This document shows, piece by piece, positions 1-64,000 of a stretch of 64,000 bases of DNA. The notes beneath the pieces are model-generated. The model saw only the letters and a program-made list of their open reading frames with translations. It made no database searches and was not told the DNA's origin. Location of the stretch: positions 909 to 64,908 of the forward strand of contig JAWOIQ010000093.1 of the NCBI GenBank assembly GCA_046484585.1. Reading direction: 5' to 3'. Made by a program: the position numbers and the translations under genes. Position 1 is the stretch's first letter; each line of letters starts with the position of its first letter. Origin of the DNA: Desulfurivibrionaceae bacterium (lineage in GTDB: Bacteria > Desulfobacterota > Desulfobulbia > Desulfobulbales > JAGXFP01).

Positions 1-64
1 TTCTGCCGGAGTAAAGGTCACCCTTTTCATAAAAGGTGAAGAGCGCCGGCTAAAGGTGGATATT

Positions 65-670
65 ATGAGAGTGGCGATTACCGGAGGAAGTCACGGCATC
101 GGCAAGGCAACCGCCATCGCCTTTGGCAAGAATGGTGACGAGGTCTGCATAACCTACAGAAGCGATAAGAAATCCGCCCTTGAGGTAGCCGAAAAAATCG
201 GGGCGAAAGTTGTCAGACTCGATGTGACCGACAATTCTTCCATTGAAGAGTTCAAGACGGTACTTGCGGAATGGAAAGCCGAGGTGATTGTAAACAATGC
301 AGGAGTAGTCCGCTGGAAGGTTTTCAGTGAGCACAGCTTTGCCGATATTGAAGACATCCTGCGGACAAATACCGAAGGCGCCATAAAAATTGCCAAGGTA
401 GGAGTTGACCTGGAAATCCCCAGAGTGATCAATATCGTCAGCGGTTCCGCTAAAAATCCTTCCGAAAAGCTTCCGGTTTATTGCGCGAGCAAGGCGGCTA
501 TGCGGATGTTCACCATGGCCGTGGGCAAACCGATGATCTGCGTAAATCCGGGAATGACCAAAACCAGAATGACCGATTATGAAGGCGACGAACCAGAAGA
601 CGTCGCCGCGGTAATCCTGGAGGTGGCCCATGGCAGGAAGGGTCAGTTCGGCGGTGAGGTGGATATGTAA
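65..670 (+). CDS. short-chain dehydrogenase/reductase (SDR) family oxidoreductase
   Basis: ORF 56..670 has the TGGSHGIG Rossmann motif, NNAG and catalytic YCASK. A GGTGGA RBS-like sequence lies 4 nt before ATG 65; GTG 56 is an alternative start. Confidence 0.8.
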   Translation: MRVAITGGSHGIGKATAIAFGKNGDEVCITYRSDKKSALEVAEKIGAKVVRLDVTDNSSIEEFKTVLAEWKAEVIVNNAGVVRWKVFSEHSFADIEDILRTNTEGAIKIAKVGVDLEIPRVINIVSGSAKNPSEKLPVYCASKAAMRMFTMAVGKPMICVNPGMTKTRMTDYEGDEPEDVAAVILEVAHGRKGQFGGEVDM

Positions 671-920
671 ATCAGCAGGCAAATCAACACCTCGACCAGC
701 TGATTGGAATAGAAAAATAAAAACGCTAAACTTGCAGCCGCATTGATCCGACCGGCGGCATTCCTCGGCCTTTTCTCCCTCAAGGTATCTTCTAGCTTCC
801 TGAACTAAAGACACACTCCGACGTCATTAAGCCCTCTCGTTTTGTAGTCAACCGCAACGAATTTTTTCCGGTCCGCCGCTGATTCCCCTGAAAAGATTAC
901 GAAATTATTTACCCGATCCC

Positions 921-949
921 TTGCAACTTAACGGCTCAGTATTTATAAA
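921..949 (+). promoter_or_regulatory. candidate sigma-70-type promoter upstream of the MoxR operon
   Basis: TTGCAA (921-926), a 17 nt spacer, then TATAAA (944-949), about 65 nt upstream of ATG 1016. Pattern match only. Confidence 0.3.
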
Positions 950-1015
950 TCTGGTTAGTTTTTTTTAACTAAACGGCAGATGACAAACTAAAACCGGGAT
1001 TATTTATACGATAAT

Positions 1016-1975
1016 ATGGAAAATCAGAGCGTATTTAAAGAATTGCAGGGCTGGCTGGAAGGGCAGATCATCGGCCAGCACAAACTGGTGGAGCGCCTGC
1101 TTATCGCGATGCTCGCCGATGGACATCTTCTGGTGGAGGGGGCGCCGGGCCTGGCCAAGACCAAGGCGATAAAATGCCTCTCCGAGGGCATCCAGGGCGA
1201 TTTCCACCGGATCCAGTTCACTCCCGACCTGCTGCCGGGCGATGTCACCGGCACCGAGATTTACCATCCCGAGGACGGCAGTTTCAGGTTTCAACACGGT
1301 CCGGTCTTTCATAACCTTCTCCTGGCCGATGAGATCAACCGGGCTCCGGCCAAGGTCCAATCCGCCCTCCTTGAGGCGATGGCGGAGCGGCAGGTCAGTA
1401 TCGGCCGCCAGTCATACAAGCTGCCGGAGATGTTCCTGGTCATGGCGACCCAGAACCCCATTGAGCAGGAGGGCACTTATCCCTTGCCCGAAGCGCAGCT
1501 TGACCGATTCCTGATGCACGTCTCGGTCGGCTATCCTAATCTGGAAGCCGAGCGGGAGATCCTGGCCCTGGCCCGGCGGGAGGCGAAAAACGAGGCGGCG
1601 CCGCCCTCGAAGGTAATCAGTCTGGAAACGATAATGGCCGCGCGCCGGGAGGTTATGCAGATCCATATGTCTCCCGGGGTTGACGAGTATATCGTCCAGC
1701 TGGTCATGGCCTCAAGGTCGCCGAGGCAATACTCCCGGGAAATGGCGGACTGGATCGAGTACGGCGGCAGCCCCCGGGCCACCATCGCCCTGGACCGTTG
1801 CGCCCGGTCGCTGGCCTGGCTCCAGGGGCGTGACTTCGTCAGTCCCGACGACGTCCAGGATGTGGTCCACGACGTCCTGCGCCACCGGTTGATCTTAAGT
1901 TTCGAGGCAGAAGCCAACGGCATTACCAAAGATCAGGTTATCGATTCCCTGCTGCGGCATGTTCCCGTTGTCTGA
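1016..1975 (+). CDS. moxR: MoxR-family AAA+ ATPase
   Basis: 319 aa with Walker A GAPGLAKT and Walker B LLADEINRA. First gene of a MoxR-DUF58-vWA operon. Confidence 0.9.
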   Translation: MENQSVFKELQGWLEGQIIGQHKLVERLLIAMLADGHLLVEGAPGLAKTKAIKCLSEGIQGDFHRIQFTPDLLPGDVTGTEIYHPEDGSFRFQHGPVFHNLLLADEINRAPAKVQSALLEAMAERQVSIGRQSYKLPEMFLVMATQNPIEQEGTYPLPEAQLDRFLMHVSVGYPNLEAEREILALARREAKNEAAPPSKVISLETIMAARREVMQIHMSPGVDEYIVQLVMASRSPRQYSREMADWIEYGGSPRATIALDRCARSLAWLQGRDFVSPDDVQDVVHDVLRHRLILSFEAEANGITKDQVIDSLLRHVPVV

Positions 1976-1978
1976 CCG

Positions 1979-2911
1979 ATGAAACCTCTGGTAAACGGCG
2001 CACCTCAAGGCGCTTATTGCGAACTAAACGAATTGATCAGGCTGAGATTTCCGGCCCGCGAACTGAAGCTCGGCAAGCAGCGTAAGGTCTTCAGCCAGAT
2101 GGTCGGCCCCCACCAGGCCCGGTTCAGGGGGCGGGGGATCGAATTCGAGGAGGTGCGGATCTACCAGCCCGGCGACGATATTCGCAATATCGACTGGAGG
2201 GTGACGGCCCGGTCCGGCAAGCCGCATACCAAAATGTTCCGCGAGGAGCGGGAGCGGCCGGTGCTGCTGCTGATCGACCAGAGCCTGTCGATGTTCTTCG
2301 GCAGCAGGAACTGTTTCAAATCGGTGCTGGCGGCCCATGCCGGGGCGCTTCTGGCCTGGGCCGCCCTGCAGAACACCGACCGGGTCGGCGGTCTGGTCTT
2401 CAACGGCCTGGAGCACAGCGAAGTCCGCTCGAAACGCAGCTCCGGCACGGTCTTGCACCTCCTCAAGCAGATCAATGACTTCAACCATCGGCTGAACCGG
2501 GATTTCGCCCCGGTCGATTCGGCCGTCAACCAGGCCTTGGAGGAGTTGCGGCGCATAACCCGGCCCGGCGCCAATATCTTTATTCTCAGCGATTTCCGGG
2601 GATTGAGCGAGAAGGGCATCAAACATCTTTATCTTCTCGGCAAACATAACGATATCACGGCAGTGAGGGTTTTCGATCCGCTTGAACAGCATCTTCCCCC
2701 GGAAGGTCATTACGCCATCACCGACGGGGAAAACCGTTTGTCGCTCTACAGCGGCGATCCGGAGCTGCGCCATCGCTACCGGGAAAGGTTCCGGCAGGAA
2801 AGCGACAGCCTGCTGAATATGCTCGGACCGATGGGCATTCCCCTCTTGACCATTTCGACGGCCGATTCACCGCTCCGGTATTTCAGGGAACTGCTGGGGG
2901 GCAGAAAATGA
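1979..2911 (+). CDS. DUF58 domain protein (vWA-like MoxR partner)
   Basis: 310 aa with YQPGDDIRNIDWRVTAR, the typical DUF58 motif. Starts 4 nt after the moxR stop. Confidence 0.85.
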   Translation: MKPLVNGAPQGAYCELNELIRLRFPARELKLGKQRKVFSQMVGPHQARFRGRGIEFEEVRIYQPGDDIRNIDWRVTARSGKPHTKMFREERERPVLLLIDQSLSMFFGSRNCFKSVLAAHAGALLAWAALQNTDRVGGLVFNGLEHSEVRSKRSSGTVLHLLKQINDFNHRLNRDFAPVDSAVNQALEELRRITRPGANIFILSDFRGLSEKGIKHLYLLGKHNDITAVRVFDPLEQHLPPEGHYAITDGENRLSLYSGDPELRHRYRERFRQESDSLLNMLGPMGIPLLTISTADSPLRYFRELLGGRK

Positions 2912-3381
2912 ACGGCGATCCTCTGGCCCAATTGCGCGATATCCATCTGCCGGAACCGGTAGGCTGGTGGCCCCCGGCCCCCGGCTGGTGGCTTTTGGGG
3001 ATTATGGTCCTGGTTCTGGCTGCGGTCGCAGCCCGTTATCTGGTTCGATATATTAGTCGGGGCCGCTTTCGGCGCGAGGCCCGGCGTGAATTGAGCAATC
3101 TTGCCGGGAACCTGGCCGGCATGGATGACCGCCAGCTTGTCGAACAGTTGAACACCCTGCTGCGCCGGGTCGCCATCAGGGCCTACGGCAGGGAGACGGT
3201 TTCTCCCCTGGTTGGCGGGAGATGGCTGGAATTCCTCAACCGCAAGGGCGATACCGACCGATTTACGGCCGGGCCGGGCCGGGTGCTTGGCGATGGACAT
3301 TACCGGCCCGAAATCAAGGCCGATGCGGAGCGACTGGTCCCCCTGGTCGAAAAATGGCTGAGGAGACACCACCCATGCTGA
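2908..3381 (+). CDS. DUF4381 family membrane protein
   Basis: 157 aa with LRDIHLPEPVGWWPPAPGWW followed by a TM helix. ATGA overlap with the upstream gene. Confidence 0.7.
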   Translation: MNGDPLAQLRDIHLPEPVGWWPPAPGWWLLGIMVLVLAAVAARYLVRYISRGRFRREARRELSNLAGNLAGMDDRQLVEQLNTLLRRVAIRAYGRETVSPLVGGRWLEFLNRKGDTDRFTAGPGRVLGDGHYRPEIKADAERLVPLVEKWLRRHHPC

Positions 3382-4385
3382 ACTTTATCTGGCCATGGGC
3401 CTTCTGGCTATTGCCATTGCCGATACTTGCCTACCTGCTCCTGCCGAAAAGCGGCAGGCGTGAAGCGGCCCTGTTCGTGCCTTTTTACCGGGACGTGCTC
3501 TCCTTTCAGCGACAGAGCGGCCGTCCGGGCGGCGGAAGGAAGATCGGCAGAGGGCTTCTGCTTTTATTGATCTGGAGCCTGTTAATAACGGCGACCGCGC
3601 GGCCCCAGTGGCTAGGTGAACCGGTACCGCTGCCGACCATGGGTCGGGACCTGATGCTGGCCGTCGATATCTCAGGCAGCATGACCCAAGAGGATATGAT
3701 CCTGAACGGCCGGCAGGTGCCCCGCCTCGCCCTGGTCAAGAAGGTGGTCAACGATTTTATTCAACGGCGGGTGGGCGACCGGGTCGGTCTGCTGCTGTTC
3801 GGCACCGAGGCCTATATCCAGGCGCCGCTGACCTTCGACCGAAAGACGGTAGGGATCCTGCTCGACGAGGCCCTGATCGGTTTTGCCGGCAAAAAGACCT
3901 CGATCGGCAATGCCATCGGTCTGGCGGTGAAACGACTCAAGGAAAGGCCTGTCGACAATCGGATTCTGATCCTCCTGACCGACGGCAGCAATACCGCCGG
4001 TTCCGTCGATCCGCTGACCGCCGCCGAATTGGCGGCCGAGACCGGGGTGCGCATCCATACCATCGGGGTCGGAGCGGAAGAAATGGTGGTTCGCGGTTTT
4101 TTCGGCAGTCAGAGGGTCAATCCTTCCGCCGATCTGGACGAAGAGACTTTACAGAAAATAGCTGATAAAACCGGGGGCAGATATTTCCGGGCCCGTAATC
4201 CCGAGGATCTGGAAAAGATCTACCAGATCATCGACCAGCTGGAACCGATCGAACAGGAAAGCGAGATTTTCCGGCCGGTTAAATCCCTTTTTTATCTGCC
4301 CCTGGCCGCGGCCCTGATTTTGAGTTTCCTGTGGGGAACCGCGATGTTTTTGCAATTTATCCTGAAAAGTGAGGGGAGGGAGTAG
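3375..4385 (+). CDS. batA: vWA domain membrane protein, BatA-like
   Basis: Track ORF is 3222..4385, but the plausible start is ATG 3375 (MLNFIWPWAFW..., N-terminal TM), overlapping the upstream stop. vWA MIDAS motif DISGSM and C-terminal TM. Confidence 0.8.
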   Translation: MLNFIWPWAFWLLPLPILAYLLLPKSGRREAALFVPFYRDVLSFQRQSGRPGGGRKIGRGLLLLLIWSLLITATARPQWLGEPVPLPTMGRDLMLAVDISGSMTQEDMILNGRQVPRLALVKKVVNDFIQRRVGDRVGLLLFGTEAYIQAPLTFDRKTVGILLDEALIGFAGKKTSIGNAIGLAVKRLKERPVDNRILILLTDGSNTAGSVDPLTAAELAAETGVRIHTIGVGAEEMVVRGFFGSQRVNPSADLDEETLQKIADKTGGRYFRARNPEDLEKIYQIIDQLEPIEQESEIFRPVKSLFYLPLAAALILSFLWGTAMFLQFILKSEGRE

Positions 4386-6308
4386 ATGGCTTTTATTCCG
4401 GCTGACTTCCATTTCCTGCGCCCCCTATGGCTGCTCGCCTTTATTCCGGCGGTTATGCTCTATTGGTGGCTGCGCCGCCGGCAGGCGAACGGCAGCGGTT
4501 GGATCAGGGCCGTCGACCGCTCTTTATTGCCTTATCTGCTCGACGGCAAGGCCGGCAAACAACAGGGCTGGGCCTTGGCTTTCCTCCTGGTCGGCTGGCT
4601 GCTGGCGACCCTGGCCCTGGCAGGACCGGCCTGGGAGAAGCTGCCCCAACCGGTCCGCAAAAAAACCGAGGCCCTGGTGATCATCCAGGACCTCTCCCTT
4701 TCGATGTTCGCCACCGATCTCAGTCCGGACCGGCTGACCCGGGCCAGACACAAATTGCTCGATCTCCTGGCTGAACGCCGGGAGGGGACCACTGCCTTGA
4801 TCGTATATTCCGGCGATGCCCACGTTGTTGTCCCCCTGACCGACGATACACGAACAATCTCCGGGATGGTTCCGGACCTGTCGCCGGCGATCATGCCGGT
4901 TTACGGCAGCAACCTCCCCGAGGCGGTATCACTGGCCCTGCAACTTTTAGAGGATGGAGCCGCCGGTCGGGGCAAGCTACTGCTGATCACCGATGAAGTT
5001 GAAAGTGATACATTGGGCAGGGTCAAAGATCTCCTGGCAGGCAGGGACTTAGTGTTGTCCGTTCTCGGAGTCGGTACCGGAGATGGCGGACCGATCCCGA
5101 AAGGCGACGGCGGTTTTTTAACCGACGAGCATGGAGAAATAATTATCCCCAGGCTGAACCGTGAAAATCTGATGAGTCTTGCCGCGATGAACGGCGGTCG
5201 ATATAGCGATATCCGTCTGGATGACACCGATATCGATTATCTGTTGGCGGCGCAGCCTCTGGAAGTTCGGGACGACCAATACCGGCAGGTCGATCGGGAG
5301 TTCGATCAATGGCGGGAGCAGGGCTATTGGCTGGTCCTGGCCACCCTGCCTTTGGCATTGCTCGCCTTCCGGCGGGGCTGGCTGCTGGGTTTGATCATCC
5401 TTCTCCTCTTGCCGGCCGCCGAATCCCGGGCCATGGGCTGGCAGGACCTGTGGCTTAGCAAAGATCAGCAGGGCATGCGGGCCCTTGAAAAGAACGATCC
5501 CCAGGAAGCGGCCAGGCTCTTTGAAGAACCGCTTTGGCAGGGTGTTGCGAGCTATCGGGCCGGTAATTACCAAGAGGCCGCCGGAAGTTTCGAGGAACCG
5601 GACAGCGCCGAGAATAATTACAATCGGGGCAACGCCCTGGCCAGGCAGGGCCGCCTGCAGGAAGCCGTCGAAGCCTACGATAAGGCATTGCAGCAAAACC
5701 CCAAACTTGAAGACGCCCGCCATAACAGGGATTTGCTCGAAAAACTGATGGAGCAGCAAAAACAGCAGGGCGGGCAGGGAAAGGATCAGGACTCTTCCAA
5801 AAACCAACCGGGAGATAAAGGCGATCAGGACCGGCAGGACGCCGGCCAGAAAGACCAACAGGATCAGGGCCGGGACGGGCAAGGTCAAAACCGGCAGCAA
5901 TCCCGGGACCAGACCGGTGATAAACAGGAAGGCAAGGATTCCTTGAACAAAGAGCAGCCGGAGCAACAAGGGCGGCAACAGGAACAACAGCAGGCCAACC
6001 GGCAGGAGGATAAACAAAAAGAAGACGCTTCCTCCGCGGACAAGCAGGCGGACCGCAAGGATAATCCTGAAGAGCAGGAGAAAAAGGCGGGCGGGAAGGC
6101 GGTTGGCAAGGCGGGTGAAGAGGAAAAGGCCGACAACCCGGAGAGCCTTACGGCCGAGGACCGGCAGAACGCTGAAAAACAGCAGGCCCTTGAGCAGTGG
6201 CTGCGGCGAATCCCGGATAATCCCGGCGGGCTCTTAAAACGCAAGTTCGAGTATCAGTCTCAGCAGAACCGTAACCGTAATCCCTCAAACAATCGGAAAA
6301 TATGGTAG
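4386..6308 (+). CDS. batB: vWA + TPR protein (BatB/BatC-like) with Q/D/K/E-rich low-complexity tail
   Basis: 640 aa with N-terminal TMs, a vWA domain (DLSLSM), TPR-like repeats (NYNRGNALARQGRLQEAVEAYDKALQQNP), then a ~170 aa charged low-complexity region. Confidence 0.75.
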   Translation: MAFIPADFHFLRPLWLLAFIPAVMLYWWLRRRQANGSGWIRAVDRSLLPYLLDGKAGKQQGWALAFLLVGWLLATLALAGPAWEKLPQPVRKKTEALVIIQDLSLSMFATDLSPDRLTRARHKLLDLLAERREGTTALIVYSGDAHVVVPLTDDTRTISGMVPDLSPAIMPVYGSNLPEAVSLALQLLEDGAAGRGKLLLITDEVESDTLGRVKDLLAGRDLVLSVLGVGTGDGGPIPKGDGGFLTDEHGEIIIPRLNRENLMSLAAMNGGRYSDIRLDDTDIDYLLAAQPLEVRDDQYRQVDREFDQWREQGYWLVLATLPLALLAFRRGWLLGLIILLLLPAAESRAMGWQDLWLSKDQQGMRALEKNDPQEAARLFEEPLWQGVASYRAGNYQEAAGSFEEPDSAENNYNRGNALARQGRLQEAVEAYDKALQQNPKLEDARHNRDLLEKLMEQQKQQGGQGKDQDSSKNQPGDKGDQDRQDAGQKDQQDQGRDGQGQNRQQSRDQTGDKQEGKDSLNKEQPEQQGRQQEQQQANRQEDKQKEDASSADKQADRKDNPEEQEKKAGGKAVGKAGEEEKADNPESLTAEDRQNAEKQQALEQWLRRIPDNPGGLLKRKFEYQSQQNRNRNPSNNRKIW

Positions 6309-6315
6309 GCGACGG

Positions 6316-8040
6316 ATGAGAAGAATTTATCTGACTTTATTGATGTGTCTTGCAGCCATGGTTTTCACGGATACCGCCCCGGCCGCAATTTCGGTGACCA
6401 TCGACCGGAACCAGATCGCTCTTGACGAGACCTTGAACCTGTCCCTCGTCAAAGATGACGGCGCCTCATTCTCGTCACCGGATCTGACCCCGCTGGAAAA
6501 GGATTTCCGGATTATCGGCCACAGCCGGAGCAGCAATACCCGGATCATCAACGGCTCGGTATCGTCTTCAATCACCCTTGATCTGAGTCTCGCCCCCAAG
6601 CGGTCGGGAATCCTTGAAATACCGCCGTTATCGATCGGCAATGAGATGACCGAGGCTTTGCAGGTCAAGGTGGTTACCCAGGCCCAGCCGAAGACCAGGG
6701 CTGACAATGCGCCGCTGTTTATCGAAACCGAACTCGACAAAGATACGGTGCCGGTCCAGGCCCAGGTGATTTTAACCCTGCGGATCTACTGGGCGGTTGA
6801 AGCGAACATAAACGAGCCCGCCGATCCGCAGCTTAATGACGCTTTACTGCAACGGCTCGATGACGCCACCTATAACAAGACGGTTAACGGAAGGAATTAC
6901 AAGGTATTCGAGCGGGAATATGCGATCTTTCCCCAGAAGAGCGGGGAGCTTCTAATCCCACAGCTTATCGTCCAGGCAACCGTCCCGGACCGGCAAAGGC
7001 GTGGCAACCTGTACGACTTTTTCGGGGCCGGGGGCCGGGAAGTGAAGCTGCGCAGCGGGACGAAAAAGGTCACGGTCCTCGAAAAACCGCCGGAATATCC
7101 GGCCGGGGAGGTATGGCTGCCGACCGACAAACTGACGATTGCCGAGGAGTGGAGCGCCGAGCCGGATCAATTGCAGGTCGGTGAATCGGTAACCGTAACC
7201 ATTGCCCTGGCCGGCCATGGTCTGCTGGCTGCCCAGTTGCCGCCGATCGAACTGCCCGAGACCGCCGGCCTCAAACTTTATCAAGGCAAGGCCGAAGTGC
7301 AGGATCTCACCAAGTCAGACGGAGTCACCGGGATCAGGAAAGAGAGCATCGCTCTCATCCCGGTTGAAGCCGGTCGCAAGGAATTGCCGGAAATCAGGAT
7401 TCCCTGGTGGAATCTGCAAGAGGGCAGGGTGGATTACGTAGTTATCCCGGCCCGGCAATTGACGATCAAAGCCGCTGCAACCGGCAGCGGCCAGGCAGGC
7501 CAGGCCGCCCCGCCGACGCTGAATCAGCCGAAACCGGGTGGGGCCTTGCCTGCGCAGGATATTACCATGCAGGAGTCGCGCTTCAATCGACCGCTGCTCT
7601 TTATCGCCGCCTTCCTGGCCCTGGCCTGGCTGGTAACCTTATCCTTTTTAATCAAGAGCAGGCGGCGCATGGCAGGACTGGCCAATGGAGGTGTAACGGA
7701 GAGCGGTGAGCAGGATAATCTCAGGGAAAAAGAGGCATTCCGGAAATTACGTCTTGCCTGCCGGGCCAACGATCCGATCAGGGCGAGAAAGGCCCTGATC
7801 GACTGGGCAAGAGCCACGCCGAACGGGCACGGGGTGCGATCCGTTTCCGACCTGCGGAAAATCTATCCCGGTTCCGGTCTCGCCGTTATCATCGAAGAAT
7901 TGGACCGAATTCTCTATGGCCGGGAAGATCAACCGACCGAATGGCGCGGTAAAAAACTGCTTGAAGAGCTGGAGGCAATCAGAAAAACCGGAGCGGCAAA
8001 GCCCCGGCACAAATCGTCATTGCCGCAACTTTATAAGTGA
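6316..8040 (+). CDS. batD: BatD-like oxygen-tolerance family protein
   Basis: 574 aa with a signal peptide, a long periplasmic region, one TM near residue 430 and a cytoplasmic tail. Last gene of the Bat-type operon. Confidence 0.65.
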   Translation: MRRIYLTLLMCLAAMVFTDTAPAAISVTIDRNQIALDETLNLSLVKDDGASFSSPDLTPLEKDFRIIGHSRSSNTRIINGSVSSSITLDLSLAPKRSGILEIPPLSIGNEMTEALQVKVVTQAQPKTRADNAPLFIETELDKDTVPVQAQVILTLRIYWAVEANINEPADPQLNDALLQRLDDATYNKTVNGRNYKVFEREYAIFPQKSGELLIPQLIVQATVPDRQRRGNLYDFFGAGGREVKLRSGTKKVTVLEKPPEYPAGEVWLPTDKLTIAEEWSAEPDQLQVGESVTVTIALAGHGLLAAQLPPIELPETAGLKLYQGKAEVQDLTKSDGVTGIRKESIALIPVEAGRKELPEIRIPWWNLQEGRVDYVVIPARQLTIKAAATGSGQAGQAAPPTLNQPKPGGALPAQDITMQESRFNRPLLFIAAFLALAWLVTLSFLIKSRRRMAGLANGGVTESGEQDNLREKEAFRKLRLACRANDPIRARKALIDWARATPNGHGVRSVSDLRKIYPGSGLAVIIEELDRILYGREDQPTEWRGKKLLEELEAIRKTGAAKPRHKSSLPQLYK

Positions 8041-8532
8041 GATCGTCCAAGACCATTTTTTGTCGCTGTTGATTTTTTCGGCCAAAGCTCCGGACAGGTC
8101 AAATGTGCAGGACGATTATTTCGCCCGGCTGGTTTAGTGCCGGAAGCCCTCGCCCTAATTACACGTAATCCCCCGAAGCATAGTAAGTATTCCGAGCCAC
8201 CGGACTCCTCCCAATATCTTTCCATCACTAATTAGATAAACCGCCAAGATAATCTTAGATATAGCTTGAAATTCGGTTTTGTTTTCAGTAAATTGCAAAA
8301 TCCCGAACAATGATGAATGACAATTCACCAACATTGATACGTGCTATGTTATTAATTAAAGGTATAAAATCGTCTCTTGGCCAAGGTTGTAAAAACGGTG
8401 CGCTTTCACTTTCAGCCATCGATTGTACAACCACACCCAATCCATTTACTGCCCGGCCGGGACATATGCCTCTTAAACAGTTAACCCATTTACTTTTTAT
8501 AAGAATTTATATGTTTTTTAAGGAGCTTAAAA

Positions 8533-9420
8533 ATGAGTGCCAAAATTATCAGTGGCGTCGAAATCGCCAAGGCCATCCGTAAGGAGTTAAAAGAAGAGGT
8601 AGAAGAACTCAAAGCAAAACATAATGTAGTCCCCGGTCTGGTTACCATTCTGGTCGGAGAAGATCCCGCTTCCGTTTCCTACGTTACGGCAAAAAGCAAG
8701 ACCGCCCACGCTCTGGGAATTTATTCGGAGCAGGTGGATATGCCCGCCGATACCACTGAAAAGGAACTGCTGGATCAGATCGACAAGTTCAATAAAGATA
8801 AAAAGATTCACGGCATCCTCGTTCAGTTGCCCCTGCCCAAGCATATCGACGAAGGCAAGGTCCTCTACGCAATTGATCCTGACAAGGATGTCGATGGATT
8901 CCATCCCGTAAATGTCGGCAAAATGGTCCTCGGCGAGCGTTGCTTTCTGCCCTGTACCCCCCATGGCATTCTTCAGATGTTGCAAAGAAGCGGTGTTGAG
9001 ACCAGCGGCGCCGAAGTCGTCATCCTCGGCCGCAGCAACATCGTCGGCAAGCCCATGGCCAACCTGATGCTGCAGAAACGTGCCGCGGGCAACGCCACAG
9101 TAACTCTCTGCCATACCCGAACCAAAGACACTGATTTCCACACCAAACGCGCCGATATCCTGATCGCCGCCGTCGGCGTCCCCAATCTTGTCAAGGCCGA
9201 TCAAGTTAAAGAAGGCGTTGTCATTATCGATGTCGGCGTCAATCGGGTCGGTATGTCTGAAAATGGTAAGGCCATCCTGGCCGGTGATGTGGATTTCGAA
9301 TCCGTCAAGGAGAAGGCTTCCTTCATCACCCCTGTGCCCGGTGGCGTTGGTCCGATGACCATTACCATGCTGATGAAAAACACCGTTCAGGCAGCAAAAC
9401 AGGCTACGGGTCTGCTATAA
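8533..9420 (+). CDS. folD: bifunctional 5,10-methylene-THF dehydrogenase / methenyl-THF cyclohydrolase
   Basis: 295 aa with the motifs PGLVTILVGEDPASVSYV, HGILVQLPLP and PVPGGVGPMT. AAGGAG RBS upstream. Confidence 0.95.
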   Translation: MSAKIISGVEIAKAIRKELKEEVEELKAKHNVVPGLVTILVGEDPASVSYVTAKSKTAHALGIYSEQVDMPADTTEKELLDQIDKFNKDKKIHGILVQLPLPKHIDEGKVLYAIDPDKDVDGFHPVNVGKMVLGERCFLPCTPHGILQMLQRSGVETSGAEVVILGRSNIVGKPMANLMLQKRAAGNATVTLCHTRTKDTDFHTKRADILIAAVGVPNLVKADQVKEGVVIIDVGVNRVGMSENGKAILAGDVDFESVKEKASFITPVPGGVGPMTITMLMKNTVQAAKQATGLL

Positions 9421-9508
9421 CCAGAACCTGCCGGTTTTCCGTTCGCCAGCCTCCGTTTTTTTTCAGGTCTGTGGCATTTTCTTCGGAAAATCCTTATATT
9501 GATACGTT

Positions 9509-9543
9509 CGGCGGATGTATTTGTGCGTCCGGCGGATGTATTT
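9509..9543. promoter_or_regulatory. tandem direct repeat CGGCGGATGTATTT x2 (21 bp register) upstream of cooS
   Basis: Copies at 9509-9522 and 9530-9543, about 45-80 nt upstream of ATG 9589. Candidate operator. Confidence 0.3.
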
Positions 9544-9588
9544 TCTAGTCATACCATTTAAGAATCGACGAAACAATTGAGGTACACG

Positions 9589-11592
9589 ATGGCTGTCAAA
9601 AGAAATGGATGTGAAGGCTGTGCGGATATAACCTGCGTGTCCACCAAGGAAGTTCTCTCCCAGGATATCGCTAAGAATGTAGTCACTGCCTATGACCGGA
9701 TCGCGTCACGTGGCATGGCCGCCTGCCTGTTCGGCTCCGGCGGCACCTGCTGTAAAAACTGTAATATGGGCCCATGCCAGATCATTGATGGAGTGGAAGA
9801 GATGATCGGGGTCTGCGGGGCTACCGCCGATACGGTCGCTTCCCGGAATATCGCGAGGACGATCGCCTCCGGAACCGCAGCCCATACCGATCATGCCAGG
9901 GAAATGATCAAGGGCTTTATCGCCACCGCCAAGGGCGAAACCGAAAACGAGATCAAGGACGTCGAAAAACTGCACAAGATCGCCGCCATTTACGATATCG
10001 AGGTGGAAGGGCGGGACAAGAATGAAATCGCTCTGGAACTCGGCGAAAAGGCCTTGGCCGAATTCGGCAGTCAGACCGACGATCCGATCACCATGCTCAA
10101 AAGAGCTCCGGAGAAGCGCCAGAAAATCTGGAAAAAACTCGGCGTCGAGCCGCGCGGTTTCGACCGGGAAGTGACCGAGATGATGCATCGCACCCATATG
10201 GGGGTCGATCAGGAATATCATAATATAATGTTGCAGGCCTCCCGCTGCGCCCTTGCCGATGGCTGGGGCTCGTCAATGCTTTCCACCGAACTGACCGACA
10301 TTATGTTCGGCACCCCGGTACCCCGCCGGGCCACGGTCGATCTCGGCTGCCTCAAACCGGATCAGGTCAACATCACCGTGCACGGGCATGAGCCGCTGCT
10401 CGCCGAGGCCCTCTGTATCGCCGCCCAGGAAGAAGACATGCAGGCTCTGGCCAAGAAGGCCGGCGCCAAGGGGATCAATCTGGCCGGGGTCTGTTGTACC
10501 GGTAACGAGATCCTGATGCGCCGCGGCATTCCGGTCGCGGCAGGCTTTGTCCAGCAGGAAATGGTCCTCGCCACCGGCGCGGTCGAGGCGATGGTGGTCG
10601 ACGTCCAGTGCGTCATGCAGTCGGTGGCCCAGGTCGCCAAGAATTTCCATACCGACATCATTACCACTAACTACCGGGCCAAGATGCCGGACGCCGTTCA
10701 TATCCAGTTCGAGGAAGAAGACGCGATGGGCAGCGCCAAGGAGATCCTCAAGAAGGCCATCTCCAATTACAAGAAGCGCAGCCCGGCCGCCTTTATTCCC
10801 ATCTCCAACAAGCTCGATGTAGTTGTCGGCTTCAGCCACGAGACCATCAACTACATGCTCGGCGGCAGTTTCCGGGCCAGCTATCGGCCCTTGAACGACA
10901 ACATCATCAATGGCCGGATTCGCGGGGTAGCGGCGATCGTCGGTTGCGACAACTATAAATATTCCGATGACGCCCATGAAATCATCGCCCGGGAGTTGAT
11001 CAAGAACAATATCCTGGTCCTGGCCACCGGCTGCGCGGCCACTTCCCTGGGCAAGGCCGGGCTGCTTCGACCCGAGGCCGCCGAGTTCTGCGGCGACAGC
11101 CTCGGCGAAGTCTGCGAGACCGTCGGCATGCCGCCGGTTCTGCATATGGGCTCCTGCGTCGATAACAGCCGGATCCTGATCGCGGCCACCGAGATGGTCA
11201 GGGAAGGGGGCTTGGGCGAGGATATTTCCGACCTGCCCGCCATCGGCACCGCCCCTCTCTATATGAGTGAAAAGGCGGTGGCCATCGGCCAGTATTTCGT
11301 GGCCAGCGGCGCCCAGGTGGTTTTCCAGAGCCTTCCGGTCAGCGGTGCCAAGGAGTTCGACAAGTACATGACCGAGGGCATGATGGAGACCTACGGCGCC
11401 CACTGGAATATCGCCGAGGATCCCAAGGAAATCGCCCGGATCATGATCGAGAAGATCGAGCAGAAGCGCGAGGCCCTCGGCATCAACAAGAAATCGGAGA
11501 GGGTTCTCTTCGACATGGATATGCGTCGTGATCTCGGCAGCGGCTCCGGCATTGGCGACGTTGGTTGCACCGGTCCGCAACACAAATCATAA
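9589..11592 (+). CDS. cooS: anaerobic Ni-dependent carbon monoxide dehydrogenase catalytic subunit
   Basis: Track ORF is 9577..11592 (TTG). ATG 9589 is preferred, with GAGG 6 nt upstream. Cys-rich N-terminus (CxxC...CCKNCxxGPC) and overall CooS/AcsA-like sequence. Confidence 0.9.
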   Translation: MAVKRNGCEGCADITCVSTKEVLSQDIAKNVVTAYDRIASRGMAACLFGSGGTCCKNCNMGPCQIIDGVEEMIGVCGATADTVASRNIARTIASGTAAHTDHAREMIKGFIATAKGETENEIKDVEKLHKIAAIYDIEVEGRDKNEIALELGEKALAEFGSQTDDPITMLKRAPEKRQKIWKKLGVEPRGFDREVTEMMHRTHMGVDQEYHNIMLQASRCALADGWGSSMLSTELTDIMFGTPVPRRATVDLGCLKPDQVNITVHGHEPLLAEALCIAAQEEDMQALAKKAGAKGINLAGVCCTGNEILMRRGIPVAAGFVQQEMVLATGAVEAMVVDVQCVMQSVAQVAKNFHTDIITTNYRAKMPDAVHIQFEEEDAMGSAKEILKKAISNYKKRSPAAFIPISNKLDVVVGFSHETINYMLGGSFRASYRPLNDNIINGRIRGVAAIVGCDNYKYSDDAHEIIARELIKNNILVLATGCAATSLGKAGLLRPEAAEFCGDSLGEVCETVGMPPVLHMGSCVDNSRILIAATEMVREGGLGEDISDLPAIGTAPLYMSEKAVAIGQYFVASGAQVVFQSLPVSGAKEFDKYMTEGMMETYGAHWNIAEDPKEIARIMIEKIEQKREALGINKKSERVLFDMDMRRDLGSGSGIGDVGCTGPQHKS

Positions 11593-11601
11593 AGCATATA
11601 T

Positions 11602-11657
11602 TATACCTACAGGGCATAAGTTTCGTTTGAGCAGACAAGCTGCTCAACTCAGCTTTA
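11602..11657 (+). repeat. R1 dispersed repeat, copy 1 (hairpin core GAGCAG-ACAAG-CTGCTC)
   Basis: TATACCTACAGGGCATAAGTTTCGTTTGAGCAGACAAGCTGCTCAACTCAGCTTTA. Starts 10 nt after the cooS stop and ends 29 nt before ATG 11687. Confidence 0.85.
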
Positions 11658-11686
11658 ATAATTGAATTCAAGGATACAGATATCAG

Positions 11687-14320
11687 ATGAAATCGGGTAG
11701 CCGTCTAGAACGGATTCTAAATTCAGGTGGTTTTGCCGTGACCGGCGAACTTGGGCCGCCGAAGAGTGGTGATCCGGAAGTTGTTCGAGAGAAGGCGCGT
11801 CTTCTTAAGGGTAATGTCGATGCCGTCAATATAACCGATTGCCAGACCGCTATTGTCAGGATGTCCAGCATCGGGGCCGGACTGATCACCCTCTCCGAGG
11901 GGGTCGAACCGGTAATTCAGATGACCTGCCGGGACCGGAACCGAATCGGCATGCAGAGCGATATCCTAGGGGCCGCCGCCCTGGGTCTGAAAAATCTGCT
12001 TTGTCTGACCGGCGATCACCAGAAATTCGGCAACCATCCCGGCGCCAAAGGGGTCTTCGACATGGACTCTATCCAGCTTTTGGGGATGGTCAGGGAGATG
12101 CGGGATGAAAAAAGGTTTCAGAGCGGCGACGAAATCAAAAACCACGAACCCCGGCTGTTTTTAGGGGCCGCCGCCAATCCCTTTGCCGAACCGGCCGACT
12201 ACCGGGCAGCCCGCCTGGGCAAGAAAGTTGCCAACGGAGCCGATTTCATCCAGACCCAGATCGTCTACAACGTCGATAAATTCAGGCAGTTCATGAAAAT
12301 GGTCTGCGATCTCGGTATCGACGAAAATGTTCACATCCTTGCCGGGGTTACGCCGCCCCGTTCCATCGGCATGGCCCGCTACATGAAAAATTTCGTCCCC
12401 GGCATGGATGTGCCGGACGAGGTTATCGACCGCCTCCGGGGGGCCGCCGACAAGGAGGATGAAGGCATTAATATTTGTGTCGACATTATCAACCAGGTCA
12501 AGGAGATCAAGGGCATCTCCGGCGTCCATATCATGGCCATCGAATGGGAAAGCGCGGTACCGGAGATCGTCAAACGGGCCGGTCTCGCCGATCGTCCGCG
12601 CTTTGACGATGAGCTTGCCACGGTGAGCCCACCCCGGGATACGCAAGTAGTTATCGGTGAAGCGAAAACCGCCGAGTCAGCCGAAGATAAAGACGAGATT
12701 ATTGCGGCGGCCAGGATCGAGGCGGAGAAGTTGATCGCCGAAGCCAGGGAAGAGGTCGCCAGAATGCGGACCCAAGCCGCTTCGACCGCCACCCCGACAA
12801 CCACTGTTCACGAAAGTATTGAATCAGACGATGCAGGAGAACACGAAATGAACGAAAGAGAACGTCAGATGGCTCTTGAAACGGTCCGGACCGGCCTTGA
12901 TGCCCTTAAAAAGTCCTTCGGACTGTCCAATGATCAATTTGAGGCCCTGGTTAAATTTGCCACTACCGAAGCTATTTTAATGAAGGAACCGCCGACCGGC
13001 GCCGCCGCAGCTTCGGCTCCTGCCACGCCGGCGAAACCGGCCGCTGCCGCGGAAACAACTCCGGCTGCGTCTGCCCGTCCTGCTCAGCCTGCTCCCGCGG
13101 TTGACACGGCCAAGGAAGAGGAAGCCAAGGCAGCTGCCGAATCCGCCAGAAAGGCCGAACTTGAGAAGAAAGCGGTGGAGGAAGCGGCCAGGAAGGCAGA
13201 GCTGGAGAAACAGGCTGCTGCCGAAACCGTTCCGCCGAAAGAGGTTAAAAAGGAAGCTGAACCTTCCGAGGCCAAGAAGAGCGCCGCCAAGCCCTCGGTC
13301 AAAAAGACCGGCGGCGGCGAAGCAGCCGGGGCTACCGCCCTGGCCCATGAGGAAACTCCCCTGGCCGAGCGTTCCACCAAGGTTGCCGAAGATAATTACA
13401 AAGTCAAATACACCGGCAAGATCAGGGAGACCGTTCTCGGCAGCGGTGACCATACCGTCAAGGTCGGCGGCGCCGATACCATGCCGTTCCAGCTCTATGA
13501 AGGCGAGATGCCGAACAAGCCCCTGATCGCCATGGACATTCTCGACTATGAGCCCGATGAATGGCCCGAGACCCTGACCCGCCATTTTGCCGGAGTGATG
13601 GACAACCCCCTGAACTGGGCCCGGAAATGCATCGATGATTATCAGGCCGAAGCCATCTGCCTGTCGCTGATGAGCACCGACCCCAACGGTATGAACCGCT
13701 CCGCCGCCGATGCGGCGAAAATCGCCGCCGAGGTCGTGAATAATATTGAAGTGCCCCTGATCCTCTGGGGCTGTGGCAACAGTGACAAGGATACCGAAAC
13801 CCTGCGGGAGATCACCTCCCTGGTCGGCGACAAGAAGGTCTGCCTGGCGCCGCTGTCCGATGCGAACTATCGCTCGATCGGCGCGACCGCCATGGCCTTT
13901 CATCACCCGATGGTTGCCGCTTCTCCCATTGACGTAAACCTTGCCAAGCAGTTGAATATTCTCCTCGAAAATCTCGGGGTTTCCCTTGATTCGGTCCTGA
14001 TCGATCCGTCCATCGGCGCCCTCGGTTACGGCATTGAATATACTTATTCGGTTATGGAACGGATTCGGCTGGCGGCAATGACCCAGCAGGACGAGAAACT
14101 GCAGGTGCCCTTTATCTGCAATCTCGGGCGCGAGGTCTGGAAGGCCAAGGAAACCAAATTGCCGACCGACGAGCTTCTCGGCGATCAAGAACGACGCGGC
14201 GTTCTGATGGAAGCCATGACCGCTTCCTGCATGCTGGTTGCCGGCGGAGAGGTTCTGATCATGCGGCATCCGCAGGCCATCGCGCTCACCAAGTCCCTGA
14301 TTGACGGACTTGTTGATTAA
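11687..14320 (+). CDS. metF/acsD: fusion protein: MetF-type methylene-THF reductase (N-term), A/P/E/K-rich linker, corrinoid Fe-S protein small subunit AcsD/CdhD (C-term)
   Basis: 877 aa uninterrupted ORF. Residues 1-~300 are MTHFR-family (LTGDH, ADFIQTQIVYN). Residues ~300-560 are low complexity with a duplicated ARKAELEK. Residues ~565-877 are the CdhD/AcsD TIM barrel (LILWGCGN, IDPSIGALGYGIEYTYS). Confidence 0.8.
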   Translation: MKSGSRLERILNSGGFAVTGELGPPKSGDPEVVREKARLLKGNVDAVNITDCQTAIVRMSSIGAGLITLSEGVEPVIQMTCRDRNRIGMQSDILGAAALGLKNLLCLTGDHQKFGNHPGAKGVFDMDSIQLLGMVREMRDEKRFQSGDEIKNHEPRLFLGAAANPFAEPADYRAARLGKKVANGADFIQTQIVYNVDKFRQFMKMVCDLGIDENVHILAGVTPPRSIGMARYMKNFVPGMDVPDEVIDRLRGAADKEDEGINICVDIINQVKEIKGISGVHIMAIEWESAVPEIVKRAGLADRPRFDDELATVSPPRDTQVVIGEAKTAESAEDKDEIIAAARIEAEKLIAEAREEVARMRTQAASTATPTTTVHESIESDDAGEHEMNERERQMALETVRTGLDALKKSFGLSNDQFEALVKFATTEAILMKEPPTGAAAASAPATPAKPAAAAETTPAASARPAQPAPAVDTAKEEEAKAAAESARKAELEKKAVEEAARKAELEKQAAAETVPPKEVKKEAEPSEAKKSAAKPSVKKTGGGEAAGATALAHEETPLAERSTKVAEDNYKVKYTGKIRETVLGSGDHTVKVGGADTMPFQLYEGEMPNKPLIAMDILDYEPDEWPETLTRHFAGVMDNPLNWARKCIDDYQAEAICLSLMSTDPNGMNRSAADAAKIAAEVVNNIEVPLILWGCGNSDKDTETLREITSLVGDKKVCLAPLSDANYRSIGATAMAFHHPMVAASPIDVNLAKQLNILLENLGVSLDSVLIDPSIGALGYGIEYTYSVMERIRLAAMTQQDEKLQVPFICNLGREVWKAKETKLPTDELLGDQERRGVLMEAMTASCMLVAGGEVLIMRHPQAIALTKSLIDGLVD

Positions 14321-14387
14321 ATAGATTAGCGTGCAACCTGGTTTAGCACCGCAATGCCCAAATCATAAAAATATCAGGAGTTAAAAA

Positions 14388-16592
14388 ATGTCCAAGATTA
14401 TCTGTTCAGCCGCCATAAGGGGCGCTCACAAGATTATCGATATGGCCGAAGAGAAGTACGAAGAAGCCATCAAGAAATACGGTCCGGAACAGGAAGTCGC
14501 TTTTCCGAATACCGCCTACTTTCTGCCTGTGATTTATTCAATGCTGGGCGCCAAGGTAACCAATCTGGGCGACATGAAGGATATTTTCCTTGAAACCCGC
14601 AAATTACTGCCTCCCCAGGTGACGGACAATCTCTGGCTGCCATACCTGGCGCCCGCCCTCGACGCCGGCATGGCGACCTTTTTCGCCGAGGAGATGTTTG
14701 AGGCGATCCGTTATCTGGAGAACGGCGAATTCTACACCCAAACCGAGGATCCCTCGGCCGAGAATCTCTGGCTGGGCGCCGCGGACGACGTTATCTTCCG
14801 GAAGAGGGGGGTTGAATTTGTCGACGGCACCGCTCCCGGTTTCGCCGCCATCATGGGAGCGCCGCCCAACAAGGACGTGGCCAGCAAGATTGCCTTGGAA
14901 CTTCAGGAAAAAAATCTCTACATCTTCATGCACGACGAATCAGACGGAGTGCGGATGCCCGAACAGCTGGTCAACAACGATGTCCAGGTCGGCTGGGGGA
15001 CTCGGCTGGTGCCTTTCGGCCCGACCTATACCTCCGCGGTTTTCGCCATCGGCTTTGCCTGCCGGGTGGCCATGGCCTTCGGCGGCATCAAACCGGGCGA
15101 TTACCGGGGCAATCTGATCTATAACAAGAACCGCACCTTTGCTTTCGTCATGGCTTTCGGTCCGGTTTGCGACGAATGGTACGCCAATGCGGCCGGCGCC
15201 ATCAACTGGGGTTTCCCGACCATCTCGGACTACGATATTCCCGAAGTCCTGCCCACCGGAATCTGCACTTACGAACACGTGGTCAGCAACATCCCCCACG
15301 ACGAGATCGTCCAGAAGGCCATTGAAGTCCGGGGCCTGAAGGTCAATATCACCAAGATCGATATTCCGATGTCTTTCGGTCCCGCCTTTGAGGGTGAACG
15401 GATCCGTAAGGACGATCTGTTCATGGAATGCGGCGGCGGCCGGACCAACGGCGTCGAAGTCCTGATCTCCAAGGATCTCGACGAGGTGGAGGATGGCCGG
15501 GTTACCGTGGAAGGACCCGACATTAAAGATATTGAAGCAGGCCAGAACCTGCCGCTCGCCATACTGGTCGAAGTAGCCGGCCGCGAGATGCAGTCGGATT
15601 TCGAGCCGATTCTCGAACGCCAGTTCCATCACCTGATCAACTATATCCAGGGCATCATGCACATGGGCCAGCGTAATATCATGTGGGTCAGAATCGGCAA
15701 GGCCGCGGTCGAAAAGGGCTTCTCTTTCGAACATTTCGGCCGGGTCCTGCACGGCAAGCTCCACCAGGAGTTCGGTGCGATTGTCGATAAGATCCAGGTC
15801 AAGATCTATACCACCGATGAAAAGGTCCAGGAAATTACCGATCTGGCCCGCAATGTCTACGATGAACGTGACAAACGGCTGGGCAGCATGACCGACGAAA
15901 CCGAGGAAGTGTTCTACAGCTGCACCCTGTGCCAGTCTTTCGCTCCCAGTCATGTCTGCATTATCACCCCGGAAAGGATCGGGATGTGCGGCGCTTATAA
16001 CTGGCTGGACGGCAAGGCCTCCTACCAGATCAACCCGACCGGCCCCAACCAGCCGATCGAAAAGGGTGAGTGCCTTGACGAGGCCCTGGGCGTTTTCAAA
16101 GGTATTAACGATTTCGTCTCCCAGGCCTCCCGTGGCGCGGTAACCGATCTGTCCTGCTACTCGCTGATGACCGATCCGATGACCGCCTGCGGCTGTTTCG
16201 AAGCGATTGCCGCCATGCTCCCCCAGTGCAACGGCATCATGGTGGTCAACCGCGATTACATGGGCATGACCCCGAGCGGCATGAAGTTCACCACCCTGGC
16301 TGGCATGGCCGGCGGCGGCGCCCAGACTCCGGGTTTCATGGGGGTCAGCAAGCATTATATGACCAGCCGCAAGCTGTTCATGGCCGAAGGCGGTCTTGAG
16401 CGCGTGGTCTGGCTGCCCAAATCAATGAAGGACGAGATTGCCGACAAGCTCAAGGAATGTTGCGCGGAGATCGGCAAACCGGAACTCTTCGACATGATCG
16501 CCACCGAGGAGAACGGCACCACAGAGGAAGAAATCCTCAAGTTTCTCCAGGAAAAAGGCCATCCCGCCCTCTCCATGGAATCGGTCGTTTAA
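14388..16592 (+). CDS. acsB: acetyl-CoA synthase (A-cluster subunit of CODH/ACS)
   Basis: 734 aa with the A-cluster Cys region FYSCTLCQSFAPSHVCIITPERIGMCGAYNWLDGKA and a later CGCFE motif. AGGAG RBS. Confidence 0.92.
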   Translation: MSKIICSAAIRGAHKIIDMAEEKYEEAIKKYGPEQEVAFPNTAYFLPVIYSMLGAKVTNLGDMKDIFLETRKLLPPQVTDNLWLPYLAPALDAGMATFFAEEMFEAIRYLENGEFYTQTEDPSAENLWLGAADDVIFRKRGVEFVDGTAPGFAAIMGAPPNKDVASKIALELQEKNLYIFMHDESDGVRMPEQLVNNDVQVGWGTRLVPFGPTYTSAVFAIGFACRVAMAFGGIKPGDYRGNLIYNKNRTFAFVMAFGPVCDEWYANAAGAINWGFPTISDYDIPEVLPTGICTYEHVVSNIPHDEIVQKAIEVRGLKVNITKIDIPMSFGPAFEGERIRKDDLFMECGGGRTNGVEVLISKDLDEVEDGRVTVEGPDIKDIEAGQNLPLAILVEVAGREMQSDFEPILERQFHHLINYIQGIMHMGQRNIMWVRIGKAAVEKGFSFEHFGRVLHGKLHQEFGAIVDKIQVKIYTTDEKVQEITDLARNVYDERDKRLGSMTDETEEVFYSCTLCQSFAPSHVCIITPERIGMCGAYNWLDGKASYQINPTGPNQPIEKGECLDEALGVFKGINDFVSQASRGAVTDLSCYSLMTDPMTACGCFEAIAAMLPQCNGIMVVNRDYMGMTPSGMKFTTLAGMAGGGAQTPGFMGVSKHYMTSRKLFMAEGGLERVVWLPKSMKDEIADKLKECCAEIGKPELFDMIATEENGTTEEEILKFLQEKGHPALSMESVV

Positions 16593-16594
16593 TG

Positions 16595-16702
16595 GTAACC
16601 GCTCAGCAGCACCACATCTTTGGACAAGCTGCCCGGCTTACGTACACGAGGTACGCGGCGCCGGTCCGCTTGTCCAAATCTGCACCACTGCTGAACGGTT
16701 AC
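16595..16702 (+). other. 108 nt extended imperfect hairpin in the acsB-acsC spacer
   Basis: Outer arms 16595-16609 and 16688-16702 pair 15 bp with 1 mismatch. Inner arms 16619-16629 and 16668-16678 pair 11 bp perfectly. The apical part has CCGGC/GCCGG and CGTAC/GTACG pairings. Confidence 0.6.
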
Positions 16703-16807
16703 AGTCTGGTGGTTTTGGATACTTTGGTGACCGCCCCGGTGAACGGTTATGTTTAACGGATTAAATCAAACAAATTTTCAAGTTATATATGATGGAGGAA
16801 TAGAACG

Positions 16808-18163
16808 ATGGCTTTAACCGGAATACAGATCCTCAAAATGCTTCCCAAGAAAAACTGCGGGGAGTGTGCGATTCCGACCTGTCTCGCTTTCGCTATGAAA
16901 GTAGCCGCCGGCCAATCCGAGATCGGCGAGTGTCCTTATGTAAGCGACGAGGTCAAGGAACAGATAGGTGAAGCATCGGCTCCTCCGATCAGGACCGTTA
17001 AAATCGGCAGCGCCGACGCCCCCTTCACCATGGGCGGCGAGACCTGCCTCTACCGCCATGAAAAAAGGTTTGAGAATCAGACCGGACTCGGTGTTCTGGT
17101 TACCACCGAAATGGCTGACGCCGATGTCGACGGCCGGGTTGAGCGCTTTAATTCCCTGCGCTACGACCGGGTCGGCGTCGAGATGAAGGCTGATCTTGTC
17201 GCCGTAAAGGATGCCAAATCGGATGAAGCCTCCTTTGTCGCCCTTACCAAAAAAGTTCTGGAAGGCGCCAAGGATGCCAAACTGATATTGATCAGCGACA
17301 GTGCCGCCCATCTGACCGCGGCCGCCAAGGCCTGCGGCGATCGGAAACCGCTGCTTTACGGGGCGACCCTCGATAACGCCTCCGAAATGGCCGGGGCCGC
17401 GAAAGAGACCGGCTGTGCCCTGGCGGTTAAAGGCGCCAATCTCGACAACACCGTCGAAATCACCGAAAAGCTCATGGGGGAAGGTCTCAAGGATCTGGCC
17501 ATCGATACCGGCGCCCGCACCATCCGCGCCTCCCTGGAAGATAACATTGTGGCCCGCAAGGCGGCGGTTACCAAAAAGTTCAAGCCGCTCGGTTTTCCGA
17601 CCGTCAATTTCCCCTGCGAGATGACCGACGATCTGATGATGGAGTCAATGATCTCCTCGGTTTTGATCGCCAAGTATGCCGGCATCATCATCCTTTCCGA
17701 TCTGCAGGGGGACACCCTGTTCCCGCTCTTCCTGGAAAGGCTCAATATCTTTACCGATCCCCAGCGGCCGATGGTGGTCGAGGAGGACATCTATCCCGTT
17801 AATGGTCCGGATGAGAATTCTCCGGTTATTATTACCTGCAACTTCTCGCTGACCTACTTTATCGTTTCCGGCGAAGTTGAAAGCAGCAAGGTGCCGACCT
17901 GGCTGCTGATCAAGGATACAGAGGGTCTCTCGGTTCTTACTGCCTGGGCCGCCGGAAAATTCGGCGCCGATATGATCGCTCAGTTTATGAAAAAATCGGG
18001 AATCGCCGACAAAGTCAAGCATCGCGACTTGATTATCCCCGGTTACCTGGCCTCCATGAAAGGCGAATTGGAAGAAGAGCTGCCGGACTGGACCATCCTC
18101 ATCGGTCCTCGGGAAGCGGGTCATCTCCCCGCATTCTTGAAGGAATGGAAACCGGCCAACTGA
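16808..18163 (+). CDS. acsC: corrinoid iron-sulfur protein large subunit
   Basis: 451 aa with the N-terminal [4Fe-4S] motif LPKKNCGECAIPTCLAFA and a CdhE/AcsC-like body. GGAGG RBS. Confidence 0.9.
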   Translation: MALTGIQILKMLPKKNCGECAIPTCLAFAMKVAAGQSEIGECPYVSDEVKEQIGEASAPPIRTVKIGSADAPFTMGGETCLYRHEKRFENQTGLGVLVTTEMADADVDGRVERFNSLRYDRVGVEMKADLVAVKDAKSDEASFVALTKKVLEGAKDAKLILISDSAAHLTAAAKACGDRKPLLYGATLDNASEMAGAAKETGCALAVKGANLDNTVEITEKLMGEGLKDLAIDTGARTIRASLEDNIVARKAAVTKKFKPLGFPTVNFPCEMTDDLMMESMISSVLIAKYAGIIILSDLQGDTLFPLFLERLNIFTDPQRPMVVEEDIYPVNGPDENSPVIITCNFSLTYFIVSGEVESSKVPTWLLIKDTEGLSVLTAWAAGKFGADMIAQFMKKSGIADKVKHRDLIIPGYLASMKGELEEELPDWTILIGPREAGHLPAFLKEWKPAN

Positions 18164-18292
18164 TTCCGCCTCTGTTTGGCTTAAGGGGGATGATGTATTA
18201 ATTTATAGTTTTACCCCGTCGGATTCGGCAAGACCGTTTTCTCCGCCTTAAAAATCTCGGGCTGGAAACTCCCGGCTCTGATAACCCGGATT

Positions 18293-21200
18293 ATGAGTAT
18301 ATTTTTACACATGAATATCGAAATTAATGGAAACAGCATAACGGCGGAAGAGGGGGTCACCATCCTCGCAGCCGCAGAGCGTTCGGAAATATATATTCCC
18401 ACCCTTTGCAGCGTCAAAGGCAGGAATTCCGAGGTCCCCTGCGAACTGTGCTGCGTTGAAGTTGCCGGTCGGGATGGTCTGGTCCGGGCATGCGAAACTC
18501 CCATCGAGGAAGGCATGTCAATCACCACCGATTCGAAAGCGATTACCGAACATCGCCAGGCCAAACTGGCCATTCTCGCCGAGACCCATTTCGGGGACTG
18601 CAAGGCGCCCTGCAACCTTACCTGTCCCGGCCAGATCAATGTTCAGGGCTATATTGCCCATGTCGCCAAGGGAGAATACGAGGAAGCCGTCCGCCTGATT
18701 ATGGAACGCAATCCTTTCCCGTTTTCGGTGGGCAGGGTCTGTCCCCGTTTCTGTGAAACCAGATGTCGGCGGATCCTGGTCGATGAACCGGTCTCCATCA
18801 ATCATCTCAAAAGATTTGTCGCCGACTGGTGCATGACCAACAAGATCGACCTGAAAATCGGGCGCGACAAGCCGACCGGCAAGAAAATCGCCGTTGTAGG
18901 AGGCGGGCCGGCCGGTTTGAGCGGCGCCTATTATCTGTCGCGCAAGGGTCATGATGTTACGGTCTTCGAAGCCGCCCCCAAACTGGGCGGCATGCTCCGC
19001 TACGGCTTACCGGAGTATAAAATTCCCAAGGATATCCTCGACTACGAGATCTCCACGATTCTGCGAACCGGCATCTCGGTTAAGCTCAATCAGCGCTGGG
19101 GCGAAGATTTCAATCTTCAGAACCTGCGTGACCAAGGTTATGACGCCATTTTATTGACCATCGGCGCGCCCGTCGACGAACCCCTGGATATCCCGGGATC
19201 CTCGTTGAGCAATGTTCTTCCGGCCATAAATTTCCTGAAGAACATCAATAGCGGCAAGAACATCGATTACGGCCGGCGTGCCGCCGTAATCGGCGGTAAC
19301 AACGTTGCCATGGAAACGGCCCGCTCCCTGATCAGAGCCGGGGTTGAAACCGTTACCGTGATCTATCCGCGGACCAAGACCGAGATGGCGGCCAATCAGC
19401 GCAATATCCGTGAGGCCGAAAAGGAAGGCGTCCAGTTTCTGGTGATGGCTACCCCGGTCCAGATTTCGCCGGCCGATAGCGGTCTTGATGTAGAACTGAT
19501 GCGAATGAAGCTGGGTGAACCTGACGAGAAGGGCGTGCGGAATCCCGAAGCTATTCCCGGTTCATCCAACATCATCCAGGTCGATACGGTTATTCATTCC
19601 CTGGGCCAGAAGGCCTGCGATAATGCCAGCTTTAAAGGGGGTTCTCTTGAAGAGTCCCTGGAGTTGACCCCGACCAACAATATTAAAGCCAATCCCCGTG
19701 ATTTTCTTACCAACCAGGATGGCATCTACGCGGCCGGTGACGCGACCAGCGGCCCCCGTTCGGTTATCCAATCGGTGGTGGCCGCCCGCCGCGCGGCAAA
19801 CAACATAAACAGCCAGGTGATGGGGGTAGAGAAGGAGCCCGCCGACAGCCGCTTCAATTTCAGCCGGGGCCGTTCCTTCGACGATGTCGATCTGCGTAAC
19901 TTCGAGGGCATTAAGGTCAAGCTGCGGGAGAAGATGCCGGAAAGGCCGCCGGAGACCTCCACCCAGGACTTTGACGAGGTCAAACTCGGTTTCACCGAAA
20001 AGATGGCGCTGCGCGAGGCGAAACGTTGCCTGTCCTGCGGCTGCAACGCCTATGACCGGTGCGACCTGAAGCGCTTATCCGAAGATCACAATATAAACCT
20101 CAACAAGACCGGCATGGGCAGGGAACCGGTTTATGCCAGAGATAATTCCCATCCCGTTATTCAGATCGATCTCAACAAGTGTATTTACTGCCAGCGCTGC
20201 AAGAACAGCTGCGATTACAAGGCCATCGACCTTTCCGCCGAATCCTTCGACGTCAAGGGCCGCCCGGAGAACATCTCTTTCAGGTTCAACGAGAACTGCG
20301 TGAATTGCGGCGAATGTGTCGACAACTGCTCCACCGGCGCCCTTATCAAGAAGGACCGCCTGGTCCCGATCACCAACGAAGAGGTGAGGGAGGTTCGTTC
20401 GACCTGCCCCTATTGCGGGGCCGGCTGCCAGATCATCCTCAAGGTCAAGGGCAACACCCTGATGGAGGTCGATGCCGATCCCGATCTTGCCCCCAACTAC
20501 GGCGCCTTGTGCGTCAAGGGCCGTTTCGGCCAGAAGTTTGTTCAGCACCGCGACCGGTTGACCAAACCATTAATCCGGCAGGGCGGCCAGCTTGTCGAAA
20601 CCAGCTGGGATGAGGCCCTGAACGTGGTGGCCAAGAAATTTTTCGACCTCAAGGCCATGTATGGATCGGATTCGATCGCCGGTTTCAGCTGCGCCCGGGC
20701 CACCAACGAAGAAAATTACCTGATGCAGAAATTCATGCGGACGGCGATCGGCACCAACAATATCGATCACTGCGCCCGGCTCTGACACGCTCCCACGGTG
20801 GCCAGTTTGGCCCTCACCTTCGGAAGCGGCGCAATGACCAACTCCATAGCCGACATGAAGCAGACCGACCTCTTCTTCATGATCGGCAGCAATCCCGACA
20901 CCAGCCATCCGACCATCGGCCTCCGGGTCCATCAGGCCATTGACCGGGGCGCCAAGCTCGTCGTGGTAGATCCCCGCAGAACCAGGCTGGCCGAGCGGGC
21001 CGACCTCTGGATCCGGATCAAACCGGGAACCGATGTGGCCTTCATGAACGGGATGATGAGCGTCATCCTCGCCGAAGATCTCTGGGACAAAAAATTCGTC
21101 GAGGAGCGGACCGAGGATTTCGATTACCTGAAAAGCGTGGTCGAAAAATACTCGCCCGATATCGTCGAGGAGATTACCGGGGTATCCGAGGAGCAGCTGC

Positions 21201-22420
21201 GCCAGGCCGCGAGAATGTACGCCGCCGAGGGACGGCACGCGATCTACCACGGCATGGGCATCACCCATTACGTGACCGGCACCGACCGGGTCAAGAGTAT
21301 CGCCAACCTGGCCATGCTCTGCGGCAAGGTCGGCCAGGCCGGCGGCGGCTGCAACCCCTTGCGGGGCCAGAACAATGTGCAGGGGGCCTGCGATATGGGC
21401 GCCCTGTTCAATACCCTGCCCGGCTACGGCAGCTTCGATAACAGCGAGCTTTTCAAGACCTTCGAAAAGGCCTGGAAAGTCAAGCTGCCCCGGCGGCCCG
21501 GCAAACCGGCCACCGAGGTCTGGGACAATGTCCTCAAAAAAGATATCCGCGGTCTTTACGTGTTCGGGGAGGATCCGGTAGTAGCTGATGCCAATATCTC
21601 CCATGTCCGGCAGGCCTTGGAAGAGGTTGATTTCCTGGTGGTTCAGGATATCTTCCTGACCGACACCGCCCAGATGGCCGATGTGGTCCTGCCCGCCGCC
21701 TGCTATGCCGAGAAGGAAGGGACTTTCACCTGTACCGAACGGCGGGTGCAGCGGGTCCGCAAGGCGGTGGAGCCGCCCGGCGAGGCCCGGCCCGACTGGC
21801 GGATTTTTTGCGAACTTTCGAAAAAGATGGGCTATGAGATGGACTACGCTTCGGCCGAGGATATCTTCGAGGAGATCCGCACCCTCCTGCCCCAGTATAA
21901 GGGAATCACCTATAAACGCCTTGACGAGGTCGGTCTGCAATGGCCGGTACCCAGTGAAGATCATCCGGGCACCGAGGTATTGCACACCGAATCGTTTACC
22001 AGGGGCAGGGGACTGTTTATCCCGGAGGAGTATATCCCCCCGGTCGAGCTTCCCGATGACGAGTATCCGATGTCCTTTACCACCGGCCGGGATCTGTCCA
22101 GGTATAACTTCAGCAGCATGACCGGCAAGACTCCGGAGATCGATGAGATCAGTCCGGAATGTTTTGCCGAGATCACACCCGTTGATGCAGAACGGCTTGG
22201 CATCAAGGATAAGAGCCGGGTTCGCCTGGTATCGCGGCGCGGATCGGTAGAGATGCGGGCCAAGATCACCGATCGTACCCAGGAGGGTACGGTATTCGCG
22301 ACCTACAACCATCTGGAAACCCTGGTCAACCTGCTTACCCTGGACGCCCTCGATCGTCTTTCCAGAACGCCCGAATACAAGCTATGCGCGATCCGTGTGG
22401 AAGTAGTACCCGAAAATTAG
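18293..22420 (+). CDS. fdhA: selenocysteine-containing formate dehydrogenase alpha subunit fused to N-terminal 2Fe-2S and GltD-like NAD(P)H/FAD oxidoreductase domains (Sec at TGA 20783-20785)
   Basis: ORFs 18293..20785 and 20798..22420 share a frame. Read-through gives [30 protein letters not shown], the FDH Sec motif. GxGxxG VVGGGPAGLSGA, 4Fe-4S motifs and a molybdopterin domain are present. ATG 18311 is an alternative start. Confidence 0.85.
20797..20818 (+). promoter_or_regulatory. candidate SECIS hairpin for fdhA UGA
   Basis: GGT-GGCCA [GTT] TGGCC-(CTC bulge)-ACC, starting 12 nt after the TGA. Confidence 0.55.
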
Positions 22421-22470
22421 TTAACTAATTGATATTATAGTTTTTTATAACTCTTCCGGAGTGAAGCATT

Positions 22471-25400
22471 ATGGCAAAAGCAAAGCAAAAGAAAACCGGC
22501 GCCCCAGCCAGGAAATCCGCCAAGACCGCTGCCCAATCGGGTAGCATGATGGTGGTCGGCGGCGGCGTCGCCGGTGTCCAGGCGGCTCTAGATCTCACCG
22601 AGCTCGGCTATTACGTCTATCTGGTCGAAAAAAGCGCGGCGGTCGGCGGGGCCATGGCCCAGCTGGATAAAACTTTCCCGACCAACGACTGTTCGCTCTG
22701 AATTCTCGCACCTAAATTGGTTGAGGCCGGTCGGTCTCCAAATATCGAAATTCTGAGTAACGCTGATTTGCTTTCCCTGTCGGGCAAGCCGGGTAATTTC
22801 AAGGCCGAGTTACAACTGCGGCCCCGTTATATCGATGCGGATAAATGTACGGCCTGCGGGCTTTGCACTACATATTGCCCCCGGCATCTGGCCGATTCCT
22901 TTAACGAAGGGCTCGATCTGACCAGGCCGATCCATATCGATTATCCCCAGGCGGTTCCGGCCTCCTATTTCATCGATCCCGAGGCATGTCTGTATCTCAA
23001 GCACGACACCTGCCAGATCTGTGTGCCGACCTGCCGCAGCAACGCGATCGATTTCAGCCAAAAGCCCAAAAAGATCAGCCTCGATATTGGGGCGGTGATC
23101 ATGGCTCCCGGTTTCGGCCGGGTGCCGGATGAGGCCCTGACCCAATACGGTTACGGCCAGCATCCCGACATTGTCACCAGCATTGAATTCGAGCGCCTGC
23201 TCAATCCGTCCGGTCCCTTTGAGGGCGAGGTCCGCTGTCTGTCCGATAAACGCCATCCCAAAAAGATCGCCTTTATCCAGTGCGTCGGCTCCCGCGATCT
23301 GGGTTGTGGAAACGGCTATTGCTCGTCGGTCTGCTGTATGTACGCGATCAAGGAAGCGATGGTGGCCAAGGAGCACGACCCCGAATGCGAGATCACCATC
23401 TATTACATGGATATCCGCACCCAGGGCAAGGACTTCGACGCCGCCAGGATCAAGGCCGAGGAACATTACGGTATAAAGTTTGTCAGGGCCAGGGTTGCCG
23501 ATGTTATTCCCTGGAAGAAAAATCTGAAGCTGACCTATTCGACCATGGACGGCGTCCACCGTTTTGACGCCTATGACATGGTGGTCCTGGCGGTGGGTCT
23601 CGACTCTCCGACCGATGCCCGGGCGCTTGCCGATATTACCGGCGTCGAACTGGATAAATATGATTTTTGCAAGACCGGATTTTTCGATCCCCTGGCCAGC
23701 AGCCGGGACGGCGTCTACGCCATCGGCGCCTTTCAGGGCCCCAAGGATATTCCCGAAAGCGTCACCCAGTCCAGCGCCGCGGCCGGCATTTCCGCCGGGC
23801 AGATCAGGGCCGGGCGCGGCAAGGATATCGTTATCAAGGAATATCCGACCGAGAAAGCCCTGAAAGCCGCGGATGAGCCCCGGATCGGCGTTTTTGTCTG
23901 CCACTGTGGGATCAATATCGCCGGCGTGGTGGATGTCCAGAAGGTCGATGATTACACCAAGGACATGGAAGGCGTGGTCTATCACGCCCAGAGCTTGTAC
24001 AGCTGTTCCCAGGACGCCCAGAAGGTGATCAAGGAGATGATCCAGCTCCACGATCTGAACCGGGTGGTTATCGCGGCCTGTTCGCCCCGAACCCATGAGC
24101 CGCTGTTTCAGGAGACCCTGAAAGACGCGGGGCTGAACCGCAGTCTTTTTGAAATGGTCAATATCCGCGACCACTGCTCCTGGGTCCACGCCAACGAGCC
24201 GGATAAAGCCACTGATAAATCGATGGATCTGGTTCGGATGGGTATTGCCAAGGCGCGTCATATCCAGCCGCTGCCCGAGCAGACCGTGCCGGTAACCGAC
24301 AAGGCAATTGTCATTGGCGGCGGCATCGCCGGGATGACCGCGGCCCTGAATCTCGCCGACCAGGGGTTTCAAACGACGATCATCGAAAAGAGCGCCCAGC
24401 TCGGCGGGCATCTGCTTGATCAGCGCTATACCCTGTCGGGCGAGAACATGACCGACTATCTTAAGAAGGTCACCGACCAAATTGCCAAGAATAAAAAAGT
24501 CGATGTGCTTACCAACAGCGAACTGGCTGAGGTGGGCGGTTTCGTCGGGAACTTCTCTTCGGTGGTCAGGTCCGGCAAGGGCAGCAAGGTCTCGGAGCAG
24601 ACCATCGACCACGGGGTGATAGTAGTCGCCACCGGCGGCCGCGAACATGTGCCGGCCACGGTGCTGGGCAAAAAAGTTCCGCAATCGGACAAGTTCATTA
24701 CCCAGAAGGAGTTGGAGATCAGGTTGGCCGACAAAGGTAAGAATCGGGCTCCGAAATCCGTGGTCATGATCCAGTGCGCCGGCTCCCGGGGCGACGATCT
24801 TGCCTATTGCAGCAAGACCTGTTGCACCCAGGCCGTCAAAAACTCGCTTAAGATCAAGGAGATCAATCCGGATTCCCAGGTTATCGTGCTCTATCGGGAC
24901 ATGCGGACCTACGGCTTTGCCGAGGACGCTTACCGCGAAGCCCGGGAAAAGGGAGTGATCTTCATTCCATATTCCATGGATAAAAAACCGAGCCTCAGCG
25001 CCAAGGGAAGCAAAGCCGAAGTCGCTTTTTACGACCCGATTCTTCAGGATGATGTTACCATTAATCCCGACCTGGTCGCCCTGAGCGTCGGAACCGTTCC
25101 CGAGAGCACTGCGGAACTGAGCAGGCTCTTGAAGGTGCCGGTAAATGCCGATGATTTTTTTCTTGAGGCCCATGTCAAACTGCGGCCGGTGGAAATGCCG
25201 GTTGCCGGGGTCTTCCTTTGCGGCCTGGCCCATTCGCCGAAACCGCTGGATGAGATCATTGTCCAGGCCCAGGCGGCGGCGGCCAAGGCGTCCATACCCC
25301 TGGTCAAGGGACAAGTCAGCGTCGATCCGATTGTTTCCAGCATCGATAAGGACAAGTGCATCGGCTGCCGGCTTTGCGCCACTCTCTGCCCTTATCAGGC

Positions 25401-25578
25401 CATTGAAATGGTAAAGGTCGACAAGAAACCGAAAGCCGAGACCGTGGTGGCCTCCTGTAAGGCCTGCGGGATCTGCGCCGCGCATTGCCCGACTTTTGCC
25501 ATATCGATGGGCGGTTTCACCAATGAACAGATTACTTCCCAGATCGAGGCCTTTGGCGAGGCCCTAGAGGAGGCTTAA
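22471..25578 (+). CDS. hdrA: selenocysteine-containing large HdrA-like flavoprotein with tandem HdrA modules and C-terminal ferredoxin domain (Sec at TGA 22699-22701)
   Basis: ORFs 22471..22701 and 22717..25578 share a frame. Read-through gives [21 protein letters not shown], where canonical HdrA has DCSxCIL. Two GxGxxG sites ([18 protein letters not shown]). C-terminal [12 protein letters not shown] and [12 protein letters not shown] motifs. Confidence 0.85.
22723..22738 (+). promoter_or_regulatory. candidate SECIS hairpin for hdrA UGA
   Basis: GAGGCC [GGTC] GGTCTC, a 6 bp stem with one G-U pair, starting 22 nt after the TGA. Confidence 0.5.
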
Positions 25579-25582
25579 CAAT

Positions 25583-26188
25583 ATGAGCAAGGAAGAATTC
25601 AACCCCAAAATTCTCGGTTTTCTCTGCAACTGGTGCTGCTATGCAGCCGCGGATGCAGCCGGGGTTTCCCGATATCAGTATCCGCCCAATCTGCGGACCA
25701 TCAGGATAATGTGCACCGGCCGCCTTGATCCCGCCTTCGTGATGCGCGGTCTGGTCGAAGGTGCAGCCGGCATTTTCACCGGCGGCTGACAACTCGGTGA
25801 ATGCCATTACCAGGTTGGTAATTATGACGCAATGGGAGTAAATGGTCTGATCAAGAAAGTGCTGACCGAGACGGGTTTGGATCATCGACGATTCGATCTC
25901 AAATGGGCCTCCGCCGCCGAAGCGCCGCGCTTCGTCAAACTGATCACCGAATTTACAGCCAGGATTAAAGAACTCGGCCCCTTAGGCGAGGCGGAAGGGA
26001 TCAGCCCCGAAGAGGCAAAAAACCGGGCTGAAAAAGCGCTGGCCATGGTCAGTGACCGTAAATTGCGGATGGGTTTCGGCAATCTGACCAAGACCCTGCG
26101 CAAGGAAGTGCCTAATCTGAGCGATAAAGCAATCGACCAGGCCATCGATGAAAAATTGAGCAAGACTCTTTCATCCCTGGCCGATTAA
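25583..26188 (+). CDS. mvhD: selenocysteine-containing MvhD/FlpD-like hydrogenase iron-sulfur (delta) subunit (Sec at TGA 25787-25789)
   Basis: ORFs 25583..25789 and 25832..26188 share a frame. Read-through gives GIFTGG-U-QLGECHYQVGN, where the MvhD family has GCxxGxCHY. N-terminal LCNWCCY motif. GAGGAGG RBS. Confidence 0.85.
25806..25822 (+). promoter_or_regulatory. candidate SECIS hairpin for mvhD UGA
   Basis: ATTACCA [GGT] TGGTAAT, a perfect 7 bp stem starting 17 nt after the TGA. Confidence 0.6.
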
Positions 26189-26216
26189 ATCGGTAATATT
26201 CTGAAAAGCTGAAAAA

Positions 26217-26249
26217 CGGTTAAACTGGTAAAGTTTAGCCGTTTTTTTT
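26217..26249 (+). terminator. intrinsic terminator after mvhD (end of the Wood-Ljungdahl cluster)
   Basis: CGGTTAAAC [TGGTAAA] GTTTAGCCG, a 9 bp stem with one G-U pair, followed by T8. Confidence 0.8.
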
Positions 26250-26313
26250 ATTCTGGATTATATCCGCTGGGCACCTCAAGGGTTCTGTTCAATCCTCCCT
26301 TGAGGAAGGGCAT

Positions 26314-26369
26314 TTGCTTCGCGGCACATAAGTTTCGTACGAGCAGACCAGCTTCTCAACTCATTTTTA
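26314..26369 (+). repeat. R1 dispersed repeat, copy 2 (shortened left part)
   Basis: TTGCTTCGCGGCACATAAGTTTCGTACGAGCAGACCAGCTTCTCAACTCATTTTTA. Ends 17 nt before ATG 26387. Confidence 0.8.
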
Positions 26370-26386
26370 TGGCAGGTGTTTCGTAA

Positions 26387-26752
26387 ATGAACACATTATT
26401 GTTGATCGAAGACGACCTGATGATCCTGGATACCACCCGGGAGTTATTGAAACTACTCGGTTATCAGGTCTATACCGCAAAAAGCGGAGGCAGCGCTCTC
26501 GATCTCCTGGCCGGGTGCAATGGCGAGATCGATCTGGTTCTGCTTGATCTTTCCCTTCAGGATATGGACGGCAGAAAACTTCTCGTTAAAATGGTCGAAC
26601 AATATCCGGGCTTGAAGTTCGTGATCTGCAGCGGATCTTTACCGGACGAGCTTGACTTCGAACAACATCCCGCCGTCAAGGGCATCCTGCACAAACCTTT
26701 TGAACTTAATGATTTACGAAAAATCGTCGAGAAGGTTATTAACGGCGAGTAA
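26387..26752 (+). CDS. stand-alone response regulator receiver (CheY-like)
   Basis: 121 aa with LLIEDD, DLVLLDLSLQDMDG and a conserved K (HKPF). Confidence 0.85.
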   Translation: MNTLLLIEDDLMILDTTRELLKLLGYQVYTAKSGGSALDLLAGCNGEIDLVLLDLSLQDMDGRKLLVKMVEQYPGLKFVICSGSLPDELDFEQHPAVKGILHKPFELNDLRKIVEKVINGE

Positions 26753-26933
26753 TATCAAATACGTTTTCAAATCGTCCCCGCCGATTTATCTCATCGTTCG
26801 CCAAAACCGCTTTCTTCGCCCTCGCCAACTCCACCCTGATCTCGATCAATCAGCCCCGCCGCGATCTCATCCTGCTCGTTATTATTTTAGCTGCTGACTG
26901 CGTTGCGACTACCCCCGATGACTCCCATGTTGG

Positions 26934-27209
26934 TTAAAAATCTTTTTCTTTTAATTTGCCGGTGACATACTTGTGAAGAACGCTGGATATGAGGGTTTGA
27001 TATGGAATGCCTTCTTCCAGCGCTTTTACCTGTATGGCATGCACATCCTTGCTGGACATGCGGATATTTACTCTGCTGTCTTTTTTGAAGGTGGATTTTG
27101 CCATTTGTCGGTAATGTGACATTTTTTCTTTTTTGCCCTTAACGGGTTGCCACTCATTTTTTTCGAATGACTCTAATAATTCTTTTTCTTCCGCTGTGAA
27201 ATCAATCAT
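26934..27209 (-). CDS. BrnA-like (CopG/RHH family) antitoxin, orphan
   Basis: Track ORF is 26934..27224; ATG 27209 is preferred (MIDFTAEEKELLESFEKNEWQPV...). The tail RVNIRMSSKDVHAIQVKALEEGIPYQTLISSVLHKYVTG is typical of BrnA-type antitoxins. Confidence 0.7.
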   Translation of the reverse strand: MIDFTAEEKELLESFEKNEWQPVKGKKEKMSHYRQMAKSTFKKDSRVNIRMSSKDVHAIQVKALEEGIPYQTLISSVLHKYVTGKLKEKDF

Positions 27210-27294
27210 TGTTTTCACCTCCACGTAAATATTGCTTTGTTGCTTTTCTGCTGGGGATGATAGTTTTTAAAAAAACCTCGTTTTCAACTTGCGG
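27202..27294 (-). pseudogene. C-terminal remnant of a BrnT (DUF497) toxin gene
   Basis: A 30-codon frame, PQVENEVFLKTIIPSRKATKQYLRGGENND*, ends in an ATGATTGA overlap with the brnA start. IIPSRKATK resembles the BrnT C-terminal IISARKATK motif. An in-frame stop lies immediately upstream (27295-27297). Confidence 0.45.
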
Positions 27295-27328
27295 TCAATG
27301 TGCAGCGCTTGGTTCGGCCTCGCCGTAA

Positions 27329-27754
27329 TTATGATTTTTCCCTGTGTATCTCGTCATGGCAAACCGTACATACGGTAATCAAATTGCTTTCCGTGTTGTC
27401 GCCGCCCTTGGCATGGTGCTTTTTGTGGTGTAACTCCAAGTGACGCGGGTCTGATCTATTCCATTCTTCGTGGGTCCAATTGCATAGGGTGCATTTGTAA
27501 CTATCCCTCCGAAGGACTTCTCTTTTTACCGGGTCGGGTATAAGCCGGTCATGTTCAGGGCTTTGGCGATCGGCCTCAAGTAAATACATACCTACTTCAA
27601 GATCCGGGCGGCCGGTATTTTGGGTGACGACAGGCCAACCAAATTCAGTGCGTAACTCTCTGACTCTTCTTGCCCACTCAGATCTATCTTTTGCTAAATA
27701 TTTCAATTCTTCGCCGGTTACTTTTTGCCCGACGTTAGCCCTTAGATATTTCAA
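27329..27754 (-). CDS. small HNH endonuclease with N-terminal putative DNA-binding domain
   Basis: 141 aa with the HNH motif CTLCNW...HLELHHKKHHAKGGDNTESNLITVCTVCHDEIH. Confidence 0.8.
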   Translation of the reverse strand: MKYLRANVGQKVTGEELKYLAKDRSEWARRVRELRTEFGWPVVTQNTGRPDLEVGMYLLEADRQSPEHDRLIPDPVKREVLRRDSYKCTLCNWTHEEWNRSDPRHLELHHKKHHAKGGDNTESNLITVCTVCHDEIHREKS

Positions 27755-27853
27755 TATTTTGTCGCGGACGGAAATGTTTTCTCTTCTAATTTCATTGGCA
27801 AGGTTCCAACGATGTGCATATTTTATGAACTGTGAAGTAAAAGCTTGAGCTTG

Positions 27854-28111
27854 CTAGAAACCTAGCTCTCCATCTTCAATTTGTAATGCTTCAGAAAGGG
27901 CTAATGCATTTCGGAGCATAAATGAACCGTAAGCGGTAGCCAGCTCAAGTAAGTGTTCGGCAGCGCCTGGGCTCCATTCTCCTTTGCTGACAAGTAAATC
28001 CATAATCTCGCCATCTGCGAATTTCGATCGCTCCGATATTTTGCTCACTGATTGTTTGAGCAAAGTATGGTACTCGTCGATAAGGCCATTAATCTCAGTA
28101 CATGTATTCAT
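27854..28111 (-). CDS. hypothetical protein (85 aa), no recognisable domain
   Basis: ORF lies 23 nt downstream of the HNH_2 gene on the same strand and is AT-rich like its neighbours. Coding status is inferred from context only. Confidence 0.45.
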   Translation of the reverse strand: MNTCTEINGLIDEYHTLLKQSVSKISERSKFADGEIMDLLVSKGEWSPGAAEHLLELATAYGSFMLRNALALSEALQIEDGELGF

Positions 28112-28134
28112 ATCCGTTCCCTGATGATCGTTTA

Positions 28135-28932
28135 TTATTCATTAAAGACAGTATGTTGGTGCCATTCAAGATAAGATGTCAATGGTAGGAATTTTCGGGG
28201 TTTGATAATTTCCGCGCCATGATAGAAACAAATCAGATCGCTTGTTCTCCTGTCTCCAGAGGTTAGTAGTTTTGATGAGACGGCGACACGCAATTGGTTT
28301 GTTATTGTAAGAAACCCACGATCAAACAAACGATCAAATGTAGCACTTAGGCATAAACCGTTATGTGGATCCGTTCGATGCTCTTCAGAAACACTCCATG
28401 GTATAATGTGGCTCGCCACCAGACATTCTTTAATCCGTAATCCTGTAATACAACATGTATTTTCGTAACTACTGAGAATTGCCTCACGAAAAAATGATTG
28501 ATGGGTACGTGTTTTTTGAGGCGTGATTTTCTCAGATGGTCCTTTGGGGCGATTTACATCAGCCTGAATTTCTTCTTTCGTTATTGTCCTTAAACCCAAC
28601 TCGCCTTTCAACTGCTCAGCTTCTGAGACAAGCTGATTCCAATCTTTATGAAATTCTTCCCATATTTTACGATCCAGTTTGCTGGAGTGAGAAAGCCCAG
28701 ACACTTTTTGTCTGCTAAGCTCTGGATCAAGAGAACCAAAATTACCTAACTTCCTAGCAATGCTTGCCGGTGAACGTTTTATAAGATTAGCGAGTTCAAT
28801 TACATCAGGATTGTTTGCTTTGGTTTTCTTGAAAGGGATACGGCAGTAAAGATCAAACGCGAGAATCAATTCTTCGCGCGTCCAAGGAGCACCATATTTT
28901 TCTGGGTTGCCATGTATAATCATTTGTCTCAA
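28135..28932 (-). CDS. HNH_2-type (COG3183-like) putative restriction endonuclease
   Basis: 265 aa. N-terminal GAPWTREELILAFDLY...SPASIARKLGNFGSLDP. C-terminal CCITGL...ASHIIPWS...DPHNGLCLSATFDRLFDRGFLTI. Confidence 0.75.
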   Translation of the reverse strand: MRQMIIHGNPEKYGAPWTREELILAFDLYCRIPFKKTKANNPDVIELANLIKRSPASIARKLGNFGSLDPELSRQKVSGLSHSSKLDRKIWEEFHKDWNQLVSEAEQLKGELGLRTITKEEIQADVNRPKGPSEKITPQKTRTHQSFFREAILSSYENTCCITGLRIKECLVASHIIPWSVSEEHRTDPHNGLCLSATFDRLFDRGFLTITNQLRVAVSSKLLTSGDRRTSDLICFYHGAEIIKPRKFLPLTSYLEWHQHTVFNE

Positions 28933-30068
28933 TGGCTAATTATATTGGTCAATTTAGTTCTATGTGTTGGGGAGCTGTCGGGAAAACTTTGAAATCGTGC
29001 TGCTTCCCTGTGAGTGATTGGCCTGTGCTGCTCGGGGTGCAAATAGCGGCCTTTTTCAGGTTTATAGAATTCGGTGCGTATCGTAACGGAAGGCCTGTTC
29101 CACCAGAGTCGGCCAAACAAATCAGTTCCTCCTGATTGTTTCCGAATCCAACATTGAGGCGTTAACTCAGGAGCAATACGTTGTAAGTCAAAACGATTCA
29201 TCCCTTCACGAGGTATTGCCCTATATCTTTTCCGACTGAGTTCGGTTGGATTCCTCCCGAAGTGTAAATCCAACGGAGGATCAATATTTCTAATTTCAGT
29301 CCCTTCCGGAGAAGGTAAATCAGCAATAGCGTCTTTTACTGTTTTCCATTTAGGGGGTGTTGACAGATATTCCTCCCTATTGAAGGGAAGTGTTAACGCC
29401 TTTCCGTTGCCATTGGGATTAAAATGAGTTTTTCGGGGTGGAAACAAAATGGATGGATCTGCGAATTTACAACCGATTATGAAAGCTCTGGTACGAGTTT
29501 GAGGAACCCCGTAATCCGCAGCAATTAATTTGTCCTGCCAGACTTGGAAGCCGAGAGACCTTGCTGCTTCGACAATTTCACCATTCTCAAAGGTCCCAAG
29601 CAACTGAGGAACATTCTCCATGACAAAAATTGATGCCTCAGATCTTTCGACAACCTCTAAATAAGGTCGCCACAACTCTTTTCGTGGGTCATTTTCACGA
29701 TTTTTGTTTAAGAGACTGAAACCCTGGCAAGGAGGTCCACCAATTACAACATCAGCTTTGGGGATTTCAATTTTGCTTTGTTTGAGTATTTCGACAATGT
29801 CGCCTGCAACACTATGTGGGCCGAAATTTTCATTGTACGTGTTAACGCAAAATTGATTAAAGTCGTTTGCCCAAACGGATTGAAAAGGTTGTCCAAAAAC
29901 CTCGGAGAAACCTAACGACATCCCGCCCGCCCCTGAAAATAGGTCTATAAGGCGATATCGGTGCGGATTTTGTAGTAGCTCACCTGAGCATCGAGAATGG
30001 TAAGTCGCTTCGTCTTCTTTTAAAATAAAAGATTTGTCTATTTCTATCGTATTTTCAGTTTGATACAT
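28929..30068 (-). CDS. DNA (cytosine-5)-methyltransferase with divergent/short C-terminus
   Basis: 379 aa with motif I DLFSGAGGMSLGF, motif IV GGPPCQGFS, motif VI ENV and motif VIII QTRTRAFIIG. The C-terminus is ...FQSFPDSSPTHRTKLTNIISH* (TNII where GNAV is expected). ATGA overlap with the HNH_2 gene. Confidence 0.85.
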   Translation of the reverse strand: MYQTENTIEIDKSFILKEDEATYHSRCSGELLQNPHRYRLIDLFSGAGGMSLGFSEVFGQPFQSVWANDFNQFCVNTYNENFGPHSVAGDIVEILKQSKIEIPKADVVIGGPPCQGFSLLNKNRENDPRKELWRPYLEVVERSEASIFVMENVPQLLGTFENGEIVEAARSLGFQVWQDKLIAADYGVPQTRTRAFIIGCKFADPSILFPPRKTHFNPNGNGKALTLPFNREEYLSTPPKWKTVKDAIADLPSPEGTEIRNIDPPLDLHFGRNPTELSRKRYRAIPREGMNRFDLQRIAPELTPQCWIRKQSGGTDLFGRLWWNRPSVTIRTEFYKPEKGRYLHPEQHRPITHREAARFQSFPDSSPTHRTKLTNIISH

Positions 30069-30168
30069 GTCTTATGCGCCTTATCGGTTGAATCTTTAAA
30101 AATTGTTTTTGATTCTACCATTTTGGGCAAAATTTTCATCTCAGTAATTCTGGGGTTGGTGGACGAAT

Positions 30169-30235
30169 GCTGAGTTGAGTCCCGCAAAGCGGGACTCGTA
30201 CGAAACTTATGCCCTGTGGGTATAAAGCGAAGCAA
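30169..30235 (-). repeat. R1 dispersed repeat, copy 3 (alternative stem TCCCGC-TTT-GCGGGA)
   Basis: The minus-strand sequence is TTGCTTCGCTTTATACCCACAGGGCATAAGTTTCGTACGAGTCCCGCTTTGCGGGACTCAACTCAGC. Ends 100 nt upstream of the MTase ATG 30068. Confidence 0.85.
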
Positions 30236-30372
30236 CCCGGCATTCGATTGTCTGTTGGGCTAAACCGCCAAGGAGAAGGTTGCTAAGCGCCCAGCAATCT
30301 GCACTGAATACGTAACGGGACGGAGTTAGTTTAACAACTTAATTTCATTAGTATAGGATTGTTCGCTTTTCC

Positions 30373-30687
30373 CTACGCATGATTGGGTAGGGTTGAATGA
30401 AAAAGAGGCTTCACGTTTTTCCATGTTTTTGAGTCATTTGCAGCGTGCCATAAATCATAATTTTTTTGGAGATTCAACCATAACTCAGGAGTAGTACCAA
30501 AAGCTCGCGATAACCGTAAAGCCATGTCCGGCGTGACTGCCCCTCGACAGTTGATAATTTTTGACAATGTCTTCCTGGACACACCAAGAGTTGACGCAAT
30601 ATCCTGTATAGTTACAGATAGTGGCTTTAAATAATCTTCTTTCAAAATAATGCCGGGGTGGGTTGGTTGTCTTTTCATTGTAACCAT
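30373..30687 (-). CDS. higA: HigA-type antitoxin (XRE HTH)
   Basis: Track ORF is 30373..30807. ATG 30687 is preferred because AGGAGG lies 7 nt upstream. HPGIILKEDYLKPLSVTIQDIASTLGVSRKTLSKIIN... Confidence 0.85.
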   Translation of the reverse strand: MVTMKRQPTHPGIILKEDYLKPLSVTIQDIASTLGVSRKTLSKIINCRGAVTPDMALRLSRAFGTTPELWLNLQKNYDLWHAANDSKTWKNVKPLFHSTLPNHA

Positions 30688-30697
30688 GAGACACCTC

Positions 30698-30976
30698 CTA
30701 ATGATAGTCGTCGTAATCGACAATATATGCGTCACCATCTTCGAATTCGAAAATGACACGCCAATTTCCAGAAACTCGGACTGAATATTGATCTTTTCGG
30801 TCACCACTCAGTGCATGCAGGTTTGATCCTGGATAATTCATATCTCTCAAATCATTTGCGGCATTTAGCCGATCCAAAATTCTTTCCAGCTTCCCAGCAT
30901 GTTCAGGTTTTATGCCTTTCTTTGTTCCGGCATAGAAAAACTGCTCAAGCCCTTTATGTTTAAATGATTTGATCAT
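30698..30976 (-). CDS. higB: HigB-type toxin (RelE/ParE superfamily, plasmid-killer family)
   Basis: MIKSFKHKGLEQFF...LHALSGDRKDQYSVRVSGNWRVIFEFEDGDAYIVDYDDYH. The track start 30982 is a TTG; ATG 30976 is preferred. Confidence 0.85.
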   Translation of the reverse strand: MIKSFKHKGLEQFFYAGTKKGIKPEHAGKLERILDRLNAANDLRDMNYPGSNLHALSGDRKDQYSVRVSGNWRVIFEFEDGDAYIVDYDDYH

Positions 30977-30984
30977 GTACAATT

Positions 30985-31001
30985 GTAACCATGCGGGTTA
31001 C
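30985..31001. promoter_or_regulatory. palindrome GTAACC-N5-GGTTAC just upstream of higB (candidate HigA operator)
   Basis: Perfect 6 bp inverted repeat 9 nt upstream of ATG 30976. Confidence 0.3.
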
Positions 31002-31483
31002 ATGCGTCAAATTATTATTTTGAAGCGAACAATTTACTGAGCAGGGCTATATCATCCCAAAAGGGGGAAAATACACAAGAATATCCGCTATTGTCTTAAA
31101 CTCGACTCAGACGCTTCATCTTCTTGTAAACTTTTATATATCAAGAAAGGTTATCCCGACAAGCCATTTAGGGAGAGTAACGATTGCTCTATATTGGCCT
31201 GGAAGACGTGGGAACCAACTGTCCTTCGACAAGCTTAAGATGAGCGGTGGTCGTTCGGTGGGGGTCTGCTTCGACAGTCGGTAGATCGGGTTAAAGCGAA
31301 GCGCAACCCCCTATTGTCCGGAAAGGTTGGGGGTTTGCAAGCTCACCCCAATCTTGTATCTATGCTGCTTGGATGGGCGGGTTCATCTTTCGACGGGTTG
31401 GGGATGCCCGCCGAAAACGGAAGCATGATTCCAGGTTATGCGCGGTAGGTTCTTCTGTTTCTTGGGAAATATTAAAGCGTTGT

Positions 31484-32539
31484 TCAGTTGCGGCCGGCCA
31501 GCTGGCCGCAGGCGGCCGAGATGTCGCTGCCTCGGCTTGATCGGATGAAAACCGTGAAGCCGGCCTTGATCAAAATCTCCTGGAAGGCTTCGCATTTTGC
31601 CCGGGGCGGGCATTTGTAGTCTGAATCGGGACTTTCGTTATAGGGCAGGAGGTTGATCTTGCATCTGATTCCCTTGAGTTGTCTCGCCAGTTGCCGGGCA
31701 TCGGCCTCCGAGTCGTTCACCCCTTCGATCATGATATACTCGAACATGATCATCCGCCGTTTCGGCAAGGGGAAATCCCGGCAGGCCTCAAGGAGTTGCT
31801 CGACCGGATATTTACGGTTGACCGGCATCAGTCTGCTTCTGACCTCGTCGTCGACGCTGTGCAGCGAAACGGCCAGGTTGACCGGGGCTTTTTCCCCCAG
31901 TTCCCGCATCTTCGGGACCAGCCCGCAGGTGGAGACCGTTACCTTGCGGCCCGAGAAATCGAGGCCGCGCTGGTCCATGATGATCTCCAGGGCGGTGATC
32001 AGGTTGTCGAAATTGGCCAGCGGTTCGCCCATCCCCATGAAGACCAGGTTGTTGATGCAGCCGCTTTTCTTGTCGCCGCTGCAGCACATCTCCTCATCCA
32101 TGTCGTTGATCACTGTACAGATCTGGTTGACGATTTCGGCGGGTGTGAGGTTCCTCCTGAAGCCCAAGGTGGCGGTCAGGCAGAAGTCGCAGCCCATGGC
32201 GCAGCCGACCTGGGAGGAAACGCAGAGGGTATTGCGGTCTTCCTCCGGGATCAGGACCGACTCGATAATCTCGCCGTCATCGAGCCGGAAGGCGTATTTG
32301 ACGGTGCCGTCCTCGGATTTTTCCTTTTTGGCAATGGTGTGCAGGCTTATCCTTGCCGTTTCGGAAAGTTTCGCCCGCAGCTCTTTTTTCAGATCGGTCA
32401 TCTGGGAAAATTCGGTGATATCGGGGCGGTACAGCCAGTTGAAGATCTGCCGGCCATGAAATGCCGGCAGCTTAAACTCCCGCTGGAGGTAGTCCAGGAG
32501 CTGCCCCTGGGTGAAATTTTTTAAGTCAACTTTATCCAT
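31484..32539 (-). CDS. rlmN: 23S rRNA/tRNA adenine-C2 methyltransferase (radical SAM)
   Basis: 351 aa with FHGRQIFNWLY, radical SAM CAMGCDFC and a GMGEPL motif. Confidence 0.9.
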   Translation of the reverse strand: MDKVDLKNFTQGQLLDYLQREFKLPAFHGRQIFNWLYRPDITEFSQMTDLKKELRAKLSETARISLHTIAKKEKSEDGTVKYAFRLDDGEIIESVLIPEEDRNTLCVSSQVGCAMGCDFCLTATLGFRRNLTPAEIVNQICTVINDMDEEMCCSGDKKSGCINNLVFMGMGEPLANFDNLITALEIIMDQRGLDFSGRKVTVSTCGLVPKMRELGEKAPVNLAVSLHSVDDEVRSRLMPVNRKYPVEQLLEACRDFPLPKRRMIMFEYIMIEGVNDSEADARQLARQLKGIRCKINLLPYNESPDSDYKCPPRAKCEAFQEILIKAGFTVFIRSSRGSDISAACGQLAGRN

Positions 32540-32544
32540 TGAAA

Positions 32545-33414
32545 TTATAAGGCTCTCAGGTGCTCGGGTTTCAGGGCGATTTCGCCTTGCATAGCCTGTT
32601 GGATAGCGGCCAAAACGGCATCGCGATCCTTCGGCAGCCGACAGTTGATCGGCAGGTAGTTTGAGGCATGGTTGGCCTGGAGCTGCATCCGGTCGGTCTC
32701 GATATTTTCGACGATCAGGTAGAGTTCCCTGAGAAGACCGGTCTGGTCAGGCAGGGCGAATTCGTTTCTTTCCGCTTGTTCGAAAAGAGGGGTGTTGGGG
32801 AGGAGCATCAGGGTAAGGATGCCGACCTGGCTGGGCTGCATCGCCGAGATCGCCCGGCCGGTTGCCACGGCATGCGCAGCGGAATTTTCGATGCCGGCGA
32901 CACCCAACAGAACGGTTACCGACAGGAATAGTCCCGCCCGCCCGATCAGGCGGCCGGCTTCGATCTGTTTCGCCACATCGACTCCCTTGTCGATTGCCGA
33001 AAGGGTAGGGTCGTGGCCGCTTTCCAGTCCCATATAGACCCGGGCCAGGCCTAGCTCCTTGAGTTGCCGCAGCTCCGCTTCGCTTTTCCGGATAATGTTT
33101 TTCGCGTTGCCGTATAGGGCGATCCGGTTTACCCAGGGCAGCCGGGCCCTTATTTCAGTCAGGAGGTCGACGAGTTTTTTCTGGGGCAGGCTGAGGACAT
33201 CGCCGTCGGCCAGAAAAACCCGCTTTTGCCTTTGGCAATAGCGGGCGGCAAAATCGAGGTCTTTGTCGACAATCCGCTCATCTTTCAGGCGGAACAGCTG
33301 ATCCCGGTAAGTGCCGCAGAAGGCGCACCTGTTATGGGAGCAGCCGACCGTGACCTGAAGAATGATGCTGTCGGCCTCGCTGGGCGGCCTGATCACATTG
33401 CCTTCGTAATTCAT
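32545..33414 (-). CDS. radical SAM protein, function unknown
   Basis: 289 aa with the radical SAM motif GCSHNRCAFCGTY. Confidence 0.75.
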   Translation of the reverse strand: MNYEGNVIRPPSEADSIILQVTVGCSHNRCAFCGTYRDQLFRLKDERIVDKDLDFAARYCQRQKRVFLADGDVLSLPQKKLVDLLTEIRARLPWVNRIALYGNAKNIIRKSEAELRQLKELGLARVYMGLESGHDPTLSAIDKGVDVAKQIEAGRLIGRAGLFLSVTVLLGVAGIENSAAHAVATGRAISAMQPSQVGILTLMLLPNTPLFEQAERNEFALPDQTGLLRELYLIVENIETDRMQLQANHASNYLPINCRLPKDRDAVLAAIQQAMQGEIALKPEHLRAL

Positions 33415-33438
33415 CGGGCCGTAATCGGAGTGGAAGGA

Positions 33439-34518
33439 TTAATTGTTTTTCTCGAATTCCTTCATAAAGGCGATCAGTTTTTCAACGCCCTCACGGGGAA
33501 AGGCGTTGTAGATCGAAGCGCGGCAGCCGCCTACGGATCGATGTCCCTTCAGGCCGTCAAAACCCCTGGCGGTTGCTTCCGTAATGAATTTGGCTTCCAG
33601 TTCGGGGGTGGGCAGGTTGAAAGTGATGTTCATCAGCGACCGGGACGATTCCAGGGCGTGGCCGCGATAGAAATCGGTTCCGTCGATGGCATTGTACAAG
33701 AGGGCCGCCTTTTCACGGTTGATCTCTTCGATAGCGGCGATCCCGCCGAGTTTTTTCAGCCACTTCAAGACAAGCCCGATCACATGGATCGAGAAACAGG
33801 GAGGAGTATTGAACATCGATCCCGTGTCGGCGTGGGTCTTGTAGCGGAACATGGTCGGGATGTTCTCGGGAGTCCGGTCGAGCAGGTCTTCCCGAATTAT
33901 TACCACCGCGCAACCGGCGGGGCCCATATTCTTCTGGGCGCCGGCAAAAATCAGGCCGAATTTGCTGAAATCGACGGGTTTAGACATGATATCGGAGGAC
34001 ATGTCGCAGACCAGCATCTTGTCGGTCTTGGGCAACTCTTGAAACTGGGTGCCGTAAATCGTGTTGTTGGAAACGTAGTAGAGATATTCCGCGTCATCGT
34101 CCACCTGGTAAGCCTCACTGGACGGAACATGGTTGAAGACGCTCTCCTTGCTGCTGTAGGCGACCTGCACCTCGCCGAAAAATTTCGCTTCTTTGATGGC
34201 CTTGTTCGACCAGGTGCCGGTGTTCAGGTAGGCCGCTTTTTTCCCGGGTCTGAGGAGATTCATCGGCACCATGGCAAACTGGGTGGAAGCACCGCCCTGC
34301 AGAAAAAGAACCTTGAAGTTATCGGGAACCCGCAGGAGTTCACGCACCAGGGCCTCGGCCTCCTCGGCCACCGCCATGAACTCTTTGCTGCGATGGCTCA
34401 TTTCGATCAGACCGATGCCCTTATCATTGAAATTCACCACATCTTTGGCGGCCTGCTCCAAAACCTCAAGGGGCAGGGTGCCGGGGCCGGCACTGAAATT
34501 AAATATTCTGTCTGGCAT
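33439..34518 (-). CDS. serC: phosphoserine aminotransferase
   Basis: 359 aa. FNFSAGPGTLP, the GGASTQF region and overall SerC-like sequence. GGAGGAAG RBS. Confidence 0.92.
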   Translation of the reverse strand: MPDRIFNFSAGPGTLPLEVLEQAAKDVVNFNDKGIGLIEMSHRSKEFMAVAEEAEALVRELLRVPDNFKVLFLQGGASTQFAMVPMNLLRPGKKAAYLNTGTWSNKAIKEAKFFGEVQVAYSSKESVFNHVPSSEAYQVDDDAEYLYYVSNNTIYGTQFQELPKTDKMLVCDMSSDIMSKPVDFSKFGLIFAGAQKNMGPAGCAVVIIREDLLDRTPENIPTMFRYKTHADTGSMFNTPPCFSIHVIGLVLKWLKKLGGIAAIEEINREKAALLYNAIDGTDFYRGHALESSRSLMNITFNLPTPELEAKFITEATARGFDGLKGHRSVGGCRASIYNAFPREGVEKLIAFMKEFEKNN

Positions 34519-34540
34519 TACTTCCTCCGGGAAAATATAT

Positions 34541-34596
34541 AGCTGAGTTGAGCAGCTTGTCTGCTCGTACGAAAACTTAAGATCTGTGGGTATATA
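34541..34596 (-). repeat. R1 dispersed repeat, copy 4
   Basis: The minus-strand sequence is TATATACCCACAGATCTTAAGTTTTCGTACGAGCAGACAAGCTGCTCAACTCAGCT. Ends 22 nt upstream of the serC ATG, abutting its RBS. Confidence 0.85.
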
Positions 34597-34669
34597 AAAA
34601 ATCGGCTTGCTTCAAAATCGCAAATAAACGTATTAAAATAACCTATAGCGCCTGATTTTGCAAAAAATA

Positions 34670-34728
34670 TCGTAAGCGAGCACAGGGCGCCGAATCGCTG
34701 TGTCATCGGTACCCCGTGATCGGTTACA
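34670..34728 (+). repeat. R4 short repeat, copy 1
   Basis: CGTAAGCGAGCACAGGGCGCCGAATCGCTGTGTCATCGGTAC... A near-identical block lies at 42293-42337. Contains a CACAG...CTGTG inverted repeat. Confidence 0.7.
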
Positions 34729-35048
34729 CATATCGTCTATATGCCGATATAACCTGAAATCTTAATTCGTATCGGCCATTGGGGGTACCCTCTATCAACC
34801 TGTAATTGCTTGCTTATCTATCCTTGAGCCCTGGGGGATTGCACCCACCGCCTTTCAGGCGCGGTTTCAGAGGAGAAATCCCGCCGTGGACTTTTTCCTG
34901 ATTATAATCGGGTTTTTTGATATAATAGTTTGAAGGAAAAGAAAAATAAAAGATTTCCATTTACCGCTATTTGTTTTAGTATTTACTCCCAACTATAAAT
35001 AGGTGGAAACGGGCCGCCTCTGAAAAATCCATCAACTTGTTCGCCTGA

Positions 35049-35465
35049 ATGGGCGGCTTAATCATCAAAGATGATCTGATGAACAGACAAATCCTGATAG
35101 TCGATGACAACAAGCAGATCCGCAACATGCTTAGCGAGGCTTTCACCCAGCAGGGTTATCAGGTTGCCTGTGCCGGCAATGCCAAGGAAGCCCTGGCAAT
35201 TCTAAGTCCGGAAATAAAAGTCATGTTTCTGGATTTAAAATTACCGGGCAAGATAAGCGGGGTTGAACTCTGTCGTGAAATCAAAAGGGAACATCCTTCT
35301 TCCATTATTTTTGCGATGACCGGACACTCCTCGCTTTTTGAACTGGCCGATTGCCGAAAAGCCGGTTTTGACGATTACTTTACAAAGCCTACCCGGCTGG
35401 AGATGCTTTTTATGACCGCGGAACAGGCTTTCACGCGGATCGAGGCCGAAAGTAAAAATGCATAA
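35049..35465 (+). CDS. stand-alone response regulator receiver
   Basis: 138 aa with ILIVDDN, FLDLKLPG and TKP. ATG 35079 (MNRQILIVDD) is an equally plausible start. Confidence 0.8.
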   Translation: MGGLIIKDDLMNRQILIVDDNKQIRNMLSEAFTQQGYQVACAGNAKEALAILSPEIKVMFLDLKLPGKISGVELCREIKREHPSSIIFAMTGHSSLFELADCRKAGFDDYFTKPTRLEMLFMTAEQAFTRIEAESKNA

Positions 35466-35574
35466 GCGCCTGAAAACAAGTAGTTTTCTGCTTGCTGTTA
35501 TTTCTGAATAGATCAAGATCTCCCTTTTTCTCATCGTTTACCATTTCCTAAATTTCTCGCTTACTTTATATTAT

Positions 35575-35730
35575 CCTGAATCCGTGAGCGTTCGAGAACG
35601 CCGCAGATGCACCGTTATCGGGCGCCCCGCGGGCGGCGGAGTGAATCCATGGCGACCCAGGCAAAAATGATTATCTGATGAAATTACAAATCGATAAAGA
35701 GCAATTTCCCACTAAGCCGTCACGGATTCA
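35575..35730 (+). mobile_element. R3 MITE-like element, copy A (about 156 bp, 13 bp terminal inverted repeats CCTGAATCCGTGA)
   Basis: Left end CCTGAATCCGTGAGCGTTCGAGAAC, right end GCCGTCACGGATTCA. Collinear with 44836-45055. No coding capacity. Confidence 0.7.
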
Positions 35731-36710
35731 TGATGATTGCAATCCCGGGTAGGGCAAAACAGCGTCTGGTGGCGATAGTCGGCCCAACGGCGGTAGGGAA
35801 AACCGATCTGGTTCTTCGGCTTGCCGATGAGTTGCACGCGGAGATCGTCAATGTCGACTCGATGCAGGTTTACCGTTTTATGGACATCGGCACGGCCAAG
35901 CCTTCCCGGCAGGAACGGCAGGCAATCCCGCATCATCTCATCGATATCGCGGCTCCGGACGAGGAGTATAACGTTTGCCGTTACATGGATGACGCCGAAC
36001 GGGCCTGCGCCGATATATCCTCCCGCAGCAAAGTACCGTTACTTACCGGCGGCACCGGTCTCTATCTGAAGGGATTCCAGGAGGGCGTGTTCAGCCTGGC
36101 AGGCGAGCAACTCCCGGATAAAAATATTGAAGAATCGAAACTCAGAAAAAAACTGGAAAAAGAGCTGGCGGAGAAGGGGAGGGGCCATCTTTTCGATAGA
36201 CTGAAAAAATGCGACAGCGCTTCCGCGGCAAGAATTCACCCCAACGACACATACCGTCTTCTCCGGGCTCTCTTGATTTTCGAACAGACCGGGATTCCCT
36301 GGTCCGTTCATCTTGACCGCCAAAAACAGGAAGCCGAAAAAAAGTCTTTTCAGCGCCGTGAGATTTTTAAAATAGGCCTGATCAGGGATCGCGATCAGCT
36401 TTACGAAAGAATCAATCGGCGAACCGAAAAAATGTTTGAAGAAGGGCTGCTGGAAGAGGTGCAATCCCTTCTTGACCGGGGCTACGGTCCCGATCTTAAG
36501 CCCATGCAGTCAATCGGCTATCGCCATGCCGTAAAGGTGCTGGCCGGGGAGTGGGGCCGGGAAGAAGCGATACAGTTGATGGCCAGGGATACCCGGCGCT
36601 ATGCGAAGCGTCAGGCTACCTGGTTTAAAAAAGACCGGGAAATCAAATGGTTTAAGCCCCGACAGGGCGCCGAGATCGTGAATTTAATAAACGAATATTT
36701 GAAAGGTTAA
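35730..36710 (+). CDS. miaA: tRNA dimethylallyltransferase
   Basis: 326 aa with P-loop GPTAVGKT, NVDSMQVYRFMDIGTAKP, and QSIGYR. The start codon is uncertain: ATG 35730 lies in the R3 end, and an in-frame GTG in LVAIVG is also possible. Confidence 0.9.
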   Translation: MMIAIPGRAKQRLVAIVGPTAVGKTDLVLRLADELHAEIVNVDSMQVYRFMDIGTAKPSRQERQAIPHHLIDIAAPDEEYNVCRYMDDAERACADISSRSKVPLLTGGTGLYLKGFQEGVFSLAGEQLPDKNIEESKLRKKLEKELAEKGRGHLFDRLKKCDSASAARIHPNDTYRLLRALLIFEQTGIPWSVHLDRQKQEAEKKSFQRREIFKIGLIRDRDQLYERINRRTEKMFEEGLLEEVQSLLDRGYGPDLKPMQSIGYRHAVKVLAGEWGREEAIQLMARDTRRYAKRQATWFKKDREIKWFKPRQGAEIVNLINEYLKG

Positions 36711-36712
36711 CC

Positions 36713-37246
36713 ATGAATGTTCCCAACAGTATAACCTTGGTTCGAATTATTCTCGTTCCGATAATGCTCTATTTCCTTATCGAAGGAGATAAGCGCTCTG
36801 CCCTGATTGTCTTTGTGACTGCGGCCCTAAGCGACGGACTGGACGGTTTCTTCGCCAAGATATTACACCAGAAGACCAGGCTAGGCGCTTTCCTCGATCC
36901 GATTGCCGACAAACTTCTGCTCAGCACCTCTTTCATTGTCCTGGCCATTTTCGGCTTAGCTCCTACCTGGCTGGCGATCATGGCGGTCAGCCGCGATCTG
37001 CTAATTATTACCGGCATCGGCATCCTGGCATGGGACCACGATTTTCCAACCATCAAACCGACAATCGACGGTAAAATCACCACCTTCCTGCAGGTGCTGA
37101 CCATCGGTTTTCTGCTTAGCCAACATCTTATCGGCTCATACCAATGGCTATATTATCCCCTGATCACATCCACCGGTCTCTTTACCGCTATTTCGGGAAC
37201 GAGATACATGCTTATCGGCTTCCGCCTTCTTGATAACGTCAAATAA
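36713..37246 (+). CDS. pgsA: CDP-alcohol phosphatidyltransferase (PgsA-like)
   Basis: 177 aa, polytopic, with the motif DGLDGFFAK...LGAFLDPIADK. Confidence 0.8.
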   Translation: MNVPNSITLVRIILVPIMLYFLIEGDKRSALIVFVTAALSDGLDGFFAKILHQKTRLGAFLDPIADKLLLSTSFIVLAIFGLAPTWLAIMAVSRDLLIITGIGILAWDHDFPTIKPTIDGKITTFLQVLTIGFLLSQHLIGSYQWLYYPLITSTGLFTAISGTRYMLIGFRLLDNVK

Positions 37247-37298
37247 CCTCGAAAGAAGATGGGTTTGAGAGCTAAAAGTTAAAGTACATTCTACCTTT

Positions 37299-39038
37299 AT
37301 GCCAGCTATTCCCGATAAGAAGTGGTTAATCGAACCGATCGAACAGGGCGAAAAAATCGCCGGGGTTCCTGCCCTGATCTGCTCTCTGCTGGCCCAGCGG
37401 GGTGTCTTGGGGCGCGGGGATGTGGAGAAATTCCTTAATCCATCACTTGAACAATTGCCCGCGCCGACAGGCATGGCGGGGCTTGAAGAGGCGGTGGCTA
37501 TTCTCGCGCAGGTGGTAGTCGAGAAAAGTCAGGTGCTGATCTATGGCGATTACGATGCGGACGGAATAACCTCCACGGCCTTGCTGCTTTCCTTTTTCAA
37601 GGAGATCGGCCTTGCCTGTTCCTGGTATATTCCGGACCGGGCAACAGAAGGCTATGGCCTGAACCTTGCGGCGCTGCAAAAACTGCGGGCCGGGCTGCCC
37701 CAGGCGGACTCGCCGGATCCGCTCCTGATCACCGTTGATTGCGGTATCTCTTCCCATGCCGAAGTAGCGGAGGCCCGGCGCCTGGGCTTTAAAGTAATAA
37801 TCACCGACCATCATCGCCCGCCGGCCGAACTGCCGGAAGCCGAGGCGATCATAAACCCCCATCGAAAAGATTGCACTTTCCCGGAGAAAAATTTAGCCGG
37901 GGTCGGAGTGGCTTTTTATCTCCTGATTGGTTTACGGACCCGATTGACGGAACTGGGATATTGGCCCGCCGGCCGACAGCCGAACCTGAAAAGACATCTC
38001 GACCTGGTCGCCATCGGCACCATCGCCGACCTGGTTCCCTTAACCGGCGCCAATCGGATAATGGTAAAGGCGGGGCTGGAGGTACTGAGTAACAAGCCAA
38101 GACCCGGGCTCATGGCGATCCTGAAAAACGCGGGCATAACGGATATGCCGATCAGCGCGGATCAGATTGCCTTCCAGATCGCCCCCAGAATCAATGCGGC
38201 CGGCAGGGTGGCAAAAGCGGGCCTGGCTTTGGAAGTCCTGATGGCTGAAAACCAGGGGGAAGCTGCCGAACCGGCAAAGCTCCTTGAAAAAGCCAACAAT
38301 CACCGGAAGGAATTATCGGAAGAGATCTTCGGACAAGCCTGCCGTCAGGCGGAAATCCGCCTGGAAGAGGGCGGATCAACCCTGGTTCTGGCCGGCGAAA
38401 CCTGGCATGTCGGGGTTGTCGGCTTGATCGCCTCCAGGATAGCCGAGCGCTACCATCGGCCGACCGTGGTGTTGTCGTGTGACGAGGAAGGGCTGGCCAG
38501 AGGGTCGGCAAGGTCGGTTGGGAATCTCGATCTTCTGGAGAGAATCGAGGAATGCGCGGAACTGCTGGAAAAATACGGCGGCCATAAAGGGGCGGCCGGA
38601 CTGACCATCAAGTGCGACCTGATTGGGGCTTTTGCCGAGCGATTTGAAGCCTCTGTAAATCGCATAATGGAGGGAGCCGATCTACGGCCGGCCATATACG
38701 TAAACCTCAGGGCTTCGGTCAGCGAACTGATGGACCGGGATTTTCTTGAATTTTTTGAAAAACTCGAACCCTTCGGCAATGGCAATCCTGAACCTGTTTT
38801 CTGCAGCATGGAAGAAAATTTCTCCCTCGTGGAGCTGCAAAAGGTAGGCAAAAACTCATTGCGCTTCAGGGTAAACGACAACGGGACTCTGATCAAGGGG
38901 ATCGGTTTCGGCATGGCGGAGCTCTTGCCGATTATCAAGGATGTGCCGATCAGTCTGGCTTACAAGATCTTCAAGAATAAATTCCGCGGGCAAACCAACT
39001 GGGAGATCAGGGCGGAAGACATTAAAATTATTGACTAA
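37299..39038 (+). CDS. recJ: single-stranded-DNA-specific exonuclease RecJ
   Basis: 579 aa with DHH motifs IYGDYDADGITS, VDCG and ITDHH, plus the DHHA1 motif GGHKGAAG. Confidence 0.92.
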   Translation: MPAIPDKKWLIEPIEQGEKIAGVPALICSLLAQRGVLGRGDVEKFLNPSLEQLPAPTGMAGLEEAVAILAQVVVEKSQVLIYGDYDADGITSTALLLSFFKEIGLACSWYIPDRATEGYGLNLAALQKLRAGLPQADSPDPLLITVDCGISSHAEVAEARRLGFKVIITDHHRPPAELPEAEAIINPHRKDCTFPEKNLAGVGVAFYLLIGLRTRLTELGYWPAGRQPNLKRHLDLVAIGTIADLVPLTGANRIMVKAGLEVLSNKPRPGLMAILKNAGITDMPISADQIAFQIAPRINAAGRVAKAGLALEVLMAENQGEAAEPAKLLEKANNHRKELSEEIFGQACRQAEIRLEEGGSTLVLAGETWHVGVVGLIASRIAERYHRPTVVLSCDEEGLARGSARSVGNLDLLERIEECAELLEKYGGHKGAAGLTIKCDLIGAFAERFEASVNRIMEGADLRPAIYVNLRASVSELMDRDFLEFFEKLEPFGNGNPEPVFCSMEENFSLVELQKVGKNSLRFRVNDNGTLIKGIGFGMAELLPIIKDVPISLAYKIFKNKFRGQTNWEIRAEDIKIID

Positions 39039-39236
39039 GCTATTGTATTCAGGTTGTTCTGGCTTTACTATACATAATATATATTATGCGACATAGTCAC
39101 GACCTGCCGAGAATCGGTTATTCGGGCCATCAAACCATCAAACCACGCGATAGCCGATTATCCCGTTAATCCGAGCATTTCTTTTTTAATTTTGGTAAAG
39201 AATTCAACCATAAATATATAGTCTAGGAGCAACTGA

Positions 39237-40682
39237 ATGAACCGAGATATTTACCAGGAACCCCTGGTCGGACGTTATACCAACCGGGAAATGCAGGAAG
39301 TTTTTTCGGAGAAAAACCGGATTGAAACCTGGCGGCGCTGCTGGATCGCCCTTGCCGAGGCCCAGTACGAATTGGGCCTGAGCGACATTGTTAAACCGGA
39401 GATGATCGCCGAGCTCAAGGAGCACGCCACGGATATCGATTTCGAGACTGCCGCCGCCAAGGAAAAAGAGATACGCCATGATGTCATGGCCCACGTTTAC
39501 GCCTATGGACAGAAATGTCCCGCGGCCGAGGGAATTATTCACCTGGGGGCAACCTCGCAGTTTGTCGGCTGCAACACCGACCTTATTCTCCAGAAACAAG
39601 CCCTGGGACTGATAAAAAAAGCATTGGTGAACGTTATCGCCAATCTCGCCGGGTTTTGCCGTAAGCACAAGGAGCTGGCCACCCTCGGTTATACCCATTA
39701 CCAGCCGGCCCAGCCCACAACCGTCGGCAAGCGCCACACCCTTTATATCCAGGATCTCCTGATCGATCTGGATTATATTGAAAATCTTGAGCCGCAAATC
39801 AAGGCCCGCGGCGCCAAGGGCACAGTCGGCACCCAAGCCACCTTCCTGGAGCTGTTCAAAGGCGACCACGATAAAGTTAGAGCGCTGGACAAACTAGTTT
39901 CCGCAAAGCTCGGTTTTAGCGATGTTTTTGCGGTTACCGGTCAGACCTATACCCGGAAGCTGGACATGAAGACCGCTGAAACCCTGGCCGGGATCGGCGC
40001 CTCTGCCCACAAATTCGCCGTCGATCTCAGACTGCTCTCAAACCTCAAGGTCCAGGAGGAGCCTTTCGCGAAAAAACAGGTCGGCAGTTCAGCCATGGCC
40101 TATAAGAGAAATCCGATGCGTTCCGAGCGCATGACGGGACTGTCGCGCAAGCTCATGGGCTTGACCGCCGATTTCGCCGCCACCTACGCCAATCAATGGT
40201 TCGAAAGAACCCTCGATGACTCGGCAATCAGGCGGATGGATATCCCCCAGGCCTTTTTGTTAAGCGACGCAGTCTTAAAGTTATACCTTAATATCACGTC
40301 TGATATGGTTGTATTTCCTAATCAAATCAGAAAACATCTTATGCAGGAGCTGCCTTTCATGGCAACCGAAAAGATCCTGATGGCCAGCGTCGAACGCGGC
40401 AAGAGCCGTCAGGAGATGCACGAGGTCGTCAAGGTCCACTCCCTTGAAGCAGGACGGGTCGTCAAGGAAGAAGGCCGCGATAACGACCTGCTTGACCGAT
40501 TGGCCAAGGACGATGCCATCCCCTTCTCCCTGGACGAATTACTTGAACTGGTCGGTGACGGCAGTCAGTTTTCCGGCCGGGCCTCCGCCCAAACCGATGA
40601 GTTCCTGGACGAGGTCGTCATGCCGCGCCTTGAAAAGCACAAGGATTTACTGGGCAAGATGGACAGCACCCTCTCGGTTTGA
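39237..40682 (+). CDS. purB: adenylosuccinate lyase
   Basis: 481 aa with the fumarate-lyase signature GSSAMAYKRNP. TAGGAG RBS. Confidence 0.92.
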   Translation: MNRDIYQEPLVGRYTNREMQEVFSEKNRIETWRRCWIALAEAQYELGLSDIVKPEMIAELKEHATDIDFETAAAKEKEIRHDVMAHVYAYGQKCPAAEGIIHLGATSQFVGCNTDLILQKQALGLIKKALVNVIANLAGFCRKHKELATLGYTHYQPAQPTTVGKRHTLYIQDLLIDLDYIENLEPQIKARGAKGTVGTQATFLELFKGDHDKVRALDKLVSAKLGFSDVFAVTGQTYTRKLDMKTAETLAGIGASAHKFAVDLRLLSNLKVQEEPFAKKQVGSSAMAYKRNPMRSERMTGLSRKLMGLTADFAATYANQWFERTLDDSAIRRMDIPQAFLLSDAVLKLYLNITSDMVVFPNQIRKHLMQELPFMATEKILMASVERGKSRQEMHEVVKVHSLEAGRVVKEEGRDNDLLDRLAKDDAIPFSLDELLELVGDGSQFSGRASAQTDEFLDEVVMPRLEKHKDLLGKMDSTLSV

Positions 40683-40684
40683 AA

Positions 40685-40921
40685 ATGAATCGTAAACCCG
40701 CGACATTATCGGTCCTGTTTGCCCGGATACCTATCTCCAGGGTCGCTTTTTTAAAATTTATCCTTGAGGGTTACGACGGTCTTGCAGGGCTGACCACTAT
40801 CGATCGAAAAAATGGACTGGTGGCCATCTCCTGTTTCCCCGATTGTCGTGAGGAACTGGTTGCCCTGCTTGATTCCCTGCATATTTCGACATTAGACAAA
40901 CCTACAAATCACTTTAACTAA
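40685..40921 (+). CDS. small conserved protein (DUF4911-like)
   Basis: The track start 40679 is TTG; ATG 40685 is preferred. LFARIPISRVAFLKFILEGYDGLAGLTTID. The family assignment is from memory. Confidence 0.55.
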   Translation: MNRKPATLSVLFARIPISRVAFLKFILEGYDGLAGLTTIDRKNGLVAISCFPDCREELVALLDSLHISTLDKPTNHFN

Positions 40922-40952
40922 AGAAATCAAGATAACGATTTAACATTTCTAT

Positions 40953-42293
40953 ATGATCAGCTCTAAAAAAATCGCCTATATCGAAACCTTCGGCTGCCAG
41001 ATGAACGAGCGTGACACGGAGATCATGGCCCAGCTTCTGGGCCGGGACGGCTACGAGGTAACCGATGATCTCGACCGGGCCAACCTGGTGGTGGTAAACA
41101 CTTGCAGCATCAGGGGAAAAGCAGAGCAAAAGGCCATGAGTCTGCTCGGCCGTCTTAAGCATTCCAAAAGAAAAAATCCCGGCCTGATGGTCGCGGTCAC
41201 CGGTTGCGTTGCCCAGCAGGAAGGGCGCAATATTCAGGAACGCATGGCTCACGTCGATTTGGTGGTCGGGCCTCAGTCCATTTATCGTTTACCGGAATTG
41301 ATTGATTCGATCCGGACCAGCGGTGAAAAAAGAACTGCCATCGACCAGGTCGCATCCTTTGCCATCCCTTCCCTGCTGCCCGATTCAAAGAGGACTCCCC
41401 TGCTCCATAAACGTTTTGTTACGATCATGCAGGGTTGCAATAATTTCTGCACCTACTGCGTGGTGCCTTATACCAGAGGTCGGGAAGTGAGCCGTCCCCC
41501 GGACGATATCATCGACGAAGTTAAACATCTGGTCGCGAACAATGTCCGCGAAATCACTCTGCTCGGGCAAAACGTCAATTCCTACGGCCAGGACCGCGAT
41601 GGTCGAGATTATCCCGACTTTCCCACTCTGTTAAGGAAAGTCGCCGAAATTCCCGGGGTTGCGCGATTGCGCTTCACCACCTCAAACCCCAAGGATCTTT
41701 CCGAAGAACTGATGGAATGTTTTGCCGAACTGGATAATCTCTCTCCCCACTTCCATCTGCCGGTGCAGTCCGGCTCCGACGCGGTTCTCAAAAGGATGAA
41801 CCGCAAATACGGAATCTGCCAATATCTGGAAAAGATCGATGGGTTGCGCCGCTATTGCCCCGAGATTGCCATCACCACCGACATTATCGTCGGCTTCCCC
41901 GGCGAGAGTGACGAAGATTTCGCCGCCACCATGGTTCTTCTGGAAAAAGTCCGCTACGATGGGGCTTACTCCTTTAAATATTCCGACCGGCCCGGGACGG
42001 TCTCCGCCGGTTTCGACGACAAGGTTCCCGAAGAGGTCAAAAGCGACCGGTTGCGCCGTTTACAGGCCAGGCAGCAGGAAATAACCACCGAACGATATCG
42101 TGACTGCCTCGGTCACATTATGGAGATCATGGTTGAAGGAGAAAGCCGGAACGGCGAAGGCCAGTGGAGCGGCCGGACCGGCTCGAACCTGATTGTCAAT
42201 TTTACCGGCAACCCCACTCTGCAACCCGGCCAGATCCTGAAAGTCCGGATCGACGAAGCCTGTCAACACTCCTTGCGGGGCAGTCTGATTTAG
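40953..42293 (+). CDS. miaB: tRNA-i6A37 methylthiotransferase
   Basis: 446 aa with the UPF0004 N-domain (TFGCQMN), radical SAM CNNFCTYC and a TRAM C-terminus. Confidence 0.92.
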   Translation: MISSKKIAYIETFGCQMNERDTEIMAQLLGRDGYEVTDDLDRANLVVVNTCSIRGKAEQKAMSLLGRLKHSKRKNPGLMVAVTGCVAQQEGRNIQERMAHVDLVVGPQSIYRLPELIDSIRTSGEKRTAIDQVASFAIPSLLPDSKRTPLLHKRFVTIMQGCNNFCTYCVVPYTRGREVSRPPDDIIDEVKHLVANNVREITLLGQNVNSYGQDRDGRDYPDFPTLLRKVAEIPGVARLRFTTSNPKDLSEELMECFAELDNLSPHFHLPVQSGSDAVLKRMNRKYGICQYLEKIDGLRRYCPEIAITTDIIVGFPGESDEDFAATMVLLEKVRYDGAYSFKYSDRPGTVSAGFDDKVPEEVKSDRLRRLQARQQEITTERYRDCLGHIMEIMVEGESRNGEGQWSGRTGSNLIVNFTGNPTLQPGQILKVRIDEACQHSLRGSLI

Positions 42294-42337
42294 CGTAAAC
42301 GATCACAGGGCGCCGGATCTGCTGTGTTATCGGTTAC
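42293..42337 (+). repeat. R4 short repeat, copy 2
   Basis: GCGTAAACGATCACAGGGCGCCGGATCTGCTGTGTTATCGGTTAC, starting at the miaB stop codon (42293). Confidence 0.7.
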
Positions 42338-42399
42338 GATTTAGCGTATCTTTTTGCTTCCAGCGGCGGTTTTGAGTAACTAAAAAAGAGGATATCTCT

Positions 42400-43044
42400 A
42401 TGATTGATCTGCACACTCATACTTTTTTCAGTGACGGGGAACTGGTTCCGGCCGAGCATCTCCGCCGGGTGGAAGTCATGGGCTATGAAGCCGTGGCGAT
42501 CACCGACCACGCCGATTCCTCGAATATGGATTGGATCATTCCCCGAATTGTCCGGGCCGCCGAGGACCTGAATCGACATTCGAAAACCAGGTTGATCCCC
42601 GGCATTGAGCTTACCCATGTGCCGCCCGAAATGTTGGCTGGTCTGACCGCCAAAGCCAGGGAACTGGGGGCCTTGATAGTGGTTGCCCACGGCGAAACCC
42701 CGGTGGAACCGGTCAGGCCGGGAACCAACCGGGCGTCCATCGAGGCGGGAGTCGATGTCCTCTCCCATCCAGGTTTCATCACCCTGGAAGAGGCCGGACT
42801 CGCCGCTCGAAATGGGGTTTTTCTGGAACTTTCCGGGCGCAAGGGTCATTCGCTAACCAATGGCCATGTGGCCAGAATTGCCTTGGAAACCGAAGCCCTG
42901 CTGGCCGTTAACGCCGACGCCCACGGCCCCGGTGATTTCCTGACCGCCAAAATGGCCGAGACCGTCGCCCTTGGTGCAGGTCTCAGTCAGGCGAGATATC
43001 GGCAGATCAGAAGTGATATGGCCGAAAGGGCCGCCAGGGTTTGA
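42400..43044 (+). CDS. PHP-domain phosphoesterase (histidinol-phosphatase-like)
   Basis: 214 aa. MIDLHTHTFFSDG, ITDHAD and HGE metal-ligand motifs. Confidence 0.8.
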   Translation: MIDLHTHTFFSDGELVPAEHLRRVEVMGYEAVAITDHADSSNMDWIIPRIVRAAEDLNRHSKTRLIPGIELTHVPPEMLAGLTAKARELGALIVVAHGETPVEPVRPGTNRASIEAGVDVLSHPGFITLEEAGLAARNGVFLELSGRKGHSLTNGHVARIALETEALLAVNADAHGPGDFLTAKMAETVALGAGLSQARYRQIRSDMAERAARV

Positions 43045-43102
43045 AGATCTCGGGGAGGTGTCTCCCCTGAATGGTCAGACATCTAGTACCTGGCGGAGTT
43101 GT

Positions 43103-44467
43103 TCAAATCCGGTATTTTTTGATTTTTTTGTAGAGGGTATCCCGGGAAATCCCCAGGATTTTAGCAGCCTTCAGCTTAACCCCGTTCGACTGTTCCAGGG
43201 CCTTGACTATTTGACGCTTCTCCATCTCTTCCATGGACCAAACCTGATCGGGATTAATGCGCATGGTCTCGGAACCGATTTCTTCAGAGGTCAATGGAAG
43301 ATCCGCCGCACTTAACACCGAGCCGTTGCTTCGGAGCACGGCATTTCGAAGGACTCTCTTCAGCTCACTAACATTGTCCGGCCATTCGGCTGCGATCAGC
43401 ATTCTCTCGGCATCGGCTGAGAGCTTCTTGACGCCAGCCTTATACTTCTTGGCATATTGACCCAGGAAAAAATTTGCCAGCGGGATTATATCTTCTTTCC
43501 TTTCCCTGAGCGGCGGAATATTTAAGGTGATACAAGCCAACCGCTGATAGAGATCTCCCAGGAATTCGCCGTTTTCCATCATGGTCATAAGATCCCGGTT
43601 CGTCGCGGAAACCAATCTCAAGCTTATTTCTCTTTGCTTGGTATCACCGGGCCTGGTCACTTTACGATCTTCCATAAACCTGAGAAGCCTGGCCTGCAGG
43701 GCCAAACTCATATCGCCTATTTCGTCAAGAAACAAAGTGCCGTTACCGGCCAGCTCCAACTTGCCCGGTTTATTCCGGGCGTTTTGAGACTCCCCATTGC
43801 CGGAGCCGAACAGCTCTCTTTCGAAAAATACTTCCGGAAAAGCCGAGCCGTTAAAGGGCACAAAATCTCCATCGTTTTCCGACAAGTCGTGTAAAGTCCG
43901 GGAGACTATCTCTTTACCGGTCCCTGGTTCACCTGCCAACAAAACCGGCACATTGATCTTGCTTATCTCCTTGAGATCCATGAAAACGGTGAGCATCGTC
44001 TCGTTTTCGACGATAATTCCAGCTTCCAGCAACTCCCTTTTCAGTTTAAATTTTTCCTCCAGGGATTGGTGGGAGGTCGAGGTGCATATCGTCTTGTCGT
44101 CATCACGATAGAGGGCTTCAACCTTTTTTACCCTCTTTTTGCTGGCGTTCGGCTCTTTTTGATCACGTCCGGCTGAACTGTCAATGAAGGTAAAAGAGTA
44201 ATCATTAATTGTGAATTTCAGCCCGTCGGCAAGAAAACACTCCTTGACCGGCTTCCCTTTAATATAAGTGCCGTTGCTGCTGGTATCCAGGAGGACATAG
44301 CCACCTCCCCTTTTGGCACGGATATACATATGGTTGCGTGAAATAGAGGAGTCGTCGTGATCACAAAGGATGATGTCATTGTCCCCTCCCCTTCCGATCT
44401 TGATTTCCGAGGAAAATCTGAATATTTTATGATTTTTATTGGCCTTTTCGACAATAAGATACGGCAT
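43103..44467 (-). CDS. sigma-54-dependent transcriptional activator with N-terminal FHA domain
   Basis: The track ORF runs to 44557. ATG 44467 is preferred because GAAGGAG lies 5 nt upstream. FHA domain (IGRGGDNDIIL...SRNH), AAA+ domain (GEPGTGKE, GAFTG-type region ESELFG-like, DEIGDM) and a C-terminal Fis HTH. Confidence 0.88.
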   Translation of the reverse strand: MPYLIVEKANKNHKIFRFSSEIKIGRGGDNDIILCDHDDSSISRNHMYIRAKRGGGYVLLDTSSNGTYIKGKPVKECFLADGLKFTINDYSFTFIDSSAGRDQKEPNASKKRVKKVEALYRDDDKTICTSTSHQSLEEKFKLKRELLEAGIIVENETMLTVFMDLKEISKINVPVLLAGEPGTGKEIVSRTLHDLSENDGDFVPFNGSAFPEVFFERELFGSGNGESQNARNKPGKLELAGNGTLFLDEIGDMSLALQARLLRFMEDRKVTRPGDTKQREISLRLVSATNRDLMTMMENGEFLGDLYQRLACITLNIPPLRERKEDIIPLANFFLGQYAKKYKAGVKKLSADAERMLIAAEWPDNVSELKRVLRNAVLRSNGSVLSAADLPLTSEEIGSETMRINPDQVWSMEEMEKRQIVKALEQSNGVKLKAAKILGISRDTLYKKIKKYRI

Positions 44468-44534
44468 GGCTGCTCCTTCTAACAAGTGCCCGTCCATAAA
44501 TGGTCTTTTTGCCCGATAACTTCGTCGCTGCAGA

Positions 44535-44578
44535 GTCGGAAAGTGCTCACGTACCAAAGTACGTTGCGCTTTTCCGAC
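44535..44578. other. 44 nt extended hairpin upstream of the FHA/sigma-54 activator gene
   Basis: GTCGGAAAGTGC..ACGTAC [CAAA] GTACGT..GCGCTTTTCCGAC. A 12 bp outer helix with one bulged T, plus a 6 bp inner helix. Confidence 0.5.
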
Positions 44579-44835
44579 ATCCTTGCTTCTCGTTCTCGGA
44601 CAAAAATCCTCATTTCTGGACAGACACTAACTGATACCAGAAACGACCCGGCAATACTACTAATCAAAGATAGGAATAAAGCATAATTACCCGTCAAAAT
44701 CAATATTAACCGTCACCCTGGAACGGAAATCTGGCTAACCACCCGGTTAACATCGGCCAGACATCAAAGGCCACGAGGATTATTCTCGGCACAACGACAA
44801 GCCCCCGCCTTTTTCTCCGCCATTATTTTTTTCAT

Positions 44836-45055
44836 CCTGAATCCGTGAGCGTTCGAGAACGGTGCAGATGCAAGGCGGCAACGATGTTGATAATACTAAT
44901 GGTATATCAACGAGTTGCCAACACGGCAGATGCGCCGTTATCGGGCGCCCCGCAGGGCGGCGGGGTGAACCATGTCAATCCAGGGAAAAACGATTATCTA
45001 ATGCAATTACAAACTGATAAAGTGAAATTCACCACGAAGCCGTCACGGATTCAGG
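44836..45055 (+). mobile_element. R3 MITE-like element, copy B (220 bp) carrying a nested 54 bp insertion
   Basis: Same TIRs as copy A (CCTGAATCCGTGA / TCACGGATTCAGG) and collinear with copy A except for the insertion at 44872-44925. Confidence 0.75.
44872..44925 (+). mobile_element. 54 bp hairpin mini-element nested in R3 copy B, flanked by 8 bp direct duplication GCAGATGC
   Basis: GCAGATGC occurs at 44864-44871 and 44926-44933 but only once in copy A. Insert ends are GGCAACGATGTTGATA ... TATCAACGAGTTGCC (imperfect inverted repeat). Confidence 0.65.
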
Positions 45056-45151
45056 TTCATGATCAGGGATTGCCTGTTCTCCTGGTAATCGTCGCGAATA
45101 TCCTTTTCGGTATAGCCGAAACAATAACAAACAAGAGCATTATCCATGGTG

Positions 45152-45346
45152 TCATTCCTCTGGCTGGTCTGGCTCGGATCCTTGTTTGGCCGGCCGATCA
45201 TCGCCAAAAAGATATCCAAGTCCCGAACATTCGAGACACTCTTCGCTGGAGACCAGAAATCTGCTTACCCCTTTAAAGAAACTTACCTGTCCCGAGCCCC
45301 CACAGCACGGGCAGAGAATCTTCAGGTCTTTCTCTGTATCGGACAT
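45152..45346 (-). CDS. small DnaJ-type zinc-finger protein (64 aa)
   Basis: CPCCGGSG...CLECSGLG, two CxxCxGxG knuckles. Same strand as and downstream of the DUF2905 gene. Confidence 0.5.
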   Translation of the reverse strand: MSDTEKDLKILCPCCGGSGQVSFFKGVSRFLVSSEECLECSGLGYLFGDDRPAKQGSEPDQPEE

Positions 45347-45409
45347 CAGTTGATTTTAATCGAGACCGGCAACAATGCCAAGCGGTTAGAGGAGGATCTG
45401 GTTTATTTA

Positions 45410-45610
45410 TCACTTCCTGAAAATCCAGAATATAACACTTAAAACAACGCTGACCAGAAGCATGGTTGTGATAGGAATAAATATTTTAAGATCAGGCCGG
45501 TTAATAACGATATCCCCGGGTAGTCTGCCGATCGGCAGTTTGGCCAGCCACGGCCAGAAAATCCCGACTGCCAGAATAGTCAAACCGATATAGATAATAG
45601 TTTTTTGCAT
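45410..45610 (-). CDS. DUF2905-like small membrane protein
   Basis: 66 aa with two TM helices and the motif LPIGRLPGDIVI. Confidence 0.65.
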   Translation of the reverse strand: MQKTIIYIGLTILAVGIFWPWLAKLPIGRLPGDIVINRPDLKIFIPITTMLLVSVVLSVIFWIFRK

Positions 45611-45625
45611 GATTAACCAGCCGGA

Positions 45626-48097
45626 TCAAGCTTCCCGGCCAAGAGGCTTGAACAGAATCAGCAGGCGTGGCAGCAGGGTCAGATCGGCGATAAAGGCGAC
45701 CAGCATCGCGAAGCCCGTGAAAATCCCGAAATAGATGGTCGGGATGAAGTTCGACAGCACCAGGATCGAAAAGCCGATGGTGATCGTGACCGTCGTATAA
45801 AGGATGGCCCGGCCGATACTGCGGTGGCACCGTTTCATGGTGGCAAGATAATTCCGGTCGGCGGGAAATTCCTTCTGGAAGCGATGGATGTAATGGATGG
45901 TATCGTCGACCGAGATGCCGATGGTGATCGAAGCGATGGTGATCGTCATCATGTCGAGGGGGATGTTCAGCCAGCCCATGGTTCCCAGAACCACCGTAAC
46001 CGGCATGATGTTGGGAATAATTCCGATCAGGGCCAGGTAGAGGGAGCGGAAAAGGATCAAAAACATCAGGCCGATGCCCATGAAGACCATGCCGATCGTG
46101 GCAATCTGCGACCGGAACAGGCTGTTCAGCATATTGTTGTAGAGGATGTGCATATTGGTGAAATGAATCCGTTCCCGGTCAAGACCCATCTCGGTCGTCA
46201 GAAAATCCTCGATCCGGACCAGCAGATCACCCCGTCCTCCCTGCCGGTGCGACTCGATTATCCTGGCCGTGAAGCGGGCCTGGGGGGGATTTTCCGCCAC
46301 GTAGGGTTCGACCACCATCTCCCTGATCTCCGGAGGCAGTCTCTTGTAGAGGATGGCCAATTCAAAATTGGCCAGGGGAGCGCCATCATTAAGCCGGGTG
46401 GTTATCTTGCCCAGGGTGGCCAGGGAAAGAACCTGGCCGATATTGGTCTGGGAATCGAGAAAATCGTGAATCCTTTCGAACTGTTCCATGGTATAGGCGT
46501 CGGCGTACCAGCGGCTTTGTTCAGCGCCGCCGCCCTCCTCCTCGAAAAAATCTTCTTCAGCCCCACCCTCCGGGACACCCGGCTCGAAATCGATGATCAG
46601 ATCGAGGGGGGTGGTGCCGCCCAGTTTGCGGTCGATCAGGCTCATGCCCTGGTATATCTCGGTGTTTTCCTTGAAATAATCGATAAAGCGGTTGTCGACC
46701 GTAAGCCTGGTCATGCCGATTCCGCTGACCGCTGCGATAATCAGGGTCAGCACGATAATCAGCTTGCCGTAACGCTCGGTAAATCCGGCGAAGACCATGG
46801 TGAAGGGATGGCTGAAATCCTCGACGGCGCCGGAATCGGTTTTTTTGAGGAGACAGACCGAGGCCGGGAAGAGAATAAAGGCCAGCAGGAAACTGACCAC
46901 CAGGCCGAAGGCCATCATCAGGCCGAAATCGATAACCGGCCTGATTTCGCTGACCACCAGAGAGCTGAAGGCGACCGCCGTGGTCAAGGCGGTATAAAAA
47001 CAGGGAGTGGCGATGGTCTTCACGGTTTCCAGGACCAGTTGATGCTGGCTTTTTTCGGGATTGCGGGCATGGATTTCGAGATAGCGTTCGATTAGATGGA
47101 TAGTCAGGGCCATGGTCAGAATCAGGGTCAGGGAAATAAAGTTGGAAGAAATCACCGTGACCCGCCAGTCCATCAGGCCCAGCATGCCGATCATGGTCAC
47201 CACCGCCGCTCCGCAGCACAGCAGGGAAAGGATCACCCAGCGCGCCCGCCGGAAGATGACGGCCAGGGTGACGATCAGCAGGATAAAGACTCCTGCCCCG
47301 AAAATGAGCAGGTCCTTTTCGATAAATCCGATCATGTCGGCCACGATCATCGCCACCCCGCCCAGGTACAGTTCGGCTTCCTGCCGGTGGCGGTCGACGA
47401 CCCCGCGGATCTCCTCGACGATCCGGGTATCCTCGTGCTGAATTTCGGTCAGCTTCTCGCGGTAGGCCCCAGAGACCTCCTCAAGCTCCCGCGCCTGCCG
47501 GCCGGTGAGTTCTCCTTTGGCTTCCTTGTCCCGCAGTTTATAGCGGCGGTTCAGAAGATCGCGGTATTCCCGATCGACGGGGAGGTTGATCAGGAGCGAG
47601 GTGGTCAGGCCGTCGTCGCTCAGGAGCCTCCCCTTGTAAAGCGGGTTCTCCCTTAACTCCCTGATGACCGTCTCCTTACCGACCCCCGATTTTTCCAGGG
47701 TCAGCAGGTTGTCGGCATCGGCCACTTCGCTGAGCGAAGCGCCGGTGGTGTAGATCAAGGGGACATCGAGGATGGTGGTGACCGACTCCACTCCTTTGAT
47801 CCGGCGCAGTCGGTCGCGAAGCTCTTTCAGGTCGGCAAGGGTTTCTGGCGCGAAAAGATCGTTTTCGGCGGTATAGGCGAGCAGGAGCAGGGCGCCGGAG
47901 CCGTAGCGCTCGGTGATCTGCCGGTAGTAGTAGAGATCGGCGTCATTCTCCAGGACCAGCGAATCGCCGGAGGCATCGAGCTTGAAATCGGGGATATGCC
48001 AGGCAAAAAAAGATACCGCCAGCAGGGTAACGATCAATGTCGCCACCGGCCGCTTGAGGACCAGGGATTCGTATATATTGGAAATAGCCTTTTTCAT
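45626..48097 (-). CDS. RND/MMPL superfamily transporter (HpnN-like, two SSD/MMPL halves)
   Basis: 823 aa with two 6-TM bundles separated by large loops, and repeated motifs such as GISVDDTIHY. Confidence 0.8.
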   Translation of the reverse strand: MKKAISNIYESLVLKRPVATLIVTLLAVSFFAWHIPDFKLDASGDSLVLENDADLYYYRQITERYGSGALLLLAYTAENDLFAPETLADLKELRDRLRRIKGVESVTTILDVPLIYTTGASLSEVADADNLLTLEKSGVGKETVIRELRENPLYKGRLLSDDGLTTSLLINLPVDREYRDLLNRRYKLRDKEAKGELTGRQARELEEVSGAYREKLTEIQHEDTRIVEEIRGVVDRHRQEAELYLGGVAMIVADMIGFIEKDLLIFGAGVFILLIVTLAVIFRRARWVILSLLCCGAAVVTMIGMLGLMDWRVTVISSNFISLTLILTMALTIHLIERYLEIHARNPEKSQHQLVLETVKTIATPCFYTALTTAVAFSSLVVSEIRPVIDFGLMMAFGLVVSFLLAFILFPASVCLLKKTDSGAVEDFSHPFTMVFAGFTERYGKLIIVLTLIIAAVSGIGMTRLTVDNRFIDYFKENTEIYQGMSLIDRKLGGTTPLDLIIDFEPGVPEGGAEEDFFEEEGGGAEQSRWYADAYTMEQFERIHDFLDSQTNIGQVLSLATLGKITTRLNDGAPLANFELAILYKRLPPEIREMVVEPYVAENPPQARFTARIIESHRQGGRGDLLVRIEDFLTTEMGLDRERIHFTNMHILYNNMLNSLFRSQIATIGMVFMGIGLMFLILFRSLYLALIGIIPNIMPVTVVLGTMGWLNIPLDMMTITIASITIGISVDDTIHYIHRFQKEFPADRNYLATMKRCHRSIGRAILYTTVTITIGFSILVLSNFIPTIYFGIFTGFAMLVAFIADLTLLPRLLILFKPLGREA

Positions 48098-48320
48098 TCA
48101 CGCCTCAAGGTTTCGACTTGGGTTATCTGCTGGATTACCGCCCTTCCCGCTGCATTTAAATCAAACCCGGGGAACATGACTCAGAGCCTGGCGCATCTCT
48201 GCTTGCCTGATTCCAATCATTCTATATCAGCCCGGCGGGAATTAAAAGCCCACTATAAGCAGGAGTGGATTTTAATCGCCGGCCGGGCAATTAACCTCGG
48301 GTTGGGCGAAAAGATCAGCC

Positions 48321-49250
48321 TCAGGCAAAACCAAGATCCTGCCGCAAGCTGATAACAGCCAGCTCCTTGGCTTTGGCCTCTACATCGACGGTCGCATTCA
48401 ACCCAAGCCAGCAGGAAGGAAAATCACCCGGGTCGATATAGTCGGCATGGGGCTTCGGTGACCCGTCCAGCCAGCCGTTTTTAGGCGAAGAGATATGGAA
48501 ATACGATTCCCGGCCCAGCTTCCGCCAGAGAGCGGCCGTCCTTCCGGTTGCCTCTTCGATAGAAAGCCCATCCGGCAGGCAGCGGTGATGATGAACGTCG
48601 TAAACCATGGGGATGGCCAGCTTTTCGCAAACCGGCAACAGATCGGCCGGGGTAAAGGAGTTGTCGTCATTCTCCAGAGTAAGCCTGCTTAATACTTTCC
48701 CTGGCAAACCCTCCAGGTTAGCGGCGAGGCGGACCAGGGCCTCTTCCTTGTCGCCATAGGCCCCACCGACATGGAGGTTGATGACCTCGGCTCCGAGCAG
48801 TTCGGCAAGCATCCCCTGGTAGCACAGTTCACGTACCGTGTTATTGACAACTTCCGGCCGCGGCGAGGCGAGAACATTGAACTGATCAGGATGAAAACTT
48901 AGACGCAGGTCATGGTTTTTCCGAAAAGCACGAATCTCCGCGCACAGGGCCGCAATCATGTTCCTGTCTGGGAGCTCTTCGAGGCGATAGCCCACTTCGG
49001 GATGGGTGAATCGGGGAAAAAGAGGCGAGAGAATCCGGAAGGCGCCAATACCGTGATCGGCGGCAAATCCCAGGGCCTGCCGAAGACTCAAGACGTTGTC
49101 AAAGCAGATCCCGGAGAGGCGGGCCAGCTGCTCGGGCCGGCTCAACTGCCGGAGGGCTCTGGCCGTTACCTGCCGAAACCTGATCGGCTCCTTCAGGAAT
49201 ATGCAGCATAACCCGAATCTGAGTTTTGCCGCCTTTTTTTTAACGGTCAT
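48321..49250 (-). CDS. uvsE: UV damage endonuclease
   Basis: 309 aa. RFGLCCIF..., the FRILSPLFP region and the YFHISSPK motif resemble UvdE. Confidence 0.8.
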   Translation of the reverse strand: MTVKKKAAKLRFGLCCIFLKEPIRFRQVTARALRQLSRPEQLARLSGICFDNVLSLRQALGFAADHGIGAFRILSPLFPRFTHPEVGYRLEELPDRNMIAALCAEIRAFRKNHDLRLSFHPDQFNVLASPRPEVVNNTVRELCYQGMLAELLGAEVINLHVGGAYGDKEEALVRLAANLEGLPGKVLSRLTLENDDNSFTPADLLPVCEKLAIPMVYDVHHHRCLPDGLSIEEATGRTAALWRKLGRESYFHISSPKNGWLDGSPKPHADYIDPGDFPSCWLGLNATVDVEAKAKELAVISLRQDLGFA

Positions 49251-49363
49251 TATTCAAATCAGCCAGGCGGAGGGAAACAGCACCTTTGCTCCTGCAAATG
49301 CGGCGTCACCGCGATAAAGATATAAATAATGCTATAACATATTGTCCGTGAAGTTCGGTAAAA

Positions 49364-49589
49364 TTTGATGGCGTCGCAAAAAGTCAAAAACCCTTCCTTC
49401 GACAGGCTCAGGATGAGTGGGGTAGCTTGCAGGCCTAGGGTGAGCGGAGCAACTTATACCCACAGGGCTTAAGTTTTCCTACGAGCAGACAAGCTGCTAA
49501 ACTCAGCTTTATTGATTTACCGGTCGTGCCGGGCTTGTCGAAGTATGTTCCCCTGATCTTTGCCTGACTTTTTTGCGAAAACTTATCAA
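49364..49589 (+). mobile_element. R2 MITE-like element (226 bp) with TIR TTTGATGGCGTCGCAAAAAGTC, enclosing R1 copy 5 (49455-49511)
   Basis: Left end TTTGATGGCGTCGCAAAAAGTC, right end GACTTTTTTGCGAAAACTTATCAA. Internal TTCGACAGGCTCAGGATGAGTGG module. R1 core TATACCCACAGGGCTTAAGTTTTCCTACGAGCAGACAAGCTGCTAAACTCAGCTTTA. Confidence 0.7.
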
Positions 49590-49725
49590 TTTTCAGGTTG
49601 AGATGTTTTTCCTCTACCCCTAAACTAATAGACAGGCACTCCCAATAAAACCACTCAAGGGGATTGAACCAGGACCGTGGTATTATCAATATAGTTGCCA
49701 CCTTGCACCCGCATCATTCCCGAAT

Positions 49726-49739
49726 GCTCACGGATTCAG
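49726..49739 (-). repeat. solo R3 terminal repeat (GCTCACGGATTCAG)
   Basis: Matches the R3 right end. Lies 6 nt upstream of ATG 49746. Confidence 0.5.
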
Positions 49740-49745
49740 TAAATC

Positions 49746-50720
49746 ATGAGAGAAAAAACAATGAACAGGGAACATCCCCCGATCAAAATCGGAATCAGCT
49801 CCTGTCTTCTGGGAGAGAAGGTACGCTATGACGGCGGCCATCAGCATGACCGGCTGATAACCGACCTCCTGGGCAGGTTTCTGGAATTCATTCCGGTCTG
49901 CCCCGAAGTGGAATGCGGTCTCGGCACCCCGCGGGAGGCCATGCATCTGGTCGGCAATCCGGACGATCCACGCCTGGTAACGATAAAAACCGGAATAGAC
50001 CATACCAGGCGAATACGGGAGTGGGCCGTCCGGAAAGTCGGGGATCTTGAAAAGGAGGGGCTGCACGGTTTTATCTTCAAGAGCAAGTCGCCCTCCAGCG
50101 GCATGGAACGGGTCAAGGTGTACGGGCATGGCCGGACGGTCCATCATAACGGGGTCGGCATTTTCGCCCGGGCCTTTATGGAGCACTTCCCCCTGCTGCC
50201 GGTCGAGGAGGACGGACGACTCCATGATAGCGCCCTGCGCGAGAACTTCATCGAGGCGATCTTCGCTTGCCGGCGCTGGCGCGAACTGCGGGCCGGCCCG
50301 AAGCGTCTCGGCCGCCTGGTCGACTTTCATACCGATCATAAGCTGCAGGTCATGGCCCACAGTGTCAGCCATTACCGGGAAATGGGCAAGCTGGTCGCCC
50401 GGGGCAGGGAGCTGCCGATCGACGATTTGCTCGACAGCTATGAAAAACTGCTGATGGAAGCCCTACGCTTAAAGCCCACGGTCAAGAAGCATGTCAATGT
50501 CCTGCAGCACATGGCCGGCTACTTCAAGAAACAGCTGACCGCCGCTGAAAAACAGGAATTGCAGGAGATCATCGAACAATACCGCCGGGAGCTGGTGCCG
50601 CTGATCGTGCCGGTCACCCTGATCAACCACTATGTCCGCAAGTACCGCGCCGATTACCTGGCCCGGCAGCATTACCTGAGCCCCCACCCCCTCGAACTTA
50701 AACTGCGCAACCACGCCTGA
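49746..50720 (+). CDS. DUF523 + DUF1722 (YbgA-like) protein
   Basis: 324 aa. IGISSCLLGEKVRYDGG (DUF523), and a C-terminal half with HYRELMA-type helices (DUF1722). ATG 49761 is an alternative start. Confidence 0.75.
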   Translation: MREKTMNREHPPIKIGISSCLLGEKVRYDGGHQHDRLITDLLGRFLEFIPVCPEVECGLGTPREAMHLVGNPDDPRLVTIKTGIDHTRRIREWAVRKVGDLEKEGLHGFIFKSKSPSSGMERVKVYGHGRTVHHNGVGIFARAFMEHFPLLPVEEDGRLHDSALRENFIEAIFACRRWRELRAGPKRLGRLVDFHTDHKLQVMAHSVSHYREMGKLVARGRELPIDDLLDSYEKLLMEALRLKPTVKKHVNVLQHMAGYFKKQLTAAEKQELQEIIEQYRRELVPLIVPVTLINHYVRKYRADYLARQHYLSPHPLELKLRNHA

Positions 50721-50732
50721 GGCAGCGAAGCA

Positions 50733-52163
50733 ATGAAGATCCTGGTCACCGGCGCGACCGGTTATATCGGCAGACGGCTGAAGGAACGGCTCCTAGGCAA
50801 ACCTGACTGCCGGCTGCGCCTCCTGGTCCGCAACCGCAACAAGGTACGCCCCTCGGTTCGCGACCGGGTCGAGATCGTCGAGGGCGACACCTTTAACGAA
50901 GAACCCCTCAACCGGGCCCTGGCCGGGATCGAGGTGGCCTACTACCTGATCCATTCCATGGGTTCCGCCAAGGATTACCGGGATCTCGACCGGCTCAGCG
51001 CCGAAAATTTCCGGGAAGCGGCGATCCGGGCCGGGGTAAAACGGATTATTTACCTGGGCGGCCTCGGCGTCAGGGAAACGGCCAGCAAGCACCTGTTGAG
51101 CCGGATCGAGACCGGCGAAGTGCTGAGCGCCAAACCGGAGTGGATCGAGACCATCTGGTTCCGGGCCGGGGTGATTATCGGCTCGGGCAGCGCCAGTTTC
51201 GAGATCATCCGCAACCTGGTCCAGAAGCTGCCGGTGATGGTCACCCCGAAATGGGTGAATACCCTGACCCAGCCCATCGCGGTTAATGATGTCATCTCCT
51301 ATCTCGCGGCAGCGGCCGATAAGGAATTTCCCGGCAACCTGACCGTCGATATCGGCTCATCCCCGATGTCCTTCCGGGAAATGATCCTGGAGGCGGCCGC
51401 GGTAATGAATCTCAAGCGCCTGATGATTCCGGTCCCGGTCCTGAGTCCCAAACTCTCCTCCTACTGGCTGATTCTCCTGACCCCGATCAATTATCAACTT
51501 GCCGCCGCCCTGGTAGAGGGACTTAAATCGGAAACCGTGGTCTTAAACGATCACGCCCGGCGGTATTTCCCGGAGATCGTACCTGTTTACTATCGGCAAG
51601 CCATCCGGCAGGCCATGGGAGAACTGGAGGACAACCAGGTCTTGAGCCGCTGGTGCGACAGCAGCGGCGGCGCGGTCTGCGACATCAAGGACCTGGACGA
51701 CCCGACCTCGGCCGTTCTCCGGGACAGTCGGGAATACCCCCTCGGAGATGCGACCCCGGCTGAGGTCTTTACCGCGGCCTGCACCCTGGGGGGTGAGCAC
51801 GGCTGGTTCCGCTATCATTTCCTCTGGCAGTTCCGGGGTCTGGTAGATAAATTACTGGGAGGCTACGGTCTCAATCGGGGAAGGCGGGTCAGAGATGAAC
51901 TTCGGGTCGGTGATTCCCTCGATTTCTGGAAGGTGGCCGATCTCCGGGAAAACAAGAGATTACTGCTCCTCGCCCAGATGAAGGTGCCCGGCAAGGCCTG
52001 GCTGGAGTTCGATATCCAGCCGGACAAACTGGTCCAGACCGCCCATTTCCTGCCCAGCGGCCTCTGGGGCAGGCTTTACTGGTACAGCGTTGCGCCTCTC
52101 CATCACCTGGTCTTCTCCAACCTGGCCAGACAGATCGTCCTTCAGGCCCGTCGGAACCGGTAA
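50733..52163 (+). CDS. NAD(P)-binding (NmrA/SDR-like) + DUF2867 protein
   Basis: 476 aa with N-terminal ILVTGATGYIGRRL. The C-terminal half resembles DUF2867. Confidence 0.7.
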   Translation: MKILVTGATGYIGRRLKERLLGKPDCRLRLLVRNRNKVRPSVRDRVEIVEGDTFNEEPLNRALAGIEVAYYLIHSMGSAKDYRDLDRLSAENFREAAIRAGVKRIIYLGGLGVRETASKHLLSRIETGEVLSAKPEWIETIWFRAGVIIGSGSASFEIIRNLVQKLPVMVTPKWVNTLTQPIAVNDVISYLAAAADKEFPGNLTVDIGSSPMSFREMILEAAAVMNLKRLMIPVPVLSPKLSSYWLILLTPINYQLAAALVEGLKSETVVLNDHARRYFPEIVPVYYRQAIRQAMGELEDNQVLSRWCDSSGGAVCDIKDLDDPTSAVLRDSREYPLGDATPAEVFTAACTLGGEHGWFRYHFLWQFRGLVDKLLGGYGLNRGRRVRDELRVGDSLDFWKVADLRENKRLLLLAQMKVPGKAWLEFDIQPDKLVQTAHFLPSGLWGRLYWYSVAPLHHLVFSNLARQIVLQARRNR

Positions 52164-52297
52164 TCCGAGATGTCTTTCAGGGTACCCGCGAGTCAGGTTT
52201 TCAGATTGTAAAGTCGGAAAAGTCATTAGCGGCGATCAGTCGTCCGTTCCAGCGCCTTATCGGCAATTTGCCTTGAATCCTTTCGGCGGGGAAAGTC

Positions 52298-53362
52298 TTA
52301 TCCGCCAAGTGTGATATCCTGATCCTGGTACCACGCAAAAGCGTTGTATATATGCTCCGGCCTGAATTCAGGCCACAGTTCATCCACTACATAAAAATCG
52401 GAGTAAATTGTTTGGATCGGCAAAAAACCACTCAGCCTGCGCCGACTTCCCCATCTTACAACCAAATCGATCCTCGAAATGCCGGAGGAAGCGATCCTCT
52501 TCGTAAATCGCTCACCCTTGTCAGCACTATGATTATCAAGTGCCTGTTTAAGATCCCAGTTCCAACCGTAGTTTATAAGAAAATTCACCTTGATGCGCCC
52601 GGTTGCGGACTTGTCTCGTTTTGTAAAAGGAAGTAGTTCCGCCGGGAAGAGAGGCGTCTTGGTATTTCCCACTACCAGGATATCCACATCTTTTTGGGCA
52701 AGCAGCAGCACAGCTTCCACACAGGCCTGTCGGAAGGCATCGGTTTGCGGGGCTGGGCGTTTTGTGTTGTCCTGGGTAAAGCCGTAAAAAGTAATTTCCC
52801 TGACACCTCGCAGACCTTCACATATATTGTAAAGCTGTAAACCTGGTCCAACTCCATGTTTGTAGCCATCCTGTTTTCCCATACCATTGCGCTGTGCCCA
52901 CCTGCGGTTGCCATCCGGTATAATTCCAATGTGTTCAGGCAGCCGTTTAAAAGAAGGAAAATCCATTTTTTGCAACTCCGCTATTTTTAAATGCATATTT
53001 CCAGGTTCCCTTTTTATGCCCGCGTAATCGTTTCCGGAGGCGCTTGAGGGTATGCCGGCAAGAACCGTCTTGTATAGACTTTTCCAGATATAATAACCGG
53101 CTGAATAATAGATATTATGGAAAAAAAGCGAAATCGAAGTCAAGTCATAGAATTCCTCTGCCATCCGGATGAATTCGTGACAGATTTTGAGGCCGCCGCC
53201 CTTACCATATCGGGTAAGCGTCCGGGGGGAAACAACCGGGATGGCCAATAATGCCTGGATCGCGCCATGATTTGGGTCATATTTGGTCGTCTCGATTGAG
53301 CAAAACCAGGTGTAGCCCACCTCAAGAAGCTTATCCATGCCTAATAAGCGGAATTCGGCCAA
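52298..53362 (-). CDS. cis-prenyltransferase (UppS family) with ~120 aa unassigned N-terminal extension
   Basis: 354 aa ORF. The UppS core runs from HIGIIPDGNRRWA to DLVVRWGSRRRLSGF. Internal ATG 52996 (MHLKIAELQ...) would give a canonical-length enzyme. Confidence 0.7.
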   Translation of the reverse strand: MAEFRLLGMDKLLEVGYTWFCSIETTKYDPNHGAIQALLAIPVVSPRTLTRYGKGGGLKICHEFIRMAEEFYDLTSISLFFHNIYYSAGYYIWKSLYKTVLAGIPSSASGNDYAGIKREPGNMHLKIAELQKMDFPSFKRLPEHIGIIPDGNRRWAQRNGMGKQDGYKHGVGPGLQLYNICEGLRGVREITFYGFTQDNTKRPAPQTDAFRQACVEAVLLLAQKDVDILVVGNTKTPLFPAELLPFTKRDKSATGRIKVNFLINYGWNWDLKQALDNHSADKGERFTKRIASSGISRIDLVVRWGSRRRLSGFLPIQTIYSDFYVVDELWPEFRPEHIYNAFAWYQDQDITLGG

Positions 53363-53557
53363 AATTTGATCTGTTTTACTTTGACTTTCAATATCCTCAT
53401 CACGGTATGATTTTAAAAACAGAAATTGTTTATTATACGGTTATGGCTTTCTTCACCAAAGCCACTGGAAGCGTGAAATCCGTGCTAAAAACCTGGAGCA
53501 ACCTGAGGGTGCGTTTAGGCCCTGATTTATAAATGATTAGTCAAATTATCGGGAGAA

Positions 53558-54010
53558 ATGATCATGAAAAGCACAGAAACAGACAGAGTCCGGGCGCATA
53601 CTTCTGGAGAAATCAATCGCCAGATCGATCAGGAGACAGATGTTCGGGTGCGAAAATATTCCCAATTAAGCCCTGATGACATTACCCGCCGCATTGAAGC
53701 ACTGGATCGTGAATGGGATATGGAAAGGACCCTCGAAACCAACGCTTCCGTGTTTGGATTCACCGGGCTGGTCCTCGGCCTGACGCATAGCAAGAAGTGG
53801 TTGATGGTGCCGGGTCTAGTTTTATCATTCCTGTTCCAGCATGCGGTGCAGGGCTGGTGTCCGCCTGTCCCTGTCTTCCGTAGGCTGGGAGTGCGCACCC
53901 GTAGGGAAATAGATCGGGAGAAATACGCTTTAAAAGTCTTGCGGGGCGATCTGGATATCAAGAAGGCATTGCCGCGTGCCGAATCGGCCTTGAAGTCGGT
54001 GGATGCTTAA
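53558..54010 (+). CDS. DUF2892 (YgaP-like) membrane protein
   Basis: 150 aa with two TM helices and the motif QGWCP. Confidence 0.65.
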   Translation: MIMKSTETDRVRAHTSGEINRQIDQETDVRVRKYSQLSPDDITRRIEALDREWDMERTLETNASVFGFTGLVLGLTHSKKWLMVPGLVLSFLFQHAVQGWCPPVPVFRRLGVRTRREIDREKYALKVLRGDLDIKKALPRAESALKSVDA

Positions 54011-54097
54011 AAGACTGTAGTCAGGGGGGGGGAAAGAACTTTTGGGTTGCAAAAATACGCCACGACGCGGTAAATCGGGTTGCCATGCCTCTTTTGG

Positions 54098-54120
54098 GTG
54101 CTTTTTGCGACGCCATCAAA
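54098..54120 (-). repeat. solo R2 terminal repeat
   Basis: GTGCTTTTTGCGACGCCATCAAA is the reverse complement of TTTGATGGCGTCGCAAAAAGCAC. Confidence 0.6.
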
Positions 54121-54150
54121 TAAAGCGAAAGGGGCACTGAGGAGCTGTTC

Positions 54151-55740
54151 ATGGTCAATGTTCGTTTCCACGAAAACAGATTCTGGAAATGGATCCTGGG
54201 GATTGTCGGTCTCCTTTTCCTACTGCTGACCGCACTTTCTTATCTGGTTAACATTGATGCATTACGCGAGTACGCGGAACGGAGGATTAACCGGCAACTT
54301 AAGGGCTTTACGGTTCGCGTGGGCAAGGCTTATTTTCATCCGATCGGTCCATCCCTGGATCTGGACGAAATCGTCCTCATCCAGAATGAGTATCCCGACC
54401 CGCCGATTGCCGGCATCAAGCGCTTCCACGCCAGCGTGAACTGGCTGGCGCTTATCAAAGGAAGACTTGTAGGGGATATTCTGATTGAACGCCCCCAAAT
54501 ATATCTTAATTTGAAGCACTTCCGGACGGAGGAGAGTGAAACCGCCTTTGAGAAGGAAGGGTGGCAGGATGCTCTAGAGGCGGTCTTCCCACTGAAAATC
54601 AATGTTATGGAAATCAGTAACGGCGAGTTGACCTATGTGGACCAGGGTCCTTATCAGCCTCTCCACGTCGGTGAGGTATATCTCCGCGCCAACAATATCA
54701 GAAACATTTTTTCGCCGGAAAACACCTATCCTTCGCCGGTCAAACTCCGGGCGACCATCTTTGAGAAGGGAAAGCTTAATCTGGACGGCTTTGCCAATTT
54801 TCTCCAGAAGCCACGCTTGGGCTTCAAGGGGGCGGTGGACTTGAGAGAGATGGGTCTCGGCTATTTCACCCCGATCACCAAAAGACAGAATATTTTTGTA
54901 CACCAGGGTACGTTTTCCGCGCAAGGCAGTATGGAATTTGCCCGGGAAAACAGTACGGTGCATCTGCAGTCGATCGAAATTGAAGATCTCGATGCGGACT
55001 ATGAACTTCGCCCTGAAACCGCGGCGAAAAAAGAAGAACAGGTGCAAAAAGCCACTGAAACCGCCAAAGAGATGAGTAACGCGCCTACTGCCCAAATCCG
55101 GATCGACCTGCTGAAAATTACCCGGGGGACACTCGGATACCTGAACCGGACCACCGAGCCGACCGTTCGGATTTATACGGACCAAATTGAGGCAACCCTC
55201 AAGGATTTCAGCAACCAGATCGAGGAAGGCGCATCGGAATTTCAGATGCGCGGACGTTTTCTGGGTTCGGGCGACACTAACTTTACCGGGAGATTCCGGC
55301 CGGTTAGCAAGAGCCCGAATCTGGATCTTAAACTCGCCATTACCGATGTCGATATGAGGGCGATGGGCAGTATTTTTCAGGCCTATGGCAAATTTGATAT
55401 CAAAGGGGGAAATTTTTCCATTTTCTCCGAAATGGCGATCCGGAACGACCGCGTCCAAGGGTATGTCAAGCCGATCTTCAAGAACATGGAAGTGACCGAC
55501 ATGGGCACCGATGAGGAGAAGAGCCTCTTCGATAAGCTCTACACGGAGGCCGTGAGCGGCATCGCCGAAATCCTGGAAAACGAGCCGCGCCAAGAGGTGG
55601 CTACCGAGATCGATATCTCGGGCCCGCTGAAGGATCCCGAGGCCGACCCCGTGCAGATTATCATCAACCTGATTAAAAATGCCTTTTTCAAAGCCATCCT
55701 TCCCGGCTTCCGGCAAGAGTTAAACCAGGAAAATCAGTAA
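54151..55740 (+). CDS. DUF748 domain protein (N-terminal membrane anchor)
   Basis: 529 aa with a single N-terminal TM and a repetitive beta-rich body. The family call is from memory of DUF748/AsmA-like proteins. Confidence 0.55.
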   Translation: MVNVRFHENRFWKWILGIVGLLFLLLTALSYLVNIDALREYAERRINRQLKGFTVRVGKAYFHPIGPSLDLDEIVLIQNEYPDPPIAGIKRFHASVNWLALIKGRLVGDILIERPQIYLNLKHFRTEESETAFEKEGWQDALEAVFPLKINVMEISNGELTYVDQGPYQPLHVGEVYLRANNIRNIFSPENTYPSPVKLRATIFEKGKLNLDGFANFLQKPRLGFKGAVDLREMGLGYFTPITKRQNIFVHQGTFSAQGSMEFARENSTVHLQSIEIEDLDADYELRPETAAKKEEQVQKATETAKEMSNAPTAQIRIDLLKITRGTLGYLNRTTEPTVRIYTDQIEATLKDFSNQIEEGASEFQMRGRFLGSGDTNFTGRFRPVSKSPNLDLKLAITDVDMRAMGSIFQAYGKFDIKGGNFSIFSEMAIRNDRVQGYVKPIFKNMEVTDMGTDEEKSLFDKLYTEAVSGIAEILENEPRQEVATEIDISGPLKDPEADPVQIIINLIKNAFFKAILPGFRQELNQENQ

Positions 55741-55758
55741 CCGTATAGCTGACACATA

Positions 55759-57003
55759 ATGATTATATTTCAGATTTTCCTGATATTAACTTTATTATTT
55801 ATGGCTTTCACCTTGATGCCGTTCTGGCGTTATGAAGCATGGTGGGTGCGAGTCCTTGACTTTCCACGCATGCAGATTTTTTTACTCGGGATGCTCCTCT
55901 TCCTGTTGGAATTGGCCGTCCTCGACCTGTCTCAGCCGGCGACGTGGGGTTTACTAACAGTCATTCTCCTTTGTCTCATTATCCTGACGTGGTGGATTAT
56001 TCCTTATACCCGCTTATATCCGGTCGAAGTTCAGTCTGCCGAAAACGCTGATCCGCGGAACTCCATCGGAATTCTGACTGCCAATGTGTTGACCCCGAAT
56101 CGGAACGTGGATGGTTTGATTGATATTGTGCGAGAGAGCCGGCCCGATGTTTTCGTCACCTTGGAATCCGATGGATGGTGGCAGAGCAAACTGGATGTCC
56201 TGGAATCCGAATATCGTTACACAATTAAATATCCCCTTGATAACCTTTATGGGATGCATATGTACTCAAAACTGCCCATCTCGGAGAGCCGCATTGAATT
56301 TCTGGTAGAAGACGACGTGCCATCCATACACACGACGATCCGCCTTCCCTCGGGTAATAAAATCCGCATTCATTTCCTGCACCCGGCGCCACCCAGCCCG
56401 AATGAAAACGATGGATCGTCTGAGCGGGACGCGGAACTGGTCATTGTCGCCAGAATCGTGGCTGAAAGCGAACTTCCCGAGATTGTTGCCGGCGATCTGA
56501 ACGATGTCGCCTGGTCCGCGACATCCCGGCTGTTCAAAAAGATCAGCGGAATGCTCGACCCGCGGGTCGGACGGGGTATGTACAACACTTTTCATGCGGA
56601 CTACTGGTTTATGCGCTGGCCCCTGGACCATCTTTTTCACAGTAACCACTTCACTTTGAGCCGCATCCAGAGACTGCGCGGCTTCGGATCGGATCACTTT
56701 CCCCTGTTCACAAAGCTGGTTTATGCGGAAGGGCACGAACTGATTCAGGAGGGACTAGAGGCGGATGCAGCTGACCTTGCCTGGGCTGAAAAAAAACTGG
56801 AGACTCAAGGAATCGGAAAAAGCGATATCCCCCCGGGCTTCACCAAGTTGAATGATTCAACAGAAAGCGCCGGTGTCTTTGTAGTCCAGTCTTATCCGGC
56901 GGATAGTCGGCAGAAGGTCGAGAAAGCAGTCATGGAGCAGCGGATCGAAATAAGAGCCTCTCCTGCCGTTCATCAGGGCGATGGAGTCGGCTTCGCTGTA
57001 TGA
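55759..57003 (+). CDS. membrane-anchored endonuclease/exonuclease/phosphatase (EEP) family protein
   Basis: 414 aa with three N-terminal TMs and the EEP motifs VTLESD, GDLNDVAWS and GSDHFPL. The last ~49 codons overlap the convergent HD-GYP gene. Confidence 0.75.
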   Translation: MIIFQIFLILTLLFMAFTLMPFWRYEAWWVRVLDFPRMQIFLLGMLLFLLELAVLDLSQPATWGLLTVILLCLIILTWWIIPYTRLYPVEVQSAENADPRNSIGILTANVLTPNRNVDGLIDIVRESRPDVFVTLESDGWWQSKLDVLESEYRYTIKYPLDNLYGMHMYSKLPISESRIEFLVEDDVPSIHTTIRLPSGNKIRIHFLHPAPPSPNENDGSSERDAELVIVARIVAESELPEIVAGDLNDVAWSATSRLFKKISGMLDPRVGRGMYNTFHADYWFMRWPLDHLFHSNHFTLSRIQRLRGFGSDHFPLFTKLVYAEGHELIQEGLEADAADLAWAEKKLETQGIGKSDIPPGFTKLNDSTESAGVFVVQSYPADSRQKVEKAVMEQRIEIRASPAVHQGDGVGFAV

Positions 57004-57963
57004 TTTGCGGTAGACCCGGTCATGGCAGAGAGCGTCGTAGACATCGGCAATGGCGACGATGCGGGCCGCTTCGGGGATATCTCCCCCCCGAAGGCCGTGG
57101 GGGTAGCCCCTACCGTCCCATCTTTCGTGGTGCGAGAGGGCGATATCGGCCGCCATCTCCAGCAGCGGTATTTTCGACCCGCCGAGGATCGTCGCCCCGA
57201 TCCTGGGGTGTTCCATGATCACCCTGAACTCGTCCCGGGAAAGTCGACAGGGCTTGCGCAGGATCTCGTCGGGAATGCCGATCTTGCCGATATCGTGCAT
57301 GGGAGCGCCGATTCTGATATTGTCGATCGATTCCCGGTCCCAGCCCAGGGCCTCGGCCATCGCCACGCAGTACAGACCGATCCGTTTAATGTGCTCGCCT
57401 GTTTCCCCATCGCGGTAACCAGTCGCGGTGGTCAGCCGCAGGGCGATCTCCTCTTCCCTTTTGCGTACCTCGGCGGTCCGCTTCCGCACGGTTTCCTCGA
57501 GAATTTCCTTATGTCGGCTGCTTTCCAGGACCAGACGCTTTTTTTCAAGAACATTGGCGATATTGATCAGGAATTCGTTCATATTAAAGGGCTTGATGAC
57601 ATACCCGTCGGCACCCAGTTCCAGGGCCTGATCGGCGGTATTCCGGTCGTAGACCGCCGTGGCCATTACCACGGCGAGATCCGGGAAAAGCTCTCTTATC
57701 CCGCCCAGCAGTTCGATTCCGGAAATATCGGGCATCCTGATATCGGAAATCAGCAGATCGTACTCTTTCTGTTCGAATAGCGTGAAGACCTCTTTGCCCT
57801 TCGCGGTATAATCGCAATCGTAGCCATCTGCTTGAAGCCATGCACAGATCACTTCCCCGACCATGAGCTCGTCATCAACGATCAGGATACTGGCTTTGGG
57901 CATCAGGGAGATATCAGAGCGGATATTGACCGGCATTTCATTTTGTTCTTCATTTTCACTCAT
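56857..57963 (-). CDS. response regulator with HD-GYP phosphodiesterase domain
   Basis: 368 aa. REC domain (ILIVDDE, DLLISDIRMPD) and HD-GYP domain (HDIGKIGIPD, HHERWDGRGYP). Confidence 0.9.
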   Translation of the reverse strand: MSENEEQNEMPVNIRSDISLMPKASILIVDDELMVGEVICAWLQADGYDCDYTAKGKEVFTLFEQKEYDLLISDIRMPDISGIELLGGIRELFPDLAVVMATAVYDRNTADQALELGADGYVIKPFNMNEFLINIANVLEKKRLVLESSRHKEILEETVRKRTAEVRKREEEIALRLTTATGYRDGETGEHIKRIGLYCVAMAEALGWDRESIDNIRIGAPMHDIGKIGIPDEILRKPCRLSRDEFRVIMEHPRIGATILGGSKIPLLEMAADIALSHHERWDGRGYPHGLRGGDIPEAARIVAIADVYDALCHDRVYRKSYSEADSIALMNGRRGSYFDPLLHDCFLDLLPTIRRIRLDYKDTGAFC

Positions 57964-58235
57964 AAAAGCTCTCTATAAATTTGATGTTTTCGCCTAATCA
58001 ATTCGTTTGGTGAAGCTTGAAAACCTTGTAAATCTGCATTCTTTCCCCTTGCGAGGCGGAGGGGGTGATTTCTCTGTCGTGATCACGGACAGACAAACAA
58101 ATATTCCAGATTGATAAGGCAAACCGTCTCATAAACGCGCGGATTCAAGTTATTAAACAGTACCAAGACGATGGCGGAAGATTTCTCTGAGGTCTAATGT
58201 GCCGGGTGGTATTCGAAGTTATGCGGCTTCAGTGG

Positions 58236-58388
58236 TGATGGCGTCGCAAAAAGCACCCGCCATAGAATCCGATCTGCTGCGTCATGGCGCATTTTTGCTT
58301 AGGCCATCCCGTTTTTGTCCCACAGGGCATAAGTTTCGTACGAGCAGACAAGCTGCTCAACTCAGCTTTAACTTTTTGCGAACTCGTC
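58236..58388 (+). mobile_element. R2 MITE-like element (153 bp) enclosing R1 copy 6 (58319-58370)
   Basis: Left end TGATGGCGTCGCAAAAAGCAC, right end CTTTTTGCGAACTCGTC. The R1 core is a perfect match to the consensus. Confidence 0.7.
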
Positions 58389-58600
58389 GGTGTTTTTAGA
58401 AAATAACAATTTTATTAAATTATTCAATAAATATGCCATTTCCTACATAAATGTCCAGCCGCTATATTTTGGTTGCGTCGTAAAAAATCCGATCTGCTGC
58501 GTCGTGGGGTATTTTTGCTCCTTCGGCATACCACCTGAATGGCCTCATCTGGCTCACCCCAAGCCGGCTGCCGATTAAAAGATTAAAATTGATCGGCAAT

Positions 58601-58812
58601 ATTTGATGAACTCGCAAAAAGTCAAAAAAAGATGTCATTTCGAACGAATGTGAGAAATCTTGTTCTTTACACCCATAAGTTTCGTTTGCACGCATAAAAG
58701 CAGGCAAGCTGCTCAACTCAGCCTTAACCAATTGATACTATTAAGATTATCCCGTTGGTCGAAATGACTTATGGCAAAGCCGACTTGTTTCGACGCCATC
58801 ATATTTAATGGC
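58601..58812 (+). mobile_element. R2 MITE-like element (212 bp) enclosing R1 copy 7 (58669-58726)
   Basis: Left end ATTTGATGAACTCGCAAAAAGTC, right end GTTTCGACGCCATCAT. The R1 core carries a 12 nt insertion before the hairpin. Confidence 0.65.
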
Positions 58813-59053
58813 CAGCATCCGTCCAGCTGGTCAAAATCCGGGCAATGTCTAACTCCTGGGGAACTTGCTATTTAAGCTTAATCCGTGAAGGTTCGGGATT
58901 GGTGTCGGGCGGAGAGAATTGATTTTGAAATAAGCGTGTGGCGGTTACTTCCACCGGGCAGGAATTCCGGAGCCGGTATTGCAGGATAAGTGCGCAAGGA
59001 TCGAATTCCTTAAGCCAAAGGATATCGCGGCTGCTTGCAGATTAAAACTCGGG

Positions 59054-59278
59054 CTAGGCGCTTAACTCCCATTGGGTTTTGCCGATATTGTAGCGCAGGA
59101 CATAGGTGTTTTTATCATCGCCGATAATTTTAAAATATCTCTGCCCGGGGGAAAGCCAGCGGTCGACAATCCTCACAACTTCTACTTTCCGACCATGCAA
59201 ATAAAAAGATTGCGGAGCTTCTTCTCCTCGATAACCGGCATAGGCCGAGACCTCGACATCAACGAGCATTTCAGTCAT
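59054..59278 (-). CDS. small conserved hypothetical protein (74 aa) translationally coupled to pcm
   Basis: ATG 59278 overlaps the pcm stop (ATGACTGA). The track ORF starts at 59287. Confidence 0.5.
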   Translation of the reverse strand: MTEMLVDVEVSAYAGYRGEEAPQSFYLHGRKVEVVRIVDRWLSPGQRYFKIIGDDKNTYVLRYNIGKTQWELSA

Positions 59279-59939
59279 GACGGGCACCGGTCAGGGGGAC
59301 GAAGGCGACTCCCAGAACTTCCCGGGAATCAATCACGCCGTTCCGGTCTTTTTCGTAGAGCATCAGAAACTGGAGGGAACTGGGAGGCCCTACAGGGATG
59401 ACCAGGCGGCCGCCCGGCTTTAATTGCTCCAATAACGGCCGCGGAACACGCGCGGCGGCAGCGGTGACGATGATACCGTCAAAAGGGGCGTATTTCGGAA
59501 GACCTTGAGAGCCGTCGCCCGGATGGACTTCGACATTGCGGACCCCCATTGATGCCAGCCGGACCCTTGCCTGTTCGGCCAGGGCCGGGACGATCTCGAC
59601 GGTGTGGACCCGCTTTACCAGTTTGGCAAGAATTACCGCCTGGTACCCGCAGCCGCCGCCGACTTCAAGAACCACATCATCTGCTTCGGGCAGCAGCAGA
59701 TCGGTCATCAAGGCGACTATAAACGGCTGCGAAATCGTCTGGCCATTGCCGATGGGCAGCGGCCGGTTGTCGAAGGCGTAGGGTTTCATGTTGTCCGGTA
59801 CAAATTCATCACGGGGAACTTCGGCCATGGCCCCCATGACCGGTTGACTGATTTTTTTTATGCCGGTCGAACCGCTGGTGTAGGAACACTCGGTTTCAAT
59901 GGTGCGAAGCATCTTGTCGACTTCCGAACGGTGTGCCAT
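59271..59939 (-). CDS. pcm: protein-L-isoaspartate O-methyltransferase
   Basis: 222 aa with GQTISQPFIVA and the SAM motif VLEVGGGCGYQ. Confidence 0.92.
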   Translation of the reverse strand: MAHRSEVDKMLRTIETECSYTSGSTGIKKISQPVMGAMAEVPRDEFVPDNMKPYAFDNRPLPIGNGQTISQPFIVALMTDLLLPEADDVVLEVGGGCGYQAVILAKLVKRVHTVEIVPALAEQARVRLASMGVRNVEVHPGDGSQGLPKYAPFDGIIVTAAAARVPRPLLEQLKPGGRLVIPVGPPSSLQFLMLYEKDRNGVIDSREVLGVAFVPLTGARHD

Positions 59940-60065
59940 AAAAAATCCTCTCGCAAATGAATTGTATTAAGCAAATTTTCTGTTCCAGTATTTTCAACCA
60001 GTTACATGTTTCCGGATGCTTCGCGGCGCTCCCAATGACTCGATTTTTGGCTTTTCGCTAACCTG

Positions 60066-60761
60066 TCAATCTTTGGATTTCAGTAAAATTTTCTTCTTCC
60101 GTTCCGCCACCAGGTGGTCGGCCAATCTGGTCGGTTCAGGAAGGCGGAAACCCACGGCGCAATCGAGGATAATCCGCCTGGCGATATCCAGTTCAATTTT
60201 ATGGCCCACACTGACAAAAACCGGTTTAACCTTATCGCGGGTCCGCAAGACGATTCCCACCAGTTCATTCTTATGGAGCAAGGGAGATGCGGACCCTCTT
60301 TCCGGGCCTGGCTCGCGATATTCACCGACCAGGCGGCTTTTGGCGCAACCTATGGTCGGCAGATCGGTTATCACTCCGATATGACTGGCGATGCCGAGAC
60401 GGCGCGGATGGGCGATTCCCTGACCGTCGCAGATGATCAGATCCGGAACGGTTCTCAGTTCGCGCAAGGCGGCGATCAAGGCGGGAGCTTCGCGAAAAGA
60501 GAGGAGTCCGGGAATATAAGGAAAATGCAGCTTCCGGAAGGCGGTGTGCCGCTCGACAACCATGTTGTCGTGAGTATTCCAGAGAACCACTCCGCCGATA
60601 CAGTGTTTTTTATCGGCAGTGAAGGCGGCATCCAGTCCGGCGACAAGTCCGGTGTTCCGCACCTCCCCTTCCCGCCTGATCGCCGAAGCGAGTTTTTTCT
60701 GGACGACGATCGCCTGAGACGGCGTAATCGACCAGTTATGGGGTGGGCGACCTATTCTCAA
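60066..60761 (-). CDS. nfi: endonuclease V
   Basis: 231 aa with VAGLDAAF, the YIPGLLSFRE motif and DGQGIAHPRRLGIASHIG. Confidence 0.9.
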   Translation of the reverse strand: MRIGRPPHNWSITPSQAIVVQKKLASAIRREGEVRNTGLVAGLDAAFTADKKHCIGGVVLWNTHDNMVVERHTAFRKLHFPYIPGLLSFREAPALIAALRELRTVPDLIICDGQGIAHPRRLGIASHIGVITDLPTIGCAKSRLVGEYREPGPERGSASPLLHKNELVGIVLRTRDKVKPVFVSVGHKIELDIARRIILDCAVGFRLPEPTRLADHLVAERKKKILLKSKD

Positions 60762-61021
60762 CCTTAAAACACTCCCCGCGATATCTTCGAGAAACCGCTG
60801 GTTATTCCTGAAGCAAACGGCCGTATGATTATTGAACGGATGCCTGACATTTAAGGGTTAATGCAACCGTATCATTCGGTTCCCTTGTATAGAGACTACC
60901 AGAATTTCAGGACCGCGGAAAAGAAGTTATTGGGAGATCAATTTCGGTTTTCGCGAGCTTTTGACCTGCGCCTAAAGCAAATAATTATGCTATGTTAGCA
61001 CTTGATAATTTGCTAAACTAT

Positions 61022-61098
61022 CATCTGCATCGGAGACGGCTATCGGAGCGGCGTCCCCTCCCTGCAAACAAGCCGTTCTCGACCGCTCAAGAATTCAG
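61022..61098 (-). repeat. degenerate R3 fragment
   Basis: 61072-61098, GCCGTTCTCGACCGCTCAAGAATTCAG, matches the reverse complement of the R3 left end (3 mismatches in 27). The adjacent CATCTGC / TATCGG blocks are rearranged. Confidence 0.45.
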
Positions 61099-61146
61099 AT
61101 TTTATTCAGTCGAAACTGCCGCCCGAAGCCTGGCCTGAGGAAAAAG

Positions 61147-63000
61147 ATGTTTTCAAAAAACTTAAAGTATATATTCCTGGCTTCCCTGCTGATCGCCTTA
61201 ATCTATCCTCTGGCGAACATCTTCTTTGTTTTTCCCGCCTTTTCCGAACTGTCGATTGATAATGCGGAAAAAAACGCCGTCCGGATCGGCCGGTTCCTGG
61301 CTGAAACCATAGTCGCGGATGACAAGAAAAAATTAACGAACATCGATGAAATAGAAAGAGCCGCGAAGACCTTCAACCTCTACAAGATAAAATTATATTC
61401 GAGTAGCGGCGTCACCCTGTACTCAACCGATCCGGCTGATATCTCCGAAGAGAACACCGAGCCTTACTTTCGCGAAATTGTTGCCGAGGGGCAAATCTAC
61501 ACCAAATTCGTCGTCAAGGACAGCATGAGCGCCGAAGGCGTAAAAGTGGCTTACGACGTGGTGGAAACCTATGTGCCGATCATGGAAGCCTCCACCTTTC
61601 TGGGCGCTTTCGAGATCTATCAGAATGTCACCGAGAGAAACGTAGCCCTGCGGCAAATAGCATCACAGTTTGCTATATTTTCGATTGTCATAATGGCCAT
61701 TTTTCTCCTGATCATGGTCCTGATGCTCCTCAGGACCGATAAAGATCTTCTCATCACCGACCGGCAGTTGCCGATATCGCGATTACAGGCGCCTTTCGCG
61801 CTTCTCCTTTTCATGGCCGTATCTCTGTTTATTGCGGAATCGCTCGTTATGACGCTACTTTCATTATGGAACATCCCCTCCCCGCTTATGGAGACCCTGG
61901 TCGACTCTTCCCTTCTGGTAATCCTGGCCGCCCCGATGATTTACTTCTTCGTCAACCGGCCGCTCCTTGTGCATATTGCCCAATCCAGAAAAGACCAGGA
62001 ATTGATCGCCCAGCATTATCACACCGAGCAGATTATGCGGCAGATATTGCTGCTCTCGATCACGAATTTATCACTTAAAGAGGTGCTGGAGGAATTCATC
62101 CAGCTTATCACCTCGTTCCCGTGGCTGGAGGTTGAATCGAAAGGGGCGGTTTTTCTCGTGGGAGACAAGCCCGATACTCTGGACCTTATGGCACACCATA
62201 ATCTTAACGAAGCGCTTCTTAGTAAATGCGCCCTGGTGCCTTTCGGCACCTGCCTTTGCGGCAAAGCGGCCCTTACCGGCAAAACCGTCTTCAGCCCCTG
62301 CCTCGATGAGGAACACCATATCCGTTATGAAGGAATTGAGCCCCACGGCCATTACTGCGTACCTTTTTATTCTTCCGCCCATGAACTTCTCGGGGTCTTC
62401 ACTTTATACACCATGGCCGGGGCTGTCCGAAATCCGGAAGCGGAAGAGACCCTTACCGCCGCATCTCATCTGCTGGCCGGAGTCGTCGAAAGGAAAAAAC
62501 TTGAAGAGAAATTGCAGCAAATCTCGATTACCGACGAACTGACCGGACTCTTAAACCGGCGGGGATTCATGGTGCAGGCTGTAAAGTGTTTGAAGGTTGC
62601 TGGTCGTAACAGCAATAAATCCATGCTCCTTTTTGCCGACATGGACAATCTGAAGGGGATTAACGATGATTTAGGACACCAACTCGGCGACGAGGCCCTG
62701 AAAAAAACAGGAGATATCCTGAAGAACACCTTTCGCGATACCGATATTGTCGGTCGGATGGGCGGTGATGAATTCGCCGTGCTGTTCACCACCAATGTCG
62801 CCACACACCATTATTCGACAATGCTAAGCAGGATAGAAGACCGTATCGCCGAATGGAATAAACGGGAAGACCGGAAGTTCGATCTCTCCTTGAGTATCGG
62901 CCTGGTCGAACACAACCCGGAGAATCCCCGGACCCTGGAAGAGATGCTCGCCGACGCCGATGCCAGGATGTATAAGGCCAAGCAGAAAAAAAAGAACTGA
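61147..63000 (+). CDS. membrane sensor diguanylate cyclase (periplasmic/TM region, GAF-like domain, GGDEF)
   Basis: 617 aa with several TM segments and the C-terminal motifs LTGLLNRRGF and RMGGDEF. Confidence 0.88.
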   Translation: MFSKNLKYIFLASLLIALIYPLANIFFVFPAFSELSIDNAEKNAVRIGRFLAETIVADDKKKLTNIDEIERAAKTFNLYKIKLYSSSGVTLYSTDPADISEENTEPYFREIVAEGQIYTKFVVKDSMSAEGVKVAYDVVETYVPIMEASTFLGAFEIYQNVTERNVALRQIASQFAIFSIVIMAIFLLIMVLMLLRTDKDLLITDRQLPISRLQAPFALLLFMAVSLFIAESLVMTLLSLWNIPSPLMETLVDSSLLVILAAPMIYFFVNRPLLVHIAQSRKDQELIAQHYHTEQIMRQILLLSITNLSLKEVLEEFIQLITSFPWLEVESKGAVFLVGDKPDTLDLMAHHNLNEALLSKCALVPFGTCLCGKAALTGKTVFSPCLDEEHHIRYEGIEPHGHYCVPFYSSAHELLGVFTLYTMAGAVRNPEAEETLTAASHLLAGVVERKKLEEKLQQISITDELTGLLNRRGFMVQAVKCLKVAGRNSNKSMLLFADMDNLKGINDDLGHQLGDEALKKTGDILKNTFRDTDIVGRMGGDEFAVLFTTNVATHHYSTMLSRIEDRIAEWNKREDRKFDLSLSIGLVEHNPENPRTLEEMLADADARMYKAKQKKKN

Positions 63001-63061
63001 ACGGCGCACGACTCCCCCTTTAAAAGCCATTTCATTTTAATGCATCGTAAAAGGAGAAGTG

Positions 63062-64000
63062 ATGAAACATAAGAACTTTTTAAGAATTTTTATAATCATC
63101 ATTAACATCTTTTTCCTGAGCGGGCTCAGTTATGGTCAAAACCAGGTTCAGGATGGCAGTTTACCAAAACCGCATATTCGCGTTGGAATATACGATAACT
63201 ATCCGATTGTATATGAATCGGAAGGCTTGCCGACCGGCTTTCATCTGGAACTCTTAAGGGAAGTCGCCAAACAGGAAGGCTGGATTTTGGAATTTGTTTT
63301 TTCAGGATCCCCCAAAAATGTACTGGAAGGTCTGGAGAGCGGCAATCTGGACATTGGCTTGGGTTTTGTGTCTACCTTGGCGCGAAAACAGTTTCTTGAC
63401 TTCACCAGCGAAAGAAATGCCGTTTTAAAAGGGCAGCTGATTGTCCGGTCGGAAGATGAAGAGATCAGCACCATTCGTGCCCTCAAGGGGAAAAAAATTG
63501 CCGTTGTCCACCAGGACATGATCGGCCAAAACGGCATTGACATATTTAAAAAATTCGGGGTTGAGGCAAACTTCAAGCGGCTTAGCTCAAACGATGAACT
63601 GGCGAAGGCTTTAATTACCAAAGCGGTCGATGCCGGTATCTGCAACACCCTGCAATGTGAAAAATACGCGAGGCAATACAATTTACACCCTGCCTCGATA
63701 ATTTTTGATTCAAAAGAGGTTCAGTACGCCGTCCCCAAGGGCATGAATAGCAATATAATCGAAGCACTTGATCAGCATCTCCTTCAGTGGAAAACAACCG
63801 ATGATTCCATTTACTATGAGATGAAAAAACTTTTTCTGACCACTCCGTCGACCTATGAACCCCAATATACCAACCGCGAATTATTAATGGCTCTCAGCGT
63901 ATGCCTGCTTTTCATTCTCTTTGGCATCATGCTGGGTAATTTTATGGCCACGGAACTGGAGTCGGATCACGGCAGCATATCCAGATTTCACATCAGGCAG
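63062..64000 (+). CDS. partial: periplasmic solute-binding (SBP_bac_3-like) domain + TM, N-terminal part of a sensor protein (runs off window)
   Basis: Not in the ORF track because it has no stop. ATG 63062 is preceded by AAGGAG. Signal-like N-terminus; IRVGIYDNYPIVYE...GNLDIGLGF...KIAVVHQD; a TM helix (LLMALSVCLLFILFGIMLG) lies near the window end. Confidence 0.75.
   Translation, partial: MKHKNFLRIFIIIINIFFLSGLSYGQNQVQDGSLPKPHIRVGIYDNYPIVYESEGLPTGFHLELLREVAKQEGWILEFVFSGSPKNVLEGLESGNLDIGLGFVSTLARKQFLDFTSERNAVLKGQLIVRSEDEEISTIRALKGKKIAVVHQDMIGQNGIDIFKKFGVEANFKRLSSNDELAKALITKAVDAGICNTLQCEKYARQYNLHPASIIFDSKEVQYAVPKGMNSNIIEALDQHLLQWKTTDDSIYYEMKKLFLTTPSTYEPQYTNRELLMALSVCLLFILFGIMLGNFMATELESDHGSISRFHIRQ

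Follow-up and report, generated by a model that had tools for sequence, protein, structure and literature searches.

The window, by which we mean the entire 64-kb stretch of DNA under study, harbours seven copies of a short repeat, R1. Pattern searches of the window returned 3 and 5 matches where 0 were expected (100 shuffles), and a covariance model, for which 82 foreign copies had been used and which was run on the window with filters off, recovered exactly seven, with E values from 1.9e-19 to 4.8e-7; the best match after these had an E value of 3.4. Both approaches bear out the seven copies, with their coordinates, that an earlier sequence-only reading had listed, and the consensus proposed there is correct. 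ORF and Pfam context likewise agrees with the intergenic position assigned to all copies (7/7). The window displays synteny and shares repeats with loci L037, L068, L104, and L077, and it is on this basis only that it is assigned to the Desulfobulbales.

The canonical 54-bp unit is located on the plus strand at 11598..11658 (83.9 bits and E 1.9e-19 with the covariance model, from which the other E values are also taken), between a CODH gene (stop at 11592) and an MTHFR-CdhD fusion gene (start at 11687), as judged by Pfam analysis of the neighbours. Its 5' flank is ATTA and its 3' end reads CAGCTTTA. The plus-strand copy at 26310..26370 (E 9.5e-11), with a response-regulator gene (26387) downstream, belongs to a variant subfamily in which the module GCATTTGCTTCGCGGCA occupies the place of hairpin 1 and which is also present in L077, L012, L031, and L092. 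On the minus strand, the copy at 30164..30228 (E 7.4e-11), with an HTH gene on one side and a C5 DNA methylase gene on the other, has a wholly different hairpin 2 stem, GAGTCCCGC-TTT-GCGGGACTC (DNA fold -12.5 kcal/mol, z -4.3), that recurs in L047, L114, L016, and L042. The minus-strand copy at 34537..34598 (E 1.1e-13) shows decay of hairpin 1 and carries one inserted nucleotide; its end lies some 18 nt before the ATG (34518) of a gene that encodes a class-V aminotransferase according to sequence and Pfam, with a GGAGGA RBS in between. The intergenic spacer at 14321..14387 (no strand assigned) is devoid of R1. According to alignment and synteny, the orthologous spacer of L068 carries R1 in minus orientation, abutting the RBS, the divergence between the window and L068 being too high at this junction to define exact R1 boundaries, as was also that between L063 and L037 at the junctions compared.

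The remaining three copies reside in larger repeats, as had been recognised before, and each occupies the centre of a palindromic host. The plus-strand copy at 49451..49512 (E 6.1e-13) is enclosed by inverted arms at 49397-49416 and 49524-49543, with a left module at 49355-49390 (inverted repeat and alignment). For the plus-strand copy at 58311..58371 (E 1e-18), the host palindrome spans 58236-58392 with arms TCGCAAAAAG and CTTTTTGCGA and an inverted repeat at 58244-58253 and 58372-58381; alignment revealed R1-free versions of this host at 58445-58560 and 54035-54135. The plus-strand copy at 58657..58727 (E 4.8e-7) is a long-variant remnant in a palindrome loop, between GTCATTTCGA (58634-58643) and TCGAAATGAC (58759-58768), of which a fuller variant exists in L031; an R1-free copy of its host is found in L114. 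By their sequences, copies 26310 and 58657 are structural variants with different or extra 5' modules and not mere products of decay, and such variants recur in L077, L012, and L031.

Comparison of filled and empty sites defines R1 as a discrete 54-bp insertion unit that comprises 52 nt of body sequence and a duplicated TA and is placed 3' of (T)TTA. At one such site (GTTGATA|TACC), a six-sequence alignment revealed 54 extra nucleotides in two L104 copies that are missing from L086 and from a repeat of about 230 bp with terminal inverted repeats in the window (44815..45065, minus strand, CCTGAATCCGTGA...TCACGGATTCAGG), which serves as the reference empty site. At the other, the empty site TTCTTTA|AC of L114 corresponds to the filled site at 58657..58727. 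The bases present on either side are TA at the L104 site and TTA at the L114 site. In general the flanks are asymmetric, with T (.77), T (.88), and A (.67) on the 5' side and TA, then W, then random sequence on the 3' side. The flanking TA or TTA fits a target-site duplication and insertion 3' of (T)TTA by an element ending in TTTA equally well. Inspection of the ends set by the filled and empty sites, YACCC... and ...CTCAACTCAGCTT, revealed no inverted similarity, that is, no terminal inverted repeats in R1.

R1 carries two hairpins, a 5' one of the form CC(C)-loop-(G)GG and a second one, (TT)GAGCAG-RCRAG-CTGCTC(AA). The hairpin core described previously is therefore real, but at 6-8 bp it is longer than had been noted, and the 5' hairpin had been missed. 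The linkers are nearly invariant, with CATAAGTTTCGT joining the two hairpins and AACTCAGCTTTA following them; as the search pattern itself partly dictated the 20 invariant linker positions, their conservation is overstated. By contrast, the stem of hairpin 2 varies while its pairing is kept: pair 36-44 is AU in 66, CG in 10, and GC in 3 cases, a covariation score that was reached in 0/500 shuffles, and pairing amounts to 90% compared with 36-39% in slid controls. Three unrelated stem sequences occur at the place of hairpin 2. The loops of hairpin 1 are often GCAA or TTCG, which are classic RNA tetraloops, and these could hint at a constraint at the RNA level, which would count against reading R1 as mobile DNA. 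Folding also suggests an outer RNA helix, AAGUU/AGCUU, with both sides invariant; a frequent CTATA variant breaks this helix without compensation.

R1 was found in at least 117 loci of about 38 genomes of sediment-dwelling and symbiotic bacteria that are only distantly related, belonging to the Desulfobulbales and to several lineages of the Gammaproteobacteria (Methylobacter as well as symbionts of tubeworms and clams). Copies from one genome differ slightly less (7.09 differences) than copies from different genomes (7.98; 12/2000 permutations). Copies stand singly or form arrays. Adjacent units are organised head-to-tail in 33/33 cases with a period of 54 bp, none being inverted, and array neighbours differ by 3.4 positions as opposed to 9.0 for unrelated units. 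For non-adjacent copies in one locus, 15 same and 10 opposite orientations were counted (p = 0.42) on contigs without known replication direction. Some copies occupy orthologous sites in related species (L036/L039, L078/L006). All nested insertions lie within the loops of host palindromes, a bias that may be an ascertainment effect because empty sites can be obtained from repeated hosts only. A collection of plasmids gave no match to R1, and viral contigs only 4.

R1 also resides in protein-coding genes. It comprises exactly 18 codons and is free of stops in one frame per strand. In line with this length, an R1-bearing mnmE encodes exactly 18 extra residues, in frame, in comparison with PDB entries 3geh and 1xzp. 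Further units are located within the genes for TamB, GspA, and a DUF6933 protein, and in those for DsrE, cupin, and glyoxalase proteins; such copies occur in ORFs on either strand.

Taken together, the data are best accommodated if R1 is a non-autonomous mobile DNA element, a reading to which we assign a probability of roughly 0.6; that it represents selfish mobile DNA in some form appears highly probable. The previous description as an 'active or recently active element' gains support from the defined ends, the filled and empty sites, amplification in many genomes, nesting, and the ORF insertions, though no insertion polymorphism within a population was observed, so that R1 may not be moving at present. 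A different view, namely that R1 is a structured RNA recruited by the host to control in cis, as a 5' leader or intercistronic element, how the downstream gene is translated or how stable its mRNA is, draws on the observation that each window copy is directed at the next ORF, some ending just before the RBS, and that many foreign copies abut an RBS and ATG. The compensatory changes in hairpin 2, the GCAA and TTCG loops, and an RNA fold of -15.4 kcal/mol (z -2.05) would suit such a role. However, only 3/7 window copies are informative on orientation, since within a divergent spacer either orientation faces a gene, and among the 117 loci R1 lies between co-directional genes in 22 sense and 21 antisense cases and in 13 divergent versus 16 convergent spacers; an orientation bias relative to transcription is thus absent. 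At the L037 junction orthologous to CODH/MTHFR in the window R1 is inverted. In addition, copies within ORFs on either strand, mispairs that show no excess of G.T (9) over A.C (14), and downstream genes that are functionally unrelated argue against this role, as does the lack of an Rfam family (0 matches in the window at the gathering score, and 0 at E ≤ 10 in two array loci), which agrees with the earlier reading, in which no known RNA family had been matched. A 'recruited RNA or DNA structural motif', as the sequence-only reading had put it, is unsupported as a general property given the missing orientation bias, the inverted orthologous junction, the lack of a G.T excess, and the Rfam result; R1 is not an RNA gene, and a cis-regulatory function of the above kind is improbable. 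We also discarded a sigma-54 promoter in GGGCAT-N5-TCGT (on inspection the -12 GC is missing, and orientation is random), a CsrA sponge, a type III antitoxin, a CRISPR-like array, and known ribozymes (GGA loops, spacers, and Rfam matches are all lacking), and an integron attC site, as the ends of R1 on inspection have no GTTRRRY core. Mycobacterial MIRUs, about 50 bp per unit and with a unit length divisible by three, form head-to-tail arrays in operon intergenic spacers, oriented with the operon. R1 shares their unit size, the multiple of three, and the head-to-tail arrays, and its very similar array neighbours and the orthologous sites of related species would also be compatible with spread by recombination or slippage only, the dispersed copies being ancient and orthologous. 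By contrast, R1 behaves as a discrete insertion with filled and empty sites in unrelated host repeats, occurs in hundreds of unrelated contexts in two phyla, and adopts opposite orientations at an orthologous junction; MIRUs are not known to form discrete insertions with empty sites, in either orientation and across phyla. A MIRU-like minisatellite is a reading to which we attach hardly any weight.

Among mobile elements, a classical MITE moved by an IS630/Tc1-mariner-type DDE transposase that duplicates a TA target would account for the TA that borders the 52-nt body on either side at the exactly resolved filled/empty site and for copies that are small, non-coding, and dispersed. Yet the ends YACCC... 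and ...CAGCTT are without inverted similarity (inspection), and the target is asymmetric, with TTTA on the 5' side only, whereas a palindromic target preference is expected for symmetric DDE cleavage. The ratio of 33:0 in favour of head-to-tail neighbours and the lack of an IS630-like gene in the R1 flanks also speak against this origin, which we consider quite improbable. The definition of MITEs (Correia, ERIC, BOX, Nezha etc.) demands terminal inverted repeats and a related IS, neither of which was found for R1; MITEs are non-autonomous and dispersed and can nest in one another, but with no terminal inverted repeats in R1 the label 'MITE-like' used before is only loosely right. REP families are normally lineage-specific and do not cross phyla, unlike R1. 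REPs are single palindromes of about 14-40 nt with a GTAG or CGTC tag (PMC12306157, PMC3733652), REPINs are inverted pairs thereof (PMC3116915), and CGTC-type REPs lack a linked transposase (PMC3733652, PMC3116915). Compensatory changes accompany the evolution of their stems, most of them lie outside genes and some inside, and an HUH Y1 enzyme is presumed to act on them as single-stranded hairpins (PMC3733652, PMC3116915). R1 resembles them in all of the first three respects and in its high copy number, its hairpin 2 is built like a CGTC-type REP (an 8-bp stem that begins with two A/T pairs, then a 5-nt loop and a short tail; PMC3733652), and R1-bearing Methylobacter have RayT-like genes (NCBIfam NF047646, E 3.4e-11). 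It is nevertheless unlikely that R1 belongs to the REP/REPIN type and is moved by a cognate RAYT (REP-associated tyrosine transposase). The tag next to hairpin 2 is CGTW and neither GTAG nor CGTC, R1 measures 54 bp and has two different hairpins in contrast to the shorter REPs (PMC12306157), and none of the 33 adjacent pairs is an inverted doublet while REP families seldom contain head-to-tail dimers (PMC3733652). The long invariant linkers, the defined TA/(T)TTA site, and the occurrence of the same sequence in two phyla further separate R1 from REPs. No RayT gene was found in the 117 R1 loci, and the possible link to a RAYT pursued after the sequence-only reading did not hold, as the sole RayT gene encountered has different palindromes of its own on either side (L122, 58-108 and 728-778) and contains an R1 insertion that interrupts it. 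This lead, which had come from a peptide search, turned out to be an R1 copy within a RayT pseudogene bearing other REPs; the interrupted RayT-like protein is not recognised by Pfam and matched no solved structure by sequence.

If R1 is a mobile element, its mover is probably encoded elsewhere in the genome. No recurrent transposase was detected among 699 ORFs flanking R1, and genes between inverted R1 pairs encode CheX-like, outer-membrane, and small DUF proteins only, none of them transposase-like. Likewise, about 0.9 Mb of flanking sequence contained no separated R1 half-sites, as an autonomous parent would leave, but only decayed or internally deleted copies, and no related autonomous IS sharing the R1 ends. 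IS608/IS605 elements have no terminal inverted repeats, carry subterminal hairpins, insert 3' of a short T/A-rich target, and possess a target-like 3' end. R1 has the same anatomy, without terminal inverted repeats, with subterminal hairpins, with TTA at the 5' flank of most copies, and with a 3' end similar to the target. We tentatively name an HUH/Y1 single-strand transposase (IS200/RayT-like) as the likeliest mover. There are differences, however: the hairpins at IS200/IS605 ends are usually similar but those of R1 are not, no cognate tnpA was found, 54 bp is far smaller than known derivatives, and the strong replication-strand bias typical of IS608-type elements has no clear counterpart in the 15:10 ratio of non-adjacent copies per locus. 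We propose that the enzyme would recognise the folded hairpin together with the linkers in single-stranded form, which would account for the conserved linker sequence and for a stem that drifts in sequence but retains its pairing, and that it would place R1 into exposed (T)TTA sites. Arrays may then grow by re-insertion at the TTTA end of R1 itself or by slippage between flanking TTTA repeats.

The in-frame insertions recall the RPEs of Rickettsia, small selfish repeats that are found in frame in protein genes and are translated as extra peptides in intact proteins, and that also occur between genes without a transposase of their own (PMC10969869, PMC3733652). R1 similarly leaves the ORF intact (mnmE, +18 aa) and is also intergenic. 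Unlike R1, RPEs measure about 100-150 bp, fall into families 1-10, and are confined to Rickettsia and relatives, whereas R1 inhabits free-living and symbiotic Desulfobulbales and Gammaproteobacteria, has two dissimilar hairpins, forms head-to-tail arrays, and shares no sequence similarity with RPEs. Co-transcription and in-frame fusions are possible for bacterial MITEs, too (PMC10969869). R1 lacks the features by which MITEs, REPINs, and RPEs are defined, though it works like them. In the literature, R1 sequence strings gave only unrelated primer matches, and keywords pairing the R1 host taxa with repeat elements gave nothing; R1 appears to be undescribed, yet of a familiar kind of element. 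Small hairpin repeats such as REPs, RPEs, and MITEs are common and usually restricted to a single lineage, and to our knowledge the way in which most of them move is not known.

Against this background R1 stands out as an unusually small and sharply defined insertion unit of 54 bp with known ends and target, and for clear cases in which conserved proteins outside Rickettsia have taken up an insertion in frame. Within the window, all seven copies are most probably neutral passengers, and any effect on neighbouring mRNAs, exerted by hairpins beside RBSs or between cistrons, would be incidental. Repeats beside the Wood-Ljungdahl genes of the window should accordingly not be taken as regulatory signals without experiment. 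R1 also accounts for many spurious 'hypothetical proteins' and odd 18-residue inserts in annotation. Since the same sequence is present in two phyla, the mobilising gene should be findable by phyletic profiling. It is tempting to speculate, though the scenario as a whole is doubtful, that R1 represents a class of transposable units that has not been described, ultra-small, without terminal inverted repeats, and equipped with a single recognition hairpin and invariant linkers that are single-stranded. Its enzyme would have crossed between Thermodesulfobacteriota and Gammaproteobacteria that share redox-interface habitats; the unit would preferentially enter exposed loops of other palindromic repeats and, because it provides exactly 18 stop-free codons in one frame per strand, would seed peptide insertions in core proteins (MnmE, TamB). 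If true, R1 would be the free-living counterpart of the rickettsial RPE phenomenon and would offer a tractable, sequence-defined substrate.

The seven R1 copies in the window claimed by the sequence-only reading are all present. A covariance model trained on 82 copies of this repeat from other genomes and run with filters off gave exactly seven matches (E = 1.9e-19 to 4.8e-7; next match E = 3.4), located at 11598–11658, 26310–26370, 49451–49512, 58311–58371 and 58657–58727 on the plus strand and at 30164–30228 and 34537–34598 on the minus strand. The family was also recovered by a repeat finder, and two core patterns matched 3 and 5 times versus 0 expected from 100 dinucleotide shuffles. All seven copies are intergenic, as originally stated. 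Wood-Ljungdahl genes mark the window, and its synteny and common repeats with loci L037, L068, L104 and L077 of other genomes point to a Desulfobulbales-like genome as its source. The CODH gene (Prismane family; 9577–11592) is directly followed by an MTHFR-CdhD fusion gene (11687–14320) encoding an 877-aa protein with a methylenetetrahydrofolate reductase domain (residues 6–299) and a CdhD (CO dehydrogenase/acetyl-CoA synthase delta) domain (residues 582–823). Between 28000 and 32000 the G+C content falls to 0.448 compared with 0.51–0.58 elsewhere; this stretch, with genes for a C5 cytosine DNA methylase (28929–30068) and an HTH_3 protein (30373–30807), may represent a foreign restriction-modification islet. 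The 143 nt at 44485–44627 are 92% identical to positions 357–499 of L056 (Desulfobacterales LH_M18), far above the surrounding coding similarity.

Alignment of about 150 copies divides the 54-nt unit into five parts: a start, (TA)YA; hairpin 1, CC(C)-loop-(G)GG, frequently with the loops GCAA, AAA, ACA, AGA, ACAA or TTCG; a linker, CATAAGTTTCGTWY; hairpin 2, GAGCAG-RCRAG-CTGCTC, extendable to 8 bp as TTGAGCAG/CTGCTCAA; and a tail, AACTCAGCTTTA. Judged by the aligned copies, hairpin 2 is conserved as structure rather than sequence. The bases at pair 36–44 vary between A-U (66 sequences), C-G (10) and G-C (3), and those at pair 35–45 between C-G (73) and U-A (3); the observed covariation was matched by none of 500 shuffles, and pairing dropped from 90% to 18–39% when partners were slid. 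Moreover, three wholly unlike stems fill this position: GAGCAG/CTGCTC, GAGTCCCGC/GCGGGACTC (present in window copy 30164–30228) and GGCCCGA/TCGGGCC. Upon DNA folding, both strands give the same two hairpins (z −2.35 and −2.64). Long variants of 72–110 nt (L031 5525–5745; L012, L056, L003, L024, L040, L063, L107), from which window copies 26310 and 58657 are derived, bear one to three additional hairpin-1-like modules (CACCC-loop-GGGCAT), and their sequences suggest that the 5' hairpin module is able to duplicate inside R1.

The ends of R1 were fixed by host sequences that exist both with and without it. The first exact site lies in a ~230-bp repeat with terminal inverted repeats (TIRs) that contains R1 in two L104 copies and lacks it in L086 and at window 44815–45065. 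Empty copies read GTTGATA|TACCATT and filled ones have exactly 54 nt more, giving TA-[CACCC...CTCAACTCAGCTT]-TA in R1 sense orientation. At the second site, window copy 58657–58727 lies inside a palindrome (58634–58768) whose empty counterpart in L114 is TTCTTTA|AC. Inspection of the ends thus fixed revealed no inverted similarity, hence no TIRs. In 93 independent 5' flanks the bases preceding R1 are T (0.77), T (0.88) and A (0.67), and its own ...CAGCTTTA is followed by one W and then random sequence. This asymmetric profile makes (T)TTA, on a single strand, the target, which the 3' end of R1 itself remakes. One insertion with identical flanks (CCGCATCTGCGTTGYTG|...|TCAGCCTGCTCATGGGCACC) occurs twice in one MAG (L021, minus strand, about 6700–6760; L055, 4984–5044) and also in another (L029); judging from the flanks, the host sequence appears to have been duplicated once R1 was in place.

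All 33 cases of adjacent units are head-to-tail, repeating every 54 bp, and neighbours differ at 3.4 positions versus 9.0 for units of different loci. Such arrays can arise by re-insertion at the TTTA end of R1 or by slippage between flanking TTTA repeats, routes between which the data do not discriminate. All nested copies (L104; window 49451, 58311 and 58657; L063) occupy the centre of a host palindrome or its loop, a pattern that could in part be an ascertainment effect. The proposed nesting of R1 in larger MITE-like repeats, R2, was borne out: a palindromic family with modules TGATGGCGTCGCAAAAAG and AATCCGATCTGCTGCGTCRTGGSGYATTTTTGC (window 49355–49390, 54049–54122, 58236–58299, 58459–58519 and 58593–58628), which probably is R2, houses three R1 copies. 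The ~230-bp repeat (window 44823–45055, 35565–35737, 49680–49747 and 61052–61098) is a separate family that has true TIRs (CCTGAATCCGTGA...TCACGGATTCAGG) and carries a G+C-rich hairpin between them. It is common to Desulfobulbales MAGs (L104, L053, L086, L077; identity up to 95%), with and without R1 inside, and looks like a genuine MITE. An inverted repeat with 43-nt arms (GTAACCGCTCAGCAGCACCACATC...) at 16595–16702, inside the Wood-Ljungdahl cluster, is found again in L069, L114, L063 and L037 (88–91% identity), the L063 copy having a long R1 variant in its loop.

R1 is also found inside protein genes. The unit corresponds to 18 codons, and one sense frame (peptide IPKGHKFRLSRQAAQLSF) is stop-free in 141 of 151 copies, one antisense frame (peptide KAELSSLSAQTKLMPFGY) in 128 of 151. 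In L095, R1 lies antisense within mnmE, and end-to-end alignment of the encoded MnmE with solved structures 3geh and 1xzp places exactly 18 additional residues in a G-domain loop. Further units are present in genes for TamB, GspA (two units) and a DUF6933 protein, whose domain is split at the unit. Among 5.8 billion proteins the two peptides had 78 matches, mostly short 'hypothetical proteins' read across arrays, and some real proteins including members of the DsrE, cupin and glyoxalase families.

A scan of 185,579 species genomes, using a pattern with the hairpin left free, yielded at least 117 loci. Those among the matches listed derive from about 38 genomes of Desulfobulbales (among them Desulfocapsa, Desulfopila, Desulfurivibrio and Desulfurivibrionaceae) and Gammaproteobacteria (among them Ca. 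Methylobacter oryzae KRF1, other Methylobacter and Methylococcales), including endosymbionts of Lamellibrachia and Escarpia tubeworms and a lucinid clam symbiont. Long contigs hold several of these loci. Signature variants mark each genome, and copies are slightly more alike within a genome than between genomes (7.09 versus 7.98 differences; 12 of 2000 permutations). No copy of R1 turned up in 72,556 plasmids, and viral contigs gave only 4 matches.

The window copies all point toward the next ORF, as would leader RNAs, and a recruited RNA motif had been considered on sequence grounds. Their orientation is uninformative: between divergent genes, either orientation faces a gene, so just three window copies count. 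In a census of 131 copies or arrays at 117 loci among the matches listed, R1 between co-directional genes was sense in 22 cases and antisense in 21, and it occupied 13 divergent and 16 convergent spacers. Likewise, the CODH/MTHFR junction harboring window copy 11598–11658 recurs in L037 with R1 inverted. In L068, R1 sits one spacer further along the operon; the corresponding window spacer (14321–14387) is without it. Mispairs in hairpin 2 comprise 9 G.T and 14 A.C; as G.T is not favoured, neither single strand looks selected. The sequence-only reading had matched R1 to no known RNA family, and Rfam likewise gave nothing, either for the window at gathering score or for two array loci even at E ≤ 10. 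A regulatory RNA is not supported as a family property, though single copies adjoining RBSs could affect expression incidentally.

We consider R1 to be selfish, non-autonomous mobile DNA (probability about 0.85) because it has discrete ends, a short asymmetric target and no inverted ends, compensated hairpin pairing occurs beside invariant linkers, it is amplified in many genomes, its orientation to genes is random, and in-frame insertions are tolerated, all of which is shown directly. As to what moves it, no recurrent transposase family was found among 699 flanking ORFs, and searches for separated half-sites marking an autonomous parent and for a transposase-like gene between inverted R1 pairs found none. 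The two peptides also pointed to a Methylobacter protein with a transposase annotation (P0036), which falls with REP-associated tyrosine transposases (NCBIfam NF047646, E = 3.4e-11, short of the curated cutoff). The sequence-only reading had proposed looking for a RAYT gene. The RayT-like gene of this Methylobacter protein, in L122 (135–722), is broken, with a stop at 576; it has R1 inserted in frame at 322–382, just past the HUH motif, and lies between its own palindromes (58–108, GGGAAGCTnnAGCTTCCC; 728–778, GTTCCCAAGCTGGAGCTTGGGAAC), which are different from R1. At this locus R1 is thus a passenger rather than the REP of that enzyme. The layout is that expected of a REPtron, i.e. RayT flanked by its own REPs, of a family unrelated to R1.

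HUH/Y1 transposases (IS608/IS605, RayT) require a structured hairpin and specific single-stranded DNA flanks, need no TIRs, and insert 3' of a T/A-rich tetranucleotide. Because R1 matches them in hairpin, single-stranded flanks, absence of TIRs and T/A-rich target, our preferred, albeit tentative, mechanism is mobilisation by such a single-strand transposase; besides what is established for IS608/IS605 and RayT, the comparison uses PMC3116915 and PMC3733652. By analogy, the enzyme would act on the structure-dependent hairpin and the sequence-specific single-stranded flanks, and insertion would occur 3' of a T/A-rich tetranucleotide. The strong strand bias typical of IS608-type elements is not evident among non-adjacent R1 copies in one locus, which have the same orientation in 15 cases and the opposite in 10 (p = 0.42).

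R1 functions like REPs, RPEs and MITEs, yet fails the defining features of each. Without TIRs it is not a MITE. Assignment to REPs or REPINs was rejected in view of the missing GTAG or CGTC tag, inverted doublets and flanked RayT; furthermore, head-to-tail dimers are rare in REP families (PMC3733652), whereas R1 is head-to-tail only. Compared with RPEs (PMC10969869), it has the wrong size and occurs in the wrong taxa. A literature search found no description of R1. It is noteworthy chiefly because the same sequence occurs in two phyla, as a very small defined unit, and as in-frame inserts in core proteins.

Follow-up and report, generated by a model that had tools for sequence, protein, structure and literature searches.

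A widespread fusion of methylene-tetrahydrofolate reductase to the small subunit of the corrinoid iron-sulfur protein, with a probable internal start for the latter

In a stretch of 64,000 nucleotides from a Desulfurivibrionaceae bacterium (the window), one open reading frame joins a MetF-type methylene-tetrahydrofolate (methylene-THF) reductase to AcsD, the small subunit of the corrinoid iron-sulfur protein (CoFeSP). The questions are whether this frame is genuine, which proteins it yields, and whether tethering the reductase to the protein that accepts its methyl group is of any use to the cell. The gene and its two domains are:

11687 to 14320, forward strand: whole fused open reading frame metF::acsD, 877 aa, 94.6 kDa, ATG start.
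11687 to 12601, forward strand: MetF domain (residues 1 to 305), TIM barrel of the MetV-dependent type of methylene-THF reductase.
13394 to 14317, forward strand: AcsD domain (residues 570 to 877), a complete CoFeSP small subunit.

The encoded protein was identical to P0001, an NCBI protein from a metagenome-assembled genome of a Desulfurivibrionaceae bacterium. The 120 best-scoring relatives listed for the 877-aa protein were all 830 to 918 aa long, and each had both domains. Relatives were encoded in at least 578 species-representative genomes, the carriers being Desulfobulbia, including Ca. Electrothrix, and Thermodesulfobacteria. Desulfurivibrio, Desulfocapsa and Thermosulfurimonas are cultivable carriers. 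When 80 loci, each from a different species, were compared, 67 showed conserved synteny and encoded both domains in a single open frame. Since both domains share one frame at the loci of 67 other species, far beyond chance, metF::acsD is confirmed as a genuine gene fusion.

The initial annotation had warned of an assembly error in the linker between the two domains, that is, a frameshift or a missed stop in low-complexity sequence. The linker is indeed GC-rich and repetitive in composition, and the frame was broken at three of the compared loci (L030, L058 and L074), which may reflect sequencing errors or genuine breaks. However, the same single frame recurred in assemblies obtained independently, in several sequencing projects, from hundreds of samples. 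Dozens of these assemblies have linkers of differing length and sequence, all in open frame, which effectively refutes an assembly or sequencing artefact.

Profile scans upheld the assignment of both domains made in that annotation. The Pfam MTHFR family (PF02219) matched residues 6 to 299 over the full profile (positions 1 to 287 of 287; E value of 4.3e-38; 131.7 bits against a cut-off of 24), and a profile built from 27 relatives matched solved MTHFRs at 1e-16 to 1e-26. The domain was aligned with the E. coli enzyme, whose sequence was checked against its known numbering (E28/T59/Y60/H88/D120/A177/Q183/F223); we take its catalytic residues to be Glu28, Asp120 and Gln183, and its FAD contacts to include T59, H88 and R118. 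The catalytic positions correspond to E21, D110 and Q191 in the window, which were invariant across 50 fusions. The FAD-contact positions are replaced by N48, Q78 and T108, and the same substitutions occurred in the 27 MetV-associated relatives.

Among Desulfobulbia, the MetF domain was mostly 80 to 96% identical per 20-residue block (63 to 96% over all blocks). It was 54% identical to the unfused MetF of a related locus, L084, where metF adjoins metV, and 45 to 57% identical to MetV-MetF fusions; its best NCBIfam match was PRK08645. By these sequence comparisons, the domain is assigned as the catalytic subunit of a MetV-dependent, acetogen-type methylene-THF reductase.

The C-terminal domain matched Pfam CdhD (PF03599) at residues 582 to 823 (E value of 1.4e-40) and NCBIfam NF003376, the ACDS delta/AcsD subfamily, at residues 571 to 876 (373 bits against a cut-off of 280). 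Its scores for two narrower models fell below their cut-offs (NF040759 WLP_AcsD, 303 against 430; TIGR00381, 204 against 253). The C-terminal 317 aa aligned end to end with a solved CoFeSP small subunit, 2H9A_B (residues 5 to 303 of 310; E value of 2.7e-81), and matched 4DJD_D at 1e-79. The domain was also 53% identical to the unfused AcsD of L084. Directly 3' of the fusion lie acsB and acsC, and this gene order is kept at related loci; AcsC is the expected partner with which the AcsD domain would form the corrinoid-carrying CoFeSP heterodimer.

Between the domains lie about 265 residues, which form a helix, then a conserved helical hairpin, then a disordered stretch of about 125 residues rich in Ala, Glu, Lys and Pro:

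12602 to 12847, forward strand: variable read-through segment (residues 306 to 387), with a predicted long helix at residues 333 to 364 (nucleotides 12683 to 12778).
12845 to 12979, forward strand: conserved helical hairpin (residues 387 to 431), homologous to the N-terminal extension of unfused AcsD.
12980 to 13360, forward strand: disordered Ala/Glu/Lys/Pro-rich leash (residues 432 to 558), without Cys, holding the ARKAELEK duplication.

A linker of about this length with two copies of ARKAELEK had been described in the initial annotation, and both points stand. The linker is not of low complexity throughout, however: this property is confined to residues ~432 to 558 (31% Ala, 16% Glu, 13% Lys and 11% Pro), which are poorly conserved among relatives, and there are conserved predicted helices elsewhere. 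The ARKAELEK copies start at residues 487 (nucleotides 13145 to 13168) and 501 (13187 to 13210) and share 19 of 24 nucleotides; Tandem Repeats Finder reported no array in the linker. The duplication, short and imperfect, falls in a stretch of low complexity and has no evident significance.

The AlphaFold model of the fusion had a mean pLDDT of 65 and a pTM of 0.46. The linker was mostly below 50, too uncertain to support fold searches or statements about domain contacts, and the model, only moderate in confidence, placed no contact between the domains. As modelled, a disordered leash of ~125 residues would be so long that each domain could act on its own, and this geometry does not imply channelling.

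The origin of the linker is suggested by L084, in which metV, metF and acsD are separate genes in the same order. Because metF and acsD are only 15 nt apart there (TAA, 15 nt, ATG), the fusion appears to have arisen by read-through of adjacent genes. The conserved hairpin of the fusions has its match in the N-terminal extension of the L084 AcsD. The ancestral operon would have been folD-cooS-metV-metF-acsD-acsB-acsC, and the inter-domain region would be former intergenic and extension sequence, now a helix, the ancestral hairpin of AcsD and the disordered leash. The segment from MetF to Met388 was free of stops in 60 of 60 Desulfobulbia genes (48 to 97 codons, median 83), for which the chance is about 0.005 per sequence at the stop density of the other two frames (0.062 per codon). 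Within the helix of this segment, A342, A346 and A353 were invariant.

We then consider which products the gene yields. At the end of the read-through segment are two elements of a putative internal start:

12835 to 12840, forward strand: internal Shine-Dalgarno sequence AGGAGA, which runs from the third base of codon 383 through Gly384 (GGA) to the second base of Glu385.
12848 to 12850, forward strand: invariant in-frame ATG (Met388), 7 nt after the Shine-Dalgarno sequence, predicted start of a 490-aa, 52.5-kDa long form of AcsD.

The pattern [A/G]GGAGA-N7-ATG was present at codon 388 in all 60 distinct Desulfobulbia genes, one of which has T at the first base. Gly384 was encoded by GGA in 60 of 60, and among 384 conserved degenerate codon columns it was the sole one without synonymous variation; the 34 other invariant Gly columns had mixed codons, the commonest reaching 33 to 65%. 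Of 17 conserved Met columns, only M1 and M388 were preceded by a conserved Shine-Dalgarno sequence, and that of Met388 is stronger than the one before M1 and resembles the ribosome-binding sites of acsB and folD in the window. Codon 388 coincides with the N terminus of unfused AcsD. A scan for promoters and terminators inside the gene found nothing above shuffled expectation.

Because both the AGGAGA-N7-ATG signal and the GGA-only Gly384 codon are kept in every one of these genes, the gene probably yields two products in Desulfobulbia, which include the source of the window: a 95-kDa fusion and a 52-kDa AcsD. As the strictly conserved signal implies separate AcsD, tethering is probably partial, with untethered AcsD made alongside. 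In the Thermodesulfobacteria-type relatives (variant A), the internal Shine-Dalgarno sequence and ATG were not found, and no position was conserved across the variant; the two-product model is therefore not valid family-wide. Three TPR-type variant-A loci share GAGGAGG-N-ATG, too thin a sample to judge.

The fusion is part of a Wood-Ljungdahl operon with the order folD-cooS-metF::acsD-acsB-acsC-fdh-hdrA-mvhD, in which the following neighbors were located:

8533 to 9420, forward strand: folD, assigned from its translation and conserved synteny.
9577 to 11592, forward strand: cooS/acsA carbon monoxide dehydrogenase (CODH), whose syntenic homologue in L084 is Pfam Prismane.
14388 to 16592, forward strand: acsB, acetyl-CoA synthase, whose syntenic homologue in L084 has CdhC and ACS_CODH_B_C domains.
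16808 to 18163, forward strand: acsC, CoFeSP large subunit (PF04060 FeS and PF03599).
22717 to 26188, forward strand: hdrA-like gene (22717 to 25578) and mvhD/FlpD (25583 to 26188), the latter span with an in-frame TGA at 25787 to 25789.

The absence of separate acsE and metV genes from the window, stated in the initial annotation, was borne out. A tblastn search of the 64 kb with AcsE and MetV from a related locus gave no match (best E value above 2), and Pfam and NCBIfam scans of most window frames of at least 150 aa detected neither gene. In variant A, both are inside the cluster: MetV (PF12225) lies directly upstream of the fusion in eight loci. The variant-A order upstream of the fusion is hdrA-mvhD-FeS-mvhD-metV, with hdrA-mvhD adjacent to metV-metF::acsD. 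In related Desulfobulbia, acsE and an orphan FeS-FlpD(MvhD)-MetV trio are at other loci. By comparison with these relatives, which encode both elsewhere, the missing genes would not mean that the functions have been replaced. Given the lack of acsE in the cluster, we considered whether AcsD acts as the methyltransferase in Desulfobulbia in place of AcsE, as in the archaeal ACDS, and rejected this, as close AcsE homologues (about 69 to 70% identity) exist as lone genes in Desulfobulbia. Loss of MetV from Desulfobulbia was likewise rejected, since the orphan trio is kept.

The hdrA-like and mvhD/FlpD genes are a candidate electron-input module for the MetF domain. No gene with an HdrB/CCG domain was found in the scanned window frames or in the scanned cluster genes of three related loci (L016, L086 and L087), and an HdrC-like 4Fe-4S protein was present only in variant A or at a separate locus. 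Because no HdrB was seen next to hdrA, the electron-input complex differs from the characterized Moorella enzyme.

On balance, we favor a selectively maintained metF::acsD fusion of read-through origin that gives two products and holds a leashed reductase next to CoFeSP. AcsD from either product would combine with AcsC to form CoFeSP, and the internal start would supply more AcsD than MetF, matching AcsC. In the fused fraction, the reductase that makes methyl-THF would be flexibly leashed beside the methyl-accepting corrinoid; it would draw electrons through MetV, a 4Fe-4S protein, MvhD and HdrA, and methyl transfer would be catalyzed in trans by AcsE, encoded elsewhere in related genomes. Such tethering may be of functional benefit.

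It is unlikely, in our judgment, that the fusion is real but functionally neutral, with a stop lost between co-expressed neighbors and the domains acting as if separate, without benefit from channelling or complex formation. An unfused adjacent arrangement does exist in L084, the long, disordered linker shows poor conservation over residues 432 to 558, and other Wood-Ljungdahl fusions (AcsD-CODH, AcsB-AcsD, AcsC-AcsE, MetV-MetF and MetV-MetF-MetH) suggest that genes in such operons fuse easily. Yet the frame has stayed open across a fast-evolving segment from Thermodesulfobacteria to Desulfobulbia (about 50% identity), the read-through segment holds a conserved helix with invariant residues, and there are almost no reversions among about 70 loci, where re-splitting in some lineages would be expected.

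Two further explanations concern codon 388, and both seem to us improbable. Internal Shine-Dalgarno-like sequences have been reported to slow elongating bacterial ribosomes, although this is debated, and AGGAGA-N7-ATG could be such a translational pause for folding of the MetF barrel, or another RNA signal, with the 877-aa protein as the only product. The site lies about 80 codons past the end of the barrel, roughly where the barrel would leave the ribosome tunnel. A pause, however, needs no invariant ATG at canonical spacing; the site coincides with the start of unfused AcsD, and its motif and spacing are like those of bona fide starts in the same operon. The opposite explanation, of slightly lower probability still, is that the proteins are effectively separate in vivo: AcsD would come only from the 52-kDa product or from cleavage of the linker, and the product from M1 would be MetF with a dispensable tail. 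The strength and conservation of the internal signal relative to that of M1 would fit, as would the accessibility of the disordered leash to proteases. Against it, a stop after residue ~305 would be the simplest way to end MetF and none was present in 60 of 60 genes; moreover, variant A, without a conserved internal start, keeps the fusion, and since its cluster shows no further acsD, AcsD must there come from the fused chain.

A more far-reaching form of the leashed-reductase reading is possible but doubtful. In the clade to which cable bacteria and numerous sulfur disproportionators belong, one gene would provide both a free and a reductase-leashed CoFeSP small subunit, the leash would unite the MetV/MvhD/HdrA-dependent reductase with CoFeSP and acetyl-CoA synthase as a supercomplex, and the internal start would set the ratio of tethered to free subunit. 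If true, bacteria would have in this supercomplex an equivalent of the integrated archaeal ACDS, one that reaches back to folate reduction, with a reductase module that is possibly electron-bifurcating. Methylene-THF reduction is the energetically least understood step of the Wood-Ljungdahl pathway, and even for model acetogens there is debate over its electron donor and its coupling to bifurcation. With reductase and corrinoid protein covalently linked throughout a lineage, the fusion would be a natural handle by which to isolate the native complex and learn what its partners are.

The initial annotation knew of no description of this architecture. We found no paper describing it in the searchable full-text literature (descriptions behind paywalls are possible), and it is not mentioned in the genome papers on T. 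dismutans, Thermosulfurimonas F29, Dissulfurimicrobium, Ca. Desulfobulbus rimicarensis, groundwater cable bacteria, D. autotrophicum, D. alkaliphilus and the sulfate-reducing partners of ANME. It is nevertheless common in public databases, where its entries are named for one function, either "ACDS delta subunit" or "MTHFR". With such names, the Wood-Ljungdahl pathway could be judged incomplete by pathway tools. KEGG gave this outcome in the Dissulfurimicrobium paper, whose only listed MTHFR genes are outside the cluster; the naming of the fusion is presumably the cause. The conserved internal start at codon 388 is new here and would offer a clean, testable example of one bacterial gene that serves as both a fusion and a separate gene.

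Among known systems, the AcsD/CfsB small subunits of C. hydrogenoformans (2H9A/2YCL/4C1N) and M. thermoacetica (4DJD) align with residues 570 to 877 over nearly their whole 310 to 323 aa (E value of about 1e-80), and the window acsD has acsB and acsC as neighbors, an arrangement shared with other Wood-Ljungdahl clusters. The solved subunits are free-standing and without an N-terminal extension, whereas AcsD in the window is preceded by a hairpin, a leash of ~125 residues and a whole MetF. With acetogen MetFV reductases the window shares a MetF of the class encoded next to MetV, with hdrA and mvhD in the same operon. Moorella thermoacetica reportedly has a MetFV-HdrABC-MvhD complex, a methylene-THF reductase of the MetFV type (work cited as reference 79 in PMC10553843). 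Of the HdrA, HdrB, HdrC and MvhD set of that type, an HdrA-like protein and MvhD were detected among the scanned window frames, but not HdrB; the MetF of the window is part of a fusion with AcsD, and metV with its FeS/MvhD neighbors has moved to a separate locus in Desulfobulbia.

Joining a producer of methyl-THF to its consumer is also known from the YitJ-type homocysteine S-methyltransferase/MTHFR (PRK08645) and from MetV-MetF-MetH (P0186); in the MetH case the consumer is corrinoid dependent. Those fusions serve methionine synthesis, whereas in the window the methyl group would go to the CoFeSP of acetyl-CoA synthesis and the fusion has no AcsE domain. CoFeSP is joined to its reaction partners in AcsC-AcsE (L084), AcsB-AcsD (P0242) and AcsD-CODH (P0139), and it is an integral part of the archaeal ACDS complex. 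These cases point to a general tendency for CoFeSP to be held together with the proteins it reacts with, but none of them joins it to the folate reductase step. Finally, IF2, ClpB and CheA are bacterial genes with two in-frame isoforms made by internal initiation. Like them, metF::acsD has an in-frame ATG with its own Shine-Dalgarno sequence at canonical spacing inside a longer frame, and the signal at Met388 is conserved at synonymous sites, beyond the need of the protein, in 60 of 60 genes. The predicted short form of metF::acsD, in contrast to theirs, would be one whole ancestral gene product.

A single ATG-initiated frame of 877 aa at 11687-14320 (plus strand) fuses, as the initial annotation had proposed, a MetF-type reductase to AcsD, the small subunit of the corrinoid iron-sulfur protein (CoFeSP). 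The domain scan placed MTHFR (PF02219) on residues 6-299, with all 287 profile positions covered (E = 4.3e-38), while residues 582-823 matched CdhD (PF03599; E = 1.4e-40), thus bearing out both assignments. In NCBIfam, residues 571-876 matched the ACDS-delta/AcsD subfamily NF003376 (373 bits; cut-off, 280), and the MetF half came closest to the reductase portion of the bifunctional YitJ-type enzyme. The C-terminal 317 residues aligned along their whole length with two CoFeSP small subunits of known crystal structure, 2H9A_B from Carboxydothermus (residues 5-303 of 310; E = 2.7e-81) and 4DJD_D from Moorella (1e-79). Taken singly, each half is an unremarkable member of a well-known family.

The fusion is not an artefact. 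An assembly error, which the initial annotation had considered, was not upheld, since the complete genes in the 80 fetched related loci hold both domains in one stop-free frame, with the exceptions of L030, L058 and L074. Synteny around the fusion is kept across these loci. An identical protein from a Desulfurivibrionaceae MAG is present in NCBI, where its sole name is "acetyl-CoA decarbonylase/synthase complex subunit delta." The best 120 database clusters were all 830-918 aa long with both Pfam domains in each, and are labelled by their sources as ACDS delta or as MTHFR. The same fusion was found in related genomes: a survey in which each species was represented by one genome detected a relative in at least 578, among Desulfobulbia (Desulfobulbaceae, Desulfocapsa, Desulfurivibrio and Ca. 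Electrothrix) and Thermodesulfobacteria (Thermosulfurimonas and Thermodesulfatator). Clustering at 50% left only two representatives spanning both domains, indicating that the family is tight in sequence and broad in species.

On a metagenomic contig (L084), metF and acsD are unfused genes in the order folD-cooS-metV-metF-acsD-acsB-acsC(::acsE), and their products are 54% and 53% identical, respectively, to the window domains. There, metF ends in TAA, followed by 15 nt holding a ribosome-binding site and then ATG, so that loss of this stop would explain the fusion. The unfused AcsD has an N-terminal extension of about 70 residues, the helical motif of which, …ILSDLRLGLKSISEGIKNLEEGIEKLE…, matches the conserved mid-fusion element.

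The conservation profile (68 full-length sequences), the invariant columns (50 database homologues) and an AlphaFold model (mean pLDDT, 65) gave the same layout of the fused protein.

Layout of the fused protein
Residues 1-305: MetF barrel, 80-96% identity per block over most of the domain within Desulfobulbia
Residues 306-332: variable segment
Residues 333-364: moderately conserved helix; A342, A346 and A353 invariant
Residues 365-385: variable segment
Residues 387-431: helical hairpin, 50-78% identity
Residues 432-558: disordered; 31% Ala, 16% Glu, 13% Lys, 11% Pro, no Cys
Residues 570-877: AcsD barrel

The A/P/E/K-rich linker described earlier therefore stood for residues 432-558 but not for the helices at 333-364 and 387-431. 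Its duplicated ARKAELEK segment was confirmed at residues 487 and 501.

We found a conserved putative internal start within the fusion.

Internal start in the window
12835-12840, plus strand: internal Shine-Dalgarno (SD) sequence
12848-12850, plus strand: internal ATG (Met388)

Among the 50 database homologues, Met388 never varies and AGEHEM hardly does. The motif [A/G]GGAGA-N7-ATG was present in 60 of 60 distinct Desulfobulbia genes (T at the first base in one), and the Gly384 codon was GGA in all 60. The other invariant Gly columns (n = 34) had mixed codons (commonest, 33-65%; GGA, about 12% pooled). Of all 384 conserved degenerate codon columns, scanned in an unbiased manner, Gly384 alone lacked any synonymous variation, and of the conserved Met columns (n = 17) none but M1 and M388 had a conserved upstream SD. 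In the window, the M388 site is stronger than that of M1 and resembles those of acsB (CAGGAGT-N7-ATG) and folD (AAGGAGC-N7-ATG). M388 lies where unfused AcsD begins. The straightforward reading of these sequences is internal initiation at Met388, yielding a predicted 490-aa, 52.5-kDa AcsD. The segment from MetF to M388 (48-97 codons) was stop-free in 60/60 Desulfobulbia genes (for each sequence, P is about 0.005 by chance, given how often stops occur in the other frames), so read-through is also maintained.

In variant A, the Thermodesulfobacteria-type layout, the M388 position is Leu or gapped, and no alternative conserved internal start was found in these genes, so the fused chain there must be the working AcsD. 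Three TPR-type variant A loci (L012, L075 and L076) have GAGGAGG-N-ATG in common at a Met in the coiled-coil part of the linker (residues about 376-402 of their own proteins; …EEAK.MASQKEAEV…). Three cases are too few to tell another internal start from Glu-Glu codons.

The Desulfobulbia layout, window included, is folD-cooS-metF::acsD-acsB-acsC-fdh-hdrA-mvhD. The Thermodesulfobacteria-type and TPR-linker layout is folD-cooS-hdrA-mvhD-[4Fe-4S dicluster protein]-[second FlpD/MvhD]-MetV-metF::acsD-acsB-acsC-AcsE-fdh; the TPR-linker group appears Dissulfuribacteria-like from the names of its best MetV hits. Neither acsE nor metV was found in the 64-kb window, in agreement with the initial annotation. 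In other Desulfobulbia, AcsE is a lone gene beside DAHP synthase and rpoN, and an FeS-FlpD-MetV trio occupies a separate locus with no metF adjoining. Both layouts thus use one set of parts and differ merely in where the genes lie. Such orphan trios (4Fe-4S protein, FlpD and MetV), distant from any metF, were seen in L087 and L086 (8003-9669 in each). Three genes upstream of the trio, L087 encodes a 511-aa MTHFR+DUF5981 (MetF-MetV) fusion (3651-5186), which may be the second metF copy of genome papers.

The MetF domain was aligned with E. coli MetF. E21, D110 and Q191, invariant across the fusions, are the counterparts of Glu28 (the general acid), Asp120 and Gln183, with residue roles as in the Matthews/Ludwig literature. 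The domain looks catalytically competent. Its differences from E. coli at the FAD-contact positions and at Phe223 are shared by 27 MetV-associated relatives, and this places the domain in the MetFV class and sets it apart from the NADH-dependent E. coli class.

The neighbours of metF::acsD include acsC, acsB, hdrA and mvhD. The AcsD of both products would pair with AcsC. In the fused fraction, the CH3-THF-producing reductase, together with its MetV/FeS/MvhD/HdrA electron module, would be held next to the corrinoid acceptor by a flexible leash, with AcsE acting in trans; the internal start would adjust the AcsD:MetF stoichiometry. Channelling or supercomplex formation is plausible, but the length of the leash would fit independent action of the two domains equally well.

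Other genes of the window also stood out. The formate dehydrogenase is encoded by a single gene (18293-22420) that an in-frame TGA (20783-20785) interrupts at the Mo-ligand position (HCARL-U-HAPTV), and is therefore probably a selenoprotein; its N-terminus has a 2Fe-2S and a GltD/NfnB-like FAD/NAD(P) module, and almost every related locus shows the same interruption by one stop. The MvhD/FlpD gene (25583-26188) has an in-frame TGA at 25787-25789 (GG-U-QLGECHY), probably selenocysteine in place of a cluster-ligand Cys, and related loci show the gene divided in this way too, into about 85 aa and about 170-185 aa. At 953 aa, the HdrA-like protein (22717-25578) is of unusual length; it has a ferredoxin domain at either end and two stretches of pyridine-nucleotide-disulfide oxidoreductase, and its gene is not followed by one for HdrB or HdrC. 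A Bat/aerotolerance-like operon (1016-8040; MoxR AAA ATPase, DUF58, DUF4381, VWA, VWA/TPR and BatD) immediately precedes the Wood-Ljungdahl cluster. A small island at 26900-31000 (minus strand) looks defence- or mobile-element-related.

Genes of the island
27329-27754, minus strand: HNH-motif protein
28135-28932, minus strand: phosphorothioate-DNA-restriction-like endonuclease
28929-30068, minus strand: Dcm cytosine methylase
30373-30982, minus strand: HigB/HigA-like pair, from translations alone

No description of a MetF-AcsD fusion was found in the full-text literature searched. Papers on carrier genomes give metF or a "complete WL pathway" and leave the fusion unremarked; the Dissulfurimicrobium paper gives MTHFR genes only outside the cluster and remarks that KEGG calls the pathway incomplete. 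Most notable are the conserved internal start and the occurrence in cable bacteria and sulfur disproportionators. The representative library contained AcsD-CODH (P0139, 1122 aa), AcsB-AcsD (P0242, 1209 aa), MetV-MetF-MetH (P0186, 1681 aa) and MetF-TPR-AcsD, whose linker contains tetratricopeptide repeats (P0121, 1038 aa). In L084 (9565-11946), a 793-aa protein joins AcsC, the CoFeSP large subunit, to a pterin-binding domain of the AcsE type, a different way from metF::acsD to tether the methyl-transfer chain to CoFeSP. The metF::acsD gene is one of several fusions among Wood-Ljungdahl components, others being AcsC-AcsE, AcsB-AcsD, AcsD-CODH, MetV-MetF and MetV-MetF-MetH, and conceptually the closest to it is MTHFR fused to methionine-synthase modules.

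Follow-up and report, generated by a model that had tools for sequence, protein, structure and literature searches.

FdhA is the most widespread bacterial selenoprotein (PMC1794560, PMC9312934), and FdhH of Escherichia coli (FdhF; PDB entries 1aa6 and 1fdo) is the archetypal selenocysteine (Sec)-containing Mo-bisPGD formate dehydrogenase (FDH). In the hydrogen-dependent CO2 reductase (HDCR) of Thermoanaerobacter kivui, FdhF (7qv7_S) is a separate subunit wired to hydrogenase. Moorella thermoacetica has an NADP-dependent W/Se FDH, a Sec-containing and NADPH-using enzyme of the Wood-Ljungdahl pathway that is built from two separate subunits, not as one fused polypeptide. A third arrangement is that of StnC from the StnABC transhydrogenase of Sporomusa ovata (8oh5_C), where the FdhF-like domain is shortened and catalytically inactive (PMC10482914). 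Methanogens, finally, possess electron-bifurcating Fdh-Hdr-MvhD complexes, for which several structures (7bkb, 9t1s and 9sfi) serve for comparison here.

The locus that we describe lies in a 64-kb window, by which we mean the whole 64,000-nucleotide stretch of Desulfurivibrionaceae DNA that was analyzed. Two open reading frames on the plus strand, 18293..20785 (830 aa) and 20798..22420 (540 aa), lie in the same frame, and what divides them is one TGA at 20783-20785 and the four sense codons that precede GTG 20798, within the sequence GCC CGG CTC TGA CAC GCT CCC ACG GTG. Translated throughout, 18293-22420 has 1375 sense codons and only one stop inside them, and the coding sequence on the plus strand is complete, ending in TAG at 22418-22420. 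Both points agree with the preliminary description, which had reported two frames split only by this TGA and four codons and had proposed one polypeptide of 1375 residues. The start codon is uncertain, as the majority of homologues open with MNIEING, which corresponds to ATG 18311 here, and the predicted length is accordingly either 1375 aa (start at 18293) or 1369 aa (start at 18311). We consider it very likely that 18293 (or 18311)..22420 is one FDH gene in which UGA 20783-20785, on the plus strand, is recoded as selenocysteine, at residue 831.

The domains of the read-through product, identified with Pfam and all encoded on the plus strand, are those of a fused redox enzyme. An N-terminal 2Fe-2S domain (Fer2_4, aa 8-81, 18314..18535) is followed by a GltD/NfnB-like module (aa 102-501, 18596..19795), which is made up of a Fer4_20 4Fe-4S region and an FAD/NAD(P)H-binding Pyr_redox_2 domain and has PDB matches to StnC (8oh5_C), NfnB (5jca_L) and GltD (6s6s_G). 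A 4Fe-4S dicluster (aa 629-683) and Molybdop_Fe4S4 (PF04879, aa 700-752) together occupy 20177..20548 and lead into the catalytic Molybdopterin oxidoreductase domain (PF00384, aa 755-1178, 20555..21826, E 1.3e-86), whose match is a single stretch over profile positions 1-353 that runs across the TGA. The molybdopterin dinucleotide-binding domain (PF01568, Molydop_binding, aa 1261-1366, 22073..22390) completes the FDH set, and all three of PF04879, PF00384 and PF01568 exceed the Pfam cut-offs. The protein, of ~1370 residues, would be a large NAD(P)H-linked formate dehydrogenase or CO2 reductase, with NAD(P)H as its presumptive partner.

Read-through had been said to restore an active-site Sec/Cys motif like that of E. 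coli FdhF, and comparison with solved structures bears this out. When the PDB was searched with Cys substituted for Sec at the UGA position, the TGA aligned with the X (Sec140) of FdhH 1aa6, in the string ccarvXhgpsvagl, and so falls in the catalytic Sec/Cys column rather than away from it. The same column is X in the F420-dependent FDH 9t1s_L and Cys in 7qv7_S and 7bkb_D. The residue after Sec831, His832, corresponds to FdhH His141, and FdhH Arg333 (NPVRGQNNVQG) to the R of NPLRGQNNVQG in the query.

Homologues divide at this position. Among the best 120 protein clusters, 71 (68-97% identical) terminate at [DE]HCAR[LY], 68 of them exactly at DHCARL, and the remaining 49 are full-length proteins of ~1370 aa (45-58% identical), every one with Cys at the TGA column. 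At the DNA level, 80 related loci were compared, mostly from metagenome-assembled genomes (MAGs) of Desulfurivibrionaceae and other Desulfobulbales. The active-site motif occurs 76 times in 75 of these loci, with TGA at 73 of the 76 occurrences, TGT at two, TGC at one, and neither TAA nor TAG at any. Beyond the TGA, the frame stays open for ~541-550 further codons in most of the 73 cases; in three MAG relatives (L017, L021 and L046) it is open for just 90, 74 and 202 codons, respectively.

If translation truly ended at the TGA, the products would be two distinct subunits: a flavo-iron-sulfur protein of 830 aa and a C-terminal FDH fragment of 540 aa, the latter starting at GTG 20798 or at some later codon. 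Public gene calls do split close relatives in this way, yielding ~824-aa proteins named "FAD-dependent oxidoreductase," "(2Fe-2S)-binding protein" or "formate dehydrogenase major subunit," and a GTG is indeed available four codons past the TGA. However, that GTG is the Val codon of a conserved TVASLA motif rather than a start that relatives preserve, and it lacks an upstream ribosome-binding site. The break would also fall inside a single Pfam Molybdopterin domain, between residues that flank the metal ligand. Furthermore, all 73 relatives with a stop at this point have TGA, a codon that accounts for only 13 of the 30 stops of the window; three relatives have a Cys codon there instead, and the 49 more distant homologues are continuous. 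Termination with separate downstream initiation, a pattern that the relatives do not display, is therefore highly improbable, and we proceed with recoding of the UGA as Sec.

A hairpin suited to such recoding lies just 3' of the UGA. The region 20780..20838 (plus strand) contains a SECIS-like element that matches Rfam SECIS_3 (RF01989) over its full length (model positions 1-59; 57.9 bits, E 2.4e-13), with the query UGA in register with the UGA of the model. This match came from an E-value search of 201 nt and lies below the SECIS_3 gathering cut-off of 63 bits, and part of its score must derive from conserved coding sequence. At the gathering threshold, Rfam gave no match in the whole 64-kb window and no SECIS match in the loci of nine relatives. 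We therefore describe the element as one that probably acts like, and resembles, SECIS_3, yet is not a formal member, falling below the curated cut-off.

The core of the element is a hairpin at 20797..20818 (plus strand), which the minimum-energy fold recovers as it had been proposed, with an apical GUU (GTT in the DNA) at 20805-20807. In this fold, 20797-20804 pair with 20808-20812 and 20816-20818, the upper stem being 20800-20804/20808-20812, and the stem begins at 20797, 11 nt past the A of the UGA. Folding energy does not distinguish the hairpin (z = -0.30; 62 of 200 shuffles fold as well), and since it folds no better than shuffled sequence, what makes it significant is the Rfam match together with covariation. 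The five pairs of the upper stem (columns 21-25/29-33) are maintained in 45 of 45 distinct sequences, or 100% of cells. Compensatory changes alter both sides of pair 21/33 in three sequences (G-C to U-A or A-U) and of pair 24/30 in four (C-G to A-U). Because these pairs fall at third codon positions (Val/Ala and Ala/Leu, respectively), the protein does not impose the covariation. In the apical loop of the same 45 sequences, the G never varies and conservation of the U is 90% or more. The lower helix of the SECIS_3 model has just 60% of its cells paired in this clade. Codons +4 to +10 have a third-position entropy of 0-0.27 bit, compared to 0.45-1.5 bit in the flanks. Synonymous variation is thus suppressed in codons +4 to +10, and the hairpin is under selection. 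The expectation that a SECIS follows the UGA is accordingly supported by a SECIS_3-like match and by covariation at synonymous sites.

The surroundings of the gene bear on whether its host decodes Sec. The FDH gene ends an acetyl-CoA (Wood-Ljungdahl) cluster comprising folD, cooS, metF-acsD, acsB and acsC, and the next two genes downstream of it have interrupted frames of the same kind. An HdrA-like gene (22471..25578, plus strand; 1035 aa on read-through) has an in-frame TGA at 22699-22701, forming CSL-U, a CxxU motif, and a hairpin at 22723-22738. This TGA is kept in 43 related loci, and 34 of 35 distinct sequences have the hairpin unchanged; Rfam returned nothing meaningful for the UGA region. 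An MvhD/FlpD-like gene (25583..26188, plus strand; 201 aa on read-through) has a TGA at 25787-25789, in GG-U-QLGECHY, and a hairpin at 25806-25822. Here the TGA is kept in 36 related loci, and none of 29 distinct sequences alters the stems of the hairpin. In solved structures of HdrA and MvhD, the residues that align with these two TGAs are conserved Cys. The literature already lists HdrA (CxxU) and FrhD/MvhD as Sec families, both of them frequent in Deltaproteobacteria (PMC1794560, PMC9312934). We regard both genes as further selenoprotein candidates.

A scan of the whole window for in-frame TGAs found credible sites only at 20783, 22699 and 25787. TGA is otherwise a normal stop, closing 13 of 30 confident genes of the window, including acsC directly upstream, and genome-wide reassignment of TGA was rejected on this count. 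The Sec machinery itself was sought in several ways. ARAGORN found no tRNA in the 64-kb window and no tRNA-Sec in 60 related loci, and selA, selB and selD were not found among the 40 window ORFs scanned with NCBIfam. A tblastn search of the window and related-locus DNA with the SelB of locus L082 returned its self-match only. Neither the window nor the 60 related loci scanned yielded a gene for SelA, SelB, SelD or tRNA-Sec. In a database search SelB proved widespread in Thermodesulfobacteriota, a result for that group rather than one tied to the present genome. The Sec-type TGAs in the adjacent HdrA-like and MvhD-like genes offer indirect evidence that the organism would decode Sec.

It could be argued that the UGA is read through without selenocysteine, by a near-cognate Trp, Cys or Arg tRNA or by local recoding, to give a full-length selenium-free enzyme. 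Such a reading would fit the failure to find Sec machinery in the 64-kb window, as well as the many homologues in which Cys functions at the Sec831 column. It would leave unexplained why a stem-loop placed and shaped like a bacterial SECIS, and matching SECIS_3, is conserved with a fixed G and an almost fixed U in its apical loop, and why three selenoprotein families known from the literature each have TGA at the known Sec position. SelB genes are, moreover, common in Thermodesulfobacteriota genomes, and we give Sec-free read-through very little credence. That the gene is a pseudogene, or a Cys-type gene with a sequencing or assembly error, is effectively refuted: the TGA is one base from TGT or TGC and the downstream frames of L017, L021 and L046 are shortened, but the same TGA recurs in 73 independent assemblies, mostly with an intact downstream frame, and both strong amino acid conservation and selection on the hairpin speak against decay.

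Recoding of UGA 20783-20785 as Sec suggests how the protein might be made and function. The mRNA hairpin at 20797-20818 would act as a bacterial SECIS, bringing SelB-GTP-Sec-tRNA(Sec) to the ribosome; Sec insertion and its dependence on SelB are predicted here from sequence. In an FdhF-type catalytic module, Sec831 would then coordinate the Mo/W, acting with His832 and the Arg equivalent to FdhH Arg333. With this module fused to the N-terminal 2Fe-2S and GltD/NfnB-like FAD-NAD(P)H module, electrons could pass between NAD(P)H and CO2/formate via an internal Fe-S chain. NAD(P)H specificity, catalytic direction and the identity of the metal (Mo or W) are put forward as predictions.

For annotation, the consequences are practical. 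Joining the two frames into one gene, very probably a Sec gene, is the right correction but a routine one, in what is the commonest family of bacterial selenoproteins. It holds nothing unexpected for the field, to which Deltaproteobacteria are already familiar as selenoprotein-rich (PMC1794560). Because gene calls are split at the TGA, automated reconstructions of Desulfurivibrionaceae and other Desulfobulbales can miss or mis-type the first enzyme of the Wood-Ljungdahl methyl branch, and the HdrA-like and MvhD-like genes are exposed to the same risk. A single Sec polypeptide of ~150 kDa predicts both that CO2 fixation, or acetyl-CoA oxidation, is selenium dependent in these organisms and that they possess a self-contained NAD(P)H-linked CO2 reductase.

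Comparison with the described systems places the protein among several architectures. E. coli FdhH aligns end to end with query residues ~695-1375 (E 9e-179), and in both cases the SECIS sits immediately 3' of the UGA, within the coding sequence. Unlike FdhH, the query catalytic module carries a 690-aa N-terminal fusion of 2Fe-2S, GltD-like and Fe-S domains; its gene belongs to a Wood-Ljungdahl cluster instead of a formate hydrogenlyase setting, and its putative SECIS is of the SECIS_3-like type, in contrast to the fdhF hairpin. The best solved-structure match to the catalytic module is T. kivui HDCR FdhF (7qv7_S, E 6e-214), whose active-site string is nearly identical, DHCARLCHAPTVAGLA. It differs in having Cys, not Sec, and in functioning as a separate subunit without a fused NAD(P)H module.

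For the architecture as a whole, there is a resemblance to StnC and the related 9bov_A, which have the same order of 2Fe-2S domain, GltD/NfnB-like FAD-NADPH and 4Fe-4S module, and FdhF-like domain; residues 4-675 of 8oh5_C match query residues 7-688 (E 6e-144). Unlike that of StnC, the FDH domain of the query extends to full length and includes the Sec, His and Arg positions as well as the dinucleotide-binding domain. No StnA or StnB (HydBC-like) genes were seen among the window ORFs, and the FDH gene is flanked by acsC and the HdrA-like gene. Identity with StnC was rejected on these grounds, a complete FDH domain with its catalytic residues and no adjacent stnA or stnB, and the protein is better described as a probable catalytically competent relative of StnC. 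Our literature search found nothing specific on this fusion in Desulfurivibrio, in cable bacteria or in a Wood-Ljungdahl context.

The methanogen complexes offer a parallel for the three consecutive genes taken together. The FDH, HdrA-like and MvhD-like proteins match 7bkb_D, 7bkb_A and 7bkb_F, respectively, and likewise 9t1s_L, 9sfi_A and 9sfi_K, with X (Sec) in the 9t1s FDH at the same column. The present case differs in its bacterial host, in a double-length HdrA (1035 aa), in an FDH with its own NAD(P)H module, and in that association of the proteins is proposed from the genes; neither hdrB/hdrC nor fdhB was identified beside the three genes. A wider and decidedly tentative proposal, which we think possible though doubtful, is that all three proteins (the NAD(P)H-FDH fusion, the HdrA-like protein of double length and the MvhD-like one) contain Sec, that their genes always adjoin one another where the Wood-Ljungdahl cluster ends in Desulfurivibrionaceae and related Desulfobulbales, and that together they form one electron-bifurcating or -confurcating complex coupling CO2/formate, NAD(P)H and ferredoxin. 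Such a complex would give bacteria an equivalent of the methanogen Fdh-Hdr-MvhD supercomplexes, and its FDH would be the active form of an architecture that is left as a dead domain in StnC.

On sequence grounds, the formate dehydrogenase (FDH) gene of the window is very probably a selenocysteine (Sec)-containing member of the FdhA family, the most widespread bacterial selenoprotein family (PMC1794560). As the preliminary description had it, two frames in the mechanical ORF list, 18293..20785 (+, 830 aa) and 20798..22420 (+, 540 aa), lie in register and are separated only by one TGA (20783-20785) and four sense codons (...CGG CTC TGA CAC GCT CCC ACG GTG GCC...). The single polypeptide proposed there fits the reading frame, with 18293-22420 comprising 1375 sense codons and one internal stop, located within a 29-residue string, before the terminal TAG at 22418-22420. 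The start codon is ambiguous between ATG 18293 and ATG 18311: no obvious Shine-Dalgarno sequence precedes either, and the MNIEING with which most homologues begin corresponds to the latter. The product is thus 1375 or 1369 aa long. Public gene calls split this gene in the Desulfurivibrionaceae/Desulfobulbales lineage.

Pfam comparison of the read-through product identifies Fer2_4 (aa 8-81), Fer4_20 (aa 102-184), Pyr_redox_2 (aa 198-501), 4Fe-4S dicluster (aa 629-683), Molybdop_Fe4S4 (aa 700-752), Molybdopterin (aa 755-1178), and Molydop_binding (aa 1261-1366) domains. The Molybdopterin match is a single stretch that covers the whole profile and crosses residue 831, the TGA-encoded position. 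The last 680 aa give end-to-end alignments to FdhF-type formate dehydrogenases of known structure, including FdhF of the T. kivui HDCR (7qv7_S, E 6e-214), E. coli FdhH (1aa6, E 9e-179), an F420-dependent FDH (9t1s_L), and an M. hungatei enzyme (7bkb_D). In agreement with the comparison drawn in the preliminary description, the TGA-encoded residue aligns to the Sec (X140) of FdhH, in the string ccarvXhgpsvagl; this column is X in 9t1s_L and Cys in 7qv7_S and 7bkb_D. Both the His that follows the TGA and the Arg of NPLRGQNNVQG (FdhH Arg333) are conserved. For the N-terminal 690 aa, the top match is StnC of the Sporomusa ovata StnABC transhydrogenase (8oh5_C, E 6e-144), with 9bov_A also matched, followed by NfnB and GltD small subunits.

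The hairpin noted earlier downstream of the UGA proved to be the minimum-energy fold, with 20797-20804 paired to 20808-20812 and 20816-20818 around the loop GUU (20805-20807). Shuffled sequences reach folding energies as good as its own (z = -0.30 and +0.80 in two tests), so energy alone is uninformative. At an E-value threshold, the Rfam SECIS_3 model (RF01989) is matched along its whole length by 20780-20838, and its UGA position falls on this UGA; the score of 57.9 bits (E 2.4e-13) lies just below the curated 63 bits, and the match is therefore not listed at the gathering threshold, which none of the tested relatives reached. In a comparison of 45 distinct 59-nt sequences, the five-pair upper stem (columns 21-25 and 29-33, corresponding to 20800-20804 and 20808-20812) is paired in every one. 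Forty-one sequences have G-C at pair 21/33, against U-A in 2, A-U in 1, and G-U in 1; at pair 24/30, C-G (41) alternates with A-U (4), and at pair 25/29, A-U (30) alternates with G-U (15). Because the third positions of Val, Ala, Leu, and Ala codons fall at columns 21, 24, 30, and 33, the protein does not demand this covariation. Every sequence has G26 in the apical loop, and U27 is conserved to at least 90%. Pairing is unconvincing in the lower helix that the Rfam model predicts, where only 60% of cells are paired. For the codons numbered +4 to +10 from the UGA, third-position entropy is 0 to 0.27 bit, against 0.45 to 1.5 bit in the ten upstream codons and at +11 to +13, and such low synonymous variation suggests that the nucleotide sequence is itself under selection.

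The FDH gene stands at the end of a Wood-Ljungdahl cluster that comprises folD (8533-9420), the CODH gene cooS (9577-11592), a MetF-AcsD fusion (11687-14320), acsB (14388-16592), and, directly upstream of FDH, acsC (16808-18163). The fusion is one 877-aa ORF, methylenetetrahydrofolate-reductase-like over aa ~4-300 and AcsD/CdhD corrinoid Fe-S protein subunit-like over aa ~570-876; an MTHFR and CdhD fusion is likewise one gene call in the related locus L081. The next two genes are also split by in-frame TGAs. The HdrA-like gene (22471-25578), which appears in the ORF list as a 76-aa and a 953-aa ORF, is interrupted at 22699-22701 in a CxxU motif (within a 16-residue string), and this TGA aligns to the second Cys of CSMC in the HdrA structures 8rvv and 5odc. 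The MvhD/FlpD-like gene (25583-26188) is interrupted at 25787-25789 in GIFTGG*QLGECHY, where the TGA aligns to the first Cys of GGChigdCHY in MvhD 8rvu_F. These TGAs are kept in 43 and 36 related loci, respectively. Hairpins lie downstream of both, at 22723-22738 (GAGGCC-GGUC-GGUCUC) and 25806-25822 (AUUACC-AGGUU-GGUAAU), with stems that are invariant in nucleotides while flanking synonymous sites vary. Selenoproteins are well established in both families, HdrA (CxxU) and FrhD/MvhD (PMC9312934, PMC1794560), and a scan of the whole window found no other credible in-frame TGA flanked by long open frames. Read-through of the UGA without Sec would also yield one full-length polypeptide; however, the SECIS-like element and the two adjoining Sec-type genes make this unlikely.

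Directly after the cluster lies a minus-strand block (26900-30068) that may be a mobile restriction-modification island. It includes a ~141-aa ORF (27329-27754) suggestive by eye of an HNH-type endonuclease, a gene similar to a phosphorothioated-DNA-binding restriction endonuclease (28135-28932), and a Dcm-type cytosine methyltransferase gene (28929-30068). In a Ca. Electrothrix gigas cable-bacterium MAG (L043, QYLO01000037), FDH is closely followed downstream by a group II intron D1-D4-6 match at 10199-10422, whose 171 bits far exceed the gathering score.

A genuine stop would divide the gene into two separate polypeptides. Among the 120 best protein clusters, 71 (68 to 97% identical, 810 to 877 aa) do terminate at ...[DE]HCAR[LY], exactly ...DHCARL in 68; the remaining 49 (45 to 58% identical, ~1370 aa) are continuous, and all 49 have Cys at the TGA column. 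A genome scan returned 80 related loci, mostly from MAGs labelled Desulfurivibrionaceae, Desulfobulbaceae, Desulfobulbales, Thermodesulfobacteriota, or Ca. Electrothrix, the nearest 98% and 97% identical. The FDH motif occurs 76 times in 75 of these loci, with TGA in 73, TGT in 2, TGC in 1, and neither TAA nor TAG in any, and the downstream frame is open for ~541 to 550 further codons in most TGA occurrences. Thirty confident window genes end in TGA (13), TAA (13), or TAG (4), acsC among those ending in TGA; as TGA is thus an ordinary stop here, a reassigned code is excluded, and, with the caveat that the relatives are not sampled independently, it is very unlikely that a real stop would be TGA in 73 of 73 cases. 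The exclusive use of TGA, a break within a single domain, the lack of a conserved start or ribosome-binding site for a second polypeptide, and the replacement of TGA by Cys codons in some relatives contradict a genuine stop. Conservation of the TGA across 73 assemblies likewise contradicts a pseudogene or sequencing error.

Three loci, L017 (5281), L021 (8470), and L046 (8473), have frames open for just 90, 74, and 202 codons after the TGA, versus ~545, and are probably assembly frameshifts or decaying copies. A Desulfobacterales MAG contig (L057) has two TGA-type catalytic motifs ~4.3 kb apart (4104 and 8455), which look like tandem paralogous selenoprotein FDH genes.

L081 (6482), L060 (8470), and L072 (6812) are close to the Sec forms and have TGT or TGC for TGA with the hairpin intact, as would fit a fossil SECIS from recent Sec-to-Cys conversion, a process described for FdhA (PMC1794560). 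In L059 (8467), also with TGT or TGC, the hairpin has one broken pair. L081 retains the order acsB-acsC-FDH-hdrA-mvhD, with FDH alone now Cys and HdrA and MvhD still split at TGAs by the gene caller. In the distant Cys clade, Dissulfuribacter (L082, VTGLRIA) and Thiovibrio (L083, VSGLRIA) have different residues at the hairpin region, and the stem is lost in the former and has one broken pair in the latter. Together, the column alignment, TGA conservation, and SECIS-like element support the initial interpretation as a Sec FdhA-type gene, and the observation behind it is confirmed.

Regarding the Sec machinery, the 64-kb window contains no tRNA, selA, selB, and selD are absent from the 40 window ORFs scanned, and no tRNA-Sec was found in 60 related loci. 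SelB appears in related loci only beside the Cys-type FDH of Dissulfuribacter. Thermodesulfobacteriota have many SelB homologues, though none could be tied to the window's genome. In Dissulfuribacter thermophilus (MAGO01000011), selB (8247-10232; 661 aa, GTP_EFTU and WHD_2nd_SelB domains) lies directly downstream of the fused FDH in the order hdrA-flpD-FDH-selB, with HdrA and FlpD called unsplit.

We infer selenium insertion, cofactor specificity, and metal content as follows. By analogy with E. coli fdhF, a ribosome at UGA 20783 would meet the hairpin 11 nt downstream, which, with G and U exposed in its apical loop, would be the binding site of SelB-GTP-Sec-tRNA(Sec). Insertion of Sec831 would let translation proceed to the TAG. 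In the enzyme, Sec831 would be a ligand of the Mo or W held by the bis-PGD cofactor, and the formate site would be made up of His832 and the residue equivalent to Arg333. Architecture and the StnC structure (PMC10482914) suggest an electron route through a 4Fe-4S chain and the FAD in the GltD-like module to NAD(P)+, or the reverse for CO2 reduction.

Two features are of mild interest. One is that three probable selenoprotein genes, FDH, HdrA-like, and MvhD-like, stand in a conserved row at the close of the Wood-Ljungdahl cluster, which raises the possibility of a bacterial Fdh-Hdr-type bifurcating complex. The other is the fusion of an intact FDH domain to a StnC/NfnB-like NAD(P)H module. StnC, as described (PMC10482914), joins 2Fe-2S, GltD-like NADPH/FAD, and FdhF-like domains, the last of them without catalytic activity; the window protein shares this layout and differs in having a complete FDH module.

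Follow-up and report, generated by a model that had tools for sequence, protein, structure and literature searches.

The ORFs at positions 25583..25789 and 25832..26188 on the forward strand of the window, the 64-kb stretch of a Desulfurivibrionaceae metagenome-assembled genome analysed here, were found to constitute, with high confidence, a single gene that encodes a selenocysteine-containing MvhD. MvhD proteins are small [2Fe-2S] adaptors through which electrons reach the flavin of electron-bifurcating enzymes of the HdrA type, and one [2Fe-2S] cluster is present per MvhD in the solved homologues. That the UGA of mvhD is read as selenocysteine had been proposed in a first-pass annotation of the same DNA. 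This proposal is supported by the alignment of the UGA with a conserved cysteine, its conservation among related genomes, purifying selection on the surrounding frame, a frozen hairpin downstream, a parallel arrangement in the neighbouring hdrA and membership of a known selenoprotein family.

The two ORFs, of 68 and 118 codons, lie in a common frame with an offset of 249 nt (83 x 3); the only stop between them is the TGA at 25787-25789, which is codon 69. Joined, they give an mvhD gene of 201 codons at 25583..26188 (+), starting at the ATG at 25583 and ending at the TAA at 26186-26188. The read-through product has the form ...EGAAGIFTGG-[TGA]-QLGECHYQVGNYDAMG..., and with selenocysteine at the stop codon the local peptide becomes GIFTGG-U-QLGECHYQVGNYDAMGVNGLIK (AAGIFTGG*QLGECHYQVGN with the stop shown as an asterisk). 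In an alignment of 20 sequences the TGA occupied the near-invariant cysteine column at the start of the GGCxxGxCHY motif, making it the candidate selenocysteine codon for residue 69. The first-pass annotation was therefore right that the two ORFs share a frame and that read-through places the UGA at the first cysteine of GCxxGxCHY. The remaining members of the cysteine set of the MvhD/FlpD family (motifs CNWC, MC(T/S)GR and GGCxxGxCHY) are present as C15, C18, C44 and C74, and position 69 is the TGA.

For the domain search, cysteine was substituted for the stop in the mvhD product. Pfam returned a single PF02662 (FlpD/MvhD) domain at residues 10-132 (E 3.6e-46; 156.6 bits, cut-off 22.3) that covered profile positions 1-123 of 123, and the TGA therefore lies within one domain. 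NCBIfam matches were to the HdrA2 model, in its fused MvhD part, and to the VhuD model. The MvhD, ElpC and VhuD chains in the PDB matched the product with E values of 1e-26 to 1e-43 (1e-41 to 1e-43 for the MvhD chains alone). The database search recovered over 2,500 homologues, of which those inspected were approximately 200-290 aa in length with a cysteine at the position aligned with the TGA. Judged by these sequence matches, the assignment of mvhD to its family is unambiguous.

The gene starts 5 nt past the hdrA stop codon, and the order hdrA-mvhD was common to all related loci. A Shine-Dalgarno-like GAGGAGG at 25567..25573 (+), located 9 nt 5' of the ATG and within the 3' end of hdrA, is the putative ribosome-binding site of mvhD. 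On the 3' side, an intrinsic-terminator-like hairpin at 26211..26247 (+), with a 16-pair stem followed by the T run TTTTTTTT, probably marks the end of the fdhA-hdrA-mvhD transcription unit.

The conservation of the TGA was determined from a scan for orthologues in one genome per species, which yielded 80 loci, all in the Desulfobulbales, with protein identities of 64-98%. The taxa represented included Desulfurivibrio, Desulfobulbus, Desulfocapsa, Candidatus Electrothrix and Candidatus Electronema. Codon 69 of mvhD was TGA in all 80 of the species-level Desulfobulbales genomes retrieved, the same TGA was found on three metagenome contigs, and none of the 82 distinct orthologous sequences lacked it.

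The TGA is followed by a candidate bacterial SECIS element at 25793..25836 (+). The first-pass annotation had described this region as a perfect 7-bp stem 17 nt after the UGA, and the sequence and position held: ATTACCA GGT TGGTAAT is present at 25806-25822, its first base being the 17th nt past the TGA. The stem length did not, as the conserved stem has 6 bp and a pentaloop rather than 7 bp and a triloop. The consensus structure estimated with RNAalifold from 74 sequences comprises a 6-bp upper stem AUUACC/GGUAAU (25806-25811/25817-25822), the apical loop AGGUU (25812-25816), an internal loop and a 7-bp lower helix (25793-25799/25828-25836). In this two-helix structure 99.1% of cells were paired, compared with 27-69% in shifted controls. 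The proposed seventh pair, A25812-T25816, was not conserved, since 14 sequences have A or C as the third base of the valine codon and 5 have phenylalanine in place of the valine. What is conserved is thus the lower helix plus a stem of 6 bp capped by the 5-nt loop AGGUN.

Constraint on the mvhD hairpin acts at the RNA level. Among the 82 distinct sequences there were 69 degenerate codon sites with a conserved amino acid, and a single codon was used throughout at only five of them (CAT +6, TAC +7, CAG +8, GGT +10 and AAT +11, numbered from the TGA), all of which fall in the upper stem and loop. The chance of five random conserved sites falling within six codons is approximately 1e-5. Four of the invariant third positions lie in the arms and pair across the stem first described, and the fifth, the G of CAG, is in the loop. 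The next most biased synonymous sites were GGC -1, CAA +1 and GAA +4. In the lower helix, the third positions of Leu +2 and Gly +3 were almost always C or U opposite a G, so that pairing is kept; elsewhere in mvhD, leucine favours CTG and glycine takes all four codons. Cys-type homologues (n=8) used GGC, GGA, AAC, CAC and CAA freely, and the full set of hairpin codons occurred in one of the eight. Because the upper stem is invariant, no compensatory changes are on offer there, and in the lower helix double changes were seen at only one pair, in 3 sequences.

The stability of the hairpin relative to shuffled sequences showed no excess over chance (-5.1 kcal/mol, z = -0.67; range -0.67 to -0.95). 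The hairpin stands above chance because of the comparative data, namely the invariant synonymous sites, and not because of its folding energy. A competing hairpin, the minimum free energy fold of the 48 nt that follow the UGA, was 90.4% paired; it was rejected because its central pair was broken in 49 of the 74 sequences and because it left the invariant third positions of GGT and AAT unaccounted for. Lengthening the stem across the internal loop gave no improvement. The published consensus for bacterial SECIS elements has a loop of 3-9 nt of the form N1-G-[G/U]-N-N2, a stem of 4-16 bp and a spacing of 16-37 nt from the UGA (PMC13188914), which the mvhD element fits with the loop A-G-G-U-U, a stem of 6-7 bp and a spacing of 22 nt. 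The energy of the consensus structure was -7.4 kcal/mol in the window against a cut-off of -7.5 in the same source, with a mean of -6.0 over the 74 sequences.

At gathering thresholds, an Rfam search of the 64-kb window returned no match to a bacterial SECIS or to tRNA-Sec. A covariance model from the hairpins of three adjacent genes had also been suggested as a means of scanning for further selenoprotein genes. This suggestion did not hold up: a model built from the mvhD element scored 97.9 bits on itself and found only itself in the window, leaving the fdhA and hdrA hairpins undetected, so a genome-wide finder based on the three hairpins is unlikely to work.

A Wood-Ljungdahl cluster that includes folD, CODH, an MTHFR-CdhD fusion, ACS and CdhD ends with the genes fdhA, hdrA and mvhD. 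The fdhA gene (18293..22420, +; 1375 codons), which carries a fused N-terminal NAD(P)H/FAD/Fe-S module, has an in-frame, Cys-aligned TGA at 20783-20785 (HCARL*HAPT, the asterisk marking the TGA), followed by a hairpin with the loop AGUUU at approximately 20797-20818 (+). The selenocysteine encoded here is presumably the classic Mo/W ligand, and a related locus (L001) has the same fdhA TGA and hairpin as the window. The HdrL-like hdrA (22471..25578, +; 1035 codons) has a Cys-aligned in-frame TGA at 22699-22701 (NDCSL*ILAPK) and, after it, the hairpin GAGGCC-GGUC-GGUCUC at 22723-22738 (+). Both the hdrA TGA and an invariant hairpin were present in 68/68 related loci whose flank reached hdrA, and the Cys-type hdrA paralogues with the motif (L085-L087, n=3) had TGC or TGT at this position and no hairpin. 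The apical loops of fdhA, hdrA and mvhD are AGUUU, GGUC and AGGUU, at spacings of 18, 27 and 22 nt from the UGA respectively. An ORF-based scan of the window for in-frame TGAs gave these three credible cases only, all of them Cys-aligned, which bears out the earlier claim that three adjacent genes each have a UGA at a conserved cysteine.

The genes for the selenocysteine machinery (selA, selB, selD and tRNA-Sec) were all absent from the 64-kb window. ARAGORN likewise predicted no tRNA in the window, and of the 88 related loci scanned only a Dissulfuribacter locus (L087) contained one. A SelB with the full domain set is present in many genomes of Desulfobulbus, which belongs to the same order as the window organism and also has the Sec-type mvhD (L069, L076 and L078), which lends indirect support to the proposed decoding. 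Among the matches listed by two SelB protein searches, only the Dissulfuribacterales and the genus Desulfobulbus were represented. We infer that decoding of the mvhD UGA depends on SelB and tRNA-Sec and that the MvhD polypeptide would contain selenium.

The alternative that survives best is that the UGA is recoded to cysteine or another standard amino acid instead of selenocysteine, either by a Cys-charged tRNA(Sec)-like tRNA delivered by SelB or by near-cognate read-through. The Dissulfuribacter locus has a tRNA of the tRNA-Sec family with a cysteine anticodon (GCA), beside selB and a Cys-type fdhA/hdrL/mvhD cluster, which shows that Sec/Cys decoding of a non-canonical kind occurs in related Desulfobacterota. 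However, mvhD has the complete canonical signature, a UGA at a cysteine position followed by a SECIS in agreement with the consensus; fdhA bears this signature too, and MvhD/VhuD is an experimentally verified selenoprotein family. The retention of a costly UGA and hairpin in more than 80 species would also be hard to explain when TGC would encode cysteine. A cysteine reading is accordingly considered improbable and selenocysteine is preferred.

Selection on the frame beyond the TGA was assessed from the 14 codons (QLGECHYQVGNYDA; 25790..25831, +) that separate the TGA from the following ATG and are translatable by read-through only. In 80 comparisons against the window, these codons had a mean pN of 0.005 and pS of 0.449, compared with 0.074 and 0.643 for the 60 codons 5' of the TGA and 0.224 and 0.711 for the 35 codons beyond the 14. 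Protein-level constraint in mvhD is thus strongest in the very codons that depend on read-through. The ATG at 25832 is TTG, CTT, ATT or TTA in some orthologues, and a start codon is therefore not conserved at this site.

These values bear on the possibility that mvhD is truly split, with an N-terminal peptide of 68 residues and a C-terminal protein of 118 residues, the latter starting at ATG 25832, that assemble with each other. Gene callers give exactly these two products and the ATG is present in the window. Under such an arrangement, however, the 14 codons that hold the CHY motif would go untranslated in spite of their constraint, the conserved cysteine position would be deleted from the protein, and the second product would depend on an ATG that lacks a Shine-Dalgarno sequence and is replaced in some relatives. 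We regard a split gene as highly improbable and retain a single selenocysteine-containing MvhD.

A single window alone cannot decide whether a TGA is a nonsense mutation in a pseudogene or a sequencing or assembly error, but here the same TGA recurs in 80 independently assembled genomes and the three metagenome contigs, down to 64% identity, with free synonymous divergence around it and pN/pS of 0.1-0.3 on both sides, which leaves this explanation a negligible probability. Together, the conserved TGA, the selection on the codons that follow it and the unconserved ATG are taken to rule out that mvhD is a pseudogene, a functionally split gene or the product of a sequencing error. Two checks of the original proposal, namely whether the TGA is aligned with the conserved cysteine and whether it is conserved in related genomes with a downstream frame under strong purifying selection, came out in its favour. 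Reassignment of TGA to Trp or Gly in the genetic code, as implied by one public gene call that reads the homologous TGA as W (P0001), has virtually no likelihood and is excluded, since 18 of the 38 Pfam-supported genes in the window end at TGA as an ordinary stop and credible in-frame TGAs occur at the three Cys-aligned positions only.

For the recoding event, the proposed mechanism is that the mRNA hairpin, starting 4 nt after the UGA, would display its apical AGGUU loop 22 nt downstream, that this loop would be bound by SelB carrying Sec-tRNA(Sec), and that the UGA at 25787-25789 would then be decoded as selenocysteine without termination. The mvhD gene would be the last of an fdhA-hdrA(L)-mvhD unit directly after the Wood-Ljungdahl genes, an operon that has been shown in part. 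With all three genes recoded alike, the products would form an all-selenium formate dehydrogenase/HdrL/MvhD module.

The role of Sec69 was predicted by comparison with methanogen complexes. The MvhD family has five conserved cysteines, of which Cys16 (Methanothermobacter marburgensis numbering, as below) has been termed 'additional', and this leaves Cys13, Cys42, Cys67 and Cys72 as the likely cluster ligands. By exclusion, Sec69 is then probably among the four [2Fe-2S] ligands, or else positioned directly beside the cluster. In M. marburgensis, His68 and Asp71 of the Cys67 loop are near Cys202/Cys205 of HdrA in conformational state 1a, and by analogy Sec69 would sit in the loop that faces the redox-active cysteine pair of HdrA. 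The HdrA pair of the window operon is Cys-Ser-Leu-Sec (Cys-x-x-Sec). If the ligand loop faces this pair, then both selenium atoms would lie on the path from the cluster through the Cys/Sec pair to the FAD.

A set of linked proposals extends this prediction and, taken jointly, is tentative and rather doubtful. Sec69 would be a direct selenolate ligand of the [2Fe-2S] cluster, giving a natural Se-ligated cluster; with the Cys-x-x-Sec of HdrL it would form a selenium relay that bridges the as yet unexplained distance from the cluster to the bifurcating FAD; and FdhA-HdrL-MvhD would be an all-selenium isoenzyme that exists beside an all-cysteine paralogous module across the Desulfobulbales, including the cable bacteria. 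If true, these proposals would tie the CO2 fixation of the Desulfobulbales to selenium supply.

Biologically, the selenocysteine-containing MvhD is an ordinary finding, being a further member of a known selenoprotein family that is conserved across an order. The approach has value of its own, as a coding-region SECIS was recognizable from frozen synonymous sites over 82 sequences despite an unremarkable folding energy. The mvhD gene is also systematically mis-called in public protein sets, where its homologues appear as two fragments (the 118-residue product, P0025) or with W at the TGA (P0001), and public annotation mostly misses the selenocysteine gene.

A close known counterpart is the fdhAB-hdrL-mvhD cluster (RS08735-RS08725) of Desulfurivibrio dismutans AMeS2, which is located beside the Wood-Ljungdahl genes and co-expressed with them (PMC12142623). 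It is the same gene cluster in the same family as the window organism, and the Desulfurivibrio loci in our set (L033, L046, L049 and L052) had the same mvhD TGA. The paper on D. dismutans does not mention selenocysteine (0 occurrences; PMC12142623). Given this silence and the mis-calling, the predicted selenium dependence of the Wood-Ljungdahl-linked formate dehydrogenase/HdrL/MvhD module of the Desulfobulbales, among them the cable bacteria, is hidden by annotation. Desulfobacterium autotrophicum HRM2, a deltaproteobacterium of another order, the Desulfobacterales, has in-frame UGAs in mvhD1, mvhD2, mvhD3 and mvhD5, a likeness at the level of the genes; each of these Sec-mvhD genes is preceded by an hdrA or hdrL that also encodes selenocysteine, with fdhA/fdhB alongside in some cases.

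The BamF subunit of the class II benzoyl-CoA reductase of Geobacter metallireducens, the one structurally described bacterial case, is likewise an MvhD homologue with one selenocysteine and a Sec-containing HdrA-like partner subunit, and its [2Fe-2S] cluster feeds the bifurcating FAD. The position of the selenocysteine differs. In BamF, Sec19 replaces the 'extra' cysteine near the cluster, which corresponds to MvhD Cys16 and to residue 18 here, whereas the second cysteine of CNWC is not encoded by UGA in the window mvhD: this codon, at -51 from the TGA, was TGC or TGT in 82/82 sequences. The selenocysteine of the window MvhD is instead 51 residues beyond the BamF site, in the GGCxxGxCHY loop that is predicted to dock onto the Cys/Sec pair of HdrA.

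The hairpin resembles the E. coli fdhF-type bacterial SECIS and the bSECISearch consensus in being immediately 3' of the UGA and having a small apical loop. It differs from the fdhF type in having an energy at the edge of the cut-off, and it is without sequence similarity to the fdhA and hdrA hairpins of its own operon.

In methanogens, MvhD/VhuD proteins have been known as selenoproteins since the 1990s; for sulfate reducers, this knowledge dates from 2009. The family (PF02662) is characterized by a CxxU motif, with two selenocysteines in the archaeal members. Archaeal VhuD, subunit D of the F420-non-reducing hydrogenase of Methanococcales and Methanopyrus, belongs to the same Pfam family, is likewise a [2Fe-2S] adaptor by HdrA, and is encoded directly after hdrA, as mvhD is here. 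The partners differ: VhuD is associated with a [NiFeSe] hydrogenase, the window MvhD with a formate dehydrogenase of the fused NAD(P)H type and an HdrA of the HdrL type. The recoding signals differ as well: VhuD relies on a 3'-UTR element shared with hdrA, whereas mvhD has a constrained hairpin of the bacterial type inside the coding sequence after the UGA, and its 3' flank holds the terminator. VhuD has two selenocysteines 50 codons apart, whereas the window mvhD has one TGA and a cysteine codon at the CxxU position. The CxxU motif and the 50-codon gap place the second selenocysteine of VhuD at or next to Cys67 (Cys16 + 51 in M. marburgensis), the equivalent of residue 69 here. By this analogy the Sec69 site is probably that of the second selenocysteine of archaeal VhuD, which suggests that the site is probably not new for the family.

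The selenoprotein encoded by mvhD in the window (25583–26188, forward strand) has been overlooked by public gene calls. In the public protein sets it is represented by a 118-residue C-terminal fragment (P0025) and by a version that reads the Sec codon, the in-frame TGA, as Trp (P0001), and no full-length MvhD orthologue above 61% identity was found among the matches listed from these sets. The protein accession series of the source MAG leaves just two numbers between MFO7605838 and MFO7605841, which belong to the genes flanking fdhA, hdrA and mvhD; with two numbers for three genes, at least one of the three therefore seemingly lacks a protein record.

A Sec-type orthologue with 75% identity to MvhD was identified in a related locus (L003:200–1060) and carries an additional C-terminal tail of approximately 85 residues, which is highly enriched in Lys, Ala and Pro and is histone-H1-like. 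The closest Cys-type relatives have a C-terminal extension of approximately 55 residues instead.

The most similar Cys-type group, at 54–59% identity, includes the homologue P0006, whose gene (locus L086) is likewise placed within a Wood–Ljungdahl cluster. In this gene the Sec position is occupied by TGC, yet the codons that form the proposed SECIS hairpin in the window, CAT TAC CAG ... GGT AAT, are retained (L086:6205–6250). These codons may be the leftover of a switch from Sec to Cys, or may have arisen by chance.

Elsewhere in the window, an 877-residue ORF (11687–14320, forward strand) was identified from domain matches as a fusion of methylene-tetrahydrofolate reductase (residues 6–299) and CdhD, the corrinoid Fe-S protein small subunit (residues 582–823); in the related cluster L089 the two are encoded separately, by genes of 308 and 318 residues. 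Approximately 2 kb downstream of the fdhA-hdrA-mvhD operon lies a small restriction-modification-like pair (28135–30068, reverse strand), comprising genes for an HNH endonuclease (265 aa) and a C-5 cytosine DNA methyltransferase (379 aa) that overlap by 4 nt.

A 90 nt tRNA-Sec-like tRNA was found in Dissulfuribacter thermophilus (MAGO01000011.1; L087:10748–10836), matching the Rfam tRNA-Sec family at 58.8 bits (gathering score 47) and bearing the Cys anticodon GCA. It is flanked by selB on one side and on the other by an fdhA whose Sec codon is replaced by TGC. The cluster immediately preceding it has the order hdrL-mvhD-fdhA, and each of its three genes has TGT or TGC at the 'Sec' position. 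This tRNA resembles previously described tRNA(Sec)-like species whose anticodon is GCA, which would imply either recoding of UGC to Sec or delivery of Cys by SelB.

An all-cysteine paralogue of the module, approximately 52% identical, is also present in Desulfobulbales and relatives (loci L084–L091), where it is located outside the Wood–Ljungdahl cluster in the gene order hdrL-mvhD, followed by fdhA in L087 and L090. At least one genome combines an all-Sec version (L020) with a Cys-type version (L085), the two loci coming from the common assembly JAHLLM01; the Cys-type version there consists of hdrL-mvhD only, without fdhA. This pairing of all-Sec and Cys-type modules is reminiscent of the selenium-dependent Vhu/Vhc isoenzyme pairs of Methanococcus.
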